Below, in pieces: positions 1 through 60,110 of a stretch of DNA of 60,110 bases. The stretch is from Bacteroidota bacterium. Lineage in GTDB: Bacteria > Bacteroidota > Bacteroidia > UKL13-3. The translations under genes and the position numbers were made by a program. Under the pieces are notes generated by a model. It saw only the letters and a program-made list of their open reading frames with translations, was not told where the DNA came from and made no database searches. The stretch's first letter is position 1. Each line of letters opens with the position of its first letter. The DNA is taken from assembly GCA_034439655.1 (NCBI GenBank), contig JAWXAU010000163.1, forward strand, positions 1 through 60,110, read 5' to 3'.

Positions 1-552
1 AGTTATTATGTGAGTGCCACCAATAAATATGGCTGCGGGGCCACAAGTAATACGGTAAAAATAAGTTTTCTGCCACAACTGTTTGCCAATATCAAAAAAG
101 CAAAAGATAGTTTATATGTAATAACCAACCGTCCAATAAAAACATATATTTGGTATAAAGACACCATATTATATAATACCACTTCATGGCTCTACCACCC
201 ACCTACTGGCAGGTATACCGTTACGGTAACTGATGCGGATGGTTGTATGGCAAACAGTGGTTCATTGTTGCATACAGGAGTAAATACTATTATTGAAAAC
301 AATTTGCATATATATCCAAACCCCGTGCGGGATATGCTGTATATAGAGGGGTTGTGGTTGGTTGGTGATAACACAAACCATGGGCAGAAGACAAACATTG
401 CCCTATATGATATGCATGGCAAGAAAGTATACGCCGCGGCGGATGCGGTTACGAATGGAGAGAATAATTATAAGATAAATGTATCGAGTTTTCCAAAAGG
501 AATATATATAATACTTGTAGGAGATGTGATGCAAAAAATTGTGATTGAATAA
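1..552 (+). CDS. C-terminal part of a T9SS cargo protein (Ig/PKD-like segment plus T9SS sorting domain); 5'-truncated by the window
   Basis: Frame is open to base 1. C-terminus LHIYPNPVRDMLYI...LYDMHGKKV...SSFPKGIYII...KIVIE is a typical T9SS type A CTD. Confidence 0.85.
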   Translation, partial: SYYVSATNKYGCGATSNTVKISFLPQLFANIKKAKDSLYVITNRPIKTYIWYKDTILYNTTSWLYHPPTGRYTVTVTDADGCMANSGSLLHTGVNTIIENNLHIYPNPVRDMLYIEGLWLVGDNTNHGQKTNIALYDMHGKKVYAAADAVTNGENNYKINVSSFPKGIYIILVGDVMQKIVIE

Positions 553-611
553 CCACTCGACACTTAGCTGCACCAATAACACACCCCTTCCTCGCTTAAC
601 CAAAACACACT

Positions 612-628
612 CCCCGCAATAAGCGGGG
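612..628. repeat. GC-rich hairpin CCCCGC-AATAA-GCGGGG
   Basis: 6-bp inverted repeat. A related copy at 5625-5659 carries an insertion in its loop. Confidence 0.7.
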
Positions 629-701
629 CAAGCACGAGGGAAAATCCTTCATCCTAACATTTTTATTATAACAAAAAAGGACTGATTTGCAAGTTGTACT
701 T

Positions 702-756
702 CCCGCCGCGGCGAACCTACTTCCTACTTCCTACTTCCTACTTCCCACCGCGGCGG
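702..756. repeat. Heptamer tract (CCTACTT)x4 flanked by CCGCGGCG-core palindromes
   Basis: CCCGCCGCGGCGAA 702-715, CCTACTT x4 716-743, CCACCGCGGCGG 745-756. Confidence 0.9.
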
Positions 757-778
757 CTTTACTACTTTATACTTCTAC

Positions 779-1333
779 CTAGTTCCATCCCGGATCCAGA
801 GGAGCATCAGCAATAATCGAATACTTATCGCCCATACTTTTTAAAACGGTACGCCACAAAGCATCGGCAGGTGTATTAAATAAATATTGAAAATTTGCAG
901 GAGCTGTTATCCATGATTTGCTTTCGGTTTCTTTTTCTAATTGTCCGGGTGTCCAACCTGAGTATCCTATAAAAAATCTAAAATCTTTTTCTGTTACTTT
1001 TCCTTCACGAAATAATTGTAGCATCTGTTCGTGGTCGCCACCCCAAAATATGCCTTGCATAATCTCGGTACTGCCTTCAATTAAATGACCTACCGTATGT
1101 ATATAATGTAATGTATTAGTCTCGCACGGCCCTCCTTTGAACAATCCTGGATTGCAATTCGGGAAATCCTCCATGGCATCACGCATGCTTAGGTTAATGG
1201 GCTGGTTTAATACAAACCCAATGGTTCCGCGTTCGTTGTGCTCTACCAACAGTATTACACTGCGAATAAAATTAATGTCCATCATGAACGGTTCGCTCAA
1301 TAAAAGGACTCCTCTGTTTGGCATCGGTTTCAT
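779..1333 (-). CDS. YqgE/AlgH (DUF179) family protein
   Basis: LLLSEPFMMDINFIRSVILLVEHNERGTIGFVLNQP, FKGGP, FFIGYSGWTPGQLEKE, C-terminal DPGWN. Confidence 0.92.
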   Translation of the reverse strand: MKPMPNRGVLLLSEPFMMDINFIRSVILLVEHNERGTIGFVLNQPINLSMRDAMEDFPNCNPGLFKGGPCETNTLHYIHTVGHLIEGSTEIMQGIFWGGDHEQMLQLFREGKVTEKDFRFFIGYSGWTPGQLEKETESKSWITAPANFQYLFNTPADALWRTVLKSMGDKYSIIADAPLDPGWN

Positions 1334-1430
1334 ATTGCAAAATTGTTTTACTTTTCTTGTATATATAACGTAAATAAACGCTTTTTATTACATAATGGTT
1401 TGCAAGTGACAAATATTTTTCTAAACACTC

Positions 1431-2339
1431 TTAATTTTCTGAAGTGAGTTTGATAAAGATATCACTCATGGCTGGCATCTTCTCGCTAAATGACACCACT
1501 TCTACATGCTGCATCACTTGTTTCAAAAGTTCATTTCTACCCATGGGGCTTGGGTGTTTCAATATACATATATGACTGCCGTTCTCTATACGGTCATCTA
1601 CAATCTCTGTGTTTTGCGGGGTTTGCAAATTGTCGCCATTATAAACCAATTCATAAGTATTGGTACGAAACTGTTCTTTCACTTGTTGTAATTCTGCCTC
1701 TAATATTTTTTTAGATTTATTAATAAATATAATATAGTCACACATTTCTTCCACCGATTCCATGCGGTGTGTGGAGAATATAATAGAAGCTCCTTTGGCT
1801 TTAAGAGCAAGTATTTCGTCTTTAATTAGTTTTGCATTATTGGGATCGAAACCTGTAAAGGGTTCATCCAATATTATTAAAGTAGGTTCATGAATAACGG
1901 TACTAATAAATTGTACTTTTTGTTGCATTCCCTTTGAAAGTTCTTCCACCTTTTTCTTCCACCAAGTGCCAATATCGAACTTATCAACCCATACCTTACA
2001 ACGTGTAATAGCGTCTGCTCTGCTCAATCCCTTAAGCTGGGCTAGGTATAATAATTGTTCGCCCACTTCCATCTTCTTATACAATCCACGCTCTTCGGGC
2101 AAATAACCAATGCCTTCTATATGTTTGGGTTTGAGTGGTTGTCCTTCAAATAATACCAAACCACTATCGGCACGAGTAATTTGGGTAATGATGCGGATAA
2201 GCGAGGTTTTGCCTGCTCCATTAGGTCCAAGCAAACCTGTAATTTTTCCTTTGGGCATTTTCAAACTCACTTTGTCCAATGCCAAATGAGAGGCATATTG
2301 CTTACTCACATCTTGGGTTTCTATAATACTTATTTCCAT
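1431..2339 (-). CDS. ABC transporter ATP-binding protein (ABC-2/NatA-like)
   Basis: Walker A GPNGAGKT, signature LSKGMQQ, Walker B LIILDEP, H-loop STH. Confidence 0.92.
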   Translation of the reverse strand: MEISIIETQDVSKQYASHLALDKVSLKMPKGKITGLLGPNGAGKTSLIRIITQITRADSGLVLFEGQPLKPKHIEGIGYLPEERGLYKKMEVGEQLLYLAQLKGLSRADAITRCKVWVDKFDIGTWWKKKVEELSKGMQQKVQFISTVIHEPTLIILDEPFTGFDPNNAKLIKDEILALKAKGASIIFSTHRMESVEEMCDYIIFINKSKKILEAELQQVKEQFRTNTYELVYNGDNLQTPQNTEIVDDRIENGSHICILKHPSPMGRNELLKQVMQHVEVVSFSEKMPAMSDIFIKLTSEN

Positions 2340-2341
2340 TT

Positions 2342-3055
2342 TTATACTACTGAAATTACACTATCGGGAATGTCGCCCTCGTCTTTAAATTTAACCATCA
2401 ACCGTGCCAAGGTTGCAACATCTTTTTCGCAATAAGCTTTAATTCGATTCAAATCGCCCTCATTATAATATATACCACTTACCATACTTCCGTCTATATC
2501 ATCTTTGGGTGTTGGGATATCAAAAGCTGCGGCCAATAATTCTAAGGAAGTGTACGCTTTAAAGTCGCCAAATTTCCACAACTCCATCGTATCTAAATGG
2601 TTCAACTCCCAAGGCTTTTTGCCAGCAGTGTCTAATACAATGGGTAGCTTTACTTGGTTAATTACCATACGGCGTGACAAATAAGGAAAATCGAATTCTT
2701 TGCCATTATGGGCCAACAATAATTGCATCGGCGATTTCACAAATTTATCTAGGGCATCCGACACATCATTCAAAAGTTTCTTCTCGTCATGTCCACAATA
2801 AGATTTTATTTTAAGCTGATACGACTTACCCCAACGGCTGAACAGTCCCAACGAAACACATATAACTTTACCAAATTCGGCGTAGATTCCAGCACTATTA
2901 TAGCTTTCGTGTGGTAACTGATTGGGGTATTTGAGGGCAGATTTCTTGTCCCATAGTTTTTTCCAATGTTCGGGCAACTCTTGGTAATTGCGATATTGAG
3001 GCACAGTCTCAACATCCAAAGCCATCACATTTCCGAGGTCTAAATTTTCGAGCAT
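2342..3055 (-). CDS. PolB-like 3'-5' exonuclease domain protein
   Basis: ExoI LDVETVP, ExoII AHNGKEFDFPYL, ExoIII YCEKDV, plus HLDTMELWKFG. Confidence 0.88.
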   Translation of the reverse strand: MLENLDLGNVMALDVETVPQYRNYQELPEHWKKLWDKKSALKYPNQLPHESYNSAGIYAEFGKVICVSLGLFSRWGKSYQLKIKSYCGHDEKKLLNDVSDALDKFVKSPMQLLLAHNGKEFDFPYLSRRMVINQVKLPIVLDTAGKKPWELNHLDTMELWKFGDFKAYTSLELLAAAFDIPTPKDDIDGSMVSGIYYNEGDLNRIKAYCEKDVATLARLMVKFKDEGDIPDSVISVV

Positions 3056-3077
3056 ACTAATTTTGTTTTTAAAGTTT

Positions 3078-3108
3078 CAAACCTAATGCATATTGTATTG
3101 CTGTGCAA
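3078..3108 (-). promoter_or_regulatory. Bacteroidota housekeeping promoter for exonuclease-ABC ATPase
   Basis: Minus strand TTG-N20-TAGGTTTG matches the -33/-7 consensus. Confidence 0.6.
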
Positions 3109-3310
3109 CTTTGTGAAAAAATAATTATATCGGTGCATGGTTGCATGTCTTCACCAACCTTCAAAGCAATGTTTTATGAAATAGAAAAAAATTGTCGCAT
3201 TCAAAAACTCAAAATTGCAAATAATTATCTGCCATTATTTCCTATTATGGACTAAGGTGATTAATTTGCAAGCGTTTTCAAAAAACAATTATATAACAAT
3301 AAACAAAATT

Positions 3311-3916
3311 ATGCAAAAGTACAAAAAATTTATTCCTTGGGTAATCCTCGGTATTCTCATCATTTGGTGTGTGAGCGTTTACAATGGCTTTGTAAGTAAA
3401 GATGTAGTATTAGGCGAAAAGTGGGGAAAGGTACAAAGTGCTTATCAATTGCGTGCTGACAAAATTAAACAGTTAGTAAGTGTAGTAAAGGGATCTGCTA
3501 AGTTTGAGAAAGAAACATTATTGGGTGTGGTAGAAGCACGTGCAGGAATGGCCCGCCAAGCAACCTTCGACCCAACTAAAGGAACCGCTGAAGACTTTAA
3601 AAAATATGAAAGCATACAAAGAGACTTGATGTCGAACCCTAAAACAGGTTTCAATATTGTTGTCGAGCAATATCCGCAGCTTCGCACTACCGATCAATAC
3701 AAAGCTTTGATGTATGAAATAAGTGAAACTGAAAATATGATTAAAACAGAGCGTGATCAATTTACGATTGCTGTAAAAGAATACAATACTGCTACACGTC
3801 GTTTCCCTGGTAATTTATTTGCAAGTATATTTGGCTTTAGCCAAAAAGAATTTTTTGCAGCCGATACTGGTACCGACAAAGCCCCTATTGAGAGTCTGAA
3901 AGAACTTGAAAAATAA
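3311..3916 (+). CDS. lemA: LemA family protein
   Basis: N-terminal TM helix, WGKVQSAYQLRAD, VVEQYPQL, YNTATRRFPGNLFASIFGF. Start moved from the ORF-track start to ATG 3311. Confidence 0.9.
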   Translation: MQKYKKFIPWVILGILIIWCVSVYNGFVSKDVVLGEKWGKVQSAYQLRADKIKQLVSVVKGSAKFEKETLLGVVEARAGMARQATFDPTKGTAEDFKKYESIQRDLMSNPKTGFNIVVEQYPQLRTTDQYKALMYEISETENMIKTERDQFTIAVKEYNTATRRFPGNLFASIFGFSQKEFFAADTGTDKAPIESLKELEK

Positions 3917-3921
3917 TTAAG

Positions 3922-4350
3922 GTGGCATTCTTAAACCCAGAACAAGAACAGCAAATTGAAAAAGCTATAGGTTTGGCCGAAAACCAAACCTCTGGCGAAA
4001 TTCGTTTGCACACAGAACAGTTCTGCGACCTAGATGATACCTTGCAACGTGCATTGGAAGTGTTCTACGATTTGGAAATGGATAAAACCCAACAACAAAA
4101 CGGAATACTTATATATATAGCTTACGAGGACAAAAAAATGGCCATAGTAGGCGATGAAGGTATCAATAATGTAGTTCCTAAAAATTACTGGGATATTATT
4201 ATACAAGAAATGAAGTCCGATTTTGCTGCAGGTAATTTTGAAGAAGGAATCTGCAAAGCCGTGCATGAAGTAGGCGAAAAATTAAAACAATACTTCCCTT
4301 GGAACAGTGATGACAAAAACGAACTTTCTGACAAAATATCCAACCATTGA
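3922..4350 (+). CDS. TPM domain protein
   Basis: AENQTSGEIRLH, NGILIYIA...AIVGDEGIN; canonical position after lemA. Confidence 0.9.
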   Translation: MAFLNPEQEQQIEKAIGLAENQTSGEIRLHTEQFCDLDDTLQRALEVFYDLEMDKTQQQNGILIYIAYEDKKMAIVGDEGINNVVPKNYWDIIIQEMKSDFAAGNFEEGICKAVHEVGEKLKQYFPWNSDDKNELSDKISNH

Positions 4351-5102
4351 AATTTATATTTAAATATCTAAGACTATTAGTATTTGTTGGGATTTGCTTG
4401 CCATTATTTTCAAGTGCTCAAGCTCAAATTCCACCTAAATCAAATAGGTTGGTAAACGATTATGCAGGTGTATTAACTTCATCTCAAATTGTAGCACTCG
4501 AAAATGAAGCTGTAGCATTTGATAATAAAACATCCACACAAATTGCGATAGTAACTATCAAATCACTGGAAGGAAGAGATATAGCGGGTTACAGCCAGGA
4601 ACTTGCTGAAACTTGGGGCATAGGGCAACAAGGCAAAGACAATGGTATATTGATTTTAATAGCCGTTATAGACCACAAAACACGAATACATACAGGTCGC
4701 GGAATTACAGGCTATGCATCTGCTTCAAGATTGGGAGTTGAGCTAGAGGAAAAAGAAATGAATCCCCATTTCAAAAAAGGTGATTTTTATACAGGGCTTT
4801 CCAATGGACTCACCCAACTGGAAAAATTATTGGATGGGAAATATGAGGCAGTTCCCAAATCGAAAAGAAGCAAGCACTGGACTTCCTTTTTGGGAATGGC
4901 CATTATTATCATAATCATTATCATATCATCTATTCGTCGCAATCGTAAAGGTGGCGGGGGAAGTAGCGGGTTAGGTGCAGGAGGATTATTCTTCTTAGGT
5001 GGTAGCGGTGGTTGGGGCGGTGGAAGCAGTGGAGGAGGTGGTGGTTTCGGCGGCTTTGGAGGCGGAAGTTTCGGCGGAGGCGGTGCTAGTAGTAGTTGGT
5101 AA
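4347..5102 (+). CDS. TPM domain (YgcG-like) protein with Gly-rich tail
   Basis: Signal peptide, VNDYAGVL, WGIGQQGKDNGILIL, TM helix, terminal FGGFGGGSFGGGGASSSW. Confidence 0.92.
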   Translation: MKFIFKYLRLLVFVGICLPLFSSAQAQIPPKSNRLVNDYAGVLTSSQIVALENEAVAFDNKTSTQIAIVTIKSLEGRDIAGYSQELAETWGIGQQGKDNGILILIAVIDHKTRIHTGRGITGYASASRLGVELEEKEMNPHFKKGDFYTGLSNGLTQLEKLLDGKYEAVPKSKRSKHWTSFLGMAIIIIIIIISSIRRNRKGGGGSSGLGAGGLFFLGGSGGWGGGSSGGGGGFGGFGGGSFGGGGASSSW

Positions 5103-5235
5103 TAACCAATTACGGCATATATGTATTCAGAACATAATTCGGAATTTGATGCTCATGCTATACACCACCGCATGATGCAATAGGGTAGGATTATAATATG
5201 AAATATTCGAGCGGAGACATTTTTATTTACAAAGG

Positions 5236-5950
5236 TCGCCGCGGCGGGGCAGCAGAGCAGCAGCAAGGAAAATTTCACAAAATAGCATATTGCCAATCAG
5301 CAGAAATCAAATCCGATAAGCGAAGTCGATGCTGTCGTTCCGACCGTGGTTTTTGCAAGATGCTTAACCGAATTCGCCACGGCGAAACTTGGGTAAATAA
5401 AAAAGCTTTTTGCTTCGTTTTTGGCTTCAAAAATGAAGCCCCGATAGTTATCGGAGTTCGCGGCGACCGAGGAGTGGAAAAAAGTATCGCTAAAATATAT
5501 AATACAAGCATGTCTTGAGTACATGTATCCCTCAATTACGAATTACGAATCTTCAATTATGAATTATCTTCACATATTATACCGACACTCAATATATAAT
5601 AGTCCAAAAAAGGGGGACTAATCCCCCCGCATCCCGATAATTATCGGGATTAAGCGGGGCTTTCGGGATGTAGTTCGGCATTACCTTTCTAAAAACTAAG
5701 CCGCCACAGGCGGAGAACTATTATAGTTTAAGAACTGGTATTAAGCACCATGTAACCCTGAGCGGCCCGCCGCGGCAGGGAAGGGTGGCTTAGTTACAAG
5801 ACGAAAGTATAAAGTATATATAATACGACTTCCCATTTCTAAAAGTAAAGAATAAATAAATATTATTATTTTGTTCCCCTTACTTCCTACTTCCCTTCGC
5901 CGCGGCGAACCTACTTCCTACTTCCTTCGCCGCGGCGAACCCACTTCCTA
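5236..5950. repeat. Dense cluster of short palindromes, REP-like hairpins and heptamer tracts
   Basis: CGCCGCGGCG 5237, TTCGCCACGGCGAA ~5373, hairpin 5413-5438, CCGATAGTTATCGG 5441, heptamers 5534-5568, 20-bp palindrome 5631-5650, CCGCCACAGGCGG 5701, REP-like 5752-5786, TTCGCCGCGGCGAA 5896 and 5926. Confidence 0.85.
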
Positions 5951-7000
5951 CCTTATTCTATTCGCATCCAACCACCTCTGATACCTCCTCGCATTTGCAT
6001 TATGTTGTGAAAGTGTCTCTGCAAAATTGTGATACCCCAGCCTGGTTTCACTGGCACAATAAAATATAAAATCATTATTATCGGCATTCAACACGGCGTC
6101 TATGGCTTCTATGGTTGGGTTGCAGATGGGGCCCGGTGGAAGACCTCTGTGTGTATAGGTATTATAGGGGGATGAAGCCGATGCGTCTTTATGTTTATTA
6201 TATATACGTTTGAGGGTAAAATCATTTAAAGCAAATTTGATAGTTGGGTCCATTTCCAAATTCATTTTCTTATGCAATCGGTTAAACACCACACCTGCAA
6301 TAATAGGCATATCGGATTGTTTGTTCGTTTCTTTTATAACCAAAGATGCGATAGTAATTGCATCGCTTCTAGTAACACCTAATGCTTTTAATTTGCTTTC
6401 GCGTTCGCTATTCCAAAACCTATCATACTCATGCACCAATCGACCTATAACGCTGTCGGGCTTAGTATCCCAATTGATGAAATAGGTGTTTGGAATAAAT
6501 ATTTCAAACATATTTTTGGGCAAAATATTATACAATTTTAGCTTATTGCCCTTATATAACTCATTTGCTAAATCCTGGCTATCGGTTTCCAAATTGGCAA
6601 CTATGTTTTTTATAATATCCCCTACCCTATTGTGCGATTGTATAATAATTTTTACGGGTTCTTGCTTGCCTGAACGAAGTAACTGTATCAATTCTTTATT
6701 GCCCATCCCGTCAGCCAAAGTATAGCGACCTGGCTTAATGAGTTTATCATATTTCATGGCTTCCGCTATCCATTTAAAACTCCATGAATCTTGTAAAATT
6801 GGAGATAAGTCATCTAGCACCATATTATAGGTACTTCCTGATTTAATATATATAAACTGTTTGTCTTTAGCTAATTTTAAATTAGGTTTGTATAACACAA
6901 ACCAATACAAGAAACCCACCGCGGCAGCAATCACTACTATAATCGAACAAATGATAATAATGAGTTTTTTGGTACTCCGCTTTGTCTTCTTTTTAGCCAT
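5948..7000 (-). CDS. mltG: Endolytic transglycosylase MltG
   Basis: N-terminal TM, ITIASLVIKET, IAGVVFNRL, LEMDPT, SPYNTY, GLPPGPICNP, HNFAETLSQH. Confidence 0.93.
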   Translation of the reverse strand: MAKKKTKRSTKKLIIIICSIIVVIAAAVGFLYWFVLYKPNLKLAKDKQFIYIKSGSTYNMVLDDLSPILQDSWSFKWIAEAMKYDKLIKPGRYTLADGMGNKELIQLLRSGKQEPVKIIIQSHNRVGDIIKNIVANLETDSQDLANELYKGNKLKLYNILPKNMFEIFIPNTYFINWDTKPDSVIGRLVHEYDRFWNSERESKLKALGVTRSDAITIASLVIKETNKQSDMPIIAGVVFNRLHKKMNLEMDPTIKFALNDFTLKRIYNKHKDASASSPYNTYTHRGLPPGPICNPTIEAIDAVLNADNNDFIFYCASETRLGYHNFAETLSQHNANARRYQRWLDANRIR

Positions 7001-7035
7001 TGATTTTATTATTCGCTACAAATATAATTATTTTA

Positions 7036-8958
7036 TTACAACCCCACACTCCATTGTTTATTATTTGGTTGAAGTTTCCTCAATCGAAGTATATACTTTT
7101 TCAAATTCACTGTATCATTTTTCTTCTCAGAAATATTCGCCAAATTAATCAATGCTTGTATATGATTTGGGTCGTAGTATATACATTTGTGCAAACAGGT
7201 TTCTGCTAAAGAAATATTATTTTCTTTCCCTGCTACCATCGCCATGTTATACCAAGTAACAGGCATCGCAGGATTTATCAATAATAGTTTTTCTAAAATA
7301 TCTTTACCCCTTGCGGTATTACCTGTAGCAATATATACAATGCCTAGTTTTTGTTGAAACTCCAAATTTTTGGCCGCAAACCTTACCGCATTTTCAAGCC
7401 ATGAAACAGCGGAATTCATATCACCTTTTTCCAAAAATGCTATGCCTAATCTATAATTTGTCCAAGCATCTGCACTTATTATCTTGTTAATTTGCATATA
7501 ATTAATTAGCTCTGCATATTTTTGAGAAATATACAATTCTCGTATCTTAAGTTCAGGATTTTCCTTGCCCATTTTCTTAATATAGTATGCGGCACTATCA
7601 AGTGTGTGGTTCTTATTATTGTCCTTCTCGTAAGAGTTAAGATACGCCACTGCAGCAGCAATATCAGCCACTTCACGGTTATTCACACAACGTAATCCTT
7701 TAAAAGTGTTGGTGGTGTTTGAAGTCGTATTCCCTACTTTTTTTCTTATATAATGATCCGTAACTGACACATGTGGAATATCACTACTTCCATTCTTGGG
7801 CATATGGCATTGCACACAATTATCTTGGACTTTGTTTCGTATAAGTATATTTTCCGTACAAGTATTTTTAACTGCATTACTGTGGCAATTTTTGCATGCG
7901 GTATTATATTGTTCTTTTCCAGTTTGCCTTGTACTTACATGGGGATTATGACAAGTAATACATGTTAATTTCAAATTATTATTATCATTCAAATCAGGAT
8001 TGCTTTTCAAAAAACAGGGGCTCATTTGTAACCTTACCGCATGGCTCGCCATATAAAATCTATTCTCATCATCCGCATATCTGGGCAGGAAAACATCCAT
8101 CACGTCACTCAGTTTCATACCCGGCCTAAAGCTTTGCCAGTCCTTGCCTTGCTTCAATACAGTATTACCTTGCAAATGGCATCGTTGACATACATCAATC
8201 TGCAATTGCCAAGGTAATTTTCTCGGGTTTACAATGCTATAATCTATATTGTTTTTGGTATCAACCAATATACCTTTCTGCTTATCGCTCACATGCAAAC
8301 TTCCGGGTCCATGACAACGTTCGCAACCTATACCCAAAGGTATATTTGTAAATTGATTTTCGGAGCCCTGCACATAATCGGGCAAGGAATTATGGCAACT
8401 CATACACTCGTGGCCTATAATGCGTGAGAATCGGCTATTCGCTCCATTCTCAAAGCCCGGCGGCAAATCCCACTTTCCCTCTTGTGTATAGAAAGTTAGT
8501 GGTGCTTGGTATAAATATCCATTACTTTCTATTATATGTGAATTGGTATGATGCCCCGAACCTATGATATACTTTATTTTTTGATCACGCTTATGGATGG
8601 TATCTTTTCCTTGCAGTTTAAATTCCAATATATATAATTCATTCCCCACAAAATGTGGAGCATAATACAAATCCAAAAACTTATCATATAGTACTTCGTG
8701 ACCCGTAAATTTGCCTGCACTTTTTTGTGGCGTAGCCAATCCAAACGATTGCCCCATGCCTGTTTGCATAAAAGTTTCATATTTATCGGCATGACAGCCT
8801 TTGCAGGCTTCACTACCTAAATATTTTGCAGAATCGGAATGATTGCGATATAAAAATTTTTCTTTTGCAGGTTCACTTTGGTCACCACACGACCAAAAAA
8901 TAAGCATAAAAGCTACCAGTAAAAATAATGCGAGGGCTATATTTTTTGCCTGAGCCAA
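7036..8958 (-). CDS. Multiheme (7x CxxCH) c-type cytochrome lipoprotein with C-terminal TPRs
   Basis: Lipobox FWSC; CKGCH, CMSCH, CERCH, CQRCH, CITCH, CKNCH, CVQCH; TPR-like helical repeats at the C-terminus. Confidence 0.85.
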   Translation of the reverse strand: MAQAKNIALALFLLVAFMLIFWSCGDQSEPAKEKFLYRNHSDSAKYLGSEACKGCHADKYETFMQTGMGQSFGLATPQKSAGKFTGHEVLYDKFLDLYYAPHFVGNELYILEFKLQGKDTIHKRDQKIKYIIGSGHHTNSHIIESNGYLYQAPLTFYTQEGKWDLPPGFENGANSRFSRIIGHECMSCHNSLPDYVQGSENQFTNIPLGIGCERCHGPGSLHVSDKQKGILVDTKNNIDYSIVNPRKLPWQLQIDVCQRCHLQGNTVLKQGKDWQSFRPGMKLSDVMDVFLPRYADDENRFYMASHAVRLQMSPCFLKSNPDLNDNNNLKLTCITCHNPHVSTRQTGKEQYNTACKNCHSNAVKNTCTENILIRNKVQDNCVQCHMPKNGSSDIPHVSVTDHYIRKKVGNTTSNTTNTFKGLRCVNNREVADIAAAVAYLNSYEKDNNKNHTLDSAAYYIKKMGKENPELKIRELYISQKYAELINYMQINKIISADAWTNYRLGIAFLEKGDMNSAVSWLENAVRFAAKNLEFQQKLGIVYIATGNTARGKDILEKLLLINPAMPVTWYNMAMVAGKENNISLAETCLHKCIYYDPNHIQALINLANISEKKNDTVNLKKYILRLRKLQPNNKQWSVGL

Positions 8959-8978
8959 AACAGGATTTATTATATATA

Positions 8979-9284
8979 TTATTTATTACCAAACTTGGCC
9001 TGCCAATCTAGCATACCACCTAATAAATTCCGCACATTGGTAAAACCATTTTTCATCATAAAGTCACGGGCTGCGGCACTACGGCCACCAGCTTTGCAAT
9101 GAACAATCACTTCTTCATCTTTCCAATCGCCCAAGTCATCAATTACGGATTGTATAGTACCCAGCGGAACCAACTTCGCACCTATATTAAATTCTTCGTA
9201 TTCATAAGATTCACGCACATCTATAATGTTGAGTTTTTCACCACTATCCATGCGTTGCTTTAATTCTTCTGAGGTAATATCCAT
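8979..9284 (-). CDS. Single-domain rhodanese
   Basis: IIDVRE..EY, active-site loop HCKAGGRS, NLLGGMLDW. Confidence 0.92.
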   Translation of the reverse strand: MDITSEELKQRMDSGEKLNIIDVRESYEYEEFNIGAKLVPLGTIQSVIDDLGDWKDEEVIVHCKAGGRSAAARDFMMKNGFTNVRNLLGGMLDWQAKFGNK

Positions 9285-9305
9285 AGGGGCTATTTTTATT
9301 TTTAC

Positions 9306-9371
9306 CCCGCCGCGGCGGGATTATTTTTTATTTTTCAAGTAGGCAGTTTGCTCACAACCCACAACTCACAA
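9306..9371. repeat. Perfect 14-bp palindrome CCCGCCGCGGCGGG plus heptamer tract CTCACAA/CCCACAA/CTCACAA
   Basis: Palindrome 9306-9319; heptamers 9351-9371 overlap the accD stop. Confidence 0.85.
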
Positions 9372-10298
9372 CTTACTTTTCACTTTCTCCTCCTCCTTTA
9401 CTTCTACTTTCACTTCCGTTTTTTCTTCTGATTCGATTACAGGAATTTCGGGTTCCATATCGGCAAGTAAATCCAATAATTGTATTAATTTACTTTGCAT
9501 TTCTGAACGGTTGATTATCATATCTAGAAAACCATGCTCCAATAAAAATTCAGAACTTTGGAAACCCTTCGGTAAATCTTTTCCTATTGCTTCTTTTATA
9601 ATTCGTGGTCCTGCAAATCCTATCAGGGCTTCTGGCTCTGCTATATTAAAATCGCCAAGCATGGCAAATGATGCAGTAACACCGCCCGTTGTGGGATCAG
9701 TTAAGTATGATATATAAGGAACTCCTGCTTTGGCAAGTAACGCAAGCTTTGCAGAAGTCTTCGCCATTTGCATCAGCGAAAAAGCAGCCTCCATCATCCT
9801 TGCTCCACCCGATTTGCTAATAACCATCACGGGTATTTTATGCTCACGTCCATAGTCAATAGCCCTAGCAATTTTTTCTCCCATCACCGAGCCCATGGAC
9901 CCGCCGATGAAAATAAAATCCATGCAAGCCACTACCAATTTATGCCGACCGATATCACCCACAGCTACACGCAATGCATCGTTCAAGCCCGTTTTACTAA
10001 TGGTGTCCTTCAGCCTACTTTCGTAACTCTTAGTATCATTAAATTTGAGGGGGTCAGTTGGTAATATATTCGAGAACAACTCCGTGAAATTCTCACCGAA
10101 CAATACCTCAAAATATTCTGCTGAACCAATCTTTGTATGGTAGTTACAATTAGGACAAACCCATTTATTATTGATATGGTCTACTACGTCCATCACTTTT
10201 TTACAGCGAGAACACTTATGCCACAAGCCCTCGGGCGTGGATTTTTTATCTTTGGTAGAAGTGGTAATTCCTTCTTTAACGCGTTTAAACCAACTCAT
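9366..10298 (-). CDS. accD: Acetyl-CoA carboxylase carboxyltransferase beta subunit
   Basis: PEGLWHKC..C...C..C zinc finger, GGSMGSVMGEKI, SGGARMMEA, DPTTGGVTASFAMLGD, FLLEHGFLD. Confidence 0.96.
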   Translation of the reverse strand: MSWFKRVKEGITTSTKDKKSTPEGLWHKCSRCKKVMDVVDHINNKWVCPNCNYHTKIGSAEYFEVLFGENFTELFSNILPTDPLKFNDTKSYESRLKDTISKTGLNDALRVAVGDIGRHKLVVACMDFIFIGGSMGSVMGEKIARAIDYGREHKIPVMVISKSGGARMMEAAFSLMQMAKTSAKLALLAKAGVPYISYLTDPTTGGVTASFAMLGDFNIAEPEALIGFAGPRIIKEAIGKDLPKGFQSSEFLLEHGFLDMIINRSEMQSKLIQLLDLLADMEPEIPVIESEEKTEVKVEVKEEEKVKSKL

Positions 10299-10396
10299 TT
10301 TTTATCATTGATTTTTAATGGTGGGCAAAAGTCGGTTTTTTCAGCCAAACTTGTGCTTTTATAATATAAGTATGTAATTTACAAAGGGTTAATTTA

Positions 10397-10891
10397 TCAC
10401 CCAAACTCTATCATCACCTGATTCTTTTCTACTTTATCTTTTTCACTGATATAAATCTTCTTAATCAGCCCATCCACAGGCGATTTGATGATATTTTCCA
10501 TTTTCATGGCTTCTAATAACAATAGGCTATCACCTTTGGCAATTTGCTGTCCCTCTTGGGCTAAAAGTTTCAACACCATGCCAGGCATTGGTGCTTTTAC
10601 CTGTCCTTGCTTTTTACCCGCTTTGGTATCCATGCCCATGCTTGCCAAAAGCTCATCGTATCTATCTTGCAGTTTAACAGTTGTTTTTTTACCATTCACT
10701 TTCACCACCAACTCTTTGGTATCCTCATCGGTGCTCACAATCTCCACTTTATAGTTCCGACCTCTCAAATTATAATAGTAATTGTCTCCTTCTTTCGATA
10801 GCAGTTCCAGCGGCACCAATTGCCCGTTTACTCTTAGCTCATCAGCCTTTCGCTCTGTATTATATTCCTTGTCTCCTATTTTGGCTTTCAT
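10397..10891 (-). CDS. Biotin carboxyl carrier (biotin/lipoyl attachment) protein
   Basis: APMPG and EAMKMEN biotinylation motif. ATG 10891 lies 4 nt after a TATATTTG -7 box. Confidence 0.9.
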   Translation of the reverse strand: MKAKIGDKEYNTERKADELRVNGQLVPLELLSKEGDNYYYNLRGRNYKVEIVSTDEDTKELVVKVNGKKTTVKLQDRYDELLASMGMDTKAGKKQGQVKAPMPGMVLKLLAQEGQQIAKGDSLLLLEAMKMENIIKSPVDGLIKKIYISEKDKVEKNQVMIEFG

Positions 10892-10915
10892 GCGGCAAAT
10901 ATAAATCAATTTACG

Positions 10916-10933
10916 TCCCGATACCTATCGGGA
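10916..10933. repeat. Palindrome TCCCGATA-CC-TATCGGGA
   Basis: Same family as 5441, 5631 and 40905. Confidence 0.85.
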
Positions 10934-10977
10934 TGCGAATTGCGATTTTTTTAATCTAAATTTTCATTGTCAATGAG

Positions 10978-11012
10978 CCATTTATCATTTACCTTTTACC
11001 ATTAATCATTAA
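10978..11012. repeat. Five-unit degenerate heptamer tract overlapping the GH3 stop
   Basis: CCATTTA TCATTTA CCTTTTA CCATTAA TCATTAA. Confidence 0.8.
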
Positions 11013-12468
11013 AGCTTATCCCCTCTTTCAAAAGCCTTGGAAGCTTCTGCTGCAAACCAATTCTTCCTCTACTTTTATAATAATTCAAAATAGTACTAGG
11101 CTTTATTGGAATTATCATAGGACATGCCAACACTCCATCATTATATAAATCACGATAACACATATTGAGTTTGCATAACTCACCATTTATATATGCTGAT
11201 AAATTTTCTGGGAGGGTTTGTTCATCTGTTTCTATCATCCAAACATGATGTGACTTACTATTATCCTTTAATGGAGCTGGACTCACAATATAATCAAACA
11301 TTGGAATTTTATAGTATTCGCAAGCACTCTTAATCACAGTATCTGTTTCTGAAGTTAGCAAATGTTCCCCAAAAACTGATAATGTTTCAGACTTCCGTCC
11401 TATTATAATAACGCGAATAGGGTTAAGTGAAACTACACTTATCAAATCACCAATACAATACCTAAACAAACCGCTGCATGTGGTAATCACAAGTTCTCCC
11501 ATATCACCCACCGCGGTTTTTGTAATTGGATTTGTCCTACCATTTTCATATAATAATTCAAAGTATATTCCATCATTTACATACAATCGAATTCCCGTTT
11601 CACTTTTACGATCTTGCCAACCCAAAAAACCTTCGGAAGTAGGATAAGTTTCTACAAAATCTAATGTATTATCAAATACAGTTTGCAAATAATTTAAATA
11701 AGGTTTCGGACTCGTCCCGCTCAAATTTAAAACAGGATTTGCAGCTATAATAGTTTGCAATTGTTCAACATTGAGTGAAGAAAAGAAATCACGCATCCAA
11801 GCAGGCATTGCTACAATAAATCCCGGTGGCGATTCTGCAATTTCATTGTATATACTTTGAATCCTGTCTTTGAATAATGGAATTTTACGCGTAACAGTCG
11901 AAGGTCTTGAAAAATACTTTGACCAACTTGGCATTTGACAAGCAAGGATAGCAGAAATCGGAGCTGATTTTATATCTCCAAATTGACTAAATATAGGAGC
12001 ATCCCCAAAACTAAGCGGTGGTGACTTTAATATGCGTTTCGCACCATATAAATTAATCACACTTGCCACAGCATTCCTTCTGCCACTAAGTTGATTTCTC
12101 AACAACTCTTTACTTATAGGTATATATTTTTTATTGCCAGCACTGCCCGATGTTTCTGCCATAAACAAAGGCTTTCCCTGCCAAATTTGGTGCGGATTTC
12201 CATCTTTTATATTTTCAATATATGTTATATAATCTTGATATGTGGTAAGTGGAAAATCTTCCATCTCGTTCACACCAATATTTGCTTTTATTCCTAAATC
12301 TCTACCCATTTCGCAAGTAGAAATTTTCTTGATTATATAATATAATACTTTGTTTTGAGATAAAGCTATCTCTTCGTTTGTATTTGGAATATTTTCCAAC
12401 CCTCTTAGTACCTTTTGCGAAATAAAGGGTGAAGCGAAACGAAACAACACATCTCTAATCATAATCAA
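11002..12468 (-). CDS. GH3 auxin-responsive-family acyl-adenylate-forming enzyme
   Basis: AETSGSAGNKKYIPIS, ETYPTSEGF, ELVITTCSGLFRYCIGD, GLQQKLPRL. Confidence 0.85.
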   Translation of the reverse strand: MIMIRDVLFRFASPFISQKVLRGLENIPNTNEEIALSQNKVLYYIIKKISTCEMGRDLGIKANIGVNEMEDFPLTTYQDYITYIENIKDGNPHQIWQGKPLFMAETSGSAGNKKYIPISKELLRNQLSGRRNAVASVINLYGAKRILKSPPLSFGDAPIFSQFGDIKSAPISAILACQMPSWSKYFSRPSTVTRKIPLFKDRIQSIYNEIAESPPGFIVAMPAWMRDFFSSLNVEQLQTIIAANPVLNLSGTSPKPYLNYLQTVFDNTLDFVETYPTSEGFLGWQDRKSETGIRLYVNDGIYFELLYENGRTNPITKTAVGDMGELVITTCSGLFRYCIGDLISVVSLNPIRVIIIGRKSETLSVFGEHLLTSETDTVIKSACEYYKIPMFDYIVSPAPLKDNSKSHHVWMIETDEQTLPENLSAYINGELCKLNMCYRDLYNDGVLACPMIIPIKPSTILNYYKSRGRIGLQQKLPRLLKEGISFND

Positions 12469-12648
12469 TATCTATATTTATCGCAAATGTATGCAAAATT
12501 CTCTACTGTATGAGATTGGCTACCTCCCACCAAAACCGTTAGTTTGTAATACTCTTAATTCATAAATTGATTGATCTGCTTATTTTAAATCAATTGATTA
12601 CCTTTGCTTTTTAAAACTAGGCAAAGAATTTATCAGATATTTTTACCC

Positions 12649-13413
12649 ATGAAAAACAAATCAATTGTATTTATCATAATATTCCTCTTCATCTCTCATT
12701 TATCCTCAGCCGTTAAAGTAAAAAAACGTTTCTATTTCTCCTGGGGTTATAACCACGAGTGGTATGCAAAAAATAATATCAATATATCACAACCCTCCTT
12801 GCAAAACAATTATAGTTTTCTCAATGTGAAAGGGATTGACAAACCCGGCTGGAATGAGGGAATCTTTAAGCAAGATTTAACTATACCGCAGTATAATTAC
12901 CGACTAGGTTACAATATAAATACAAAGTGGAGCGGCGAACTAAATTTCGACCATACCAAGTATCAAGTCTCTGAACAAATACTACATGTGAGTGGCGTAT
13001 ACCAAGGCAGAGCGATCGATTCTACTTTTAACCGAACAAATAGCAACCTCACCTATCAGTTGAACAATGGGGCAAATTTTTTCCTATTCAATGCTGTCCG
13101 AAAATTTGATGTGTTGCATACTACCTCTTCAAAAATAAATATAAAATTTTTGGCAAAAGGAGGCATTGGTTTTATGTACCCGCATGTAGAAAATACTATT
13201 ATGGGCCAAAATAATAAACCTCATTTTCAGTTTGGTGGTTTTGATGCTGGCTTAGAAGCTTGCGTGCAAGTGAATTTATTCAGAATATTTTATATAGAAT
13301 ACAGCAATAAAGTAATATATGCCATGTACAGAAACTTGAGAATATATGATGGTACGGCAAGTCAGAACTTAGCTTGTTACCAAATGATATTATCCTTGGG
13401 GGTAAGGTTTTAA
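12649..13413 (+). CDS. Hypothetical outer-membrane beta-barrel protein
   Basis: Signal peptide, amphipathic aromatic strands, terminal LSLGVRF; TACCTTTG -7 box at 12599. Confidence 0.75.
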   Translation: MKNKSIVFIIIFLFISHLSSAVKVKKRFYFSWGYNHEWYAKNNINISQPSLQNNYSFLNVKGIDKPGWNEGIFKQDLTIPQYNYRLGYNINTKWSGELNFDHTKYQVSEQILHVSGVYQGRAIDSTFNRTNSNLTYQLNNGANFFLFNAVRKFDVLHTTSSKINIKFLAKGGIGFMYPHVENTIMGQNNKPHFQFGGFDAGLEACVQVNLFRIFYIEYSNKVIYAMYRNLRIYDGTASQNLACYQMILSLGVRF

Positions 13414-13535
13414 ATATTTTACTCGGTATAGTGCACTAAAACAAAAATAGTCATTATCAATTTCTGGTTATAAAAAAAATCGCCCCGCACAAATGGGAAC
13501 TATACAAAAGATTTAATTGCTGGGAAAGTTAATTT

Positions 13536-13946
13536 CTACCCAACCTTTTCACTCACCACCCCATACAAATACGTCCCACCAATAGCACTAAGTATTATAA
13601 TAGCCATACTTATATAACCATAACCTAAGTTCACGAATAGCGGGCCAGGGCAAGCACCTGTCAATGCCCAGCCCAATCCGAATACAGTTCCACCCAAAAG
13701 ATATTTACCTATTGATTTTACTTTGGGTATAAATACAATGGGGTTTCCTTCTGTATCTTTTAATTTATACTTTTTTACTATCGCTACTATAATAATACCT
13801 AATACAACTGCGGTGCCAATAATTCCATACATTTGAAACGACTGAAACCGAAACATTTCTTGTATACGATACCACGATATCGCTTCCGATTTGGTCATAA
13901 TAATACCAAATATAATTCCTGTTATAATATATTTTAGTGCTTTCAT
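13536..13946 (-). CDS. YeeE/YedE family sulfur-compound transporter, second half
   Basis: GGTVFGLGWALTGACPGP motif. Confidence 0.88.
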   Translation of the reverse strand: MKALKYIITGIIFGIIMTKSEAISWYRIQEMFRFQSFQMYGIIGTAVVLGIIIVAIVKKYKLKDTEGNPIVFIPKVKSIGKYLLGGTVFGLGWALTGACPGPLFVNLGYGYISMAIIILSAIGGTYLYGVVSEKVG

Positions 13947-13955
13947 ATTTGTATA

Positions 13956-14513
13956 TTAAAAGATAATGGGAAATAATAAATGGGTCATGATTAATCCACC
14001 AATAAAAAATCCGATAACGGCAATCAAAGAAGGTAATTGTAAATCGGAGAGACCACTAATCGCATGTCCTGAGGTGCATCCACCCGCCCACCGTGTTCCA
14101 AAACCTATAAATAAACCTCCTAAAATAAGTAGTATCATATTTTTGATATTATATAATGATTCCAGTCCAAACAATTCTTCTGGTTGCAGACCTTTGGGTG
14201 CGTCAAAACCTAGTTTTGAAATGTCATGTATCGTTTCTTTGGCTATTTGAACTGGTTCATTGGCTGATAAAAATTGATGTGCAATAAATCCACCTGCTAC
14301 AGAACCTATTAAAAATAGTAAATTCCAGCTTTGTGCTTTCCAATCAAAATTAAATATTTTTATTTTTTTACCTGCTCCACATGCTGCACATATTACACTA
14401 AAATTTGAAGAAAAGCCAAATGTCTTTCCAAAAAACAACATCGCAGTCATAATACCTGCAATCGCTACACCTGAAGTATACCAAGGCCACGGCTCTTTAA
14501 TAATTTCTATCAT
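13956..14513 (-). CDS. YeeE/YedE family sulfur-compound transporter, first half
   Basis: EPWPWY, GFSSNFSVIC, GFGTRWAGGCTSGHAISG. Confidence 0.9.
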   Translation of the reverse strand: MIEIIKEPWPWYTSGVAIAGIMTAMLFFGKTFGFSSNFSVICAACGAGKKIKIFNFDWKAQSWNLLFLIGSVAGGFIAHQFLSANEPVQIAKETIHDISKLGFDAPKGLQPEELFGLESLYNIKNMILLILGGLFIGFGTRWAGGCTSGHAISGLSDLQLPSLIAVIGFFIGGLIMTHLLFPIIF

Positions 14514-14554
14514 AGAATTTAATTAGTGTGTTATAATATATAATCGCCCTCGGC

Positions 14555-14578
14555 AAAAAAAGCCCCTTGTGGAGCTTT
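14555..14578 (-). terminator. Intrinsic terminator of the dcw operon after ftsZ
   Basis: Minus strand AAGCTCC-ACAA-GGGGCTT followed by a T-run. Confidence 0.7.
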
Positions 14579-14634
14579 CTAATCTAAACTATGTTACCAA
14601 ATCCGGAAGATTGTGGTCTTTCACGATACGTCAA

Positions 14635-16086
14635 TTAATCCACATTGTCGTGCAGAAACGAATTGTTCTGCTTCAGCTCATGTTTCTTTTCTTCTTTTTC
14701 TTCTACCAATGAAACACGACTTAAATTATTCTCCGACGAATGTGGTACTTTTTCAAGGTTTATTGCTTTTCTTATATAGGCTGGAACATTATACATTTCA
14801 TCAACCATTTGTGGGTTGCGAATATCTTGACTTAGTTTACGCATTTCCACCATGCGTTGTTTCAATTTTTCTACACGCTCTTTATCCTCCTGCATAGCTG
14901 GTGTAATTTCTTCTTCATGCAAAGGAATTTCAGCTTGTGGTATTTCTTCTATATGCTCAGCTACGGGCTCTTCAGCAAGGGGTTGCGGAGCATTCAAATC
15001 GAATAATTCAAATTGACTTTCTTCCTCATTCAATATAGGTTTTTGCGGAGCATTATTACTATTTGGCTGATTATTTTCCTCCACCAAATTCCGTTTCACC
15101 CATTGTTGTTCTATAGGTTTATTTTCCACAGGTTCAAATCCAGTTGCTATAATAGTTACTGAAATTTTATTTCCCAATGATTCGTCTTGTGTTAAACCTA
15201 ATATGATATCAGTAGTAATTTCTGCTTCACGTTGTACATAGTTGGTAATTTCTTCTATCTCTGTCATCAAGGCTTCATCGGTTCCACTGGTGATATTTAA
15301 TAATATATTTTTCGCTCCCTTTATTTTATTATTATTCAAAAGTGGACTCGTCATCGCAGCTTCAATGGCATTTAATGCCCTGCATTCACCTTCGGCAGCA
15401 GCAGTTCCCATAATAGCTACACCGCTGTTGGTCATCACCGTCCGTACATCTTCAAAATCTACATTTATATATCCTGTTACCGTAATAATTTCTGCAATAC
15501 CTTTTGCTGCGGTAGTTAATATATCATTGGCATGGGCAAAAGCATTACTGAATTTTTGGTTGCCATGCAATTCCATAATACGATCGTTATTAATAACCAA
15601 TAAACAATCTACAGAATCCTTCATACGTTGCAAACCACTATCAGCAAATCCTCTTCTGCGGTTACCTTCTACTTTGAATGGTGTTGTTACAATACCCACC
15701 GTAAGTATTCCCATATCCTTTGCAGTTTGAGCTATAATAGGTGCTGCACCTGTTCCAGTGCCGCCACCCATACCCGCAGTAATGAAAATCATTTTGGTAT
15801 TAATACCCAATAATTCTACAATACTTTCTATACTTTCTTGTGCTGCTTTTTCGCCCGTCTCAGGATTTGAACCTGCACCCAAGCCACCAGTCAAACTTTG
15901 ACCAATCTGTAATTTTAATTGTATCGGACTTGCCTCGATAGCTTGCATGTCGGTATTGCATATTACAAAATCAACTCCACGTATACCTTGGTTATACATG
16001 TGGTTAACGGCACTACCTCCGCCGCCGCCCACACCTATTACTTTTATAATATTTTGCTTGTCTTTTGGTATGTCGAATTGTATCAT
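14635..16086 (-). CDS. ftsZ: Cell division protein FtsZ
   Basis: [26 protein letters not shown], Bacteroidota C-terminal FLHDNVD. Confidence 0.98.
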
Positions 16087-16149
16087 GTGTAGTTTGTATT
16101 AAGTATTATATATATTGAAACGTCGTATTATAATCTCCCCCTCATTAAC

Positions 16150-16163
16150 CCCGCGGCGGCGGG
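16150..16163. repeat. CCCGC-GGCG-GCGGG palindrome between ftsA and ftsZ
   Basis: 14-bp CCCG-N6-CGGG with flanks ATTAAC and AACCATTA, matching the 41078 copy. Confidence 0.8.
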
Positions 16164-16173
16164 AACCATTATT

Positions 16174-17502
16174 TTAATTGCCTTTCTCTCTCTTATAATC
16201 TTCCAACTCTTCATCTTTCATCAAGTTTCTAAACGATTCTGCAAGTTTGCTCACCAATCCGGGTCCTTTAGGTCTTGCTACCTTTACTTCTTCAGCAATA
16301 GGTGCTTCTTCTATTTTATCAGGAACTATTGTTGGATTAGTTTGTGAAGTTACAGAGTTAAGTCCTTTCATCACCAAACCTATACCTGTAGCATAAGCAG
16401 GGCTTTTAACTTCGTCAACCATTCCTTTAGCCAAATGTTCATCGGGATAGCCCACACGAACATCCAACCCTGTATGAAATTCTACCAACTGTGGCAAATG
16501 TTTCAGTTGCGAACCACCACCAGTTAATACAATTCCTGCGATTAATTTTTTCTCAAGACCCGATGCTTTAATTTCATATACTACCGAGCTGATGATTTCT
16601 TCCATACGTGCATTGATGATGCGAGAAAGATTCTTCACCGAAATTTCTTTGGGTTCTTTTCCTCTCAATCCCGGAACACATACAATTTCATTTTCCTTAT
16701 TCTCTTCAGGGATAGCCGATCCGAATTTTATTTTCAAAAGTTCAGCTTGGTTTTTCATCACCATACATCCTTCTTGTATATCATCATTTATCACATTGCC
16801 ACCAAACGGTATAATAGCGGTATGTCTAATTACATTCTCATGAAATATAGCAACATCGGTAGTACCACCACCAATATCTACCAATACAACTCCAGCTTCC
16901 AATTCTTCCGCAGTAAGCACTGCATCTGCCGAAGCAAGAGGTTCCAATATCAAATTCTCCACATGCAAACCTGCACGTGTTACACATTTATATATATTTT
17001 TTGCAGCCGTTATATGTCCAGTTATTACATGAAAGTTTCCTTCCAGTCTTAAACCTGCCATTCCAACAGGATCACTAATTCCTGCTTCGCCATCCACTGT
17101 ATAATCTTGGGGTAAAACATGTATAATTTGCTCACCAGGTGCCAATGCAACTTTATACATATCATCGGCCAAACGATTCAAATCGCTTTGTGTAATTTCA
17201 GTATCTATATTATTCCGCACCAACAAACTGCGGTTAGGTGTTGATTTGATATGCTGACCAGCAATACCCACTTGTACCACTTTAATATCTATACCTGAAC
17301 GAGCTTTGGCTTCGGCAATTGCTTGGCTAACCGCATCTTCGGTTTTAGGTATATTGGTCACCATGCCGTGGTTCACACCTGTGGACAACGCCTGACCCAT
17401 CCCCAAAATATCAATTTTACCGAATTCATTTTTGCGGCCAACTATAGCACACACCTTAGTGGTACCGATATCTAACCCAACTACAATTTTTTCTTTGCTC
17501 AT
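16174..17502 (-). CDS. ftsA: Cell division protein FtsA
   Basis: GLDIGTTKV, VLVDIGGGTTD, VLTGGGSQL, YATGIGLV. Confidence 0.98.
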   Translation of the reverse strand: MSKEKIVVGLDIGTTKVCAIVGRKNEFGKIDILGMGQALSTGVNHGMVTNIPKTEDAVSQAIAEAKARSGIDIKVVQVGIAGQHIKSTPNRSLLVRNNIDTEITQSDLNRLADDMYKVALAPGEQIIHVLPQDYTVDGEAGISDPVGMAGLRLEGNFHVITGHITAAKNIYKCVTRAGLHVENLILEPLASADAVLTAEELEAGVVLVDIGGGTTDVAIFHENVIRHTAIIPFGGNVINDDIQEGCMVMKNQAELLKIKFGSAIPEENKENEIVCVPGLRGKEPKEISVKNLSRIINARMEEIISSVVYEIKASGLEKKLIAGIVLTGGGSQLKHLPQLVEFHTGLDVRVGYPDEHLAKGMVDEVKSPAYATGIGLVMKGLNSVTSQTNPTIVPDKIEEAPIAEEVKVARPKGPGLVSKLAESFRNLMKDEELEDYKREKGN

Positions 17503-17538
17503 GATATATTATAATAACTTTTTTATCAAAGGTTTATG

Positions 17539-18309
17539 CTATTTGCACACCACTTCATTACGGAACTTCAAATTAATTGATTTATAATGGTTATAGCCTA
17601 CTGTGTTGAGAACTTTAGAATAAAAAGTATACATTTTGTTCAGTTTATCAGACAAATCCTTGTCATCTCCGAAAATAATCTCATTCGGACCAATCTTGGG
17701 GACTATCGTCAAATCGCCTTCTTCATTGATATATATTTCTTCGGTCATACTCTTGAAATAGGCACTGGTATCAATGGCTTTCAGATAATTATATACCATT
17801 TTCCCTTCTTTCGTCACCATCGAATCTTTATATGCCATGCTCTCGAAAAAATATCCATTCACCACAGGAACTCTAGCAGTATAACTCGTACAAAAAGTAA
17901 ATTTGCCCCCATCCTCATCTATATAATAATCCAATTTATCTGTAAAAACTCGAGCCACAGGACGCTTCTGAACTATCTGTATATTTAGACTCCCAGCTAT
18001 ATCTTTATATACTTTTACCTTTTTTATAAATGGGTTTCCCAATAGTACATTCTCTAATATATAAGGATTCAAATCCTTAACTGCAGCACCAACAATGGAG
18101 TTAATATGCAAATGATTTGTAATGATATGACCAACAGCCTCCTTGTCCACAAAATAATTCCCACTCGTTTGGTTGTCAATTTCAATATTTACCTGAGTAC
18201 AAGTAATATGCTCTTGTTCACTTCCAGTAAAACTCAAAAATATAATCAAGTTCACCACCAGCAAACCCCATAACATGATATTCGATATTTTATATATTCT
18301 TTTGTTCAA
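17539..18309 (-). CDS. ftsQ: Cell division protein FtsQ/DivIB
   Basis: N-terminal TM, POTRA-like region, QKRPVARV, INLKFRNEVVC; position between murC and ftsA. Confidence 0.88.
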   Translation of the reverse strand: MNKRIYKISNIMLWGLLVVNLIIFLSFTGSEQEHITCTQVNIEIDNQTSGNYFVDKEAVGHIITNHLHINSIVGAAVKDLNPYILENVLLGNPFIKKVKVYKDIAGSLNIQIVQKRPVARVFTDKLDYYIDEDGGKFTFCTSYTARVPVVNGYFFESMAYKDSMVTKEGKMVYNYLKAIDTSAYFKSMTEEIYINEEGDLTIVPKIGPNEIIFGDDKDLSDKLNKMYTFYSKVLNTVGYNHYKSINLKFRNEVVCK

Positions 18310-18328
18310 CTTCTATTTTAATATTTTT

Positions 18329-19753
18329 TCAAAGACCCTTACTATAATATTTTTTCAAAGGCGAAATGAAAGTATCAACATCACCAGCACCCAATGTTAA
18401 CAACACTTCTGGCTTATATTTCTTTATCTCTTTCATTAGGTTTTCTTTAGAGACCAATACTTTGTTTTTATTTTTCATCAAGTCGAAAATGATTTTCGAA
18501 GTCACGCCTTTCATCGGTTTTTCTCGGGCAGGATAAATATCCATGAGTATAATTTCATCCAATAAATCCAAACTTTCCGCAAAGCCTTTTGCAAAATCAC
18601 GCGTACGACTATATAAATGCGGCTGAAAAATACCCGTAATTTTTTTATCCTTATATAACATTTTAGCCGAATTGATAGCTGCTTTCAACTCTTCCGGATG
18701 GTGAGCATAATCATCAATATATACAAAATCCTTTAGCTTAATAATATATTCAAATCTTCTCTTCACGCCTGCAAATGTTTTCAAACCTTTTTTAATTTGC
18801 TTCTCCGTCAATCCCAAATACTTGCACACAGCTATTGCTGCAGTGGCATTCTCCACATTGTGCGAACCAGGCAAACCACATATAATATTATTCCATTTCA
18901 CATCCGCATCCTTATAGGTAAATTTATAATCCCCGTTCACTACTTTTATCTTCTCCGAATTGATATCAGCATCCACATATATGCTGTAAGTGGAATTTGG
19001 CTTTCTAAAATGAGCAATCTGTGGTATCTCTTTTTTAGCAAATAATATCCCATCCTTTTTGGTTTTCTTTGAAAAAGCAATAAAGGTTTTTTCCATCTCT
19101 GCATGATTTCCATATATATCCAAATGGTCGGCGTCTGTTGCTGTAACTATAGATACATCAGGTTTCAAATGCAAAAATGAACGATCGAATTCATCTGCTT
19201 CTACTACTACAAAAGGGTACTCTCCAGTATTGGCTATATAATTTGTTTGATAATTGGTAGAAATTCCGCCCAAAAATGCCAACACATCCACACCTGAACT
19301 TTTCAGAATATGAGCTATCATTGTCGACGTTGTAGTTTTACCATGTGTGCCCGCTACTGCAATCGTATAATAATTCTTGCTAATTAATCCCAACAATTCA
19401 GAGCGTTTTACAATATTATAGTCATTTTCGACCAACCATTTAAACCCTTTGTGTTCCGCAGGTACAGCAGGTGTTCGTACAATTAATATATTATTTTTGC
19501 TGATGCTTAATTTTCGTCCAAAGTAATTTATATACTGTTCTTCTAAAAAACTTAGTTGTTTTTTTAATGTTTTTACTTGATCATCGAAAGCTATTTCAAT
19601 TCCTTCTTTTTGCAATGCCTGCGTTAGGGGTGTTTCTGTTTTATCATAACCTGATACAATAATATTGGTGCCGTTAAAAAAACGTGCAAGTGCACTCATG
19701 CCAATCCCTCCAACGCCCAAAAAGTATATATATTTTATATTCTTTAGATTCAT
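18329..19753 (-). CDS. murC: UDP-N-acetylmuramate--L-alanine ligase
   Basis: GVGGIGMSALA, AGTHGKTTT, VEADEFD, DDYAHHP, FQPHLYSRT. Confidence 0.97.
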   Translation of the reverse strand: MNLKNIKYIYFLGVGGIGMSALARFFNGTNIIVSGYDKTETPLTQALQKEGIEIAFDDQVKTLKKQLSFLEEQYINYFGRKLSISKNNILIVRTPAVPAEHKGFKWLVENDYNIVKRSELLGLISKNYYTIAVAGTHGKTTTSTMIAHILKSSGVDVLAFLGGISTNYQTNYIANTGEYPFVVVEADEFDRSFLHLKPDVSIVTATDADHLDIYGNHAEMEKTFIAFSKKTKKDGILFAKKEIPQIAHFRKPNSTYSIYVDADINSEKIKVVNGDYKFTYKDADVKWNNIICGLPGSHNVENATAAIAVCKYLGLTEKQIKKGLKTFAGVKRRFEYIIKLKDFVYIDDYAHHPEELKAAINSAKMLYKDKKITGIFQPHLYSRTRDFAKGFAESLDLLDEIILMDIYPAREKPMKGVTSKIIFDLMKNKNKVLVSKENLMKEIKKYKPEVLLTLGAGDVDTFISPLKKYYSKGL

Positions 19754-20841
19754 TTCACCAAACTTAAAATTTCAGAAACTATGGTTTTTGCAGCATCGGG
19801 TGTGGCAAAAAATTTAATATGAGTCGCTAGTTTATTTTGTAACACAATGTCATTCATCAATGCGAGGCAACTATCCATTAAGCTGCTTTTAGCATCTATA
19901 TCTTTCACCATCATCGCTGCTTCTTTGTTAACCAAGGCCATTGCATTTTTTGTCTGATGGTCTTCGGACACATTGGGCGAAGGCACCAATACCAAAGGCT
20001 TTCCTACCAAAGCAATTTCTGATATCGAGCTTGCACCCGCACGCGAAACTATAACATCGGCCATAGCATAAGCCAAATCCATTTGATATATAAAATCATA
20101 AATTTTTACATTCTCATTTTCCAAATGCTTCACTTCATCATAATACAATTTACCTGTTTGCCATATAACTTGATATCCTGCGTCAGTAAGTTTATATACG
20201 TCACTTTTTAAAGTTTGATTCAGCGTTCTGGCACCTAGGCTTCCACCTATAAATAAAATCGTTTTCTTAGCCAAACCTAATCCGAAAAATTTGGAAGCTT
20301 CTTGCTTTTTCTGTGCCATATTTTGCAAATCTTGTCGCACAGGATTGCCTGTTTTTACAATCTTTGCCGCTGGAAAATACTTTTCCATTCCGTCATAAGC
20401 CACACATATTTTATTCGCTCTTTTACTCAGCCATTTGTTGGTAAGACCTGCATACGAATTTTGTTCATGAATCAAGGTAGGAATACCTTTTATCCCTGCG
20501 GTATAAAGCAGCGGGCCACTTGCATATCCACCTACTCCAATAGCTATTTGTGGTTTAAATTTGTTTAATATAATATTTGCTATATATATGCTCGACAATA
20601 CTTTAATTGGGAAAGATAAATTACCGAGCGTCAATTTTCTTTGCAAACCACTTATCCATAGTCCCTCAATTTCAAATCCAGCTTTAGGTACTTTCTCCAT
20701 TTCCATTTTGCCTTTAGCTCCCACAAATAATATATTTATACCCGGAATTTGTTTCTCCAATTCCTGTGCAATAGAAACTGCTGGATATATATGTCCTCCA
20801 GTCCCTCCTCCTGATATGATTACTTTCGTTAAGGGTAACAT
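19750..20841 (-). CDS. murG: MurG glycosyltransferase
   Basis: GGGTGGHIYP, HEQN, GGSLGA, SRAGASS, DHQTKNA. Confidence 0.98.
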   Translation of the reverse strand: MLPLTKVIISGGGTGGHIYPAVSIAQELEKQIPGINILFVGAKGKMEMEKVPKAGFEIEGLWISGLQRKLTLGNLSFPIKVLSSIYIANIILNKFKPQIAIGVGGYASGPLLYTAGIKGIPTLIHEQNSYAGLTNKWLSKRANKICVAYDGMEKYFPAAKIVKTGNPVRQDLQNMAQKKQEASKFFGLGLAKKTILFIGGSLGARTLNQTLKSDVYKLTDAGYQVIWQTGKLYYDEVKHLENENVKIYDFIYQMDLAYAMADVIVSRAGASSISEIALVGKPLVLVPSPNVSEDHQTKNAMALVNKEAAMMVKDIDAKSSLMDSCLALMNDIVLQNKLATHIKFFATPDAAKTIVSEILSLVK

Positions 20842-20842
20842 A

Positions 20843-22048
20843 TTATATAGTTTGAGCTTGTAAATTATTATCTACATTATCTGATGGGGACACAGCGGAC
20901 GAAGCTTCTATCTCCTCTTCCTTATGCCCTTCCTCCACCTTTCTACTCACACTTAATATAATACCAAATGCTATAGAATTAAATAAGATACTGGTACCGC
21001 CCATGCTCACCAAAGGCAAAGGCAAACCCGTAACTGGGAAAACATTTACTGCTACTCCCATATTAATAAATGCCTGTATCACCAAGCTAAAAGCCAAGCC
21101 CACTGCCAACAAAGCACCATAAGCCCTGGGACTTTTTATCACAATTCGAATACATCGAAATAGAAATAATAGATATAATAGTACAATTGTCATTCCTCCA
21201 ATTAATCCATATTCTTCTATGATAATAGCAAAAATAAAATCTGAATACGGATGAGGTAAAAAATTTCTTTGTGTACTATTGCCTGGGCCCTTACCTGTGA
21301 TGCCTCCAGTGGCAATTGCAATCTTAGCTTGCTGATTTTGATAGCTACCTCCATTATCTCCATCAATATAGGTTTCAATTCTGTTTTTCCATGTTTCAAA
21401 ACGTCCCTTTGCAGGTGTAAACATAGCTACCGACACCAATAATCCCAATGCCAAAACTCCACTCCCTACTATCATAAATATATATTTTAAAGGCATCCTT
21501 CCTATAAACATCACCAATAATGAAGTAGCGAATAAAACTGCTGCCGTGGAAAGATTTGCAGGTGCTATTAAAGTACATATAACAACTACCCAAGCCAATA
21601 TAGGCATAAATGACTTTTTCAATTCTTTAGGTTCATCTTGTGCTCTCGACAATTGACGAGCGATAAACATAATTAAGGCGACCTTGGCCAAATCGCTTGT
21701 TTGAAAAGTTTGGTTGATCAATGGTAAATTAATCCATCGCTTGGCATCATTCAAATCAACCCCCCAGATTAATGTATATATTAATAAGGGTACCGATACC
21801 ACAACCAAAATTAATGAAATGCGTGAGTAATATCTGTAATCAATTAGGTGACACAGATACATAAAAAACAACCCAAATATTAGAATAGCCAAATGCTTAA
21901 ACATTTTAGCTTCGGTATTGCCATCGTATTGCGTAAAAGCAATACTGCCCGTACTGCTATATACAGCCAATACACCGAATAGAGACAGTATAATGATTAC
22001 AAACCATAATACTAAGTCTCCTTTTGCTTTATTTAGTATGATATCCAC
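20843..22048 (-). CDS. ftsW: SEDS protein FtsW
   Basis: AKRWI, FQTSDLAK, SDFIFAII.EEYG, GLPLPLVSMGGTS. Confidence 0.96.
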   Translation of the reverse strand: MDIILNKAKGDLVLWFVIIILSLFGVLAVYSSTGSIAFTQYDGNTEAKMFKHLAILIFGLFFMYLCHLIDYRYYSRISLILVVVSVPLLIYTLIWGVDLNDAKRWINLPLINQTFQTSDLAKVALIMFIARQLSRAQDEPKELKKSFMPILAWVVVICTLIAPANLSTAAVLFATSLLVMFIGRMPLKYIFMIVGSGVLALGLLVSVAMFTPAKGRFETWKNRIETYIDGDNGGSYQNQQAKIAIATGGITGKGPGNSTQRNFLPHPYSDFIFAIIIEEYGLIGGMTIVLLYLLFLFRCIRIVIKSPRAYGALLAVGLAFSLVIQAFINMGVAVNVFPVTGLPLPLVSMGGTSILFNSIAFGIILSVSRKVEEGHKEEEIEASSAVSPSDNVDNNLQAQTI

Positions 22049-22096
22049 AGGATATTAACAATTTTCAATGTTTATGATAAATTTTGAAATATATAC

Positions 22097-23443
22097 CTAT
22101 AAGTTCCTAACAGCTTTTTTGAACTGGCGTCCCCTGTCTTGATAATCCTCGAATAAATCGAAACTCGCACAAGCTGGACTTAATAATACGATATCTTCCT
22201 TGCTTGCTAATTTGTAGGCAATGTGTACAGCTTCTTGCATGGAAGTAGCATTAACTATCATATCCACTTCTTGGCCGAAAGCTTCGTGAATTTTTCTATT
22301 GTCTAAACCTAGACATACAATAATTTTTACTTTATCTTTCACCAATTGTTTCAATTGGGTATAGTCATTGCCCTTATCAACGCCACCTGCTATCCAAACT
22401 ACTGGACTTTGCATACTTTCTAATGCATACCACACCGCATTTACGGTGGTAGCTTTTGAGTCGTTTACAAACTCAATACCACCAACCTTGCCACAATTTT
22501 CGAGGCGGTGTTCGATGTTAACAAATTGAGACAGGCTCTCCCTAATTACTCCTTTACGGATTTCGAGCACTTCGCCTACTACAGCCGCAGCCATAGAATT
22601 GTAGACATTGTGACGGCCTTTTAATGATAATTCTGATAGATTCATAATAGTTATTTGGTTGTTTAAAGGGTTGATTTCTACTGTTAATTGATTCTCGTTA
22701 TTATATGCTCCCGGTATACATTTATCGAAAAATGAAAAAGGTAATAACTTTGCTTTTGTTTGGTGCTTTTCTAAATTATCTAACGTAAGTTTATTGTCTG
22801 CACAATATATAAAATAGTCTGCTAGGGTTTGGTTTCGTACAATCCTAAACTTGCTGGATATATAATTATCCAACTCATAATTATATCTATCCAAATGGTC
22901 GGGTGATATATTAGTAAGGACGGCTATATTTGCCCTAAAATCATACATACCATCCAATTGAAAACTACTTATTTCTAAAACATAATAGTCGAAATTTTCA
23001 AGTGCTACCTGACGGGCAAAACTTTTTCCGATATTGCCTCCCAACCCCACATTCATGTCTGCTCTTTTCATGATGTCATATATCATAGAAGCGGTAGTGG
23101 TTTTGCCATCGGTGCCTGTAATACATATAGTATATGCATTTGTATACTTTCCTGCAAATTCTATTTCAGATATGACAGCTATTTCAAGGGCTTTTAATTT
23201 TTTGATAATCTCGGCCTTCTCAGGGATTCCAGGGCTTTTTATAACCAAATCTGCATTTAAGATTAACGCTTCTGTATGCATGCTTTGCTCGAATGCGATA
23301 TGATAGTGATTAAGTTCATCAATATAGTTTTCTTTTATCGCTCCACTATCACTTACAAAAACATCATAGTCTTTTTGTACACCCAAAATGGCTGCTCCAG
23401 TTCCGCTTTCGCCGGCTCCCAATATGACTAATCTTTTTTTCAA
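22097..23443 (-). CDS. murD: MurD ligase
   Basis: LGAGESG, ITGTDGKTTT, EISSFQL, NDSKAT, LSPACASFD. Start placed at TTG 23443, just after the mraY stop. Confidence 0.95.
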   Translation of the reverse strand: MKKRLVILGAGESGTGAAILGVQKDYDVFVSDSGAIKENYIDELNHYHIAFEQSMHTEALILNADLVIKSPGIPEKAEIIKKLKALEIAVISEIEFAGKYTNAYTICITGTDGKTTTASMIYDIMKRADMNVGLGGNIGKSFARQVALENFDYYVLEISSFQLDGMYDFRANIAVLTNISPDHLDRYNYELDNYISSKFRIVRNQTLADYFIYCADNKLTLDNLEKHQTKAKLLPFSFFDKCIPGAYNNENQLTVEINPLNNQITIMNLSELSLKGRHNVYNSMAAAVVGEVLEIRKGVIRESLSQFVNIEHRLENCGKVGGIEFVNDSKATTVNAVWYALESMQSPVVWIAGGVDKGNDYTQLKQLVKDKVKIIVCLGLDNRKIHEAFGQEVDMIVNATSMQEAVHIAYKLASKEDIVLLSPACASFDLFEDYQDRGRQFKKAVRNL

Positions 23444-23451
23444 GTTATATA

Positions 23452-24690
23452 TTATCTTACTTTTAAGGTGAGTATGGTTATTAGTGCTAACATGATTCCC
23501 ACTACCCAAAAGCGGGCAACTATTTTGCTTTCATGATAACCTTTCTTTTGAAAATGGTGGTGCAGCGGCGACATCAGAAATATTCTTTTCCCTTCTCCAA
23601 ATTTTCGTTTGGTATATTTAAAATATGTGACCTGTATCACCACCGATAAATTTTCGGCAAGGAAAACACCACATAATATTGGAATCAATAATTCCTTTCT
23701 AATAATAATAGCAAAAGCTGCGATGATACCTCCTAATGCCAAACTTCCGGTATCTCCCATGAATACTTGTGCAGGGTATGTATTATACCATAAGAATCCA
23801 ACACAAGCTCCTACAAATGCTCCCGCAAAAATGGTAAGCTCCCCCAAATGGGATATATACATGATATTTAAATATTTTGAGAAGACTATATTCCCCGTGA
23901 GGTAAGCTATCAAAGCCAAGGTTATGCCCATAATACCTGATGTGCCAGCTGCAAGTCCATCTATACCGTCGGTAATATTTGCCCCATTGGATACTGCTGT
24001 TATAATAAATATAACCACCAACACAAAAACTAAACCTGCCCAGTTACTTCCAAAAATATCGCCATAATCTAATTCATGATTTTTAAAAAATGGTATAGTT
24101 GTTACTGTTGATCTATGTTCTTTTGCATATAATGTTTTCCCGTCTACAGTTTCTTCCGTTTTATGATATCCTTCTCCAGCATGCTGCGACACTTCGGTTT
24201 CCGGTATAAAATCTTTTACCATTACCGATGGATGCAAATACAAGGTTAATCCTACTACCAATCCGCACACTACTTGTCCTATAATTTTGAATTTTCCTGC
24301 TAATCCTTTTTTATCTTTTTTGAATACTTTTATATAATCATCTATAAAACCAATTAATCCCAGCCATACAGTTACAAATAACATCAGTATGATATATACA
24401 TTCCATATTCTTGCAAAAAGCAAAGTCGGAATTACAATAGCGGCTATAATAATTAATCCGCCCATTGTAGGAGTTCCTTGCTTGGCTTCTTCACCTTGTA
24501 AACCAAGCTTACGCACGGTTTCTGATACTTGCAATTTGTGAAGCATTTTAATAAGTCTGCCTCCAAAAACCAATGAAATAAGTAAGGACACTATAATAGC
24601 CGCCCCAGTTCTTACCGAGATAAACTGATACAATCCCGAGCCTGAGAAATGATAATGTTTGTTTAGATATTCAAATAAATAATATAGCAT
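23452..24690 (-). CDS. mraY: Phospho-MurNAc-pentapeptide transferase
   Basis: [36 protein letters not shown]. Confidence 0.98.
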
Positions 24691-24691
24691 G

Positions 24692-26176
24692 CTACTTTTC
24701 TAGTTTTTCTATAAGTTCTATTATAATTTTTTTATCGTCAAATTCATGTTTTACACCTGCTATCTCTTGATATGTCTCATGCCCCTTGCCTGCAAGAAGT
24801 ATAATATCCATAGGGTTTGCCATACTCACTGCTGTTTTGATGGCTTCTCTCCTATCTACAATACGAAGCGTTTTCTTATAATGTAATGCGGACACCCCTA
24901 CTTGCATTTGGTCAATAATTGTTTCTGGATTTTCATCTCTTGGATTATCCGAAGTAAATATTACTTTATCGCTCATCTCTGCTGCAACCTTGGCCATCAT
25001 TGGTCTTTTGCCTGCATCCCTATTTCCACCACAACCGATAATTGTATATAATGTTTCGTTACGGCTACGAATATCATTAATGGTTTGCAATACATTCTGT
25101 AGTGCATCGGGTGTATGGGCATAATCAATAATGGCCATGAGCTTTTTGGGCGACATGAAATAGTCAAACCTTCCAGTTACGCTGCCCAAATTGCTTAATG
25201 CTGTTATAATCTCTTCTTTGCTTTTTCCCAATAAAAATGCAACAGCATATACAGTTAATATATTATATGCATTAAACCTTCCAACAAGTCTATACCAAGC
25301 CTCTTCCCCGTCAATGTTTAATAATAAACCATTAAAATCACATTCAATAATTTTCGCTTTGAAATCGGCAGGGGCATTTAAGGCAAATGAATATTTTGCC
25401 GCCTTTGTATTTTGCACCATAATTGATCCATTACGATCATCTTTGTTATATAATGCAAATGCATCAATATCCAAATTATCAAATAATTTTTTCTTGGCTT
25501 TTATATAATTGTCAAATGTATGATGGTAGTCAAGATGGTCTTGGGTAATATTGGTAAAAGCTGCTCCAGTTATTGTCAATCCCGCAATCCTATTTTGCTC
25601 AATTGAATGGCTACTAGCTTCCATAAATACATATTCACAACCTGCGTCAACCATATCGGCCAACAATTTGTTTAAGGATATAGCATCGGGTGTTGTATGT
25701 GTAGCTGGAATTATTTGCTCGTTAATCTGATTTTGAACAGTTGATAAAAGGCCACAGGAATGACCCAGTTTAGTAAATAAATTAAACAATAAAGTGGCAC
25801 AGGTCGTTTTGCCATTGGTACCTGTAATAGCAACAAGTTTTAATTTCTCTGAAGGATTATTATAGAAGTTGGATGAAATTTGTCCGAGTGCTTCTGAAGT
25901 ATTATTAACTTGAATATATACAATACCCTCATTTATTACTTGAGGTATTTGCTCTACAACTATAATAACACATCCTTGCTCAATTACTTTAGGAATATAA
26001 TTGTGTCCATCTGTTTGAGTTCCTTTCACTGCAACAAACATCATATCTTTCAATGCTTTTCTACTATCAGAAACAATAGCAGAAACGGGCAAAGAAGTAT
26101 CTCCTACCACTTCGACAATATTTACATTCGATATGACCTCTTTTATAGTTTTCACTGATTTATTATATAAGTTCAA
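24692..26176 (-). CDS. murE: MurE ligase (meso-DAP adding)
   Basis: [26 protein letters not shown] specificity motif, GKGHETYQ. Confidence 0.97.
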
Positions 26177-28250
26177 TTACTACCGTGTTCCCCTTATATA
26201 TTCTAGTTCCTTTTTCGAGGCTTTGAAATTTCACTTTCCCTTTTTTGCCTACATACTGCACTTTCAAGCCTCTGTTTTCTAGCAAGTACAAGGCATCACG
26301 CAGTCCCATTCCCATTACATCAGGCATTTGATTATTGGGTGACACTTGCGTTTCTGTTATATTTATTTTAGTAGAATTGGTAGTGGCATTAGACCATTCT
26401 TGGGTACTGTATACTTTGGCTTTATTTTGGGTTACCTGATAAAAATCGCTGGTATAACCTGCGGTCTTAGTTATATAATTTATTTTATTCGTATCATGTA
26501 TATTTTCTGGCTCACGGTTCACTGAAGCAGCATATACTTTATCAGCAATTTCTTTAAATACTGGGCCTGCAACCAATGCTCCATAATATACACCATTGCT
26601 GGGTTTGAAAATCATGACCATGCAAGTATATTGAGGTTTGTCAGCAGGAAAAAAACCACAAAAACTGGATTTATATTTTTCTACATATTTGCCGCCCTCA
26701 ACTATCTGTGCTGTCCCAGTTTTACCTCCTATTGGATATATTTTCGACCGAATACTGGTAGCGGTACCGTGCTCCACAACTCCAGTGAGCATAGGCATTA
26801 CTCTCTGCAATGTTTTATCAGAGACTATTTTTTCTGATAATACTTCTGTATTATATTCTTTAATTAATTTACCAGTTTGCTCCACCCTTTTCACAAACAT
26901 GGGCTTTACCATTCTACCGTTGTTTGCTACTGCATTATATAAAGTTAAAATCTGCATAGGGGTCACCATGATGGCATACCCAATCGACATCCAAGGCAAG
27001 GTAGTTGAACTCCATTGTCTATCTTGTGGAGTAACTACTTTATATACTCTTTCATCGGGAAAACCAAGTTTCAAACTTTGACCAAACTTAAAATCATTGA
27101 CAAGTCTGTTCACAAATCTGCTTGGATTATTACTATAATACTTCCACACAAATTTGCTAATCCCCACATTGGATGAAAGTTCGAAAGCCTTCTGCAAGGT
27201 GAGCATTCCTTTGCCGCCATGCTCACTGTCACGCATCGTCCTGTCTCCATATGTTGTGGTACCATCTTCAGAAGAAACAGTTTCATTTTCATTTGCATAA
27301 CCATCCTCCAACAAAGCGAGTACTGAAGCTAATTTAAACGTACTTCCCGGTTCCGTAGCTTCGCTTATACTATAATTATCGGCCTCAATTACTTCATCAT
27401 TATCATTTCTTTTTAGGTTTGCAATTGCTTTTATTGCACCTGTATTAGTTTCCATTAATACCACACATCCGTAACTTGCTTTTTCTTTTATCAAAGCATT
27501 TTTTAAAGAATTCTCTGCAATGTCTTGTATACTCATATCAATGGTAGTATATATATCATATCCATTGTGTGGCTCTACATCATTATCATCGCTAATAGGT
27601 ATCCAATTTCCACCAACAATTTTTTGCATTAATCTCTTCCCTTCCCTGCCTTTTAATTCCTCATTATATGCAGCTTCCAAACCTATCCCTCTCTCGTTTT
27701 CTTTCTTTTGCCCAATGGTACGTATGGCTAACATCCCAAAAGGATTTTCACGTATGTCTTGTTCTTCAATCAGAATTCCGCCCTTGTTACGACCTAATCT
27801 GAATATGGGAAAATGCTTTACTTTTTTCAACTGGTCATAACTGATTTTTTTTAGCAATGGCACATATCTATCTGAACCTTTGCGTGCTTTATTTAATACA
27901 ACAAGATAATCTTTTCTGCTCTTTTCAGGATTTATATTCGCCAACATTAAAGCCAAGGAGTCAATGTTTTTTTTCCATATATCTTCGCTAAGTCCGCTGG
28001 CATGAGGATCCAACACTACATTATATATAGGAACAGAAGTGGCCATCAAACTACCATCGGCTGCATATATATTACCACGCATCGCAGAAATTGTGCGTAA
28101 TTCGGTAGTTTGCTCAGTTTGCATAGCCACCCACTTTCCACCTTCTACAAACTGAATTTTATAGGTATAATATAATATAACCGCTGCAAACGAAGCCATA
28201 AAAATAAAGCTTAGATAAACTCGGAGTAATATGATTTGCTTGTTAGTCAA
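26163..28250 (-). CDS. ftsI: Penicillin-binding protein FtsI with PASTA domain
   Basis: SxxK (STFK), SxN (SSN), KTG triad; terminal MPDVMGMGLRDA PASTA. Confidence 0.95.
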   Translation of the reverse strand: MTNKQIILLRVYLSFIFMASFAAVILYYTYKIQFVEGGKWVAMQTEQTTELRTISAMRGNIYAADGSLMATSVPIYNVVLDPHASGLSEDIWKKNIDSLALMLANINPEKSRKDYLVVLNKARKGSDRYVPLLKKISYDQLKKVKHFPIFRLGRNKGGILIEEQDIRENPFGMLAIRTIGQKKENERGIGLEAAYNEELKGREGKRLMQKIVGGNWIPISDDNDVEPHNGYDIYTTIDMSIQDIAENSLKNALIKEKASYGCVVLMETNTGAIKAIANLKRNDNDEVIEADNYSISEATEPGSTFKLASVLALLEDGYANENETVSSEDGTTTYGDRTMRDSEHGGKGMLTLQKAFELSSNVGISKFVWKYYSNNPSRFVNRLVNDFKFGQSLKLGFPDERVYKVVTPQDRQWSSTTLPWMSIGYAIMVTPMQILTLYNAVANNGRMVKPMFVKRVEQTGKLIKEYNTEVLSEKIVSDKTLQRVMPMLTGVVEHGTATSIRSKIYPIGGKTGTAQIVEGGKYVEKYKSSFCGFFPADKPQYTCMVMIFKPSNGVYYGALVAGPVFKEIADKVYAASVNREPENIHDTNKINYITKTAGYTSDFYQVTQNKAKVYSTQEWSNATTNSTKINITETQVSPNNQMPDVMGMGLRDALYLLENRGLKVQYVGKKGKVKFQSLEKGTRIYKGNTVVIELI

Positions 28251-28256
28251 TTGAAA

Positions 28257-28277
28257 AATTATGAGTGATGAATTATG
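28257..28277. repeat. Heptamer tract on the 3' side of the four-helix-bundle gene
   Basis: AATTATG AGTGATG AATTATG; inverted relative to the 28656-28676 tract. Confidence 0.75.
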
Positions 28278-28325
28278 AATATATAGATATTATTTTTTCA
28301 AGTTGTTCTTAGTAGTTAAAATGGA

Positions 28326-28658
28326 TCAGCGAATAATTTTCAAAAGCTCGCCCGCAGTGTTATTGCTTGTTTCATAGGGGGTGTTGTTTATAAAGTCTGT
28401 GGCTAGAATTAAATCCAACCAATAAATGGTTTCATCGCATTCCTTCTGAGCAATAGCCAACTTATGAATAAAATCTAATTTAGATTCTGCATTCTGAGCT
28501 TTTCTTACCAAGGCTCCAATAGCGGTGCCGCTTCTGAGTAATTGCCTACTCATCACAAACTCCTTCTTTTCAGTCGTTATGTACTTATATAATTTCACAA
28601 TCTCAATCGCAAATTCAAATGATTTTACTAGTAATATATTTTTCTTAATTTTTTCCAT
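28326..28658 (-). CDS. Four-helix-bundle protein (23S rRNA intervening-sequence protein / TIGR02436-like), apparently truncated by an in-frame TGA
   Basis: KSFEFAIEIVKLY, QLLRSGTAIGA, AESKLDFIHKLAIAQKECDETIYWL. The frame continues past TGA as SILTTKNNLKK to TAA at 28290. Confidence 0.88.
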   Translation of the reverse strand: MEKIKKNILLVKSFEFAIEIVKLYKYITTEKKEFVMSRQLLRSGTAIGALVRKAQNAESKLDFIHKLAIAQKECDETIYWLDLILATDFINNTPYETSNNTAGELLKIIR

Positions 28659-28690
28659 TCATCATTTATAATTTATCCCGCTGCGGCGGG
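28656..28690. repeat. Heptamer tract plus CCCGCTGCGGCGGG palindrome on the 5' side of the four-helix-bundle gene
   Basis: CATTCAT CATTTAT AATTTAT, then the 14-bp palindrome at 28677-28690. Confidence 0.8.
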
Positions 28691-28695
28691 CATCA

Positions 28696-29037
28696 TTATC
28701 TTATTATTTTCACTGGTGGTTCACTCAAGGGTTTTAACTCTGTATCCTTCAATCTGTTCAGCACTTCCGATTGTTTGCTTTTGCTCATTAATTCTTTAGC
28801 TATACTTATATACTCACTTCTTAGTTCTTTTTTTTCTGTAGTTAATCGGGCTATCTTCACTACTGCTTTATTGGCATAATGTTGATTGGCTATATATATC
28901 ATACCCAACAAAAACATATAGGAAATAAATGGCATCCACTTTTTTATATGTTCGGGAGTGATAAAAAAACTAAACTCCGAAAATTTAACCAATGGGCTTT
29001 TCCCGCTTTTCTCCTTATCTGTATTTGGTTGCTCCAT
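28696..29037 (-). CDS. ftsL: FtsL-like cell division protein
   Basis: One TM helix, YIANQH, coiled coil ELRSEYI..ELM..SKQSEV; position after rsmH. Confidence 0.85.
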   Translation of the reverse strand: MEQPNTDKEKSGKSPLVKFSEFSFFITPEHIKKWMPFISYMFLLGMIYIANQHYANKAVVKIARLTTEKKELRSEYISIAKELMSKSKQSEVLNRLKDTELKPLSEPPVKIIR

Positions 29038-29045
29038 TTATTATA

Positions 29046-29954
29046 TTATAATTTTTCAGCAATTCTTAGTTTTGCACTGCGTGAACGCGGGTTCCTATCT
29101 ATTTCCTCTTCCGATGGTGAAACGGCTTTCGATAAGGCTTTCAAAGGATTGCTACTATTACCGTATAAATCTTTTTTTATATGTCCTTCTATATTACCAC
29201 TTGCAATAAAATTCTTCACCAACCTATCTTCTAAACTGTGATAACTCATTACTACCAATCGACCACCTTTGGCCAAAGAATCTGTGGTATCATATAAAAA
29301 TTTTCCCAATACTTCAAGTTCCTTGTTCACTTCCATTCGGACTGCCTGGAATACTTGACTCAAAAAAGTATATTTATCTTTGAAAGGCGTAACTCTCTCA
29401 ATTGCCGATAAAAAATCATTGATAGTTTCTATACTTTTATGTTCTCTAGCATCAATAATAGTCTTAGCTATTTTCCTACTATTTTTTAATTCGCCATACG
29501 ATTTAAATATATATATAAGTTGTTCCTCACTATATTTATTTAAAACATCTCTGGCATCGGGAGTCGATTGTTGATCCATTCGCATATCCAATACTGCATC
29601 ACTTCTATAACTAAAGCCCCGCGATCCTTCATCAAATTGATAACTCGACACACCCAGGTCGGCCAATATTCCATCGGCAGCTTTTATATGGTGATACTTT
29701 AAAAAGTTTTTGAGGAACCTGAAATTATGGTTCACCCAAATAAAACGAGAATCATTAGGCAAATTAGCCCGAACATCATCGTCTTGGTCGAAACCTATAA
29801 GTTTACCTTTAGGCCCTAGTTTTTCGAGTATTGCTCTGGAATGACCACCCCCACCAAAAGTTACGTCCACATATACACCATTGGGCTTGATGTTCAACGC
29901 TTCAATGCATTCATGCAGCATTACGGGCGTATGATATGTGGCGGCAATGCTCAA
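29046..29954 (-). CDS. rsmH: 16S rRNA m4C1402 methyltransferase
   Basis: YHTPVML, DVTFGGGGHS, DLGVSS, FQAVRMEVN, SYHSLEDR, NPRSRSAKLR. Confidence 0.98.
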   Translation of the reverse strand: MSIAATYHTPVMLHECIEALNIKPNGVYVDVTFGGGGHSRAILEKLGPKGKLIGFDQDDDVRANLPNDSRFIWVNHNFRFLKNFLKYHHIKAADGILADLGVSSYQFDEGSRGFSYRSDAVLDMRMDQQSTPDARDVLNKYSEEQLIYIFKSYGELKNSRKIAKTIIDAREHKSIETINDFLSAIERVTPFKDKYTFLSQVFQAVRMEVNKELEVLGKFLYDTTDSLAKGGRLVVMSYHSLEDRLVKNFIASGNIEGHIKKDLYGNSSNPLKALSKAVSPSEEEIDRNPRSRSAKLRIAEKL

Positions 29955-30418
29955 CTTTCAGGTTCTTTATTACCTTTTTTGGGCATCACCTCTTCGGCAA
30001 GGGAGCTAAAGTCGTCGGAACTCATGTTGAGCTCTTCGTTATAAACTTTCTCACTCCAGATTTCAATACGGTTACTGTATGCAAACAGAACCACATCATT
30101 ATGTATTTCAGCATATTCTAATAATTTTTTAGGTATTAATATTCTATCATTTCCATCAACTGGAACTTCATTGGCTCCATTGTTAAACAACCTGATAAAC
30201 TGCCTATCACGGCGATTGAAAAGATTCAAATCATTGAGCTTATCTGTCTCTGCTTCCCACGCTTGTTTGGTAAACAATACCAAGCACTTGTCGAAGCCGC
30301 GGTTAATGATTAAACCATCCTGAGCCTCGGGAGGTAGCTGCTTTTTGAGGCGTGCAGGAATTATCAGCCTGCCTTTGCCGTCCAGCTTACATTCGAATTC
30401 TCCGATGAACTTAGTCAT
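29951..30418 (-). CDS. mraZ: Transcriptional regulator MraZ
   Basis: GEFECKLDGKGRL, RGFDKCL, DRILIP, IEIW. Confidence 0.97.
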   Translation of the reverse strand: MTKFIGEFECKLDGKGRLIIPARLKKQLPPEAQDGLIINRGFDKCLVLFTKQAWEAETDKLNDLNLFNRRDRQFIRLFNNGANEVPVDGNDRILIPKKLLEYAEIHNDVVLFAYSNRIEIWSEKVYNEELNMSSDDFSSLAEEVMPKKGNKEPES

Positions 30419-30442
30419 TACCAGTGTTTTAAATTAACGCAA

Positions 30443-30573
30443 CGAAGGTAAAACATTTTCCTCCACAAAAAACCACTAAAATCATTTTGTGGAAAAGTTT
30501 CAATCCTTTTTTTATCACAAATATAGCATATTTCTTTGTTTTACAATAATTTAAATATGGTGGAGTTATGTGG
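30443..30573. promoter_or_regulatory. dcw promoter region with 10-bp-spaced GTGG (MraZ-type) boxes and a DnaA-consensus box
   Basis: -7-like TACCTTCG at 30443-30450 (minus); CCAC at 30463 and 30473; TTTTCCACA at 30489-30497 (minus); GTGG at 30560 and 30570. Confidence 0.6.
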
Positions 30574-30687
30574 GGGAACATTAAAAAAATATTCCTAATT
30601 CAAGGCACAGAATGAATGCTATATTTTTTTTAAACTGTTATTTGTGCAAATGGCTTTTGTGGTGTTGGTTTGAACAAAATTTAAAAC

Positions 30688-31410
30688 ATGAAAAAACAGA
30701 TTATTTATTCAATGACTTTGGCAACAATAATGTTTGCCACAAGCTGCAAAGACAGCAGCTCCGACGGATTACCCTCTCAAATGGAAATTCACAAAAAAGT
30801 TTACAAGGCATCAACTGATATTGGAGATTTGAACACTGCCATCAATTCTTTACGCTATATAATAGCGATGGACTCAGCCAATCAAAATTTATTGGACACC
30901 TTAGCAAATCTATATTTGTCAGTAGGACAGGTTCACCAAGCTGTTAAAGTTTGCGACCAATTTGCAGCCAAATACCCACTAACCGAAAAAGTAATGGAAA
31001 CAAAACAATTGAGCTTCGAAAAACTAGGTATGCTCGACTCAGCTTATGCAATGGCTGACAAACTATTCCTAAAAACCGAAAAGCTTAAATATATATATCG
31101 ACAAGGATATTATAAATTACAGATGGGCGATCTAAAAGGATTTGAATATCTGCAAAGAGTAATCGACATCAAAGGCCCAATTAAAGACAGCACAGAAATG
31201 ATGTTTGAACGTGTTGCCCAAATGATACCTATTAAAGCCGCCGCATATTTTGTAAAGGGTACTACGCTAACCCAGCTTCGCAAACATGCTGAAGCCAAAG
31301 AAAATTTGAAATTGGCTATTAAGGAATACCCTGAATTTGAATATGCGAATAGGTTATTACAAAACTACGATCAATATGTTCGTGAGATGGAATCACAAAT
31401 GAGACGATGA
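30688..31410 (+). CDS. TPR-like lipoprotein
   Basis: Lipobox FATSC followed by TPR-like helical repeats. Confidence 0.8.
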   Translation: MKKQIIYSMTLATIMFATSCKDSSSDGLPSQMEIHKKVYKASTDIGDLNTAINSLRYIIAMDSANQNLLDTLANLYLSVGQVHQAVKVCDQFAAKYPLTEKVMETKQLSFEKLGMLDSAYAMADKLFLKTEKLKYIYRQGYYKLQMGDLKGFEYLQRVIDIKGPIKDSTEMMFERVAQMIPIKAAAYFVKGTTLTQLRKHAEAKENLKLAIKEYPEFEYANRLLQNYDQYVREMESQMRR

Positions 31411-32768
31411 AAGTTTTTGCAAAAAAAATACTGATCGGCAATATCATTATTGCTTCTATCTTGGCAGTACTTGGATTTCTGGGATACTGCAGTATAGACG
31501 TAGATTCATCGGTATATATGATATTGCGATGGGCATTGGTGGTCTGTATTATATTATATGCTTTTAGCAGCAAAAAGCTAACTGCATGGATAGTTGCCGC
31601 TATGGTTGCAGGTATAGTCTGCGGTTACGACTTTCAGCAAAATGAATTTGTGATTGCCCTCGAAAAATTGAGCAAAATATTTGTCCGCCTCATCAAGACT
31701 ATTATAGCTCCACTTATATTTTCCACGCTTGTGGTTGGCATTGCAGGGCATTCCAATTTGAAACAAGTGGGCCGTATGGGGCTAAAAGCCATTATATATT
31801 TTGAGATTGTAACAACCTTAGCTTTATTTATCGGGCTGGCTGCTATCAACTTCACACAAGCTGGTGTGGGCGTGCATGTGCAGGCAAATGAGAAAGTAGT
31901 AAAAAAAGCTACGGATATCATTAACAATAAAAAAGAAGCCGACCACCTTTTAGAAGTTTTCCCAGAAAATATTGCTTTAGCAGTTGCCGAAAATAAGATA
32001 TTACAAGTAGTAATTTTCAGTCTTTTGTTTGCAATGGGATTAGCTTTGGTAAAAAACAGTTCCAAACAAATTATGTTGAATGGCTGCCAAGCTTTGGCCG
32101 ATGTAATGTTTAAAGTAACAGATATTGTAATGTTGGTTGCTCCCTTAGCTGTTTTCGGGGCTCTAGCCTCCACCGTTTCTAAAAATGGTGTTGGGGTATT
32201 GATGGATTTGGCCAAACTCGTAGGCACTTTATATGGTGCTTTGGTTGTATTTGTAATACTCGTTTTCATTCCAATTCTATTATTAGTAAAAGCAAATCTC
32301 AAAAAGTTTTGGCTGGCATTGCGTGAACCTGTTTCATTGGCTTTTGCAACAGCAAGCAGCGAAGCGGCTTTACCCAAAGCTATGGAAAACATGCACAAAT
32401 ATGGAATACCACAACATATAGTTTCTTTTGTACTTCCTACAGGTTATAGTTTCAATTTAGATGGCACAACATTATATCTTTCCATGGCGTCTGTCTTTGT
32501 GGCACAGATGTGTGGCGTAGATTTAACCCTAGCACAACAAATAACAATGTGTCTCACCTTGATGCTTACCAGTAAAGGCGTTGCAGGGGTTCGCGGGGCT
32601 TCATTTTTGGTATTGCTTGGCACGGTTACTGCTATGGGATTAGATCAGGAAAAAGCTTTCTTGATTTTGGCAGTCGATGCTTTTATGGACATGGCAAGAA
32701 CTGCTGTAAATGTAACAGGAAACTGTATTGCAACAATTGTCGTAGCTAAATGGGAAAAAGAAATTTAA
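31407..32768 (+). CDS. Dicarboxylate/amino acid:cation symporter (GltP family)
   Basis: AFATASSEAALP, VLPTGYSFNLDGT, DAFMDMARTAVNVTGN. Confidence 0.93.
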   Translation: MKVFAKKILIGNIIIASILAVLGFLGYCSIDVDSSVYMILRWALVVCIILYAFSSKKLTAWIVAAMVAGIVCGYDFQQNEFVIALEKLSKIFVRLIKTIIAPLIFSTLVVGIAGHSNLKQVGRMGLKAIIYFEIVTTLALFIGLAAINFTQAGVGVHVQANEKVVKKATDIINNKKEADHLLEVFPENIALAVAENKILQVVIFSLLFAMGLALVKNSSKQIMLNGCQALADVMFKVTDIVMLVAPLAVFGALASTVSKNGVGVLMDLAKLVGTLYGALVVFVILVFIPILLLVKANLKKFWLALREPVSLAFATASSEAALPKAMENMHKYGIPQHIVSFVLPTGYSFNLDGTTLYLSMASVFVAQMCGVDLTLAQQITMCLTLMLTSKGVAGVRGASFLVLLGTVTAMGLDQEKAFLILAVDAFMDMARTAVNVTGNCIATIVVAKWEKEI

Positions 32769-32770
32769 AT

Positions 32771-34975
32771 ATGAAACTCAAAGTCATTTTATATATTGTC
32801 ATTACCCTCGCTGCAAATAAATTGTTCTCTCAAAGCAGTTATATATTACAAAACAAAGTTCCGTTACCCAAAGAATTCAACCTAAGTGTGGAAGAGCGTT
32901 TGGACAAAGCACGAGAGCATTTAAAAAGTTTAAACATTAAATACAATGATGAGCTACTGAAAGAAGAGATTATCTTGTTTCAAGGATATATTAGAAGTGG
33001 CCAAGTATTGTTCAACGACACCATAAGTTATCATATTGATAAAATTGCCCACAAGTTTTTTGAACGCGACAAGTCCCTTACAAATAATATAAAAATATAC
33101 TTATGTAAAAATGATTATGCAGTCAATTTTTCCGCTCCCGATGGAGTCATTTTTATATCTACTGGGTTTATAGCTCAGTGTATGGATGAGTCGCAACTTG
33201 CCTTTGCTATTGCCAGAGAAATTGCAAAATACCAAGATGGTTATATCCAAAGTTTAGATGTTACCTTGCTAAATAAAGGTGGCGACGTAAAATCCTATAA
33301 TACCTACTTCCATGAGTTTACCGATCAGATTTTGGTAGAAACCGCCAATACCCATGAATATGATAAAACAGCAATGGAACTGACTAAAAATGCAGGTTTC
33401 GATATGGGTGAGGCTTTGTTGTACTTCGACATATTGCACAATGCAGAATTACCTTTTGAATATGTTAAATTTGAGAAATCATTTTTCGAAAGTGCAAATT
33501 TTACTATTCCTGCTGAATTCGATATAGACACCACGATGACCGTAACCCATAGCGAAGAAGTGCAACAGTCAGAATCGCCAATATATGATGACTACGGTAA
33601 ACGTAAAGATGTTTTAGGTTATTATAAAGCAGCTATTAGCCGCAAACATACTATTGATGTTGCAACGTTTAGTTATATGATAAAACTTGCTAAACTGGAA
33701 ACATGTAAGCAAGAATTGCTTCGTAAAGAATATAATGATGCGTTGTATAATTCATACTGTATTATCAAACAAGATTCTGGAAATATTTTAGCTAAAGAAA
33801 TTTTTGTGCAGGCACTTTTTGGGTTTTCTATCAATAAGAACGAAAGTATAGAGCAATACCTCAAAGGGCTTTGGGCAGAAAAAAAATTGGATAAACTTGC
33901 AGAATATGTGTTCAAAAAAGTTGGAATAACCCCTGTAGATACTTGTATAAAAATACTATATAAACTTAAAGCCAACAATCCAAACAATTTGGTGGTATTA
34001 GCTCTTCGTAAGTGTTGGGAATGGGCTGCCCAAAATCCAAAATCAACCTACCTAAATAGTTTTCGCGATTATTTGATGGCATATTTGAGCAGTAATTCAA
34101 ATATGAAAAGTGAGTATTTTGTGTTTTCTAGGAACGACATAAAACCCGATGAGCCTAATAAAGTTGAAGAACCTATAATTAGTAAATATGCTAAAATAAA
34201 GAAACCCAAGGTGCTGGAAAATGCCTACCGAATTATTCCTGACGCATACACACAAACTGCCATGATGGATATAACTTCTGCATTTATTTTCGAACGGGAA
34301 TATAAAAATGCTGTTTCCAATTTTGAATATGTTTTTAGCGACATGGAAACGGAATCCAAAAAGAAAATTAAGAAAAATGATAAAATATTACAGTCTTCTC
34401 TCGATTTCGATTATCTCAATATGCTGAAAAACGAGCAGGACCCCGTAAGAGAGATAATACCCAAAAAGGAAAGAGTAAAAGTAGAAAGCCTCTTTAAGAA
34501 ATATGACAAATTACTTGGTGGCAAAGTTCTGAATATGAGTGTTGAAGAAACAAAACTGTATAATGTACAAATATGGAACGACGAGGTGCTCATCAATGAT
34601 TATATATATGAAATTGGCAACAACTTATTGGGGTACAGAACAAATTATTCAGCTACCCACTTCTATGCTTATCAGTTATCTTTGGCAAAAAAAACTCCCT
34701 ATCTATTTACAGGCAAGTTTACAAAAAAGATATACCATAAAGAATCAAATACCGATGGCGATGATTGCAATAGCTGTAGCATTACTAATTGTTTGATACT
34801 TGTAGATGTATACAATGTAATTGTACCAAGTAAAAAGTTCTTATTTGAATATTATATTATCGATTTCAAAACTGGTCGTAAAATATATCAAAATGCGAAT
34901 GATGACTATATTCCCTATAAAAGCGACATGCTTAAAGCCCATATATATGACATCCTTTATCAATTATCGTATTAA
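32771..34975 (+). CDS. Secreted M48-peptidase-like protein lacking the HExxH histidines
   Basis: NFSAPDGVIFISTGFIAQCMDESQLAFAIAREIAKY aligns to M48 NAF..P.G.I....GL......EAQLAFVLAHEIAH. Confidence 0.7.
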   Translation: MKLKVILYIVITLAANKLFSQSSYILQNKVPLPKEFNLSVEERLDKAREHLKSLNIKYNDELLKEEIILFQGYIRSGQVLFNDTISYHIDKIAHKFFERDKSLTNNIKIYLCKNDYAVNFSAPDGVIFISTGFIAQCMDESQLAFAIAREIAKYQDGYIQSLDVTLLNKGGDVKSYNTYFHEFTDQILVETANTHEYDKTAMELTKNAGFDMGEALLYFDILHNAELPFEYVKFEKSFFESANFTIPAEFDIDTTMTVTHSEEVQQSESPIYDDYGKRKDVLGYYKAAISRKHTIDVATFSYMIKLAKLETCKQELLRKEYNDALYNSYCIIKQDSGNILAKEIFVQALFGFSINKNESIEQYLKGLWAEKKLDKLAEYVFKKVGITPVDTCIKILYKLKANNPNNLVVLALRKCWEWAAQNPKSTYLNSFRDYLMAYLSSNSNMKSEYFVFSRNDIKPDEPNKVEEPIISKYAKIKKPKVLENAYRIIPDAYTQTAMMDITSAFIFEREYKNAVSNFEYVFSDMETESKKKIKKNDKILQSSLDFDYLNMLKNEQDPVREIIPKKERVKVESLFKKYDKLLGGKVLNMSVEETKLYNVQIWNDEVLINDYIYEIGNNLLGYRTNYSATHFYAYQLSLAKKTPYLFTGKFTKKIYHKESNTDGDDCNSCSITNCLILVDVYNVIVPSKKFLFEYYIIDFKTGRKIYQNANDDYIPYKSDMLKAHIYDILYQLSY

Positions 34976-34978
34976 GCT

Positions 34979-35698
34979 ATGAACAGTTTTTTTTATACAA
35001 TTATTTTTCTACTATTCTGCTTAAGCATCACAGCTCAAGTACCCGGATATCTTGGAAAAAAGAATAGTATCGGTATTGGGGCACAATGGTTCCCATCTTA
35101 CAAAAACTACGGATATACCAATACATCTTATACCCCAAAATGGGACAGTTCTTTTACACTAAGTAATTTTAGATATAAATCTGCCTTTAATGCATTTTAC
35201 GAACGTGTAATCGACCGTCATATTTCAATGAATTTTAATTACAACTACCAACGTGGAGGCTATTATTCTCTAGAAGAAAAGGAACTCATCGACAGTGCTG
35301 GGAATATCACTATAACACAATCATTTCAGGGCTATAATGTGGTTCAACATCGATATGAATTGTTATTCAAATTCTTTTTTAGGAACAGTGGGGGACTTGC
35401 TCCTCTTGGCTCATATTTAGGCGTTGGTTTAAATTATAGTATTGTGAAAGGTTGGACTGTGGGCGATGAAGACAGTACCCTGATTAAAAAATCACTAACG
35501 GCAATGTCCCTCACCTGGGGTAAAACCAGAATACTTGGAGATCATATTATAATAGACTATGGAATCCGCTGTACACCATTTTATTTCAATGGGGAGGTAA
35601 ACGTCATCAATCAACCTGTTAGAAATTTGAAACCGGCCTCTTATATGTTTGGCAGGAACATACTCTTTGCTTATATCAATTTTGGAATATTGATATAA
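34979..35698 (+). CDS. Hypothetical outer-membrane beta-barrel protein
   Basis: Signal peptide, QVPGYLGKK start, alternating aromatic strands, terminal INFGILI. Confidence 0.7.
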   Translation: MNSFFYTIIFLLFCLSITAQVPGYLGKKNSIGIGAQWFPSYKNYGYTNTSYTPKWDSSFTLSNFRYKSAFNAFYERVIDRHISMNFNYNYQRGGYYSLEEKELIDSAGNITITQSFQGYNVVQHRYELLFKFFFRNSGGLAPLGSYLGVGLNYSIVKGWTVGDEDSTLIKKSLTAMSLTWGKTRILGDHIIIDYGIRCTPFYFNGEVNVINQPVRNLKPASYMFGRNILFAYINFGILI

Positions 35699-35720
35699 TT
35701 CAAATAGATATACCATCGCA

Positions 35721-36593
35721 TTAATGAACCAAAGAAATACCAACCGAAGTAATATATACATTCGAGCCTTGATTCTTATTCAATAAAGGCATCAACGATG
35801 TTTCCGCCCATATACGAATAAACTTGTAAGCCACTCTAATTGTTGCTTTCACATTAAATGTAGATTGATTTAAACTGCTCCAGCGGTTTATATAATAGTT
35901 GATTCCGTCTTTGCTATACTCCACATTCTGTTTCGAAGCAAAACGCCAACATCCAATTACTCCCATAGCCATTTGAAAAGCATTTTCTGGACTAATTTTA
36001 TGGGGCCCTACTGCAAATCTTACCATTACAGGCACGTTTAATGAATGGTTGATAATCCTATTTTTGGTATACTGCAATAAAGAATCGTACATAGGGGTGA
36101 GCATACTATTGCTCTTGTTAATATGCAACAATACGGATTCATCGCTCAAGCGGATAGCAGAATGTTCATAGCCGATGCCCGACACAAAACTCACGCGTTT
36201 TTTGTCATTTGATGTGATATTTTCAAACAAATTTATTTTCCAATTAAATGATTTCCCTATATCATTATTTAGATATTTCATATCGTTCTTTAAAGTTATT
36301 TGCCCCATAGTTGAGCCTACAAAATTGAATCCCAAATCAAGTCCATCCCATACACTTCTGTACACATGCTTATCGCGTTCCATACTAAAGAAATATTTAT
36401 TTAAAGTATCGAGCAATACACTGCCTTTATTCTCTATTACAATTGTTGTGTCATATATTAATTTTCCATCTTTTGATATCACTACTCTCTTTTTATATAC
36501 TTCCTTCTTGTTATAAGAAGTATCAGCCTGTGCAACCGTTTTATGATATAGGAAAATGCTGCCTAAAATTAGTATTATATTAAAGTATCTCAT
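35721..36593 (-). CDS. Outer-membrane beta-barrel protein in the ECF operon
   Basis: Signal peptide, WDGLDLGFN, LNVPVMVRF, terminal SVGISL. Confidence 0.75.
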   Translation of the reverse strand: MRYFNIILILGSIFLYHKTVAQADTSYNKKEVYKKRVVISKDGKLIYDTTIVIENKGSVLLDTLNKYFFSMERDKHVYRSVWDGLDLGFNFVGSTMGQITLKNDMKYLNNDIGKSFNWKINLFENITSNDKKRVSFVSGIGYEHSAIRLSDESVLLHINKSNSMLTPMYDSLLQYTKNRIINHSLNVPVMVRFAVGPHKISPENAFQMAMGVIGCWRFASKQNVEYSKDGINYYINRWSSLNQSTFNVKATIRVAYKFIRIWAETSLMPLLNKNQGSNVYITSVGISLVH

Positions 36594-36644
36594 CTTGTTT
36601 TATATTATATATTTATACCAATATTTATTTTTACTACTGGTTAT

Positions 36645-37916
36645 TTAAAATCCTCCGAAAAAAACCGTATTACCTATTATCACTGGCTTTCCGTTTATGT
36701 TTTGAGGAATGTTTTTACTCACATTTACTTTGAACTTGGTATTTTTGTTTACCCAACTGCTTGCTCTTTGTGCTACTTGATCCCAATTAACTTTAGCAGC
36801 TCCGTTTCCACTTACTTGCACTATTCTTTGGTCTTGTTCAGCAGGCATTTGTTGGAGTTCTTGCTCTATTAATTTTTGTTTAATTCTATTTTCTAAAGCC
36901 ATATCTTCTTCACTATTGGCAGTATTTTCCAATCTCACCACATTAAAATCAATCGGTTTATTGGTATCGACTGCCACTATGGTATTTGAATTATCATGCA
37001 ACTTATCATTTGCTTTATTAACCAAACTTGCATGGTGCATCAAAGGCTTACGAAGTGAGGTGCTGCTGGCAAAGGTTGCATTTGTAGAATTTGATAATGG
37101 TGTCTCTATCACTATCTGCTCCGACGGTTTTGCCACTTCAATTTGGGCCGTAGAAACTGATAAATTGGCATCCATATTCCCCATATTGTTATAAGCAAAA
37201 TAAATTACCAAACAAGCTGCCACCGCTGCGGACAGGTATGGAACCACTTGGGCATATAAAGGTCTGATTGCTTTAATATAGAGTGTGCGTTTATCTTTAA
37301 AAACTACTTTCTTATCGGGCAATAAATAAGTAAGTTTATATAATTCAAAATCTTTTTGATAAGCGGGATTCGATGATACAAAAGCCAATAAATCTTTTTC
37401 TTGAGCTATAGTAAGTTGGCGTTCGAAATACAATATCATCCATTCATCAGCATTTTTTTTATTGATACCGGCGGTTGTGATGATAGCAATCTTTTTGAGA
37501 ACTTGCTTATGCAGTTTATTTAAAACTATAGTTTCATCGGCTCCTATTTTTGCCAATTTATATAAGTTGCGGTCACGTTTGAATAGTGGATTCTGTTTGA
37601 TAAAATCTGCGAGTTCAATTTTTTCTACCTGTGATAATTCTCCTTCGATTTCTTTGGTTAAGTAAAGTTCAATATTATTTCGTGTGACCCTGCCCATAGG
37701 TTCAGAGCATATTTTTTTGAGCTGGTGTTTGAAATCGTTTCCCATCCCCTGTTCAGGAAAATCAATTCGCTTGCTTTGTCCAAAACTGTCAAACTCTTCT
37801 TTCTGTAGCGGATTAAGTTCCAAAAAAGCAAACAGTTCTTTCTGCTCGCTATGACTTAATATGCCATCATAAAAGTCGACAATGTATATAATATAATTTT
37901 CTAAAGTTATTGTCAT
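36645..37916 (-). CDS. Putative anti-sigma factor with three tandem N-terminal helical repeats and one TM segment
   Basis: Repeats of the form Y.D/E.EL...E..EL..F...NP; TM YLSAAVAACLVIYF; directly downstream of the ECF sigma. Confidence 0.72.
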   Translation of the reverse strand: MTITLENYIIYIVDFYDGILSHSEQKELFAFLELNPLQKEEFDSFGQSKRIDFPEQGMGNDFKHQLKKICSEPMGRVTRNNIELYLTKEIEGELSQVEKIELADFIKQNPLFKRDRNLYKLAKIGADETIVLNKLHKQVLKKIAIITTAGINKKNADEWMILYFERQLTIAQEKDLLAFVSSNPAYQKDFELYKLTYLLPDKKVVFKDKRTLYIKAIRPLYAQVVPYLSAAVAACLVIYFAYNNMGNMDANLSVSTAQIEVAKPSEQIVIETPLSNSTNATFASSTSLRKPLMHHASLVNKANDKLHDNSNTIVAVDTNKPIDFNVVRLENTANSEEDMALENRIKQKLIEQELQQMPAEQDQRIVQVSGNGAAKVNWDQVAQRASSWVNKNTKFKVNVSKNIPQNINGKPVIIGNTVFFGGF

Positions 37917-37931
37917 TCGGGTATATTTATA

Positions 37932-38420
37932 TTATAATAGTTCTTCAAATTTTCCCAATTTTTCTTTCAGTACTTGTCTGCCACGGAATATATATACTTT
38001 TACTTGCGACAGGCTAAGGTTGGTCATCTCGCTTATTTGCTCATAACTATAGCCCTCATAATCCCTGAGTAATATTACAGAACGTTGCACATCGCTCAGT
38101 TCTGATACAGCTTGATCGATAATCTCCTTTACACCTGTGTAATGGCTGGGTGTATGCGTATGGTCGAATTCATTCACCTCGTCCCAATTAGCTTTCTTTT
38201 TTTCACGCCGTATTAAGTCTATCATGGTATGATATGCTGTAGTATATAAATACGATTTGCATTTGTCAAACTCTACAATGTCGTTTTTCAACCACATTTT
38301 TTCAAACGAGTCTTGAACAATGTCCTTTGCTTTATCCTCATCTCTGATGTTTTTAAGGATAAACCGATAGACACCGTCTGAATACAAATCGACACATTTG
38401 TTAAATTCTGTCGCAGTCAT
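37932..38420 (-). CDS. ECF RNA polymerase sigma factor
   Basis: AKDIVQDSFEKMW, VILLRDYEGYSYEQI, VKVYIFRGR. Confidence 0.93.
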   Translation of the reverse strand: MTATEFNKCVDLYSDGVYRFILKNIRDEDKAKDIVQDSFEKMWLKNDIVEFDKCKSYLYTTAYHTMIDLIRREKKKANWDEVNEFDHTHTPSHYTGVKEIIDQAVSELSDVQRSVILLRDYEGYSYEQISEMTNLSLSQVKVYIFRGRQVLKEKLGKFEELL

Positions 38421-38513
38421 TTAGGGTTGGTGATTTTGACTTATGGTACGCCACTAAAATTTCTTTGTTACAAAAATAAAAGATTTTTTTGTGCATTCGG
38501 TTATTTTTGCCCC

Positions 38514-39533
38514 ATGCTGCTACAGGTAAATATACCATTGCAATCATTGAACACCTTTGGAATCAATGCTTTTGCTAAATATTTTGTTGAAATAAATACT
38601 ATAGAATCTGCTCAAGAATTCTTTGCCGAAAAGAAATTTGACACAGAAAAGAAACTCATACTGGGCGGTGGCAGCAATATCCTCTTCACGAAAGATTATG
38701 ATGGTATCGTTATCAAAAATAATATTATCGGCATTGAAAAAATACAAGAAGACGAAAGCCATGTATTGCTAAAAGCCAATGCTGGCAGCACTTGGCATCA
38801 ATTAGTATTACACGCTGTTGCAAATAATTGGGGAGGGGTCGAAAACCTTTCACTAATTCCGGGCCTCTGCGGTGCCGCACCCATGCAAAATATTGGTGCC
38901 TACGGTGTGGAGCTCAAAGATGTATTTGAAAGTTTGGAAGCATTGAATATCGAAACCAACCAAATACAAACATTCACACACGCCGATTGTGAGTTTGGCT
39001 ACCGTGAGAGCGTGTTCAAAAACAAACTTAAAAACCAGTTCCTCATCCTTTCCATTACTTTAAAACTAAACAAGAAACCAATATATAATACTTCCTACGG
39101 TGCTATCCAAACCACCTTGGAATATATGGGCATTATTGAACCTACCGTCAAATCCATCAGCGATGCGGTTATCCAAATTCGCAGCAGCAAACTCCCTAAC
39201 CCTGCCGAATTGGGCAATGCAGGTAGCTTTTTCAAAAACCCTGAGATACCCATAGGACAATACGAAAAATTACAACTGCAATACCCTTTATTACCCAATT
39301 ATAAAGGCTCAATACCCAACCATCTAAAAGTGCCCGCAGGTTGGCTTATTGAGCAGTGCGGCTGGAAAGGGAAAGTGGTAGGCAATACAGGTTCACACAA
39401 GTTCCAAGCACTCGTATTGGTAAACTATGGCAATGCTACAGGTGCCGAAATATATAAGCTCGCCCAAGACATCATTGCCAGCGTAAAAGATAAATTTGAT
39501 ATTGTTTTAAAAGCCGAGGTGAATTTGGAATAA
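38514..39533 (+). CDS. murB: UDP-N-acetylenolpyruvoylglucosamine reductase
   Basis: NTFGI, GGGSNILF, GAAPMQNIGAYGVE, GNAGSFFKNP, QALVLVN. ATG 38514 lies 4 nt after TATTTTTG. Confidence 0.97.
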   Translation: MLLQVNIPLQSLNTFGINAFAKYFVEINTIESAQEFFAEKKFDTEKKLILGGGSNILFTKDYDGIVIKNNIIGIEKIQEDESHVLLKANAGSTWHQLVLHAVANNWGGVENLSLIPGLCGAAPMQNIGAYGVELKDVFESLEALNIETNQIQTFTHADCEFGYRESVFKNKLKNQFLILSITLKLNKKPIYNTSYGAIQTTLEYMGIIEPTVKSISDAVIQIRSSKLPNPAELGNAGSFFKNPEIPIGQYEKLQLQYPLLPNYKGSIPNHLKVPAGWLIEQCGWKGKVVGNTGSHKFQALVLVNYGNATGAEIYKLAQDIIASVKDKFDIVLKAEVNLE

Positions 39534-39672
39534 GGAAGCCGCCTAGGTCTCTCTTTGCACTTGACTTCCTCTCTGAGCCTCTTGCAGAGGACGTAGAGGC
39601 TACATCGCATAAACAGACGCTGAGTCCCTGCCACGCTCATACTTCGCTGCAGGAGACTTAGCTGCGAAGGAC

Positions 39673-39745
39673 CTTGCCCAAGATATTATAGCAAGCGTAA
39701 AAAAAAAATTGATATTGATTTAAAGCTGAGGTGAATTTGGAGTAG
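39673..39745 (+). pseudogene. Degenerate second copy of the murB 3' end
   Basis: Aligns codon-by-codon with 39459-39533; mostly synonymous changes plus two 1-bp deletions. Confidence 0.88.
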
Positions 39746-39768
39746 AGACCCTTCCAATGCAACGTCTA
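39742..39768. repeat. Degenerate GTAG-type REP-like element
   Basis: GTAGAGACCCTTCCAATGCAACGTCTA resembles the GTAGAGACGTTGCA..TGCAACGTCT REP type. GTAGAGAC recurs at 47820. Confidence 0.55.
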
Positions 39769-39839
39769 TTTTCGAATACCAATTTAGTGAACTTATTATA
39801 AATCATAATCATTACCTTTGCAAAAATAAACAATAGCTT

Positions 39840-40841
39840 ATGTTGCGTTCAACCTTACTTATTTTCACTATCATATTTTTAAATATGAATACTTCAATAG
39901 GTCAAGTAAACCTCTCAAAAGGTCTGGTAGCTTACTTCCCCTTCGAAGGAAACAGCTTCGATTCTATCAGCCCCAACGCTACCAATAATAATACCGGAGC
40001 CTTGTTAACTCAAAATCGTCAAGGTAGAAAAAGTAAAGCAATGGATTTCCTAGCTTCCAATGAAAACTATATAGACGTTGGAACAAATCTTTCCTATTTT
40101 CCTGTTAGTATTTCTGTATGGATTATGCCCCGATACTGCCCCAATATCGGAGTTATTTTCTCTAATGAATATAATTTATACCAATGGACAACTACCGCAA
40201 TGGAACTTATGCAATTGGCTGATGGCACCATTCGTTTTGGTATGGGAAATTCAAGCAATGGACAATCATATAAATATATTGAATCTGCAAATCAAGTGAA
40301 ATACGATGGTTCCTGGTATCATATCGTGGCAACCTGCGATCAAAATTACAACTGTGAGATTTATATTGATAAAGTACGAGATAGAACAGGCAAATTGTCA
40401 TTGGGCAATTTCGTTACCTGCATCAACAATGCAAATATAGGAGCACGACCTATAGCAGCCTTAGTACAAGGAGGTATGCAGGGCCATTTTTATAATGGAG
40501 TAATGGATGAATTACGTATTTACAATAGAGTGCTTGACACCAGCGATATCGATGCGTTATTCAATCTAGATTCCTCCACACTAGCCGCTGTCCCTTATAT
40601 TGAGACAGCCGAACCAAATATCAATATAACTAAATTAAATGGAATTATAAATATCCTATCTGATCTGCAAATAGAAAAGGTGAAAATATATGATATGATG
40701 GGTAGACAAGTTTACACAAAAACAGTAAATGCTCTTGCTACACAAATAACTGATATGTCAAACCAAAACGGGAACAACTGCTACATTATCGAAATCCTTT
40801 GCAAAAACAATCTGCCCGTTCGCCAAAAAATAATACTGTAG
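39840..40841 (+). CDS. LamG-like jellyroll protein with T9SS CTD
   Basis: GLVAYFPFEGN, WYHIVAT, YNGVMDELRIYNRVL; CTD IYDMMGRQV...YIIEI...KIIL; TACCTTTG at 39813. Confidence 0.87.
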   Translation: MLRSTLLIFTIIFLNMNTSIGQVNLSKGLVAYFPFEGNSFDSISPNATNNNTGALLTQNRQGRKSKAMDFLASNENYIDVGTNLSYFPVSISVWIMPRYCPNIGVIFSNEYNLYQWTTTAMELMQLADGTIRFGMGNSSNGQSYKYIESANQVKYDGSWYHIVATCDQNYNCEIYIDKVRDRTGKLSLGNFVTCINNANIGARPIAALVQGGMQGHFYNGVMDELRIYNRVLDTSDIDALFNLDSSTLAAVPYIETAEPNINITKLNGIINILSDLQIEKVKIYDMMGRQVYTKTVNALATQITDMSNQNGNNCYIIEILCKNNLPVRQKIIL

Positions 40842-40904
40842 TACACATAATGATGCACCCGATGGGGTTTACAAAATATTTTCCTTATGCAGGCCGGTTG
40901 CAAT

Positions 40905-40918
40905 CCGATAATTATCGG
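40905..40918. repeat. Perfect palindrome CCGATAATTATCGG
   Basis: Same family as 5631; sits within CAATCCG...CGGATTG. Confidence 0.8.
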
Positions 40919-41013
40919 GACGGATTGAGTTTCGGTATAAGTTTAAGAATTGCTATTATCCAGACGCGAGCACAGATGGAAGTCGGGTTGAAAAAAACAA
41001 CACAATCTAAAAC

Positions 41014-41046
41014 AAAAAAAGGAGCCTAGTAGTAAAACTAGACCCC
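41014..41046 (-). terminator. Intrinsic terminator of the large T9SS gene
   Basis: Minus strand GGGGTCTAGT/ACTAGGCTCC 10-bp stem with G-U pairs, then T7. Confidence 0.7.
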
Positions 41047-41069
41047 TTTATAATTATTATTGTGGCCAA

Positions 41070-41107
41070 CTATTAACCCCGCCAAGACGGGAGCCATTAA
41101 CCATTAA
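41070..41107. repeat. Heptamer tract (CTATTAA..CCATTAA CCATTAA) interrupted by CCCG-CCAAGA-CGGG
   Basis: Immediately after the 41109 stop; same flanks as the ftsA-ftsZ copy. Confidence 0.75.
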
Positions 41108-41108
41108 C

Positions 41109-44100
41109 TTAGTATTTAATCAACCTAACCGTCGATGACTGTTCGCCTTTGGCTAAGTGGAGAATATAAACACCCGCTGCCTTGTCGCTCAAATCAACTG
41201 TATATATGTTCTTGTTCAAATAAGAAACAGTTACCACGATTTGTTTGCCCGCTATGTCAGTAATATATAATTGTTTCACCTCAACACCCGCTGGCATCTC
41301 AATATTAAACACGCCTTGCGATGGGTTGGGATATACTTTTACTAATAAATTGTTTGTAGTTGCTATGACACCTCCCCAAACTACTGTAGATTTAACTGAC
41401 ATGCCCTTGCAGCCATTTGCATCGGTCACCTCCACAGTATAGTCGCCGTTACTATATACTTTCAGTTTCTGTGTGGTGGCTCCTGTTATGGCTACACCAT
41501 TTTTGTACCATTGATAGGTACTGAACGCCGTTGTAGATAATTCGTTGTTAGGTATGTCCTGTGTGATTGTTGGTACTGGAAGTGGATTTACAAACACATT
41601 CACTGCCGCAGTGGTGGCTTTGCAACCATTATTGTCAGTTATCTTGGCAGTATAAGGGCCAGAAGCTTTTACAAATATCGGATTGGCGGTTGTGGTTAAC
41701 ACATTGGTGTTAAGCATCCAAGAAACGCTGCTGAGACCTGTATTTGTATTGGTTGCAGTAAGACTAACAGAGTCTCCGTTGCATACAGTACTACTGCCCG
41801 CTGCGGTTAATGATGGACTGGGTGCCGTGTGCAAAGACAAGCTTATTGAACTGCTAGAGGTAGCTGTACAACCGCCGTTATTAATCACCTCTGCCGTATA
41901 AGTGCCTGCACCGCTAATATATAAGAATGAGTCAGTTCCTGTACTGATATTATTTCCATTCAATTTCCACTGATAGGTAAATGAACCTGTATCCTGAGGC
42001 GAAACACTTACTCTCATGCTATCACCAGGGCAAATTGTAGAACTTGCGTTACCGTTCAAGGTAGGAATAGTAGGAATTGGTTTGTATGCAACCACCACTG
42101 CTGTCGAGGTGCTTTTACAACCATTGGCATTGGTAACTTTCACGGAATAAGAACCATTGGTAAATACTGTTAAGCTGCTGGCAACTGCTCCACTTATTAC
42201 ATTCCCGTTTTGCATCCACTCATAGGTATAGCTTGCGTTATTGATCGCATCTATATAAACAGTATCCATGCCGCAAGCTGTTGGATTGCCTTTTAGCGTA
42301 ACACTTGCATTTGGCAATGAGTCTATTATAATATTTGCTGCCGCAGATGCTGTTAAACAACCATTTGTATTGGTTATTGATACTTGATAATTACCTGTTG
42401 CTTTTGCATAGTAAACAGAATCTGTAGCACCATTAATGCTAGTTGCGTTCATCCACCATTGGTAAGTTAAACCACTTCCGGGTGTTGTGCTAAGTTTAAG
42501 ACTATCACCCATACATTTGATACCCGTGCCTATATATGAAACATTGGCAGTGGGTCTAGAATATACCGTAAGTTTTGAAGAACTGGAAAGTGCTGCACAA
42601 CCTGATGCCTTATCTTGCACCACTACCATATAAGTGCCCGATGTTTTTGCATAATATATGGAATCGGTAGCACCTTGTATTACTGTATTATTGAACAACC
42701 ATTGGTAGTTATTCGCACTACCACCCTGGGCGGTAAGTGCTGAACTATCGCCTTGGCAGAAAGTAATTTGACCCACGCTAAAAGCCGCGGTGGGGGCGGT
42801 ACCCACTTTTATGGTGATGGTATCTGAATTTAGGTCGCAACCACTATAATAGTTATCTGCAACATTGAGGTAGTAATCTCCAGCTTGTGTAGCATAGAAC
42901 ACCGAGTCGGTGGCACCACTAACAGGAGAACCATTAAAATACCACTGGAAATCGCTGGTATTTTTACTGTCAACGCCCGAGAGTTTGATGGAATCGTTAG
43001 CACATATACTTGTTGTGGGTAGAAATGATAAAATGGGAACTGGGTTAGTTTCATCAAAGCTCAAGTTCTGCAAAGTATCGTTAAAACCATTAGAGTCGTT
43101 GTGGTAACTGATATAAGGTCGGATATAATAAGTGCCAATGTCGGACATGTCGAACTTGTTAGTGATATCAATGGTCATTGCATCCTTAGGGTTAAATTTA
43201 CTACCCGTTACGGCCACAGGACCATAAGTAATTATATTGCTATTTGGGTCGGTCACTTCTGCGGCCACCCATGCAGTATCTTTAGTGAGGTCTATGGTGT
43301 CAATACCCATGTTCTTAATGGAGACTGATATGGTCTGATTGTATCCGCCCAAGCAAGCTACCGCAACGGGCGATAAAAGTTTGTTGAGCGAGAAGTCCTG
43401 CAAGGTCTTGGCGTTATACTCATCTGCACCTATGTCGGGCGTTGTGCTGCTGCGGCTGTCGTCGTCTATGTCTACAGAAACTCCCAGAGCATCACCACGG
43501 TTGTCTAATTGAGTACCCGAGGCATGAAGGTCGGATGCAGAGTAATGGTAAGGGTCGCCGTCAACAGACTGGCCTCCCCCTCCGCTAGGATATGCTACTT
43601 GGTAGTTGGTAGTATTATAACTCTTTGCTCCTAAAAGTACAAGACTTGTATCTGCTGCATTATAATAGTTATTATAGTTTACGCTGTCGGGGAGAGTTGA
43701 GTTTCCTGTGATCTCCATGGCAACTGCGTTTACTGCTTTTGCATTGTTGATGGCAAAAGTATTGTTTTTGAACTGAGTTCTTAACATATAGCCTGTTACA
43801 TAAAGAGCTCTGTGTGAAGACCCGGTGGCCGTAGCTATTGAAACAGTATTGTGAAAATAATTCCAGTAATAACCCTGATTAATATGGATACCGTAAACTA
43901 TGCCAGTACTTGTAAAATTCCCTCCTACCATATTGTTGAACAATTCTCCACGAGCTACATTGCCTCCATATACATATTGAATGAAGATGCCGTACTGGCC
44001 AACATTATTAATAAAGTTGCCTTTTACTTCGTAGTATGCTCCAGATACATTTGAGGTAGCGTTACTGTTATATATATAGATACCTGCAGAATTGTTCGCA

Positions 44101-47100
44101 CTGCCCGAACGGTTCTGTACCTTGTTGTTCAATATTTTTTCAGCATGGCTGCTGGTAGCATATATGCCAGCATAATATGCGTTGCTTATGTCGTTATTTC
44201 TTATATAAGTAATACTTGAAGCTATATTCGAGTTGGAATGAATACCATAATATCCTCCTATTATAATATTGCTGTCAATATAGTTTGCGTCGTTCGAGCC
44301 AGCAGAATTTATAGTGGTGGCATTACCATTAATTACCAATGCGGCAAAATTAGTTCCTGTAGCAGTGGCAGCCGATCCGCTGCATTCTATTTTGCACTTG
44401 GCAAATTTGTTGAAACTTGAGTTCAAAATGTTAACAGCCCATGCATTGCTTCCGCTGCTGGCCTGGATACCCATGTCGCGGAAAGTAACATATTTGGAAG
44501 ATGACAACCTAAGTGTATGAGGTGCGGCTGCCGAGCCAGAAAAGGTAAGTATTGTGCTATCGACACCGTGTCCGATGAAGGTTATAGTATTGGTGCTTGA
44601 AACACCATTCACCACCCCAATTTCTACTTGCTCTGTAAAAGTGTCAGCCGAAACATCGAAAACAACAGCACCATTAATACCGCTGCACATCAATTGAGAA
44701 ACAGCAGACTTGAAAGAAATGAAATTAGTAGTTGATGCCGAATTTTTAGAATTGATTGTGTAATTTCCTGACATTACTACACAAAAAGTTTTTTGAACTG
44801 TATCATTCCAATAAAAAGAATCGCCTGCTCGAGCAGTATACACTTTTATATTATTGGCACCTGAACCTATGGTAATATTATTGGTGAAAGTAACTGTGGC
44901 AGTATCGCATATTTGCAAAGCGGGGCTGAAAGTAAATGTTTCACTATCGGCTGCATTTCCGTTAAGTTTATAATATACTTTTAAACTAGAAACAGAATCG
45001 GATCCGCTATTTTTAATTAAAACAGATAAAGGCTGAGAGCCTGCGGAAACAGGAAATATTGGCGTAAGTAACTGCATAACTGCTATATCAGTTTGAGGTG
45101 CTGAGGTATTTTCATCTGCTCCAATATCTGGAGGATTATTGCGGGTTTGTCCATCTATATCTGAGTTCACACTAAGATTAACACCATCGTTACACACATT
45201 TTTTATATGCAAATCGGTATTGGAAACAAAGGCGGGGACTTCAAAGAACGATGATATACCGGCTCCATTCGGATAAGCCGCAGCAGATAAATTACTAGCT
45301 TGATAATTAGTTCCTCCTATTCGCATCACATTAGAATTTGTGGAATACAATATATTATTATCAAAAGCTGATATAGCATTGTTGTTATTGATATCAGCCG
45401 CATAATTTGCACCACCTGTTTGAGCATTGGCAAGTATATTGTTTCTAAAATCTATGCTATTGGTTCCTCCATATACCGAGAAACAAAAACTATTGGTAGC
45501 AGTACCAGTCATATAAAATGAATTGTGGTAAATTTTCCAATTCTGTCCATACATATTGATGCAACCTGCTGTATTGGTATTATTGAATGCCCCGCCGAAG
45601 AAATTATTAAATATCTCCCCAGAAGTATTCACATTGGGCCCACCTTGAGAGGTAAGTATATATATATGATACTGACCCGTACGCAAAAATATATTTTCTT
45701 TTATTTCATGAAAATAACCACTTGATGGAGTTCCGTTAATTAAATATATACAAGAAGAATTGCTATTTCCTGTAGCAAGTTCAAAAGTATTGCCTATAAT
45801 TTTATTGGTTGAAATACTGCTGCTATTTTGATAAATTCCATAATAATACGCATTCTGCAACTTATTGCGTCTGATATAGTTTACCACAGAACCATTGTTA
45901 CCTGCATGAGTAATATTATAATATCCTCCCGTAATCCTATTGGAATCTATATAATTATTATTACAATTAGATGTTCCTGCAAAAGCAGTTTTGGAGCCGC
46001 TAAACACCACACCTGCAGAATTATTGCTTGTAGTGGCTTTATTTAACTCGAGCACACAACTTCTAACGGTATTGTTATTTGCATTGCTCAAGAACATGGC
46101 CACAGCATAAGTAACTCCCGATGCACGTATTCTCATGTTTCGGAAATTTATATATTGAGAACCTTTTAGTAAAACTGTGTGTGCTGCTCCTGCTACACCA
46201 TCATAAGTTAACATGGTGCTAGTTGTATCCACACCTTCAAAAGTAATAGTATTGGTTGAAGATGTTCCTGAAATTAAGGGTATACTAATTTGTTCGTTAA
46301 ATGTATCTGCTGCTATGTTGAATACAACAGGGCCTGATATGCCGCAATTTGTAAGCTTTACAACCGCATCATTAAAGGTTAGAAAATTAGTGGAACCGCT
46401 GCCATTCGAATCAATCGTATATGACCCACTTAACGGGGTAGTACAAATTACAAAAGTGCGACAAATTGTATCATTATTAGCAGTTTGTGTTCCACCGCCG
46501 TTTACATTGTTCAACCACACTTTTATAGTGTACGTGCCGGCCGTCGAAATATTTAATAATGTATCAAATTTTGCGGTATACATACTATCCGCTGCAATGT
46601 TTAGGCCTGATAATGATTGTGTAACCGCTGCATTATTATCTAATTGATATCCGATATCAACAGAAGTCATATTGGTATCTGTCAAGTTAAACATGGAGAA
46701 ACGAATCGTATCATTACCTACATAAAAACTTGTTGGTGAAACGTGTGCATATGCCAAACCATCTTTGGTAGATGAAGTAACAACAAGTGAATAATCTTCC
46801 TGTTCGCCATATCCAGTACTGCAAGGATTGGGAGAGGAACCGCCGCCAAAATCACCTGTAACTCTTATTCTATATACACCAGCCGCTGTGCCCACAGGTA
46901 TACTAAAAGTGTCTGAAACCACAGCATTGGCTGTAGTGGTGGGCGAAGTCCAAACCAATTCAGGGGCAGAGGTGCTAAAAGTGCCATCTAAGTCCCAATC
47001 AATAAAAATCCTTCCGCGAGTTGAATTACCTGTCCCATTTTTTATGGAGAAATTAATAACTGTGCCTGGTACACCTGATACTGCCATGTGAGTATAGTCA

Positions 47101-47324
47101 AAATAGTTAGGTGAATTACCTGTGGCAGTGGTAGAATTGTTTACTGCAGACCCCAATGTTACGTTTTGTAAACCTATACTATAACCTGCAACATTTGTGG
47201 TGCTTGGGATGCAATAATTAGGCTGTGAATAACACTGTGCCTTTGATTGGGAAAAATTCAATATGAATAACAGCATAAGTGCTACTCTAATGAATCCATT
47301 AATTTTTGTGAATTTTCTTTTCAT
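41109..47324 (-). CDS. 2071-aa T9SS surface protein: GEVED-like, two beta-helix modules, Ig/CARDB-like and PKD-like repeats, T9SS CTD
   Basis: Signal peptide; IFIDWDLDG...GEQEDY; duplicated SG.YTI...NF.....AV..L...GI.G.VVF.V.ADTF.EQ; PDIGADE twice; terminal KVYPNPSQG...GVYILHL...VRLIKY. Confidence 0.88.
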   Translation of the reverse strand: MKRKFTKINGFIRVALMLLFILNFSQSKAQCYSQPNYCIPSTTNVAGYSIGLQNVTLGSAVNNSTTATGNSPNYFDYTHMAVSGVPGTVINFSIKNGTGNSTRGRIFIDWDLDGTFSTSAPELVWTSPTTTANAVVSDTFSIPVGTAAGVYRIRVTGDFGGGSSPNPCSTGYGEQEDYSLVVTSSTKDGLAYAHVSPTSFYVGNDTIRFSMFNLTDTNMTSVDIGYQLDNNAAVTQSLSGLNIAADSMYTAKFDTLLNISTAGTYTIKVWLNNVNGGGTQTANNDTICRTFVICTTPLSGSYTIDSNGSGSTNFLTFNDAVVKLTNCGISGPVVFNIAADTFNEQISIPLISGTSSTNTITFEGVDTTSTMLTYDGVAGAAHTVLLKGSQYINFRNMRIRASGVTYAVAMFLSNANNNTVRSCVLELNKATTSNNSAGVVFSGSKTAFAGTSNCNNNYIDSNRITGGYYNITHAGNNGSVVNYIRRNKLQNAYYYGIYQNSSSISTNKIIGNTFELATGNSNSSCIYLINGTPSSGYFHEIKENIFLRTGQYHIYILTSQGGPNVNTSGEIFNNFFGGAFNNTNTAGCINMYGQNWKIYHNSFYMTGTATNSFCFSVYGGTNSIDFRNNILANAQTGGANYAADINNNNAISAFDNNILYSTNSNVMRIGGTNYQASNLSAAAYPNGAGISSFFEVPAFVSNTDLHIKNVCNDGVNLSVNSDIDGQTRNNPPDIGADENTSAPQTDIAVMQLLTPIFPVSAGSQPLSVLIKNSGSDSVSSLKVYYKLNGNAADSETFTFSPALQICDTATVTFTNNITIGSGANNIKVYTARAGDSFYWNDTVQKTFCVVMSGNYTINSKNSASTTNFISFKSAVSQLMCSGINGAVVFDVSADTFTEQVEIGVVNGVSSTNTITFIGHGVDSTILTFSGSAAAPHTLRLSSSKYVTFRDMGIQASSGSNAWAVNILNSSFNKFAKCKIECSGSAATATGTNFAALVINGNATTINSAGSNDANYIDSNIIIGGYYGIHSNSNIASSITYIRNNDISNAYYAGIYATSSHAEKILNNKVQNRSGSANNSAGIYIYNSNATSNVSGAYYEVKGNFINNVGQYGIFIQYVYGGNVARGELFNNMVGGNFTSTGIVYGIHINQGYYWNYFHNTVSIATATGSSHRALYVTGYMLRTQFKNNTFAINNAKAVNAVAMEITGNSTLPDSVNYNNYYNAADTSLVLLGAKSYNTTNYQVAYPSGGGGQSVDGDPYHYSASDLHASGTQLDNRGDALGVSVDIDDDSRSSTTPDIGADEYNAKTLQDFSLNKLLSPVAVACLGGYNQTISVSIKNMGIDTIDLTKDTAWVAAEVTDPNSNIITYGPVAVTGSKFNPKDAMTIDITNKFDMSDIGTYYIRPYISYHNDSNGFNDTLQNLSFDETNPVPILSFLPTTSICANDSIKLSGVDSKNTSDFQWYFNGSPVSGATDSVFYATQAGDYYLNVADNYYSGCDLNSDTITIKVGTAPTAAFSVGQITFCQGDSSALTAQGGSANNYQWLFNNTVIQGATDSIYYAKTSGTYMVVVQDKASGCAALSSSSKLTVYSRPTANVSYIGTGIKCMGDSLKLSTTPGSGLTYQWWMNATSINGATDSVYYAKATGNYQVSITNTNGCLTASAAANIIIDSLPNASVTLKGNPTACGMDTVYIDAINNASYTYEWMQNGNVISGAVASSLTVFTNGSYSVKVTNANGCKSTSTAVVVAYKPIPTIPTLNGNASSTICPGDSMRVSVSPQDTGSFTYQWKLNGNNISTGTDSFLYISGAGTYTAEVINNGGCTATSSSSISLSLHTAPSPSLTAAGSSTVCNGDSVSLTATNTNTGLSSVSWMLNTNVLTTTANPIFVKASGPYTAKITDNNGCKATTAAVNVFVNPLPVPTITQDIPNNELSTTAFSTYQWYKNGVAITGATTQKLKVYSNGDYTVEVTDANGCKGMSVKSTVVWGGVIATTNNLLVKVYPNPSQGVFNIEMPAGVEVKQLYITDIAGKQIVVTVSYLNKNIYTVDLSDKAAGVYILHLAKGEQSSTVRLIKY

Positions 47325-47913
47325 GTGTGATGGTTGTTAATTTGGATTATTATTAATTTGGAATGCAAATATAGCCAAAGAAACCCCATGGGAAATTATT
47401 TTTCTTGCATTTTAAGGTACAAAAGAAAATTAATCTAAAATAGGTAAGATTGGCATCAAAAAAGCAATAGGAAATCTAACCTTTAATTTATTTATAAAAA
47501 TAGCGTGAAATTATTATTTGAATAACTTGTAAAAATACACTAATAGCTTAACCCCAGTGATAAAAACATTTGGCAGCAAGCCACATTCTAGGCAGCAATT
47601 CAATTATAAATTCTCAGGTTTCGATACATATCTAGCATACTCCTTTTCTAATATGTAAAAAGGATTTATTCAACTGCCCTCAATTATTGATTTTTCGATT
47701 TCCGATTTATCGAGTAATATTCGCAAAAATTTAGTCCATTTCATGTTTTTCGCATTTATATTAATTACAAGTGTTGCTGTAGTATATACTTATACTCGCA
47801 ACTCTGCGGCAATAATGCGGTAGAGACCAATCAATCAAGTTTAAATGTTCCGCAGTTTTATAAATATTCGCAGGAATATATGATGGCAAATTGTCCTTTT
47901 TCATAATAATTTA

Positions 47914-49425
47914 TTAAAACGGATCATCATCATTCATCTTACTACTTCTAGTAATAGTTACTGAGGGCTCAGGGAAACCAGGATTACTGCTTTGCTCTTC
48001 TATATTATAAGTATTATACTCGTCGAGGTCGGAGAACTTGGCATACTCTGCTTGGAACCTCACGTTCACCTTACCTGTAGCTCCGTTACGGTGCTTTCCT
48101 ATAATAATTTCGGCCACCCCAGCAAGGCTGTTTCCTTCCCCATCCTCTGTTACGCCATAATACTCGGGGCGGTGAATGAACATCACCAAATCCGCATCTT
48201 GCTCAATAGATCCCGATTCACGCAGGTCGCTAAGCATGGGCATTTTTCCTCCGCCTCGCTTTTCGCTTTCACGGTTAAGTTGTGCGAGTGCCATAATGGG
48301 TATAGCTAGTTCTTTTGCTAGTGATTTTAGTGAGCGACTTATATAACTTATCTCCTGCTCGCGATTGCTATTTTTATTACTGTCATCACCTTTCATTAAC
48401 TGCAAGTAATCGACAACTACTAATTCTATATCGTGTTGTGCTTTAAGACGGCGGCATTTGGCACGCAACTGAAATATGGAAAGGGCGGCGGTATCATCAA
48501 TAAATATTTTTGATTCGCCCAATTGTACCACCTTTTTGTTGAGCTGTTCCCACTCGTACGGAGCTAGTTGTCCCGTTTTTAACTTGCCACCTGGTATCAT
48601 AGCTTCGGAAGAAATGAGCCTAGTAACCAACTCCACCGATTCCATCTCGAGCGAGAAAACAGCCACAGCTTTTTTTGCCATTACTGCGGCATTACGTGCA
48701 GCGGTTAATGCAAAGGCGGTTTTACCCATACCTGGGCGGGCTGCAACTATAATAAGGTTATTTTTTTGCCAACCGCTGGTCATTCTATCTAAATGCGTAA
48801 AGCCTGATGGCACGCCCGATAGGCCGTCTTTATTATCTTTTACACTCTCAATCTGTTTAATAGCTTTCACTATCAAATCGTCAACCTTAGCATAGGTTTT
48901 TGATATATTGGTTTCGGCTATTTCAAATAATTTTTTCTCAGCGGAGTCAAGCAGTTCGAAGGAGTCGTTCTCATCATCATAAGCATCTTTCTGTATCTCG
49001 CCACTTACCCTTATAAGTTCGCGTTGTATATATTTTTGCGAAACAATGCGGGCATGGAACTCGATATGTGCCGCAGAACCAATACGGTTGGTAAGTTGTG
49101 ATATATAAAAAGCCCCACCAGCTTCGTCAAGTCTACCTTGATTACGCAAGTTACTGGTAACGGTAAGCATGTCGATCGGCTCGGCTCTAGCAAATAACAC
49201 TTTGCACACCTCATATATAAGTTGGTGCGACTGTTTGTAAAACATTTGCGGCTCGAGTATCTCGGCTACGCGTTCCATAGCATCGCGTTCGAGCATGAGT
49301 GCACCAAGTACAATTTCTTCGAGGTCGGTGGCTTGAGGTGGGAGTTTGCCGAATTCGTTTACCAAATTGCCGGCGGTCATTTCATTAAGGTCGGTACGTT
49401 TTTTTTTGAAGGATTGAGAAGACAT
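47914..49425 (-). CDS. dnaB: Replicative DNA helicase
   Basis: GKLPPQA, AARPGMGKTAF, VDYLQLM, QLNRESE, SDLRESGSIEQDAD, KHRNG. Confidence 0.98.
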   Translation of the reverse strand: MSSQSFKKKRTDLNEMTAGNLVNEFGKLPPQATDLEEIVLGALMLERDAMERVAEILEPQMFYKQSHQLIYEVCKVLFARAEPIDMLTVTSNLRNQGRLDEAGGAFYISQLTNRIGSAAHIEFHARIVSQKYIQRELIRVSGEIQKDAYDDENDSFELLDSAEKKLFEIAETNISKTYAKVDDLIVKAIKQIESVKDNKDGLSGVPSGFTHLDRMTSGWQKNNLIIVAARPGMGKTAFALTAARNAAVMAKKAVAVFSLEMESVELVTRLISSEAMIPGGKLKTGQLAPYEWEQLNKKVVQLGESKIFIDDTAALSIFQLRAKCRRLKAQHDIELVVVDYLQLMKGDDSNKNSNREQEISYISRSLKSLAKELAIPIMALAQLNRESEKRGGGKMPMLSDLRESGSIEQDADLVMFIHRPEYYGVTEDGEGNSLAGVAEIIIGKHRNGATGKVNVRFQAEYAKFSDLDEYNTYNIEEQSSNPGFPEPSVTITRSSKMNDDDPF

Positions 49426-49469
49426 CGGGGATATTTAACGATTGAATGATTTGTGATTGAATGATTTTA

Positions 49470-49537
49470 GTTGCGAGTTGTCAGTTGTGGTTTGTCAGTT
49501 AGACTTTCTCATAACTCACAACCCGAGACTGACAACC
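49470..49537. repeat. Two heptamer tracts in inverted orientation in the dnaB leader
   Basis: GTTGCGA GTTGTCA GTTGTGG TTTGTCA GTTAGAC, then CTCATAA CTCACAA CCCGAGA CTGACAA. Confidence 0.75.
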
Positions 49538-49549
49538 ATTATAATGATG

Positions 49550-49723
49550 CGAAAATAGTTATTAGCATTGGGCTTGAACAAAGGTAGTGGATTGTCCACA
49601 TATATATATATAATGTGCAATTAATGTGGAGTGTTTATATAATAGCTTGATGGTCAATTTTTGCTTATGTGTATTATATAATTATTCACATTAATCTCTC
49701 GTGTGGAACTGCATTTTTCCACA
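49550..49723. promoter_or_regulatory. dnaB promoter and DnaA-box cluster with a (TA)n tract
   Basis: Minus TTTG-N21-TATTTTCG at 49550-49582; TTGTCCACA 49592; TTATTCACA 49682; TTTTCCACA 49715; weak reverse box 49702; (AT)n at ~49600-49612. Confidence 0.65.
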
Positions 49724-49815
49724 GCTTGAATATCAAGCACAAGCAATTGTTAACAGTAAAAACTGTATATTTAATTTTGGAATCTAAAACAAAAGCATTC
49801 CATTATTTTTGCCCC

Positions 49816-50910
49816 ATGCAAATAAAAGAAATCTGCAATTACCTAGAACAAATAGCCCCACCTCACCTGCAAGAGGATTACGATAACAGTGGTTTGCTGA
49901 TAGGCAATGCAAATAATACATTTACCAAAGCCTTGATAACACTGGATGTAACTGAAGCCGTGGTGCAAGAAGCAATAGATAACGGTTGTAATATGATCAT
50001 CGCACATCACCCGCTCATCTTTGGCGGATTGAAACGTATTACAGGCAAAGATTATGTGCAACGATGTGTAGCCATGGCCATTAAAAATGATATTGCGATA
50101 TATGCGATTCACACGAATTTAGATAATGTGTTATGGGGGGTGAATGCAAAAATTGCAGAGAAGCTAGGTTTGCAGAACTTAAAAATCTTGGATCACAAAG
50201 ATGGACAATTATTGAAACTTGTAACTTTTGTGCCGCACGATAAAGCAAGTAAAGTTCGTGAAGTCCTTTTTGCTGCAGGAGCTGGTACAATTGGCTTGTA
50301 TGATAATTGTACTTATAATGTTGAAGGACTTGGAACTTTTAAAGCAGGAGAAGGAACAAATCCTTATGTGGGGGAAAAGAATAAATTGCATGAAGAACCA
50401 GAAACCAGAATTGAAACTATAGTTCCTATACATTTAAAGAATGAAGTGCAGAAAGCACTCATCAATTCGCATCCTTATGAAGAAGTGGCTTATGATTGGT
50501 ATCCTATTTTGAACACCAATCCGCAAATAGGAAGTGGTGTCATTGGTGAATTGGAAAAAGAAATGGAAGTGGTCGAATGGCTCGAATTTTTGAAAGCCAA
50601 AATGAATTTGTCCTGTATTCGATATACCAAATCCTACACAGGTAAAGTAAAGAAGGTGGCTATATGTGGTGGCAGCGGGAGTTTCCTACAAAAAACTGCA
50701 ATGGCCGCAGGTGCTGATGCCTATGTAACAGCAGATTTTAAGTACCATGAGTTTTTTATTGCAGAAAACTCAATGCTGTTGTGCGATATAGGGCATTATG
50801 AAAGTGAAATATTTACAAATGAATTGCTTTTGGAAAAATTGAGAGAAAAATACCTTACTTTTGCAGCCCAAATTTCGGCAATAGATACCAACCCCATAAA
50901 CTATTATTAA
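49816..50910 (+). CDS. Nif3-like / GTP cyclohydrolase 1 type 2 homolog with PII-like insert
   Basis: QEDYDNSGL, HHPLIF, HTNLD, HPYEEVAYD, DFKYHEF, IGHYESE. Start moved to ATG 49816, after a -7 box. Confidence 0.94.
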   Translation: MQIKEICNYLEQIAPPHLQEDYDNSGLLIGNANNTFTKALITLDVTEAVVQEAIDNGCNMIIAHHPLIFGGLKRITGKDYVQRCVAMAIKNDIAIYAIHTNLDNVLWGVNAKIAEKLGLQNLKILDHKDGQLLKLVTFVPHDKASKVREVLFAAGAGTIGLYDNCTYNVEGLGTFKAGEGTNPYVGEKNKLHEEPETRIETIVPIHLKNEVQKALINSHPYEEVAYDWYPILNTNPQIGSGVIGELEKEMEVVEWLEFLKAKMNLSCIRYTKSYTGKVKKVAICGGSGSFLQKTAMAAGADAYVTADFKYHEFFIAENSMLLCDIGHYESEIFTNELLLEKLREKYLTFAAQISAIDTNPINYY

Positions 50911-50918
50911 TAAACAAC

Positions 50919-51662
50919 ATGGAAGCTACCGTTGAGCAAAAACTTGAAGCACTTTACAAACTGCAACTTATCGACTCTCAAATTGATCGTGTAAAATCGA
51001 TGCGTGGGGAGTTACCACTTGAGGTGGCAGACTTAGAAGATGAGATAGCTGGTCTTGAAACCCGCATGTCGAACTTAAATACTGATGTTGCCAAATTGGA
51101 CGAAACCATTTCGACCAATAAGCACAATATCAAAACATCGCAAGCACTTATAAAAAAGTACGATGGTCAGCTTACCAATGTAAAAAACAACCGCGAGTAC
51201 GATGCCCTTACCAAAGAGGTTGAAATACAAGGTTTAGAAATACAAGCCGCTGAAAAAAGAATCAAAGATTTTCAGATTGAGGTGAAGTACAAAAACGAAT
51301 TGGTTGAGAAACTTAAAGAAGAAATTAGCGAACGAAATAAAGACCTCGTGAATAAAAAAGGTGAACTTGATAATATTATTGAGGAAACCACCAAGGAAGA
51401 AAAAGAGTTAGACAAAGAACGTAAAACTGCTCACAAAATCGTTGATGAAAGATTATACTCAGCTTATTACCGTATCCGCAGCAATGTGAGAAATGGTTTA
51501 GGTGTTTCAATTATCGAGCGTGATTCTTGCAGCGGATGTTTTGCTTCTATTCCACCACAAAGACAGATAGAAATAAAGCAGCATAAGAAAATTATAGTGT
51601 GCGAAAACTGCGGACGAATTCTTGTTGACTCAAAGTTAGCAGGAGAAGAAGTTGAAAGTTAA
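50919..51662 (+). CDS. Coiled-coil protein with C4-type zinc ribbon (DUF164 family)
   Basis: LYKLQLIDSQID, long coiled coil, CSGCF...CENCGRILV; canonical neighbour of nif3. Confidence 0.92.
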   Translation: MEATVEQKLEALYKLQLIDSQIDRVKSMRGELPLEVADLEDEIAGLETRMSNLNTDVAKLDETISTNKHNIKTSQALIKKYDGQLTNVKNNREYDALTKEVEIQGLEIQAAEKRIKDFQIEVKYKNELVEKLKEEISERNKDLVNKKGELDNIIEETTKEEKELDKERKTAHKIVDERLYSAYYRIRSNVRNGLGVSIIERDSCSGCFASIPPQRQIEIKQHKKIIVCENCGRILVDSKLAGEEVES

Positions 51663-51683
51663 AATAATGTCAAAATCAGATAG

Positions 51684-51711
51684 AAAAAACCGGTCTAAGG
51701 CCGGTTTTTTT
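51684..51711. terminator. Intrinsic terminator
   Basis: AAAAAACCGG-TCTAAGG-CCGGTTTTTTT. Confidence 0.85.
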
Positions 51712-51814
51712 CGTTAACATATTTCATCATATACATTATCAGGCAAATAAAATTTAATCGCCCGATGACAATCAGGTTTTAAGTACCGATAAATTTGCCG
51801 CACTAATTTTTAAA

Positions 51815-53791
51815 ATGGAAAGTTCAAGTCAAAGTACAACTATAAATCGTGTTTCATTTGGCACCCTTCTAATTACCTTAGGCATTATTTATGGCGATAT
51901 AGGAACTTCGCCCTTATATGTTGTTGATGCAATTATTCACCAAGGAAATGGTATTGAAAATGGATTACTAAAGTTCGACCCGCTATTAATATTGGGAGGC
52001 CTTTCATGCATCTTTTGGACCCTAACCATTCAAACGACTGTTAAATATGTGATATTAACATTGCGAGCAGATAACAATGGCGAAGGTGGTATTTTTTCCC
52101 TTTTTGCTTTAGTTCGACGCTATAGAAAATGGCTATATATCCCTGCCATCATAGGTGGTTGCACACTTTTGGCGGATGGTTTTATCACACCGCCTATTTC
52201 TGTTTCCTCAGCATTAGAAGGACTTAAAATTATCAATCCGAGTATTACTACTGACCAGATTGTTCCAATGGTAATTATTATCATTACAATCTTATTTGTA
52301 TTTCAACGTTGGGGAACCACATTATTGGGTAAAACCTTTGGACCTTTAATGTTTATTTGGTTTTCGATGCTTGGAGTGATCGGATTAATTGGACTAATAC
52401 AATATCCCGAGATTGTTAAAGCAGTAAATCCTTACTACGCTTATCAGCTTTTGGCAGAATATCCTGAAGGATTTTGGTTGCTGGGGGCGGTATTTTTATG
52501 CACCACAGGTGCTGAAGCAATGTACAGTGATTTAGGGCATTGTGGACTTAAAAATATCAGGATTAGCTGGATTTTTGTTAAAACAACTCTTTTACTAAAT
52601 TACTTTGGCCAAGGAGCATATTTGTTGGCACATTATGGCCAACCCGCTCCCGAAAAAATGTTTTATGCGTTAATGCCCGATTGGTTTTTGCCTTATGGAA
52701 TAACGGTAGCTACTTTAGCAGCAATTATTGCAAGTCAAGCACTAATAAGTGGCTCCTATACTTTAATTAATGCAGCTATGAGATTAAATTTCTGGCCCAA
52801 GGTTGGTGTAAAGTATCCCACGGTTCATAGGGGGCAATTGTATGTTCCTAGTATTAATAATATTTTATGGATGGGTTGCATGTGTGTTGTTTGGTATTTT
52901 AAAGAATCCAACAAAATGGAAGCCGCCTATGGTCTTGCGAATAATTTAACAATGATAATGACCTCGTTCCTACTTGCAGCCTGGTTATTGTCAAAAAAGA
53001 TAAATCACTATATTGTTATTTCCCTTATTCTAGTCTTTTTAACTGTGGAGATAACTTTTCTTGTTGCGAATTTAAATAAGTTTAAAGAAGGCGGATTTAT
53101 TACAATTATCATTTCATCCGGACTTTTGTTTGTGATGTATATTTGGCATAAGGCCAGGCAAATTCAAAAAAGATATATCCACTATAATGATATACATAAA
53201 TACTTGCCTATGATTGAAGAACTGCATGCCGATACAGAAATCCCGAAGCATGCAGGCAATTTGGTTTATCTAACCAACTCCAATTATCCAAACTTGATTG
53301 AGGCAAAAATTATTAACAGCATACTCAAGAAAAAACCCAAAAGGGCAGATGTATATTGGTTACTGCATGTAAACACTAGCGATGAACCCCATACGGTCGA
53401 GTATAAAGTTCACCATTTGATTCCAGGGAAAGTAATCAGGGTCGATTTTAATTTAGGCTTTAGAGTGGAGCAAAGAATTAATATCTATTTCAGGAAGGTA
53501 ATCGACGAACTTGTCAAACATCATGAGGTATCCATTATAAGCCGCTACAAATCATTAGAGAAATTCCATATAGCTGGCGATTTCCAGTTTGTTGTTTTTG
53601 ATAGATTTATGAGTTACGAAAACGATTTACCATTTGTGGAAGACTTTACGTTGGATATGTATTTTCAACTAAAAAAACTCAGTACACCTACCACTAGAGC
53701 TTTTGGGTTAGATAATAGTGTAGTAAGTGTGGAGACCGTTCCCCTTATTATATCACAGCCAAAAAACATTAAAATTAAACGCCTAATTTAG
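51815..53791 (+). CDS. kup: KUP/HAK/KT potassium transporter
   Basis: LGIIYGDIGTSPLY, DNNGEGG, TGAEAMYSDLGH, AAYGLA. Confidence 0.97.
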   Translation: MESSSQSTTINRVSFGTLLITLGIIYGDIGTSPLYVVDAIIHQGNGIENGLLKFDPLLILGGLSCIFWTLTIQTTVKYVILTLRADNNGEGGIFSLFALVRRYRKWLYIPAIIGGCTLLADGFITPPISVSSALEGLKIINPSITTDQIVPMVIIIITILFVFQRWGTTLLGKTFGPLMFIWFSMLGVIGLIGLIQYPEIVKAVNPYYAYQLLAEYPEGFWLLGAVFLCTTGAEAMYSDLGHCGLKNIRISWIFVKTTLLLNYFGQGAYLLAHYGQPAPEKMFYALMPDWFLPYGITVATLAAIIASQALISGSYTLINAAMRLNFWPKVGVKYPTVHRGQLYVPSINNILWMGCMCVVWYFKESNKMEAAYGLANNLTMIMTSFLLAAWLLSKKINHYIVISLILVFLTVEITFLVANLNKFKEGGFITIIISSGLLFVMYIWHKARQIQKRYIHYNDIHKYLPMIEELHADTEIPKHAGNLVYLTNSNYPNLIEAKIINSILKKKPKRADVYWLLHVNTSDEPHTVEYKVHHLIPGKVIRVDFNLGFRVEQRINIYFRKVIDELVKHHEVSIISRYKSLEKFHIAGDFQFVVFDRFMSYENDLPFVEDFTLDMYFQLKKLSTPTTRAFGLDNSVVSVETVPLIISQPKNIKIKRLI

Positions 53792-53942
53792 CAAAATGTA
53801 AGGCAGTAGATTCAGAAATTTAAGAACCTATCCAAAAAGCCATTTAATGTCTTAATTATCAGATATATTTAACCAATATGGCATCTTTATTACTAAAGCT
53901 GTAAATGATTTTTTGTAAAACCTTACAAATTTGATAAATTAA

Positions 53943-53975
53943 TTTGGAAGTATAATTTGGAATTGACTACTTTTG
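53943..53975 (+). promoter_or_regulatory. Consensus promoter of the orphan two-gene operon
   Basis: TTTG-N21-TACTTTTG. Confidence 0.75.
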
Positions 53976-54003
53976 AATCAAGATTTCAATAAATAGAACT
54001 CAA

Positions 54004-55611
54004 ATGAAGTTGATCAGAAAAAAAATCCAATCGTTATTGTTGCTTGCATTATTTGTAGGACAGTTTCCTACATTGTTAGCACAAGACCTCCCGCGTCAGT
54101 ATTTATACGTAAGTAAGCAAACGGGGCAAACAAGTAATTTCCACGGACAGCAAGGTAAAACCACCGACAAATATGAGGAGGGTAATGTCACCATTAATGT
54201 AGTGGGACCTATTACGCATGCGGTTACCCCTAATGATATGTCAATAGGACATAATCAAACCAAAACTTGGCAAGGGCAAATTTCACCTCTTATAGCACAG
54301 TGTCCTGCTCCTGGAAGTAGTGTTAGTGCTAAATTGAATGCGGCCTATGATGTTGTATTTAGCAGACCTCAAGGAGGTGCTGCAGATGGAGCAGTTATAT
54401 TAAGCACTTATAATTGCAGCACAGAAGCTGATGGGGTGAACCATGAGCACAGTGGTTGTCAATTTCACGGTTCTTTAGGTGGTATGCACGAAATAGTAAG
54501 AAAAATAGGAACGGTGGTTCAAGATTTTGAAATATTCAGTATCAATTGTATTGTGCCGGTAGCTTTCAATTGTGCAGATGGAACTGCTACCTTGCATGCC
54601 GATATATATCCCGGCAATGAGGGTACAGTTATTTGGCAAACACCTTTTGGACAATTAACTGGAAATGATATTCAAATTAACCTTCCTCCCAATTTTAATA
54701 ATATTAATGTTACAGCAACTTATACAGTTAGGGGCGTAAGCTATAGTGCTAATGGTGTAATCAGACCCGACAATTTAACAGGTTTTGCACTTCCATGTTG
54801 TGCAAATCAACCTAAGAATGTTAGGGACATAGCGATGCTTACTTTTGATGGTCCTTGCCATCCTCCAGTTGTTTTTGCACCTGCTATTGTTTCGCCTCCT
54901 ACAACAGGAATTGTAGGGCCAACAAATATAATAAATGTAACTGCTTCTGCAAATACAGTTAACTTAGGATCAACAATCACAACTGTAAATGAAAATATTG
55001 AGTTATCTGTCACTCCATTTGCTGTGGACTTTAGCAAAATTGGAAATTTACTTAAAGACGCTGCCGAAGTAGTATCGCATACACCTGGCAGTCCCTGCTC
55101 ACCATCTTTTAGTGTTACTGGTGGGTTAACACTTACTACTTCTAAAAAATGTTGCCTAGGTCCGTGTTTAATTAAGGATGCTCAAAAAATTGCTGGATCT
55201 GTTGGCGTTTCTGCAGGTGTAAGCTGTAGGTTTCCTATCTATGGCATTCCTTATGTAGCATCATTAGATGCTTTATTAGAAGCGTCCATTGGTGTTACTG
55301 GCACATTAAGTCACCAAACAACTTGTGATGCCCCAAAAGTATGTGCTGAGCTAGGTGCAACAATCAGTTTCGGTTTGGGAATTGGTGCTTCTATTGCAGG
55401 CGGCATGATTACTGCCGATTTGAAAGGCGTAGTAGAAGGAGCATCGGCAAGTGTGAACTATTGCTTTATTCCGGCACCTATTACGGGTGAATGGAAAGCT
55501 AACTTAGGCAAAATAAAAGTAGTAGGTACAGTTACCACGCTTGAAGTATTTAACTATACTGTGGAATACACTTTATTTGACGGCTATGAATTTGGCCCGT
55601 TCCCTTTATAA
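54004..55611 (+). CDS. Secreted Cys-rich (16 Cys), beta-rich hypothetical protein
   Basis: Cleavable signal peptide; no family recognised; no T9SS CTD. Confidence 0.8.
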   Translation: MKLIRKKIQSLLLLALFVGQFPTLLAQDLPRQYLYVSKQTGQTSNFHGQQGKTTDKYEEGNVTINVVGPITHAVTPNDMSIGHNQTKTWQGQISPLIAQCPAPGSSVSAKLNAAYDVVFSRPQGGAADGAVILSTYNCSTEADGVNHEHSGCQFHGSLGGMHEIVRKIGTVVQDFEIFSINCIVPVAFNCADGTATLHADIYPGNEGTVIWQTPFGQLTGNDIQINLPPNFNNINVTATYTVRGVSYSANGVIRPDNLTGFALPCCANQPKNVRDIAMLTFDGPCHPPVVFAPAIVSPPTTGIVGPTNIINVTASANTVNLGSTITTVNENIELSVTPFAVDFSKIGNLLKDAAEVVSHTPGSPCSPSFSVTGGLTLTTSKKCCLGPCLIKDAQKIAGSVGVSAGVSCRFPIYGIPYVASLDALLEASIGVTGTLSHQTTCDAPKVCAELGATISFGLGIGASIAGGMITADLKGVVEGASASVNYCFIPAPITGEWKANLGKIKVVGTVTTLEVFNYTVEYTLFDGYEFGPFPL

Positions 55612-55645
55612 ATCTATTATAAAAATTAACTGCACCTAACCAAAA

Positions 55646-56590
55646 GTGTTAAACCATAGAATCGTGTCAACTCTAACAAAATATATCATAGCTGTACTTT
55701 TGCCATTGGCAGTGGTTGCCCAAGCAAAAGTACCCCCATATGAGTTCAAGCCTGTTGAGATAAAATTCTCTGCTGGATTTACAGGATTAATGAACGACCC
55801 TACCCATAAAAGTGGAAGCGAATTAGTATATAAATATAACGGTCAAATATTTGATAAGACCGATGGCCAAATACCTACAAAAGAAGATGGATTTGATGGA
55901 ACAAGTAAAAGATCTACGCCATGGGAAACATTAGGCGAACTTATACATGCCTATCGTGAGAAAAACTTCGACAAAATACTTTCTTTATACACTGTTACTA
56001 CCCAAGATCAACTCATCACTTTGCTTGCTGGCGAAAAGAAAGAAAAGTTTTTGAACCATGTTTCCAAAATAACCAAAGCAAAAATATTGGCTGGATTTGA
56101 ATATAAAGAAGGCATATTGGTTATATACGAATCGAAAGAACTTGGAATTAGTTCTTGCTATATGATTAAGAAGAAGAAGAAATATGTGCTATCATCATTT
56201 AACGATGACGGTCCAGAGGCTTGGAATCTTTCCCTATATTTTAAATTCAAACCAGAACCTATCACAGTGCCGTTAATTCAAACTACTGTAGATAGCTTTG
56301 GATCGACCGAAACAAAAAGAATTGATTTTAAATTAAACAAAGCGAATAACTTTGTTACTGTATGTGGAGACAAATTGGGTCAAGCTGTACTTTATAATAT
56401 TAAAGACAATAGTGAATACGATTTGAATCCTGAGCCAGGTATTGTTGGAATCGATTTTAACAAATCAAAATCGGCCATGCCCAAAGAATATACTTTATAT
56501 ATAGCTGAAACCAATTACCCATTAACAATGGTTTCTGAACCAATCTTAAAAGTTGCAAAAGGGTTTACCTTCAAGGTGTACAAAAAATAA
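55646..56590 (+). CDS. Exported hypothetical protein, probable partner of 54004-55611
   Basis: GTG start, signal peptide ending VVA-Q, 34 bp after the upstream gene; no family recognised. Confidence 0.78.
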   Translation: MLNHRIVSTLTKYIIAVLLPLAVVAQAKVPPYEFKPVEIKFSAGFTGLMNDPTHKSGSELVYKYNGQIFDKTDGQIPTKEDGFDGTSKRSTPWETLGELIHAYREKNFDKILSLYTVTTQDQLITLLAGEKKEKFLNHVSKITKAKILAGFEYKEGILVIYESKELGISSCYMIKKKKKYVLSSFNDDGPEAWNLSLYFKFKPEPITVPLIQTTVDSFGSTETKRIDFKLNKANNFVTVCGDKLGQAVLYNIKDNSEYDLNPEPGIVGIDFNKSKSAMPKEYTLYIAETNYPLTMVSEPILKVAKGFTFKVYKK

Positions 56591-56653
56591 CTTGCCCAAA
56601 AGTTATTTATTTTCCTTCTGAAGTTGTATTTTGCCTTAACTTTGCGTACTTTT

Positions 56654-57202
56654 ATGAGAAACATCAAAGTACTATTTTATCCCCTCATTTTTATTGCTTT
56701 ATCCTGCGGTGGCGAAGAAAAAACTCCCCACGAAAAAAGTATTGACGAAATAAAAGCTTGGCAAATAAAGGCTGATAGCTCTATTCAGAAGAATGAGAAT
56801 GTATCAGGAATTTGCGATTCGCTCATTACACATTATGAGCATTTTGTGAATGCCTATCCGCAAGACACTTTCGTACCTGAATGTTTGGAAAGAATTGCAT
56901 CTTTAAATCAACGGTTGAAACAATTTGAAAAAGCTGAAATAGCTATGGAGAAATTCCAAAAAATGTTTCCTAAACATAAAAAGATTCCCTTCATCCTGTT
57001 TCAGGAAGCAATTATGTTTCAAACAGATATGCATCAACTTGGAAAAGCGAAAGATAAATTTAACGAATTAATTTTAAAATATCCAAATACTAAATGGGCA
57101 AGCGATGCTAAAATAATCATGGAATCGAATGCCAGCAGCGATATAGAGCTTTTTAATTCTATTATGAAGAACGCTGAAGATAAAAAAATAACAAAGAAAT
57201 AA
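56654..57202 (+). CDS. TPR-like lipoprotein (BamD/CpoB-like repeats)
   Basis: Lipobox IALSC, YPQDT..PECL, FPKHKKIP..LF, LILKYPNTKWA; TAACTTTG -7 box at 56637. Confidence 0.8.
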   Translation: MRNIKVLFYPLIFIALSCGGEEKTPHEKSIDEIKAWQIKADSSIQKNENVSGICDSLITHYEHFVNAYPQDTFVPECLERIASLNQRLKQFEKAEIAMEKFQKMFPKHKKIPFILFQEAIMFQTDMHQLGKAKDKFNELILKYPNTKWASDAKIIMESNASSDIELFNSIMKNAEDKKITKK

Positions 57203-58503
57203 TGGGGAGTTTGGTAGCAATTGTAGGAAGGCCTAATGTTGGTAAATCAACACTGTTCAACAGGCTTGTTGGGCAAAGAAAAGCCATCGTGGACGATGTG
57301 AGCGGCGTAACTCGCGATCGCCACTACGCAGAAGCAGAATGGCTTGATAAAGAATTTATTGTAATAGATACAGGCGGATATGTAAAACAAAGCAATGATG
57401 TATTTGAAACTTCGATAAGAGAACAGGTGAAAATTGCTATTTCAGAAGCGGATGTGCTGCTTTTTATGGTGGATATAACCTGTGGTGTCACCGACCTCGA
57501 TGCAGAATTTGCAGACCTGCTTCGCCGCAGCAGCAAAAAAGTGTTGGTAGTGGCAAACAAATTGGACAATTATGAACGCCTTGCTGATGTAGCTGAATTT
57601 TATTCGTTGGGCTTTGAACACATTTTCCCTATTTCATCAATGACAGGTAGTGGAACCGGGGAACTTTTGGATGAAGTAGCCAAGCATTTAAACAATCCAG
57701 AAGAAGATTTAACCGACCTTCCCAAAATAGCTATTATAGGGCGGCCCAATGTGGGGAAATCATCCCTTACCAATGCTTTGCTAGGAGTTGAGAGAAACAT
57801 TGTGACGGATATTCCAGGCACAACGCGAGACAGTATTCATACCCACTACAAAGCTTTCGGACACGAATTTTTGTTAGTAGATACAGCAGGTATTCGAAAA
57901 AAATCGGCTACCATGGACAATATAGAGTTTTACTCTGTGATGAGGAGCATAAAAGCAATTGAGGAAGCCGATGTCGTAATGTTAATGATTGATGCTACAG
58001 AAGGGTTCCAGAGCCAGGATCAGGCTTTATTTCATCTAGCAGAAAAAAACGGAAAAGGTATCGTGATTTTAGTGAACAAATGGGATTTAATGAACAAAGA
58101 TACTAATTCATCTAAGGAATTTGCCAAGCATATTGAAGAGAAGATAGCACCCTTCACCGATGTACCCGTTTTATTTATATCAGCTAAGGAGAAACAGCGA
58201 ATTTTGAAGGCGATTGAAATGGCTGTAGCGGTATATCAGCGTAAAAATGTATCAATACCTACGCATGCTCTTAATGAGTTCCTATTGGAAGTAGTGCAAC
58301 AAACACCTCCGCCGTCTTTGAAAGGAAAATTTGTTAAGATTAAATATGTAACACAATTAAAGAGTAAACCACAGCAATTTTTGTTGTTTTGCAACCTTCC
58401 GCAGTATGTAAAAGACCCCTATAAACGGTTTATCGAGAACCGGCTTAGGGAGAAGTATAATTACACTGGAGTGCCGCTTAAAATCTATTTCAGAAAAAAA
58501 TGA
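57202..58503 (+). CDS. der: Ribosome biogenesis GTPase Der
   Basis: Two GTPase domains (GRPNVGKS twice, DTGG/DTAG, NKLD/NKWD) and a KH-like C-terminus. Confidence 0.98.
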   Translation: MGSLVAIVGRPNVGKSTLFNRLVGQRKAIVDDVSGVTRDRHYAEAEWLDKEFIVIDTGGYVKQSNDVFETSIREQVKIAISEADVLLFMVDITCGVTDLDAEFADLLRRSSKKVLVVANKLDNYERLADVAEFYSLGFEHIFPISSMTGSGTGELLDEVAKHLNNPEEDLTDLPKIAIIGRPNVGKSSLTNALLGVERNIVTDIPGTTRDSIHTHYKAFGHEFLLVDTAGIRKKSATMDNIEFYSVMRSIKAIEEADVVMLMIDATEGFQSQDQALFHLAEKNGKGIVILVNKWDLMNKDTNSSKEFAKHIEEKIAPFTDVPVLFISAKEKQRILKAIEMAVAVYQRKNVSIPTHALNEFLLEVVQQTPPPSLKGKFVKIKYVTQLKSKPQQFLLFCNLPQYVKDPYKRFIENRLREKYNYTGVPLKIYFRKK

Positions 58504-58511
58504 TTTTTTTT

Positions 58512-58542
58512 TTTGCAAATGAAGATTCAGTTAATACCTTTG
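58512..58542 (+). promoter_or_regulatory. Consensus promoter of the small lipoprotein gene
   Basis: TTTG-N19-TACCTTTG. Confidence 0.75.
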
Positions 58543-58584
58543 CAGCGATTTATAAATTAATTAATTAATTCAAAAAAAAACAAC

Positions 58585-58833
58585 ATGAAAAAATTATTAT
58601 CAGTACTGATGGTTGCCTCTATGGTATCCTTTGTTGCTTGCAAAGGCGGCAAAAAAAATGACGACCAAGCTAAGCATGATGCAGATTCAATCGAAACTGC
58701 CCGTGTACAAGATTCAATCAAGAATGCAATGGCTACAGATACTATTGCCAAACACGAAGAAGTAAAAGACAGCTTGAAAAACGAAGTTAAGAAAGAAGAC
58801 AAAAAGATTGACGAAATGAAGAAAGAGAAGTAA
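58585..58833 (+). CDS. Small charged lipoprotein
   Basis: MKKLL..SFVAC lipobox; has its own promoter and terminator. Confidence 0.85.
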   Translation: MKKLLSVLMVASMVSFVACKGGKKNDDQAKHDADSIETARVQDSIKNAMATDTIAKHEEVKDSLKNEVKKEDKKIDEMKKEK

Positions 58834-58850
58834 TAAGCTTTTTTTTCAAA

Positions 58851-58891
58851 AAATAAAAAAGGCAGCCCAAATCGGGTTGCCTTTTTTATTT
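58851..58891. terminator. Bidirectional intrinsic terminator
   Basis: AAATAAAAAAGGCAGCCC-AAATC-GGGTTGCCTTTTTTATTT between convergent genes. Confidence 0.9.
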
Positions 58892-58945
58892 ATCCGTATT
58901 TCATTGGGGCTGCATCGTTAATGAATCCTAGGTATCATGCTGAAT

Positions 58946-59950
58946 TCACCTCATCCCCCAACTCAACCCAATTCTGTGGATGTTTCCCAATCGGGTTTTA
59001 TTGCAAAACCCATAGTCTATACTTAAAGTACCTGCACGTTTCTGCAATTTCAAGCCCACACCAGCCGACGGAAGTCCGCCCTCATCTATACCAAACTCAT
59101 AACCTGTTCTCAAGAATAAGAGTTTATGCCAAGCATATTCTGCCCCCAATGAAAATGTTTCATTATTATCGCTATAATGATTGAGTTGTGTGGTGCCCAC
59201 TAAGCTTTGGCTATTGCCACGCCAAGCGTCCATAGCAAATCCCAAACGAAAAACCGCTGGTACCGATACACGCTGAAAGTCTGTTATATCTGACTGACCA
59301 TTAAATTTAAGTACTTCCATGTGCCCATTGGGTTTCACATTGGCTCCAAAATTATTGAGGGTAACAGCAAATCTTGCGTTGCGAATATCAAGGTCGTAAC
59401 GTAGTCCAAAATCGAACAATACATTATTAACGGCCACTCCTGCTAATCCTTCGTGTGCCCATTTAATATTGAGACCAAATGAGAAAAAGTTTGTGAGTAT
59501 GCGGGCATAGCTGCCGGCCATCGTCCAACTGTTCATATTAAAGGTACGACCTGTGCCAAAGGGCTGAAACTCGGTGGTTTCGGTCATACTTCCATAGTCA
59601 TTATAGGCTAGGCTTAACCCTAGTTTGGTATACATACCTTTATTAAACACAGCAGAAAACCAATGCTGATTAGTATTTGCAAAATAACGTGTGGTAGAGA
59701 TTTGCAAATTGAATTTGCCTGTATCTCCTTTCACCAACCCCGCTGGATTCCAATATGCTGCTGATGGATCGTTGGCTATTGCTGTTACCGCCCCACCCAA
59801 AGAACCTGCCCTTGCATCGGGACACACTTTAAGAAATTGCATTCCCGAAGTACCTGAACGGCTATTGCCAAAGGTAGGTAATACTTGAGCAAACGCATCT
59901 GACAAAGCAATTGCAAAGAATAAAAAAAATAATAGGTTCTTATTTTTCAA
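58946..59950 (-). CDS. PorV/PorQ-family T9SS-associated beta-barrel
   Basis: GMQFLKVCPDARAGSLG, NDPSAAYWNPAGL, FLRTGY, IDYGF...LGNIHRIGL. Confidence 0.85.
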   Translation of the reverse strand: MKNKNLLFFLFFAIALSDAFAQVLPTFGNSRSGTSGMQFLKVCPDARAGSLGGAVTAIANDPSAAYWNPAGLVKGDTGKFNLQISTTRYFANTNQHWFSAVFNKGMYTKLGLSLAYNDYGSMTETTEFQPFGTGRTFNMNSWTMAGSYARILTNFFSFGLNIKWAHEGLAGVAVNNVLFDFGLRYDLDIRNARFAVTLNNFGANVKPNGHMEVLKFNGQSDITDFQRVSVPAVFRLGFAMDAWRGNSQSLVGTTQLNHYSDNNETFSLGAEYAWHKLLFLRTGYEFGIDEGGLPSAGVGLKLQKRAGTLSIDYGFCNKTRLGNIHRIGLSWGMR

Positions 59951-60110
59951 GGGTTCAAAGTTATTGCATAATGAGCTTTTGACAAATGATATTACCGTTA
60001 TCTTTTAGTTTTATTATACCGAAACTCAATAGACCTCTTTCATAATTCAAATAAGAAAAGCCAAATTATAACGGACACTTTATTTTATTGTAGTATCGCT
60101 CGCCGCGAAC

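Follow-up and report, generated by a model that had tools for sequence, protein, structure and literature searches.

Palindromes and tandem tracts in the window

The window, the whole 60,110-nt stretch analysed here, has a GC content of 34–42% along its length, close to the genome average of 36.8% and to the value of about 35% that the original prediction had estimated by eye. We located the word CGCCGCGGCG exactly at all six positions where it had been predicted (432, 704, 5237, 5898, 5928 and 9308), and allowing up to one mismatch yielded 12 matches against 0.19 expected, a number reached in none of 100 shuffles. The one-mismatch variants lie at 746, 5375, 5768, 16149/16152 and 28679. The predicted variants at 746, 5373, 5766, 16150 and 28677 thereby stand, whereas the one proposed at 41078 is only a degenerate look-alike and that at 60102 belongs to a different repeat. 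As had been noted, no transposase lies within the window.

The first copy, TA-CGCCGCGGCG-GA with an exact core (430..443), falls inside an ORF (1..552, plus strand) that codes for a T9SS C-terminal sorting domain, where the encoded residues read ...KKVYAAADAV.... The next, CC-core-AA (702..715), adjoins on the left a (CCTACTT) tract of 4.3 units (716..745, plus strand; 100% matches in TRF) in a convergent spacer, and the tract has a palindrome copy on each side, followed as it is by a decayed copy with a G>A transition, CACCGCGGCG (744..757). The repeat-filled spacer 5103-5947 holds GT-core-GG (5235..5248), within an ORF (5198-5518) that is probably spurious, as well as the decayed copies TTCGCCACGGCGAA (5373..5386) and CCCGCCGCGGCAGG (5766..5779). 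A CCTACTT-type tract on the plus strand (5881..5951) contains two exact TTCGCCGCGGCGAA (5896-5909 and 5926-5939) and is built as a 30-nt higher-order repeat of 2.3 units, indicating that tract and palindrome were duplicated jointly and locally; the phase shift across the 5896 copy is 3 mod 7.

Further along, an exact CCCGCCGCGGCGGG (9306..9319) sits in an AT-rich ATTTTTA-type tract between an accD-like gene (9366..10298, minus strand) and a rhodanese gene (8979..9284, minus strand). It is missing from the corresponding spacers of the genomes G001, G002 and G003, and these spacers are too diverged to give an exact junction. The degenerate copy CCCCGCGGCGGCGGG (16148..16163), flanked by CATTAAC...AACCATTA, belongs to a CCATTAA-tract subfamily, and the decayed copy CCCGCTGCGGCGGG (28677..28690) is found at one edge of a cassette with a four-helix-bundle (S23p-like) gene. 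The look-alike hairpin CCCCGCCAAGACGGGA (41078..41093) shares the ATTAAC...CCATTAA flank of 16148..16163 and gives no match at up to one mismatch; it represents either an extensively decayed copy or another apex. Other 7-bp tracts detected by TRF beside window copies are AATTACG (5534-5566), CTCACAA (9351-9373), a tract at 10978-11003, and CCATTAA (41094-41108), in agreement with the CCTACTT, AATTACG, CTCACAA and CCATTAA units that had been read from the window.

A second palindrome family built on CCGATA had also been proposed. The word CCGATANNTATCGG indeed occurs at 5441, 5634, 10918 and 40905, against 0.06 copies expected, but it forms no part of the GC-palindrome system, being mostly the centre of a MITE. 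The genome holds 191 heterogeneous copies, 89 of them at contig edges; the 129 with centre AT have common long flanks, lie in many cases at contig ends and form the middle of a MITE of ~150 nt. One such MITE, outside the 14-mer family, spans 5580..5750 (plus strand) with its centre CCGATAATTATCGG at 5634-5647, and a partial or diverged copy with CCGATAATTATCGG at 40905-40918 spans 40889..40950. The word at 5441..5454, CCGATAGTTATCGG, is part of another dispersed repeat, ...GGAAGCC-CCGATAGTTATCGG-AGTTCGCGGCGAGCGA..., which also terminates the contig (60060-60110).

The 14-nt unit and its genomic distribution

The repeated unit is a perfect palindrome of 14 nt with sharp borders, YYCGCCGCGGCGRR, of which CGCCGCGGCG, itself containing CCGCGG, is the inner core word. 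The first and second flank positions pair in 93% and 92% of copies, with CG and TA as alternatives, and pairing beyond them drops to 19–39%; the outer two pairs are thus variable yet complementary, giving four variants. Flank profiles revealed neither a fixed tag after the 14-mer nor a T-run. On its own the 14-mer is a weak hairpin of -3.3 to -4.6 kcal/mol, with shuffles no worse, and a terminator scan of the window passed a single copy (9306), whose orientation is opposite to that of the genes beside it, a profile that does not match an intrinsic terminator.

The 3.5-Mb genome contains 178 exact and 184 one-mismatch cores, compared to 14 for the reversed control word, confirming the anticipated genome-wide enrichment; altogether the family comprises about 180 intact and about 250 decayed copies. 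Transitions account for 68% of the single changes from the core, the most frequent one being a C>T change of the cytosine in the inner CpG (44/157). Most exact cores (162/178; 91%) are intergenic, the remaining 16 falling in called ORFs of which several are doubtful, and 29 of the 178 have another core no more than 120 nt away. Convergent spacers are the richest in cores (0.49 per kb), followed by tandem (0.39) and divergent ones (0.21). Cores in tandem spacers lie a median 80 nt past the upstream stop and 110 nt ahead of the following start, so that the proposed position just downstream of stop codons reduces to a weak bias.

Among the tandem repeats of the genome, a period of 7 prevails by a wide margin, with 509 arrays compared to 119–312 for each neighbouring period. 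These arrays fall into many unit families, vary in unit by locus and are mainly intergenic, as in STRR-like heptanucleotide repeats. Starts are found no more than 15 nt from them as often (28%) as stops are (26%), so that the suggested tie to gene 3' ends is weak. They cover 0.48% of the genome, with 62 of the 178 cores (35%) in or beside them, a ~70-fold concentration which favours the view of heptamer tracts as landing sites; other copies, however, occupy the tips of unrelated stems or coding loops, so that hairpin apices and coding loops serve as well. Palindrome-free genera also carry heptamer tracts (18–31 per 100 kb), and period-7 arrays were seen in other genera and families of the class as well. 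Subfamilies follow the tract type, CC..GG copies being found in CAGTAGN tracts, and tract and palindrome are jointly duplicated as higher-order units of 30–58 nt. Direct repeats of 3 nt accompany 24 of 75 copies in periodic flanks and 4 of 52 elsewhere, against 0.8 expected, and no regular target-site duplication was seen among the 52 copies outside periodic flanks.

Species comparison and candidate enzymes

Among 30 relatives the palindrome is restricted to one genus, whose four species carry 178 (present genome), 12, 41 and 82 exact cores. Across the 15 remaining genera of the family we counted 0–1 cores, save in one, whose 13 cores compare with 11 occurrences of the control word. For 23 of the 41 copies in the sister species G002 a collinear interval could be defined in the present genome; only three of these intervals contain a core and one G002 copy looks orthologous, leaving 20 of 23 comparable copies without a counterpart.

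Clean insertions were found within coding sequences. In LigA, the stretch GGSPRRNQKF of the present genome aligns with GGI---TKKF of nine relatives (64–85% identity), corresponding to 9 additional nt in the DNA alignment with G001 and G002. In-frame gains of 9 nt were likewise observed in nnr relative to G001–G003 and in aroA relative to G002, while one G002 gene is 9 nt longer than in the present genome. Three paralogous T9SS tails of the genome lack 9 nt at exactly the point occupied by the 430..443 copy, and as a control, chrA carries a native look-alike without an indel. The surroundings of the ligA, nnr and aroA insertions show no tract homology. In the tracts, the phase shift across the copies is 3 mod 7 in 30 of 34 cases, which fits a net gain of 10 nt. 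Together, the gains of 9 nt in genes and 10 nt in tracts indicate that the 14-mer replaces 4–5 nt of its target, with junctions known from coding alignments and tract phase only. The palindrome thus behaves as an inserted element, as the original prediction had held. A MITE identity was rejected for the 14-mer, as the nnr and ligA junctions exclude a 14+3 structure and no internal segment separates inverted repeats.

The same word recurs far outside the genus. In G090, a genome from a different class of the phylum, we found 257 cores compared to one for the control word. Of these cores, 249 have the form of a YY..RR 14-mer; they frequently occupy hairpin tips and lie mostly outside tracts. The expanded word is the identical 14-mer. 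A search for Y1/RAYT genes in the present genome and the sister species did not recover a cognate transposase. The present genome has the most copies in the genus, yet no intact Y1/RAYT gene: it yielded no PF01797 match, only a Y1 remnant of 35 residues with no copy nearby. At eight strong Y1 loci in sister species no palindrome copy lies within 1.5 kb, and Y1 genes are common in relatives without the palindrome. The RAYT gene flanked by copies that had been envisaged was therefore found neither here nor at these loci. One Y1-transposase gene of G090 has composite repeats containing the 14-mer on its flanks, a lead only towards an enzyme.

Interpretation and comparison with known systems

Based on these data the 14-mer family is an insertional micro-repeat, closest to the cyanobacterial SDR, the REP and the RPE elements. 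We give an even chance to its being selfish non-coding DNA that spreads by copying into new sites. A factor acting in trans would recognise the element as a small hairpin or duplex, and the element would be written, in the course of replication or repair, into DNA that is single-stranded or structure-prone. Its preferred sites are heptanucleotide tandem tracts already in place before the insertion and the apices of unrelated hairpins. The factor is presumably not encoded beside the copies; the sole concrete candidate, a weak one, is an enzyme of the HUH/Y1 type. The factor may already be lost from the present genome, leaving the copies to decay by CpG transitions. Tentatively, and with less confidence, YYCGCCGCGGCGRR might be a true 14-bp mobile element written by a sequence-specific trans enzyme other than a classical REP-flanked RAYT, which would replace 4–5 nt at the apex of hairpins, in heptamer tracts and in coding loops that tolerate the change. 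Conservation or horizontal exchange of such an enzyme across Bacteroidota classes would explain why unrelated lineages show the same expansion (178 copies in this genome, 249 in G090).

Spread might instead need no enzyme at all, proceeding by template switching or ectopic gene conversion between similar heptamer tracts or hairpins without a recognition factor. The association of subfamilies with tract types is what homology-driven copying would predict, and the co-duplicated tract units, the close pairs of cores, the lack of a regular target duplication outside periodic flanks and the unsuccessful transposase search are all in line with it. We nevertheless consider this rather unlikely, as ligA, nnr and aroA received their insertions without surrounding tract homology, the 14-nt border is sharp with compensatory outer pairs, and the identical 14-mer, not just any palindrome, was amplified in another class mostly outside tracts.

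Selection for a functional site near gene ends, either a protein-binding site or a transcript hairpin acting as terminator or stabiliser, would account for the intergenic bias, the density peak in convergent spacers, the co-varying outer pairs and the terminator-like score of the 9306 copy. It is improbable, however, given that copy positions are not conserved between species, that one-mismatch copies are as many as exact ones, indicating free decay, and that copies lie within essential genes, while the hairpin is weak, the flanks lack a T-run and the sole terminator-like copy has the wrong strand. We regard it as very improbable that a CCGCGG methyltransferase with biased repair (HIP1-like, very-short-patch repair) enriched the word. 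The CCGCGG in the core, the C>T changes fitting 5-methylcytosine and a strong restriction-type word avoidance (GCGC observed/expected 0.01) point in that direction, but CCGCGG is not enriched outside the family (397 sites, about 220 of them in the family word; overall observed/expected ratio 1.2). As copies are 91% intergenic, unlike HIP1 nearly absent from coding DNA, and differ from empty sites by indels of 9–10 nt instead of substitutions, the methylation-linked origin offered in the original prediction is not supported.

Active mobilisation of the 14-mer would reduce the minimum size of mobile DNA, a true 14-bp element being smaller than any mobile DNA described, and would point to a new enzyme recognising a very small DNA hairpin. 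It would also offer a handle on the nature of SDR-like micro-repeats and on their attraction to heptanucleotide tracts. Such elements can add residues to the essential proteins LigA, AroA and Nnr without killing them. On the practical side, the palindrome repeats and the companion MITE break metagenome assemblies and produce spurious ORF calls such as 5198-5518.

Among known systems, the SDRs of Nostoc punctiforme and relatives, reportedly described by Elhai and colleagues in 2008 as eight families (SDR1-8) of 21–27 nt, are said to be gene-less hairpin-forming repeats that occur in heptanucleotide repeats and hairpins, with no copy at the equivalent positions of related genomes. No transposase is known to be assigned to them. 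The 14-mer shares with the SDRs its very short, gene-less nature, its location in heptamer repeats and hairpins and its presence or absence between related genomes, whereas it is a perfect palindrome whose 14 nt fall outside the SDR size range. It also differs in its host, Bacteroidota instead of cyanobacteria, its net gain of 9–10 nt, its in-frame copies in housekeeping genes and the occurrence of the word in two classes. SDR5 is reported to insert precisely within the HIP1 palindrome (PMC4390886). HIP1 itself (GCGATCGC) is dense in the coding DNA of cyanobacteria and maintained at the substitution level (PMC4390886, PMC5861425). It is likewise an over-represented GC-rich palindrome with a methylase-type site; the 14-mer, in contrast, arrives by insertion, has only 16 of 178 copies in called ORFs and occupies sites not common to the species.

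REP and REPIN sequences, with GTAG or CGTC tags and RAYT (Y1) transposases, are imperfect hairpins of 20–40 nt occurring mostly in inverted pairs; GTAG REPs flank the RAYT gene, and CGTC REPs have no dedicated transposase (PMC3116915, PMC3733652). The 14-mer resembles them as an extragenic palindrome with hundreds of lineage-specific copies, decaying subfamilies and some members in genes, but it is perfect, only 14 nt long and untagged, with no intact Y1 gene here and unflanked Y1 genes in the sister species. Heptanucleotide arrays are known as the STRR of heterocystous cyanobacteria, as TAACTGA repeats (PMC4679880) and GGGAATC repeats (PMC4692102), and have been reported in a few Bacteroidetes (PMC4679880, PMC4692102). 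The tracts hosting a third of our copies are likewise intergenic 7-nt arrays with locus-specific units, whereas those two reports describe arrays only, with no palindrome inserted therein. Finally, the Rickettsia palindromic elements of alpha-proteobacterial endosymbionts, about 100–150 bp long (PMC10969869, PMC1779305), are, as summarised there, also found in frame in protein genes, essential ones included, and like the 14-mer contribute a short peptide in a tolerant loop; compared to their length, the 14-mer adds only 9 nt, or three residues.

Abundance and symmetry of the GC palindrome

The 10-nt GC palindrome CGCCGCGGCG, termed the core, is present in six exact copies in the window at the originally noted positions 432, 704, 5237, 5898, 5928 and 9308. 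Allowing for up to one mismatch yielded 12 matches versus 0.19 expected, a number reached in none of 100 shuffles; the GC content is 34–42% along the window. The window contig (C163) is one of 205 contigs of a 3.50-Mb draft genome with 36.8% GC (G000). Its assignment to Bacteroidota follows from a T9SS-type tail at 430–552 and from the relatives identified. A genome-wide census corroborated the abundance, revealing 178 exact cores as well as 184 one-mismatch cores versus 14 for the reversed core used as control word. Among the commonest 10-nt palindromes of G000 the core is the sole GC-rich word, and 162 of the 178 copies are intergenic based on a crude gene call (86% coding). A 106-codon ORF at window positions 5198–5518, called as a gene in a public MAG record without a Pfam hit, consists almost wholly of repeats, namely one CCGATA repeat and two palindrome copies, and is probably not a gene.

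Pairing extends to flank positions 1 and 2 in 93% and 92% of the copies, respectively, as C:G or T:A with the pyrimidine always 5′. From flank position 3 outward it drops to background (19–39%), and the unit is therefore a perfect 14-nt palindrome, YYCGCCGCGGCGRR, termed the 14-mer. The symmetric copies comprise TT..AA (59), CC..GG (58), TC..GA (30) and CT..AG (5) forms, a co-variation of the outer pairs indicating that pairing matters for the element. Transitions account for 68% of the single-base variants, with a hot spot at the inner CpG cytosine of CCGCGG (44 of 157 changes). This variant spectrum fits decay, possibly via cytosine methylation. GCGC is nearly missing from G000 (49 observed versus about 4322 expected, ratio 0.01), and CCGG (0.37), GATC (0.40), CAGCTG (0.16) and CATATG (0.19) are depleted as well, which looks like restriction-type word avoidance; none of these words occurs within the abundant palindrome.

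Insertion and the preference for heptamer tracts

The four species of the genus contain 178, 12, 41 and 82 cores, and counts are 0–1 throughout the family's 15 remaining genera, except for one with 13 (control word 11). As coding DNA is only ~80% identical between sister species, their spacers do not align, and no exact empty site is definable for the window copy at 9308. An exact-protein look-up of a flanking gene matched solely contigs 100% identical to the window, with zero variants, and a metagenome scan with YceG found no relatives. The matches listed by a scan for two cores 12–42 nt apart were dominated by chance hits in high-GC genomes. Comparing all 41 copies of the sister species G002 with G000 by their flanks gave a collinear interval for 23, of which three hold a core in G000 and one copy looks orthologous.

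Coding sites allowed exact comparisons with relatives. The ligA product reads GGSPRRNQKF in G000 versus GGI---TKKF in nine relatives of 64–85% identity, corresponding to +9 nt relative to the sisters G001 and G002 at the DNA level. The gene nnr likewise shows +9 nt relative to G001, G002 and the third sister G003, and aroA +9 nt relative to G002, inside a variable loop. In the opposite direction, a G002 gene is 9 nt longer than in G000. Three T9SS tails, including the one at window 430–552 with its copy at 432, are 9 nt longer than their paralogs. A useful negative control for such insertion calls is the chromate-transporter gene chrA (G000 C181:4213), where the exact 10-nt core is native coding sequence (GYRRGGP) and near-identical words are found without any indel in G001–G003. 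Together, the 9-nt gains in ligA, nnr and aroA and the single apparent ortholog among 23 intervals support the insertion part of the proposed micro-insertion.

For 34 copies of the 14-mer lying between tracts of the same unit, the phase shift across the element was determined: 30 of them, including all 23 CC..GG copies, show a shift of 3 mod 7, three a shift of 2 and one a shift of 4. Where the flanks are periodic, 24 of 75 copies have exact 3-nt direct repeats; where they are non-periodic, 4 of 52 do, versus 0.8 expected. Insertion of 14 nt with a 3-nt target duplication is contradicted by these non-periodic flanks and excluded by the nnr and ligA junctions, where the relatives are length-invariant. 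The simplest reading would be that the 14-mer replaces 4–5 nt for a net gain of 9–10 nt, with no regular target duplication.

Several window copies are adjoined by period-7 tandem arrays (heptamer tracts). G000 contains 509 such arrays comprising many unit families, versus 119–312 for each of the periods 6, 8, 9 and 10. Only 0.48% of the genome is taken up by arrays with periods of 7, 14 or 21, yet 62 of the 178 cores lie within or adjoin one, in agreement with the predicted use of tracts as favoured sites. The tracts are not restricted to gene 3′ ends: a stop codon is at most 15 nt away for 26% of them and a start codon for 28%, and the identical unit is found in both orientations. Convergent spacers hold 0.49 cores per kb, tandem spacers 0.39 and divergent spacers 0.21. 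Tracts without the palindrome amount to 31 per 100 kb in the family's other genera and 18 in other families, indicating that the tracts predate the palindrome and are more widely distributed. Away from tracts, the 14-mer frequently caps unrelated stems, such as gacgtcatgctg-[14]-cagcatgacgtc and aaatgttt-[14]-aaacatt. The motif GGCGTCAGC / GCTGACGCC (30 and 23 copies in G000, nearly all intergenic) adjoins tract hairpins and palindrome copies, for example at C150:88, C160:14859 and C126:16374, and a further short motif, GTGCCATNCGGC, is repeatedly found at the turn where heptamer arrays fold back.

Alternative origins and candidate enzymes

One window copy passes a terminator scan, on the strand opposite its neighbouring genes. 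The 14-mer hairpin is weak (−3.3 to −4.6 kcal/mol, inside the shuffle range), the flank profiles contain no T-run after it and its positions are not conserved between species, rendering a regulatory or terminator role unlikely. Rfam families and tRNAs were absent from the window. A transposon footprint or solo terminus was likewise rejected, as no longer elements with YYCGCCG...CGGCGRR ends were found. Capture of a 14-bp duplex by Ku–LigD end-joining could draw on the Ku gene (PF02735) at G000 C159:43377–43913; Ku is found in 2 of 27 other relatives searched and is absent from all three sister species, which have species-specific copies, and such capture therefore cannot be general.

The proposed RAYT/IS200-type gene flanked by palindromes was found neither in G000 nor in its sisters. 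The Y1/RAYT family PF01797 has zero matches in G000, most relatives carrying 1–10, and no palindrome copy lies within 1.5 kb of eight strong Y1 loci of the sister species. With tblastn, the sole Y1 trace in G000 is a 35-residue C-terminal remnant (...KRTFREEYIDFLNEFEVDYDERFIF...) at C153:5591–5695 (locus L252 2077–2286, minus strand), situated behind a T9SS-tailed gene with no palindrome copy nearby. The 17 G000 genes with copies on both sides are all ordinary housekeeping genes, with no mobility genes among them. A four-helix-bundle gene as partner was equally discarded, the genome containing about five S23p-type genes. One of this type, a 110-residue S23p/Avd-like gene accompanied by a decayed palindrome and by heptamer arms, occupies window 28252–28695 between two cell-division genes; the segment is missing at that point in all three sisters, leaving gaps of 6 nt (G003), 110 nt (G002) and 299 nt (G001). 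Overall, the original observation holds with corrections, and insertion of the 14-mer and its preference for heptamer tracts are supported, with mobilisation in trans or by templating as a putative mechanism.

The second palindrome family (CCGATA-NN-TATCGG), predicted to belong to the same system, proved heterogeneous. CCGATANNTATCGG occurs four times in the window versus 0.06 expected, and G000 contains 191 family copies, 129 of which are CCGATAATTATCGG and mark the middle of a ~150-nt MITE whose long flanks are conserved. This MITE (at least 129 copies genome-wide) lies at window 5580–5750 and 40889–40950; 89 of the 191 family copies are at contig edges, and the MITE, located at many contig ends, fragments the assembly. 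Forms with a GT or AC centre belong to another dispersed repeat, also terminating C163, and the 29 GC-centre copies have varied contexts. The second family and the GC palindrome therefore do not form a single system. The other dispersed repeat (...TATCGCTCGCCGCGAACT-CCGATAACTATCGG-GGCTTCC...), at window 60060–60110 and 5420–5470, ends contigs C8, C11, C38, C40, C59 and C75 as well as C163, and may represent the terminus of an IS or operon copy left unassembled.

Occurrence in other lineages and relation to known elements

Among 400 sampled genomes of the phylum, the core far exceeds the control word in scattered lineages: 257 versus 1 in G090, a genome from another class, 56 versus 3 in G379, 41 versus 1 in G172, 23 versus 1 in G201, 16 versus 0 in G291 and 12 versus 0 in G179. 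In G090, 249 copies are YY..RR 14-mers, nearly all TTCGCCGCGGCGAA, located mainly away from tracts and frequently at hairpin tips, and the core flanks in G172 differ from this type. The best G090 Y1 gene, encoding a 154-residue transposase (contig C41, locus L232 1396–1860, minus strand), has ~170-nt composite repeat units on either side, whose hairpins contain GTAG (gatcctctacgaggatc, cctcgtagagg), making L232 1100–2420 a REPtron-like locus. The 14-mer also occurs within these repeats, at 1190, 2190 and 2316, and three other strong G090 Y1 loci have at most one variant copy. This locus is the sole hint tying the 14-mer to an HUH enzyme; just as well, the 14-mer may have inserted there secondarily and been duplicated together with the unit.

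Among the closest described counterparts of the 14-mer family are the Nostoc SDR elements. SDR5 is cited as inserting precisely within the HIP1 palindrome (PMC4390886). REP/REPIN elements are also among the closest (PMC3116915, PMC3733652), and the Rickettsia palindromic elements resemble the family in their in-frame coding insertions (PMC10969869). In contrast to all of these, the 14-mer family is just 14 nt long and perfectly symmetric, has neither a tag nor a cognate transposase, entails a net gain of 9–10 nt and recurs in different classes of Bacteroidota.

Follow-up and report, generated by a model that had tools for sequence, protein, structure and literature searches.

A four-helix-bundle gene between inverted heptamer arrays at the ftsL/ftsI junction: a probable IVS-like cassette in a Bacteroidota dcw operon

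Introduction

The closest described counterparts of the locus presented here are the intervening sequences (IVSs) of 23S rRNA, whose origin and mobility have been a question since 1990. The IVS of Coxiella burnetii carries a gene annotated as S23p within a 28-bp stem that has tandem GACAGAT heptamers; RNase III cuts this stem, the number of heptamer units varies, and the open reading frame (ORF) is reported to be decaying and unexpressed (Warrier et al. 2016, PMC4990558). ORF-bearing 23S IVSs are also present in Leptospira and others, as cited by the same authors (PMC4990558).

The cassette described here shares with these elements a length of about 430 to 450 nt, a family gene in the loop (PF05635 in our case, S23p being the annotation of the paper in the case of Coxiella), terminal inverted repeats made partly of tandem heptamers in variable number, a deletion-prone ORF, the lack of an encoded enzyme and a proposed selfish or mobile nature. 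It differs from them in its location: 23S IVSs sit in helix 9, 25 or 45 of the 23S rRNA, whereas this cassette occupies a stop-start junction between two protein-coding genes, ftsL and ftsI. Furthermore, its stem is weak and carries no RNA-specific signature, whereas excision by RNase III has been documented for IVSs, and its proteins are under purifying selection, in contrast to the decaying, unexpressed ORF reported for Coxiella.

A second term of comparison is provided by the genome-wide heptamers of Xanthomonas and Nostoc, with 70 to 75 convergent inverted pairs in Xanthomonas, which were interpreted as G-quadruplex (G4) formers with no mention of the four-helix-bundle (4HB)/S23 family (Rehm et al. 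2015, PMC4692102). As in those genomes, the period-7 tracts reported here tend to be intergenic and to lie between co-directional genes, often form inverted pairs, vary in unit number and would be mostly transcribed. They are, however, AT-rich and cannot form a G4, and they flank a gene on both sides and vary in sequence with its subfamily. That heptameric tandem repeats are in excess in bacteria is on record in the literature, with no explanation given.

MITEs and REP/BIME-RAYT systems are likewise small intergenic inverted-repeat elements, present in many copies, whose gene-less derivatives outnumber the gene-bearing ones. Unlike them, the cassette has arms that are variable-length arrays of tandem heptamers instead of fixed terminal repeats, the single protein it encodes is a small bundle of helices with no known catalytic motif, no Y1 transposase was found in the genome, and no target duplication was seen. 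The STRR repeats of cyanobacteria constitute a further heptameric-repeat comparison.

In a literature search, no paper was retrieved in which 4HB genes are linked to heptamer arrays in inverted orientation, either outside rRNA or in operons. The feature reported below is real and belongs to a class of IVS-like cassettes for which no published description was found in protein-coding operons.

Results

Organization of the ftsL/ftsI junction

The window (the whole 60,110-nt stretch of DNA analyzed) contains a dcw cluster in which a 445-nt insert takes up the entire ftsL/ftsI junction (Table 1). The insert lies in sense orientation within the operon, and the 4HB gene is its sole ORF. Along the coding strand, the ftsL stop codon TAA is followed by TGATG, a GC palindrome, the main part of the 5' arm, the ORF, a 45-nt spacer, the 3' arm, the dinucleotide AA and the TTG start codon of ftsI, which agrees with the starts of its relatives (the N termini align from residue 1). 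The last three bases of the main part of the 5' arm are the start codon of the 4HB gene, and the 3' arm stops 2 nt short of the ftsI start. An identical cassette, at the same site and with no polymorphism, is present in three further public assemblies. Rfam gave no match in the four loci scanned, this one included.

Table 1. Features of the ftsL/ftsI cassette and its dcw neighborhood (positions in the window)
Feature	Position	Strand	Remarks
mraZ	30418-29951	-	dcw cluster
rsmH	29954-29046	-	dcw cluster
ftsL	29037-28696	-	Host flank outside cassette; PF19579 FtsL_2, 4.4e-28
Cassette	28251..28695	-	5' arm, nested GC palindrome, 4HB ORF, 45-nt spacer, 3' arm
5' arm, beginning (TGATG)	28691..28695	-	Directly after ftsL stop; palindrome splits TGATG from remaining arm
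GC palindrome CCCGCCGCAGCGGG	28677..28690	.	Coding strand 28690-28677; nested in 5' arm
5' arm, main part	28656..28676	-	ATAAATT ATAAATG ATGAATG on coding strand; inverted repeat with 28253-28273
4HB gene, 110 aa	28658-28326	-	PF05635 2.4e-22; TIGR02436 1.7e-23
3' arm	28253..28280	-	ATTCATA ATTCATC ACTCATA ATTTTTC on coding strand; inverted repeat; TRF period 7
ftsI (PBP3)	28250-26163	-	Host flank, TTG start; PF00905, PF03717, PF03793 (transpeptidase, PBP dimer, PASTA)
murE	26176-24692	-	dcw cluster

Read on the forward strand, the 5' tract is CATTCAT CATTTAT AATTTAT (28656-28676), followed by CCCGCTGCGGCGGG (28677-28690), and the 3' tract is AATTATG AGTGATG AATTATG (28257-28277), the heptamer family of the arms being ATRARTT. 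A repeat search paired positions 28253-28273 with 28657-28677, two stretches of 21 nt that are complementary at 18 of the 21 positions and lie 383 nt apart. TRF detected the 3' tract only, with a period of 7, 3.4 copies and 76% matches.

The GC palindrome is foreign to the arm, being a copy of a separate, genome-wide family of mini-palindromes. Its core, CGCCGCGGCG, and close variants rendered about 200 matches in the genome, a figure in which overlapping patterns count some sites twice, and 19% of the matches fell within period-7 tracts, compared with 0.6% for random positions. At the TGATG site, two sister species that retain remnants of the cassette (G002 and G001, this genome being G000) read TAATGATTAATGAT... 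and TAATGACTGATTG..., respectively, with no palindrome. Given its absence from these remnants, the palindrome entered the 5' arm later. In this genome the palindrome family behaves in a REP-like manner.

The 4HB protein

The product of the gene scored 79.6 bits against PF05635 (cut-off, 33.8) and 82.9 bits against TIGR02436 (cut-off, 24), a very large family that includes solved structures and for which no function is known apart from that of DGR Avd. Its closest solved relative was 2RLD, from Bacteroides thetaiotaomicron (E = 3.9e-33), an entry with five chains. The AlphaFold2 model, built with 45 homologues, had a pLDDT of 94.7 and helices at residues 8-30, 36-55, 60-86 and 92-109. When it was used as a Foldseek query, the matches included 2RLD (TM 0.92), Xcc0516/2GSC (TM 0.82) and the DGR Avd structures 4DWL and 8UB7 (TM of about 0.76, probability 1.00, 14% identity). 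According to the PDB titles, Avd of Bordetella phage BPP-1, which has the same four-helix-bundle fold, is pentameric and holds both the reverse transcriptase and RNA within the DGR ribonucleoprotein. Apart from the low identity, our gene differs from Avd in that it stands alone between heptamer arrays, with no template or variable repeats and no PF00078 match in the genome. PADLOC and PHROGs gave no match for the protein.

The invariant residues Q39, R42 and E76 are retained in this copy, which is about 10 residues shorter at its C terminus than its relatives and forms a long branch in the protein tree. Orthologue pairs gave dN/dS values of 0.03 to 0.17 at dS values of 0.24 to 0.87, which shows purifying selection on the 4HB proteins; 5 of the 32 genus copies contain in-frame stops, and several are truncated.

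An earlier, sequence-only reading of this DNA had recognized a non-dcw gene between ftsL and ftsI, placed its product in the 23S-IVS protein family and likened it to Avd. The profile matches and the Foldseek hits to 2RLD and Avd bear out the family and the likeness, and the gene is indeed foreign to dcw clusters, a gene at this junction having been found in only 1 of 35 related genomes. The heptamer tracts quoted in that reading were also correct in sequence and coordinates, as was the identity of the gene.

Strength of the inverted repeat

The inverted repeat of this copy is beyond chance, but modestly so. The ungapped complementarity score of its arms is 12 (16 of 18 positions), a value attained by none of 200 shuffles and by 0.25 to 0.5% of 400 control loops taken from the same genome. 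The duplex energy, for its part, was not significant (-25.7 kcal/mol, versus -22.1 ± 4.0 kcal/mol in shuffles). With 110-nt flanks, random loops average -31 kcal/mol, and since such a high baseline hides AT-rich arms, the ungapped score was used instead. The terminal stem was present in neither the minimum-energy nor the centroid fold of the 466-nt transcript (z = -1.5); in the fold of the cassette, the partner of the 3' arm is a heptamer-like sequence within the ORF. The main weight of the evidence is the recurrence of the layout around paralogues and homologues.

Recurrence of the layout

Matches to PF05635 numbered 11 at 10 loci in G000 and 6, 7 and 8 in the three sister species, with the same layout. 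By eye, 9 of the 10 loci of G000 have tandem heptamers upstream of the gene and their reverse complement downstream, the heptamer differing from locus to locus. The arm-gene-arm arrangement surrounds most of the 32 copies of the genus, and an ungapped score of at least 12 was reached by 13 of 31 of them, compared with at most 0.5% of the controls. Near-perfect periodicity of the flanks, with a period of 7, was observed in 9 of 31 loci versus 0.7% of random loci, while periods of 5, 6, 8 and 9 gave none.

The same was true outside the genus. The 79 closest homologues in other genomes are 55 to 70% identical and belong mostly to Bacteroidota (Chitinophagales, Sphingobacteriales, Flavobacteriales and Bacteroidales), with a few from Ignavibacteria/Kapaibacteria; 51 of them were armed (score of at least 12), compared with none of 296 in-locus controls. 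The heptamers in these arms (TTATGAG, TTATGAA, TTATAAG and GTGATGA) are of the same family as those of this copy, and in one homologue (L079) the arms are nearly identical to the ones found here. In a second subfamily, drawn from metagenomes, 42 of 76 loci were armed, with heptamers of the AAGGAGT, AAGGCGT and AGTAGTC types. The median arm is 26 nt long, with median distances of 6 nt between the 5' arm and the ATG and of 3 nt between the stop codon and the 3' arm, and the arms often overlap both codons.

The sharing of arm 5-mers was 0.9 within a subfamily and 0.4 between subfamilies, and the arm family followed the protein subfamily across protein identities of 55 to 77%. The arm sequence is thus specific to the protein subfamily and conserved across Bacteroidota orders; the copies within one genome differ in their arms because they belong to different subfamilies, the arms being conserved within each. 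Since the arm sequence has been kept even where synonymous sites are near or beyond saturation, it follows that the motif itself is constrained.

The 32 genus copies occupy at least 17 distinct sites, few of which are common to three or more species. Sister genes at non-orthologous sites were found to have one and the same arm family, namely AATTACG for L004 and L050, AATTGAT for L005 and L055, and AAGGAAT for the genes at sites 6 and 11. The dependence of the arms on the subfamily and the shared arms of sister genes at different sites, together with the purifying selection on the proteins, indicate that gene and arms are one inherited, occasionally relocated unit.

Some cassettes are laid out as A-gene-A-apex-A' instead of A-gene-A'. 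There are also gene-less hairpins, with a tip motif (GCCATTCGGC..GTCAGC) that is conserved across different heptamer families. The genome contains 106 strong period-7 arrays, of many families, versus about 10 4HB genes; hence, most arrays have no such gene nearby.

Insertion and decay at the ftsL/ftsI junction

The ftsL/ftsI junction was located in 35 related genomes, including those of the three sister species (G001 to G003) of the genus, designated g1. In other genera the junction measures 11 to 30 nt (about 85 nt in one case), with no 4HB gene detected at any of these junctions, and inserted material was found only in g1. The junction of G002, of 140 nt, retains two heptamer arms that are complementary at 22 of 25 positions, and the piece between them is collinear with the 5' arm and the first ~27 codons of the G000 cassette (interior alignment score of 35, versus 33 at most among 300 shuffles). 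In G001 the junction spans about 300 nt and consists of a 5' arm followed by a short remainder of the ORF and a 3' array that has expanded to ~27 TTAACCA/TCAACAA units. The junction of G003 is reduced to 16 nt, with identity to a portion of the G000 3' arm at 11 of these.

A tree of 915 residues from MraZ, RsmH, FtsL and FtsI placed G000 as the sister of G001 to G003 (support, 100/99). Given this branching, the cassette was present in the ancestor of the genus and has decayed in three ways. The comparison of junctions indicates that it was inserted at ftsL/ftsI in that ancestor and that the gene-less dcw states derive from the gene-bearing state by deletion. Decay of the cassettes proceeds by internal deletion and leaves arm-only heptamer tracts. 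The copy of G000 is itself old and eroding, as judged by its arms (complementary at 18 of 21 positions), the foreign palindrome, the lost C-terminal tail and the loss of the gene in the three sister orthologues.

Insertion sites, arm dynamics and expression signals

None of 80 homologous cassettes lies at ftsL/ftsI. The pntA/pntB junction, which was examined because G001 to G003 have a cassette there, turned out to be a cassette hotspot. The g1 clade carries an ATTCTAA-armed cassette at this junction, G009 and G010 have one that belongs to another 4HB subfamily and whose arms differ, and G007, G006, G012 and G030 have gene-less heptamer tracts; in most other genomes the junction measures 6 to 46 nt. 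The pntA/pntB cassette is a strong one, with arms matching at 30 of 31 positions. The two 4HB subfamilies found at pntA/pntB in different genera are independent insertions.

No direct repeat was visible at the dcw or pnt junctions, and the "empty" sites at both may be deletion scars. Their interpretation as the ancestral state was rejected because each retains a 3'-arm-like stretch. Neither a transposition event nor a target duplication was observed, and no copy proved to be recent and identical to another, dS being at least 0.24 even between the closest ones.

As for the arms, some 3' arrays have grown to more than 20 units, the expansion being one-sided. In G000 and G002, one cassette has opposite orientations with respect to its flanks, and one gene-less hairpin has its tip motif flipped from one species to another. 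The arms thus undergo slippage and inversion. Two paralogues of G003 showed a dS of 0.49, versus 0.74 to 0.82 for their orthologues, and exchange between these copies (gene conversion) is likely.

Among the genus copies, 26 of 30 lie downstream of a co-directional gene, a sample size that is overstated because orthologous copies are not independent. No TAnnTTTG -7 box or terminator was found within the cassette, the nearest same-strand -7 box being located upstream of mraZ (30518-30525). A sigma-70 promoter scan, for a promoter type that is not that of Bacteroidota, gave nothing above shuffles. The cassette would be transcribed by read-through, as part of the dcw transcript.

Discussion

On balance, and with moderate confidence, we favor the explanation that the locus is an IVS-like, heptamer-armed 4HB cassette, inserted in an ancestor and eroding here, whose protein probably recognizes its own arrays. 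Whatever goes beyond a single inherited and insertable unit made of gene and arms is what we infer. The 4HB protein, as an oligomer, would bind its own heptamer arrays, in the form of a DNA hairpin or cruciform or of RNA. Such binding is predicted because the motif is conserved by subfamily, the fold is that of the Avd-like nucleic acid scaffolds, and the proteins are under purifying selection; purely by inference it is the most likely function, although linkage alone could explain part of the correlation between subfamily and arms. Host replication or recombination, acting at hairpins, would then maintain the protein-repeat pair and from time to time copy it into new junctions between genes, with no need for an enzyme encoded by the element.

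A broader generalization, which we put forward tentatively and regard as rather doubtful, is that PF05635 proteins would be sequence-specific recognizers of their own arrays in a widespread class of enzyme-less elements, mobile or self-maintaining, that settle at transcribed stop-start junctions. The 23S IVSs would then be their rRNA-resident members, and much of the period-7 excess would correspond to arm-only debris or non-autonomous derivatives.

The alternative nearest to the described IVSs places the process at the RNA level: the arms would pair in the dcw transcript, RNase III would cut the stem, and the 4HB message would be released or destroyed, with selection acting on the stem. The architecture is indeed like that of ORF-bearing IVSs, such as that of Coxiella, with a stem cut by RNase III (PMC4990558), the 26 cassettes counted above lie in sense behind a co-directional gene, and the arms adjoin the ORF, often over its start and stop codons. 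We nevertheless hold it to be unlikely, since the stem is outside the predicted folds and its duplex energy is not above that of shuffles, while the arm mismatches of 76 armed loci, read as sense RNA, comprise 48 of the G:U type versus 74 of the A:C type, leaving no trace of wobble tolerance. In addition, a shift of the register by 7 or 14 nt still gives 81% of the best score, with out-of-phase registers at background; pairing in several registers means that the arms act as inverted arrays of one motif and not as a base-pair-tuned helix. The arm sequence is also conserved beyond what complementarity demands, and cleavage would separate ftsL from ftsI-murE in an essential operon. It could be argued, conversely, that the primary element consists of the heptamer hairpins, which host processes would spread or generate, and that the 4HB gene is a passenger, either carried along or received later. 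The excess of 106 arrays over about 10 genes speaks for this, as do the tip motif shared by gene-less hairpins of different heptamer families, the A-gene-A-apex-A' cassettes (with G000 having A-apex-A' at the same site) and the gene-less tracts at pntA/pntB in several genera. Such an order of events is, however, hard to reconcile with an arm family that tracks the protein subfamily over 55 to 77% identity, with the same arms on sister genes at different sites, with arms that abut the ends of the ORF, and with gene-less dcw states that demonstrably arose by deletion from a gene-bearing one; we consider it distinctly unlikely.

A role as a domesticated dcw regulator, whereby arms or protein would tune ftsI through translational coupling, attenuation or mRNA stability, is very improbable. 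While G000 has kept the cassette, with its ORF intact, from a time preceding the split of the genus, and while the cassette is identical in three other assemblies and fits the junction from the ftsL stop to 2 nt before the ftsI start, it is missing from every other genus and was lost in three ways in three sister species. Moreover, 0 of the 80 homologous cassettes are at the dcw junction, and the protein is long-branched and has lost its C-terminal tail. Finally, the short, AT-rich nature of the inverted repeat and its lack of significance by energy might suggest an ordinary accessory gene beside a chance repeat in an AT-rich spacer, with no cassette at all. This reading is effectively refuted, and its probability negligible: the ungapped score was reached by none of the 200 shuffles and by no more than 0.5% of the control loops, the same motif family surrounds 51 of 79 homologues, and complementary arms are retained in the orthologous remnants.

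The preferred explanation, that of a heptamer-armed cassette, retains part of the sequence-only reading, which had proposed that the gene and its heptamer arms form a minimal, transposase-free mobile unit. The combination of gene and inverted arms does recur around paralogues, as seen in 9 of the 10 G000 loci by eye and in the 13 of 31 genus copies with a score of at least 12. That reading had also named stable synteny in the dcw operon across the family, and paralogues devoid of inverted heptamer flanks, as refuting evidence. Neither was observed, as the paralogues do have such flanks and the junction cassette proved to be confined to the genus, with the gene lost in the sister species. The idea that scattered heptamer tracts are footprints of the cassette is overstated: arms outlive the gene at the dcw junction of G001 and G002, while only some of the 106 arrays can be traced back to a gene that was lost. 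In contrast, the proposal that pairing of the arms would loop out the gene from its transcript was the least supported step and is not sustained, given a stem missing from the minimum-energy fold (z = -1.5), no G:U excess and pairing in several registers.

With regard to enzymes, no reverse transcriptase (PF00078) and no Y1 transposase (PF01797) were matched in the 96.8%-complete draft genome, in agreement with a transposase-free unit as far as these two families are concerned. A DGR, retro-mobility in cis and a REP/RAYT system were rejected for this genome on the same grounds. As the draft is 96.8% complete, its contigs are broken by repeats, and the search spanned two families, an enzyme could have escaped it.

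The locus and its relatives connect, in a testable manner, the 4HB family, the 23S IVSs and the heptamer excess. They also offer a series of alleles (intact, deleted, arm-only and scar) for a single junction within an essential operon. The covariation of the arm sequence with the protein subfamily predicts a specific protein-repeat interaction, and the proteins are under selection although they resemble cargo carried by a selfish insert. Should the interaction be true, this would be a new kind of small genetic element, with programmable proteins that bind 7-nt repeats. If it is false, the cassette still marks turnover at operon junctions and calls for caution against annotating such genes as members of the host operon.

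A contig-breaking repeat beside two of the 4HB genes was considered as a group II intron, a possibility that was rejected given the short length of the element (~70 nt). This ~70-nt contig-breaking element is also present in the window, at about positions 5600-5680.

Recurrent insertion and rearrangement of the cassettes

The stop-start junction between pntA and pntB, in the transhydrogenase operon, is a recurrent landing site. Comparison of this junction in 23 genomes (loci L143 to L165) revealed two distinct subfamilies of the four-helix-bundle (4HB) gene, with dissimilar arms, in separate genera, and heptamer tracts devoid of the gene in four further genera. At one pntA-pntB locus (L058), the 3' array had grown to more than 20 units.

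In the genome that contains the window (G000), a cassette located between convergent genes (L008) lay in the opposite orientation, relative to its flanking genes, from its counterpart in the sister species G002 (L056), as expected for recombination between the inverted arms of the cassette. In G003, another sister species, two paralogous cassettes at separate sites (L047 and L051) both carried AAGGAAT arms. The synonymous divergence (dS) between these paralogues was 0.49, lower than that of each from its sister-species orthologue (0.74 and 0.82), a pattern that points to gene conversion or to a recent copying event from one site to the other. A cassette found upstream of a gene in both G000 and G003 had its G002 counterpart (L046) approximately 1.8 kb further along, downstream of that neighbour gene. 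At the matching position, G000 had an array belonging to the cassette's heptamer family, with no gene in it. The 4HB gene seems to have moved between neighbouring arrays.

Gene-less hairpins and period-7 arrays

Gene-less hairpins built from very dissimilar heptamers shared a conserved tip, consisting of GCCATTCGGC(AG), a spacer of 0 to 50 nt and (G)GCGTCAGC. Given that in L056 and L057 both boxes flank the 4HB gene, each just within its arm, the tip may be a residue of 4HB gene deletion. At one site, the tip orientation was reversed between species.

The whole G000 genome contained 106 strong period-7 tandem arrays, together with 24 arrays of period 5, 10 of period 6, 3 of period 8 and none of period 9; a Markov-shuffled megabase yielded no strong period-7 array. 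Many of the G000 heptamers have an AGT or CGTA core in common (AGTAGAC, AGTAAAC, AGTAAGG, CGTAATT and CGTACAT).

Coordinates of the features discussed
Feature	Window	G000 contigs	Loci
GC palindrome, core CGCCGCGGCG (genome-wide; examples)	28677-28690; 5900-5945; 713-722; 9306-9319		
Gene-less hairpins with tip (among others)		C4:12526; C9:11262; C28:4088; C42:4472; C43:1825	L046-L054
∼70-nt repeat (...CCCCCCGCATCCCGATAATTATCGGGATTAAGCGGGGCTTTCGGGATGTAGTTC...)	∼5600-5680	C114 and C168, ends; C90:36160-36220	
Cassette between convergent genes		C197:4013-4282	L008
Cassette upstream of a gene		C61:1622	
Gene-less array at L046 position		C61:3406-3443	
ftsI, likely TTG start (28250)	28199-28250		

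Other repeats and the ftsI start

The GC palindrome core gave approximately 200 pattern matches in the 3.5-Mb G000 genome, some sites being counted twice by overlapping patterns, and the palindromes mostly extended to 14 to 18 nt. Of the matches, 19% fell within period-7 tracts, compared with 0.6% for positions drawn at random. A Y1/RAYT transposase was not found in the G000 genome. The family behaves like an independent mini-element with a preference for heptamer arrays.

Contig breaks occur at a repeat of ∼70 nt that has no match in Rfam. One 4HB gene is interrupted by this repeat (C114/C168), and a second, which is a pseudogene, has it immediately on its 3' side.

Finally, the apparent start codon of ftsI is a TTG, which lines up with the ATG at which the gene begins in other genera. 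In three public assemblies, the gene callers placed the start at an ATG 17 codons downstream, giving 678 amino acids versus 695 from the TTG.

Follow-up and report, generated by a model that had tools for sequence, protein, structure and literature searches.

Partial duplicates of tRNA genes occur at the borders of genomic islands, where the 3' direct repeat marks attL and attR and the gene itself stays intact. According to a published account (PMC13626634, citing Hill et al. 1989), icd and icdC flank the cryptic prophage e14 in Escherichia coli K-12, and also phage 21; the target there is an essential or central metabolic gene, whose 3' end holds the element and is replaced by one that the element supplies, with the old end kept on the far side as a C-terminal pseudogene fragment that differs mainly at synonymous positions. 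In Streptococcus salivarius and S. thermophilus, microCIMEs are gene-less remnants of 130-220 bp that have kept both att repeats, lie at the 3' ends of rpmG, rpsI, fda and rplL, and are made by internal deletion of an ICE or IME; they were recognised through tandem intact ICE/IME sharing the att site, and solitary ones escape that method (PMC7563491). A further route, homology-facilitated illegitimate recombination (HFIR), introduces a short foreign insert that is anchored by homology at a single side, its opposite junction being arbitrary (PMC3240628).

Here we describe a duplicated 3' end of murB in an uncultured Bacteroidota bacterium (assembly GCA_034439655.1), located within a window of 60,110 nucleotides, the whole stretch of DNA that was analysed. 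The locus resembles the streptococcal microCIMEs in its size class (139 nt between the repeats, 212 nt with one repeat) and in its layout, in which direct repeats flank a spacer at the 3' end of an intact gene; it differs from them in that its long repeats span 75 nt and have diverged by 16%, in that the scar is solitary with no cognate element known, and in that it belongs to another phylum. As in the e14/icd case, the two termini show mostly synonymous differences and the distal copy is a pseudogene fragment, yet e14 is 15 kb long, carries an integrase and still excises, whereas the locus studied here consists of 139 non-coding nt with no recombinase, and its target is murB of an uncultured Bacteroidota. 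Unlike at tRNA-type island borders, this target is protein-coding, which allows its divergence to be sorted into silent and missense changes. With respect to HFIR, the difference is that the outcome at murB is a duplication of recipient sequence, with neither a donor nor microhomology identified.

The repeated murB terminus and its spacer

The intact murB gene (UDP-N-acetylenolpyruvoylglucosamine reductase; 38514-39533, plus strand) was defined by its open reading frame and translation of 339 amino acids. Pfam domains FAD_binding_4 and MurB_C are present in its product, as annotated on an identical protein, which shares 81-87% amino acid identity with MurB of three other species of the genus (G001-G003). 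Its functional end, copy 1 (39459-39533, plus strand), comprises the last 24 codons and TAA (codons 316-340), and the murB terminus of the lineage reads ...FDIVLKAEVNLE. Alignment and a codon table delimit copy 2 at 39673-39745 on the same strand, a displaced and decaying pseudo-3' end of 73 nt with two frameshifts and a TAG stop. The original prediction had placed the recurrence at exactly these positions and had counted two 1-bp deletions; the alignment confirmed both points and located each deletion within a homopolymer run. The copies are identical at 61 of 73 aligned bases (84%), and the pair was recovered at E=1.7e-11 when the whole 3.5-Mb genome was compared with itself. Homology starts at a codon boundary and ends at the stop codon, which are the borders expected if the coding part alone stayed alike. 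The order of parts at the locus is A-B-A'-C, that is, copy 1, spacer, copy 2 and unrelated DNA. A plain tandem duplication is ruled out, as it would give a head-to-tail A-B-A-B layout, which is absent: the DNA 3' of copy 2 is unrelated to the spacer.

On composition and searches, the spacer (39534-39672) is an orphan G+C-rich insert that would be the whole or the remainder of the inserted DNA. As had been predicted, it is richer in G+C than its surroundings: its content is 55.4%, the genome averages 36.8% (sd 5.7 across 139-nt windows), and it ranks among the richest 0.1% of windows of this length in the genome. The BLAST search suggested at the outset found the spacer only once in its own genome, and neither 118 genomes of the family nor 400 of the class contained a match. 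Nothing beyond chance came from GenBank phages or PLSDB plasmids, exact 20- to 34-mers gave no non-chance match in IMG/VR or JGI metagenomes, and local alignment with the DNA downstream of murB in G001-G003 revealed no similarity beyond chance. A search of 1.84 billion representative proteins with the spacer's 41-amino-acid open frame gave no relative, and no homologue of a recombination, mobilisation or cargo gene was found in it, while its size falls inside the microCIME range. No Rfam family matched at E<=10 apart from one chance snoRNA match, ARAGORN detected no tRNA, and the spacer contains no terminator-like site.

The hairpins anticipated in the spacer are present, one at 39578-39590 and the longest at 39619-39662 (arms 39619-39631 and 39649-39662 in predicted folds, GCTGAGTCCCTGC ... 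GCAGGAGACTTAGC), the latter with no terminator-like T run after it. The folding of the spacer as a whole, however, is barely better than that of shuffled sequences (z=-1.9 on the plus strand and -0.6 on the minus strand). In the minimum-energy fold, the left arm of an inverted repeat, GGAAG(CCGCCTA)GGTCTCT, directly after the copy-1 stop (39534-39552), pairs with a right arm, AGAGACCCTTCC, that overlaps the copy-2 stop (39744-39755); among shuffled sequences 0.3%, and among random 27-mers from the genome 0.6%, score as high as this repeat, for a site picked after seeing the fold. The proposal that the copy-2 stop lies within a GTAG REP-like element is not supported, because the spacer and the DNA that follows copy 2 fall outside every repeat family of the genome and no multi-copy palindromic unit exists here. 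The 11-mers of the spacer occur at chance level in the genome, GGTCTCTC is found 9 times in 3.5 Mb, and the palindrome family that the genome does possess (TTCGCCGCGGCGAA, 59 copies) is represented neither in the spacer nor in the DNA after copy 2.

Silent and missense divergence of the copies

Silent differences between the copies affect seven codons (316, 319, 320, 321, 322, 334 and 339), together with the TAA/TAG stops, and three differences are missense (326 GAT>AA-, 328 TTT>ATT and 331 GTT>GAT). The silent part of this list had been given correctly in the original prediction, which had counted two missense changes instead of three. The silent-site bias on which that prediction had been staked is significant against neutrality (Fisher p=2e-4 for silent versus replacement sites, copy 1 versus copy 2). 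Between the copies pS is 0.53 and pN is 0.04; when species of the genus are compared, pS of murB lies at 0.61-0.79. At its replacement sites copy 2 has decayed by 0.05 per site, only about 6% of the silent distance, which indicates that copy 2 was constrained during most of the divergence. Under a model of an in-place duplicate with copy 1 constrained and copy 2 neutral, about 20 replacement-site changes would be expected in copy 2 and 3 were observed; the bias against this model is moderately significant when the changes are unpolarised (binomial p=0.015-0.055), with p=0.003-0.03 when they are polarised by the three sister species. Both the silent bias and the non-tandem structure agree with the earlier view that the two copies once were functional termini and do not stem from a simple recent duplication. 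Judged from the codons, it holds that the copies diverged mostly while both were apparently constrained as MurB termini. The silent differences are concentrated at the start of the repeat, where 5 of the 7 codons from 316 to 322 differ, compared with 3 of the 18 later ones (p=0.017), and the left and right halves of the repeat have differing histories (p=0.005); this clustering suggests a mosaic, which a simple integration model does not predict.

With murB of the three sister species as the reference for polarisation, copy 2 proves to be the derived state at all three missense changes and at both 1-nt deletions, each of which is A/T-ward or in a homopolymer run. As the missense changes and frameshifts all arose in copy 2, this copy is the dead relic. 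Copy 1 carries at least four derived silent changes to C (CTC, GAC, ATC and GCC), which fit a gene-wide surplus of C-ending codons in murB (C3 0.28 versus 0.19-0.21); its C-rich left part, codons 316-322, matches the rest of the gene and so looks native. The first 23 nt of copy 2 are identical to murB of the sister species G003. Five residues (D329, I330, K333, A334 and E339) are common to both copies, occur in none of G001-G003 and are rare among 16 further family loci (A at position 334 in one), and eight derived codons are common to both copies relative to the other species. The sharing of the five lineage-specific residues points to a close relative as the source of the second terminus. 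The proposed comparison with sisters identified copy 2 as the relic, and the supposedly foreign terminus proved to be not very foreign.

Neighbourhood of murB and the search for an element or donor

Upstream of murB lies a conserved neighbour, a gene for an ECF-type sigma factor (37932-38420, minus strand; Pfam Sigma70_r2 and Sigma70_r4), which is found at the same position in G001-G003 with 93-96% amino acid identity. Downstream, the interval is filled by a species-specific orphan gene with a Pfam Laminin_G_3 domain (39840-40841, plus strand; open reading frame of 333 aa, gene call of 318 aa), which was not found in G001-G003 and whose closest relatives in a set of 5.8 billion proteins share 25-27% identity with it. 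The conserved far border is a T9SS surface protein of 2071 aa (41109-47324, minus strand; Pfam GEVED and Por_Secre_tail). An orthologue of this adhesin adjoins murB in G002, and the one in G003, 72% identical, lies on a different contig from murB. The murB-to-adhesin interval is different in all four species of the genus: in G001, a tyrosine integrase gene 95 nt after the murB stop is followed by GmrSD, HEPN and helicase genes (a defence island); in G002, the interval holds an SRAP gene; and in G003, an IS200/RAYT-like transposase gene follows murB and a DNA cytosine methyltransferase gene stands beside the adhesin orthologue on the other contig. The search for islands and integrases downstream of murB in relatives, as advised with the original prediction, turned up the integrase-led island of G001. 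This variation marks the murB-adhesin junction as a hot spot of island traffic in this uncultured Bacteroidota genus.

At the locus itself, no integrase, integrase fragment or element-like sequence is left. No full-length relative with the same ends, no empty site and no sister strain was found in any collection searched, and a search for relatives of the spacer, which covered 518 related genomes as well as phages, plasmids, IMG/VR and JGI metagenomes, revealed no cognate full-length element at the murB site. Among 5.8 billion proteins, there is no MurB relative between 87% and 100% identity; the closest other MurB is 87% identical, and no further member of the lineage is known besides this species. 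When the JGI metagenomes were scanned with a degenerate pattern of the lineage-specific terminus, LKAEVNLE plus stop, three unrelated proteins were all that emerged. None of 19 related loci has a repeat of the murB end within 1.4 kb downstream. Four viral contigs with a murB homologue were found in IMG/VR; the gene lies at the contig end in two of the four, and on reading both it proved to be a bystander that is not at an integration junction. In the literature, no paper was found on murB as an integration site.

The G001 integrase belongs to a family that is widespread in Bacteroidota and follows the 3' ends of many different housekeeping genes. None of its best 80 homologues adjoins murB, and no long gene-end duplication was found beside such homologues in the two genomes tested. 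G001 has no second murB end; an apparent one on its contig C133 was rejected as a chance match inside a coding gene. A possible second scar in the studied genome, an integrase fragment between 115-nt repeats on contig C49, was likewise set aside, its repeats being two DUF805 RNA motifs and not att sites.

Origin of the second terminus

The locus is probably explained by inserted DNA from a close relative, with which a second murB terminus arrived that had once been functional. Whether the insertion was integrase-mediated is a more tentative matter: the locus could well be the scar of a site-specific integrative element whose attachment site was the murB 3' end. Such an element would have carried its own copy of the last ~25 murB codons, so that the essential gene would stay whole, and integration would have produced murB with a new end (copy 1, attL-like), the element, the old end (copy 2, attR-like) and the old downstream DNA. 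Freed from selection, copy 2 would have decayed through three A/T-ward missense changes and two homopolymer frameshifts, and a later deletion of the element interior would have left 139 G+C-rich bases between the repeats, the gene-less microCIME state. The data show the repeat with its silent-biased divergence, the direction of its decay, the unusual composition and orphan status of the spacer and the variability of the locus within the genus, all of which, with the e14 and microCIME precedents, favour this reading; we infer the action of a recombinase, the former body of the element and the position of the crossover. Against an integrated element stand the lack of an integrase or element-like sequence at the locus, the failure to find a full-length relative or an empty site, the integrase family of G001, which is not specific to murB, the two viral contigs in which murB is a bystander, the mosaic look of copy 1, and the five lineage-specific residues present in both copies, which imply that the element's mimic came from the same lineage or was homogenised by gene conversion.

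Recombination without a recombinase is a possible, if doubtful, origin. DNA of a sister species could have joined homologously inside murB on one side and illegitimately on the other, as in HFIR, or a whole second murB allele could have been inserted and then mostly deleted; in the mirror version, copy 2 and the LamG gene would be incoming, with copy 1 and the spacer resident. One-sided joining and insertion with deletion would both leave one terminus cut short and, next to it, 139 nt from downstream of the donor's gene; recombination of this kind yields the same A-B-A'-C layout and silent-biased divergence, and needs no integrase, in keeping with a locus where none is present. The shared lineage-specific residues suit a sister-species donor, the continuity of the C-rich left part of copy 1 with the gene would make copy 1 native or set the end of the tract near codon 322, the orphan LamG gene could have arrived with copy 2, and short foreign inserts have been documented to enter by HFIR (PMC3240628). 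On the other hand, intergenic DNA of 55% G+C would be odd for a donor of a ~37% G+C lineage, the two copies show no visible microhomology at the left junction (AAG/CTC versus GAC/CTT, the slash marking the junction), and there is no known donor. HFIR events, moreover, are mostly known to delete recipient DNA, not to duplicate it, which also counts against this route.

An old in-place duplication is unlikely. In this scenario, the last 75 bp would have been copied within this lineage and an unrelated 139 nt would have landed between the copies, with copy 1 gaining silent changes under selection and copy 2 drifting. The eight shared derived codons would make the copies each other's closest relatives, the disabling changes are all in copy 2, and a lineage-wide drive to C-ending codons could inflate the silent changes of copy 1. 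However, the scenario requires two events to coincide, the insert having landed precisely where the copies meet, and it is opposed by a right border that coincides with the stop codon, by the shortfall of replacement-site changes in copy 2 and by the different histories of the two halves.

Even less probable is that the 222-nt unit at 39534-39755, bounded by GGAAG..GGTCTCT and AGAGACCCTTCC, is a non-autonomous mobile element mimicking its target end or a structured RNA in the murB 3' region. The inverted repeat lies directly after both stop codons (p about 0.003-0.006, for a feature chosen afterwards), and in an A+T-rich genome a G+C-rich island is a usual sign of a structured RNA; yet the unit is single-copy in the genome and occurs in none of 518 related genomes, it has no Rfam match and a marginal fold, and the richness of the spacer in CT/AG motifs raises the chance of such an inverted repeat.

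An assembly artefact joining two strain variants of the murB end, the chimera that the original prediction had named among the findings that would refute it, is scarcely credible. In its favour, the genome is a 205-contig MAG, and all four assemblies available come from a single strain, perhaps even from shared or related samples. Yet the region is 100% identical over 2.5-5.1 kb in GCA_964566565.1 (an NCBI MAG), the JGI metagenome 3300020596 and the Logan assembly of SRR6448209, so that four assemblies of different pipelines agree base for base; De Bruijn assembly cannot create the two unique junctions of the 139-nt spacer; the spacer-to-copy-2 junction must exist in reads; and copy 2, frameshifted and starting abruptly inside codon context, is no ordinary strain allele.

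It is improbable that the murB 3' end is a live attachment site in this genus and that the 139-nt remnant, flanked by two 75-nt repeats, is a microCIME still able to recombine. If this were true, an incoming element with a matching integrase could dock at the remnant and mobilise neighbouring DNA, and the different island found in each species between murB and the adhesin (defence genes, restriction-modification, transposase, orphan surface protein) would be explained. In a more exotic variant of this reading, the 222-nt unit bounded by the inverted repeat would itself be a miniature element with a mimic of the target gene end. The finding itself is modest, most likely a scar of a known kind, and reveals no new mechanism. 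It offers an example of how an essential gene may survive being used as a landing site, with a spare end arriving and the old end decaying, and the balance of silent and missense changes records how long each copy stayed under selection. It also suggests that solitary micro-scars may be detectable through diverged gene-end repeats.

The repeated 3′ end of murB

The source genome, a MAG of 3.5 Mb in 205 contigs with a G+C content of 36.8%, is assigned to Bacteroidota by its T9SS tail domains and by the closest named hits of its MurB. It carries an intact murB of 339 aa (38514-39533), whose last 24 codons and stop codon (codons 316-340; 39459-39533, copy 1) recur at 39673-39745 (copy 2), with 61 of 73 aligned bases identical and E=1.7e-11 in a self-comparison of the whole genome. 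Copy 2 has two single-base deletions, both in homopolymer runs (the A10 run at 39699-39708 and a T/A run near 39720). The homology starts at a codon boundary, between AAG and CTC, and ends with the stop codon. Since the 139-nt spacer between the copies (39534-39672) shows no relationship to the DNA 3′ of copy 2, the arrangement is A-B-A′-C, and a tandem duplication (A-B-A-B) was rejected. An artefact of assembly is barely credible, because three further assemblies of the same strain obtained with different pipelines (GCA_964566565.1 at NCBI, JGI 3300020596 and the Logan assembly of SRR6448209) match the whole region exactly, with zero differences over 2.5-5.1 kb, and none of them could have been built unless both unique spacer junctions were present in the reads.

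The copies differ by seven silent changes (codons 316, 319, 320, 321, 322, 334 and 339), by their stop codons (TAA vs TAG), by two frameshifts and by three missense changes (codons 326, 328 and 331), one more than the original prediction had counted. The silent bias on which that prediction relied is significant (Fisher p=2e-4; 14.3 silent and 57.7 replacement sites), with pS 0.53 (dS ~0.9) and pN 0.04; comparisons of the whole of murB between the four congeneric species give pS 0.61-0.79. When polarised with the three sister species (G001-G003, 81-87% aa identity), all missense changes and both deletions are derived in copy 2, where each change is A/T-ward or within a homopolymer run, as expected for unselected DNA in an A+T-rich genome, and at least four silent changes (CTC, GAC, ATC, GCC) are derived in copy 1. 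A duplication in place combined with a separate insertion is improbable: if copy 2 were neutral and evolved roughly as fast as the silent sites of copy 1, ~20 replacement-site changes would be predicted in it, and three are observed (binomial p=0.015-0.055 unpolarised, 0.003-0.03 polarised). This deficit indicates that copy 2 was mostly constrained during the divergence. The substitution pattern thereby upholds the claim that both copies were once functional MurB termini, and indicates that copy 2 was under purifying selection as a real terminus for most of that time; the constraint was lost only recently, since replacement-site decay in copy 2 amounts to 0.05 per site, ~6% of the silent distance.

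Eight derived codons are common to both copies, including those for residues D329, I330, K333, A334 and E339, which are absent from the sister species and rare among 16 other family loci read, and this places the second terminus within the species' own lineage. Its source would be a sister species or a long-resident element, with a distant donor excluded; of the original proposal, the second, once-functional end stands, but it was not strongly foreign. The silent differences are also clumped, with five in the first seven codons vs three in the remaining 18 (p=0.017). The left part of copy 2 is identical to murB of G003 at 23 of 23 positions, and the left part of copy 1 has C-ending codons, in line with the marked C3 excess seen throughout this murB (0.28 vs 0.19-0.21 in the three sister species); codons 311-323 form a local cluster with C in the window where all three sisters have T or A. 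Given this clumping and the left/right contrast (left/right vs before/after split test, p=0.005), we regard the repeat as a probable mosaic in which a crossover would have occurred, or a conversion tract ended, near codon 322/323.

The spacer and its flanking inverted repeat

The spacer is GC-richer than the genome, as predicted (55.4% vs 36.8%), a value equalled by only 0.1% of the genome's 139-nt windows. BLASTN of the spacer, as proposed, gave no second copy in the organism's own genome, where spacer 11-mers occur at chance level, and no match in 118 family and 400 class genomes, and no relatives were found in GenBank phages, PLSDB plasmids, IMG/VR or JGI metagenomes. The spacer does not resemble the sequence that follows murB in the sister species, it has no Rfam family, tRNA or terminator-like site, and no protein is related to its 41-aa open frame. 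It folds only marginally better than shuffled sequences (z=-1.9 and -0.6), and an independent miniature element or RNA is very unlikely. The "REP-like" description was not sustained, as the spacer belongs to no repeat family and the genome's palindrome family TTCGCCGCGGCGAA (59 copies) is missing here. This 14-nt palindrome, with 59 sites in the 3.5-Mb genome (e.g. contig C9: 10013, 10071, 10122), is a dispersed family unrelated to the murB scar.

Directly 3′ of the copy-1 stop lies a 19-nt left arm, GGAAG CCGCCTA GGTCTCT (39534-39552), which, save for a 7-nt bulge, is the reverse complement of the 12-nt right arm AGAGACCCTTCC at and after the copy-2 stop (39744-39755), so that the arms enclose the spacer and copy 2. 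Their pairing score is reached by only 0.3-0.6% of controls, for a site chosen after seeing the fold and in a spacer rich in CT/AG motifs, which makes such a repeat likelier.

The variable interval downstream of murB

Upstream of murB, a sigma-factor gene is conserved in all four species (93-96% aa identity), and the downstream DNA is different in each. The search for islands or integrases after murB in relatives was productive in G001, where a tyrosine integrase starting 95 nt past the murB stop heads a likely defence island (contig C172, 477-5167) with GmrSD (GmrSD_N), a RiboL-PSP HEPN protein and a DUF559-DEAD helicase, inside which the contig ends. G002 has 440 nt of DNA at 46% G+C and an SRAP gene, followed by the large T9SS surface protein gene that also borders the window's interval (41109-47324, minus strand); the non-coding stretch itself (contig C17, 3314-3754; 441 nt) has several hairpins, including the genus-wide palindrome TTCGCCGCGGCGAA, and no Rfam family at gathering score. 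In G003, hairpins and an IS200/RAYT-like transposase follow murB, and the surface protein orthologue lies on another contig beside a DNA cytosine methyltransferase with an N-terminal HTH (contig C229, 3123-4193), which adds a further filler of mobile or defence type. In the window, the interval contains the scar together with an orphan gene for a Laminin_G_3-domain protein (39840-40841, plus strand) found nowhere else. The different filler in every species marks the junction between murB and the surface protein gene as a hot spot of foreign DNA within the genus.

The evidence that points to a murB-specific integrase is no more than circumstantial. A second murB end is absent from G001, and none of the 80 best homologues of its integrase (43-71% identity, widespread in Flavobacterium and other Bacteroidota) lies beside murB; they are located after many different housekeeping genes (3′ of those for iPGM, RecO, thiamin pyrophosphokinase and a MutS-domain protein, among others). 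For many of them a contig end is no more than a few hundred bases away, a hint of multi-copy elements. No long gene-end repeat adjoins these homologues in two genomes tested, nor does murB have a gene-end repeat at any of 19 related loci. A murB homologue is present on four viral contigs in IMG/VR, and in the two with murB at the contig end it is not at an integration junction. On contig C49 of the window's own genome, two DUF805 RNA motifs (RF03081; 614-681 and 1858-1925; 81 and 74 bits) precede small membrane-protein ORFs, and an integrase remnant of 41 codons, interrupted by one stop, lies between them (1501-1623) and matches the C-terminal end of the G001 integrase at 73% identity.

Origin of the scar and its significance

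It is likely that a second murB terminus, once functional, arrived from a close relative with inserted DNA; of the two copies, copy 2 is the present-day relic. Within this reading we tentatively favour a decayed site-specific integrative element: it would have inserted at the murB 3′ end with its own gene end and then lost its interior, leaving a 139-nt remnant flanked by att sites. This preference is based on an exact attL-remnant-attR layout at the 3′ end of a housekeeping gene that has stayed intact, the foreign-looking spacer, the island hot spot, the documented gene-less remnants of the same size class (microCIMEs) and the full-size analogue icd/icdC around prophage e14, the classic case of its kind (PMC13626634). 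Somewhat less probable is recombination without a recombinase, either homology-facilitated and illegitimate (PMC3240628) or through a second allele inserted and then deleted, which fits both the lack of integrase traces and a left part of copy 1 that looks native; in a possible mirror form, copy 2 and the Laminin_G_3-domain gene are the incomers.

The integrative element would leave a scar resembling the microCIMEs of Streptococcus salivarius, gene-less remnants of 130-220 bp at rpmG, rpsI, fda and rplL (PMC7563491), which it matches in size class and lack of genes but from which it differs in standing alone, with no adjoining live element. By its own statement, the published microCIME survey could not detect solitary scars (PMC7563491). 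The kind of structure is already known and involves no new mechanism; what is new here is murB as the target, the phylum, and a solitary scar rather than one beside a live element.
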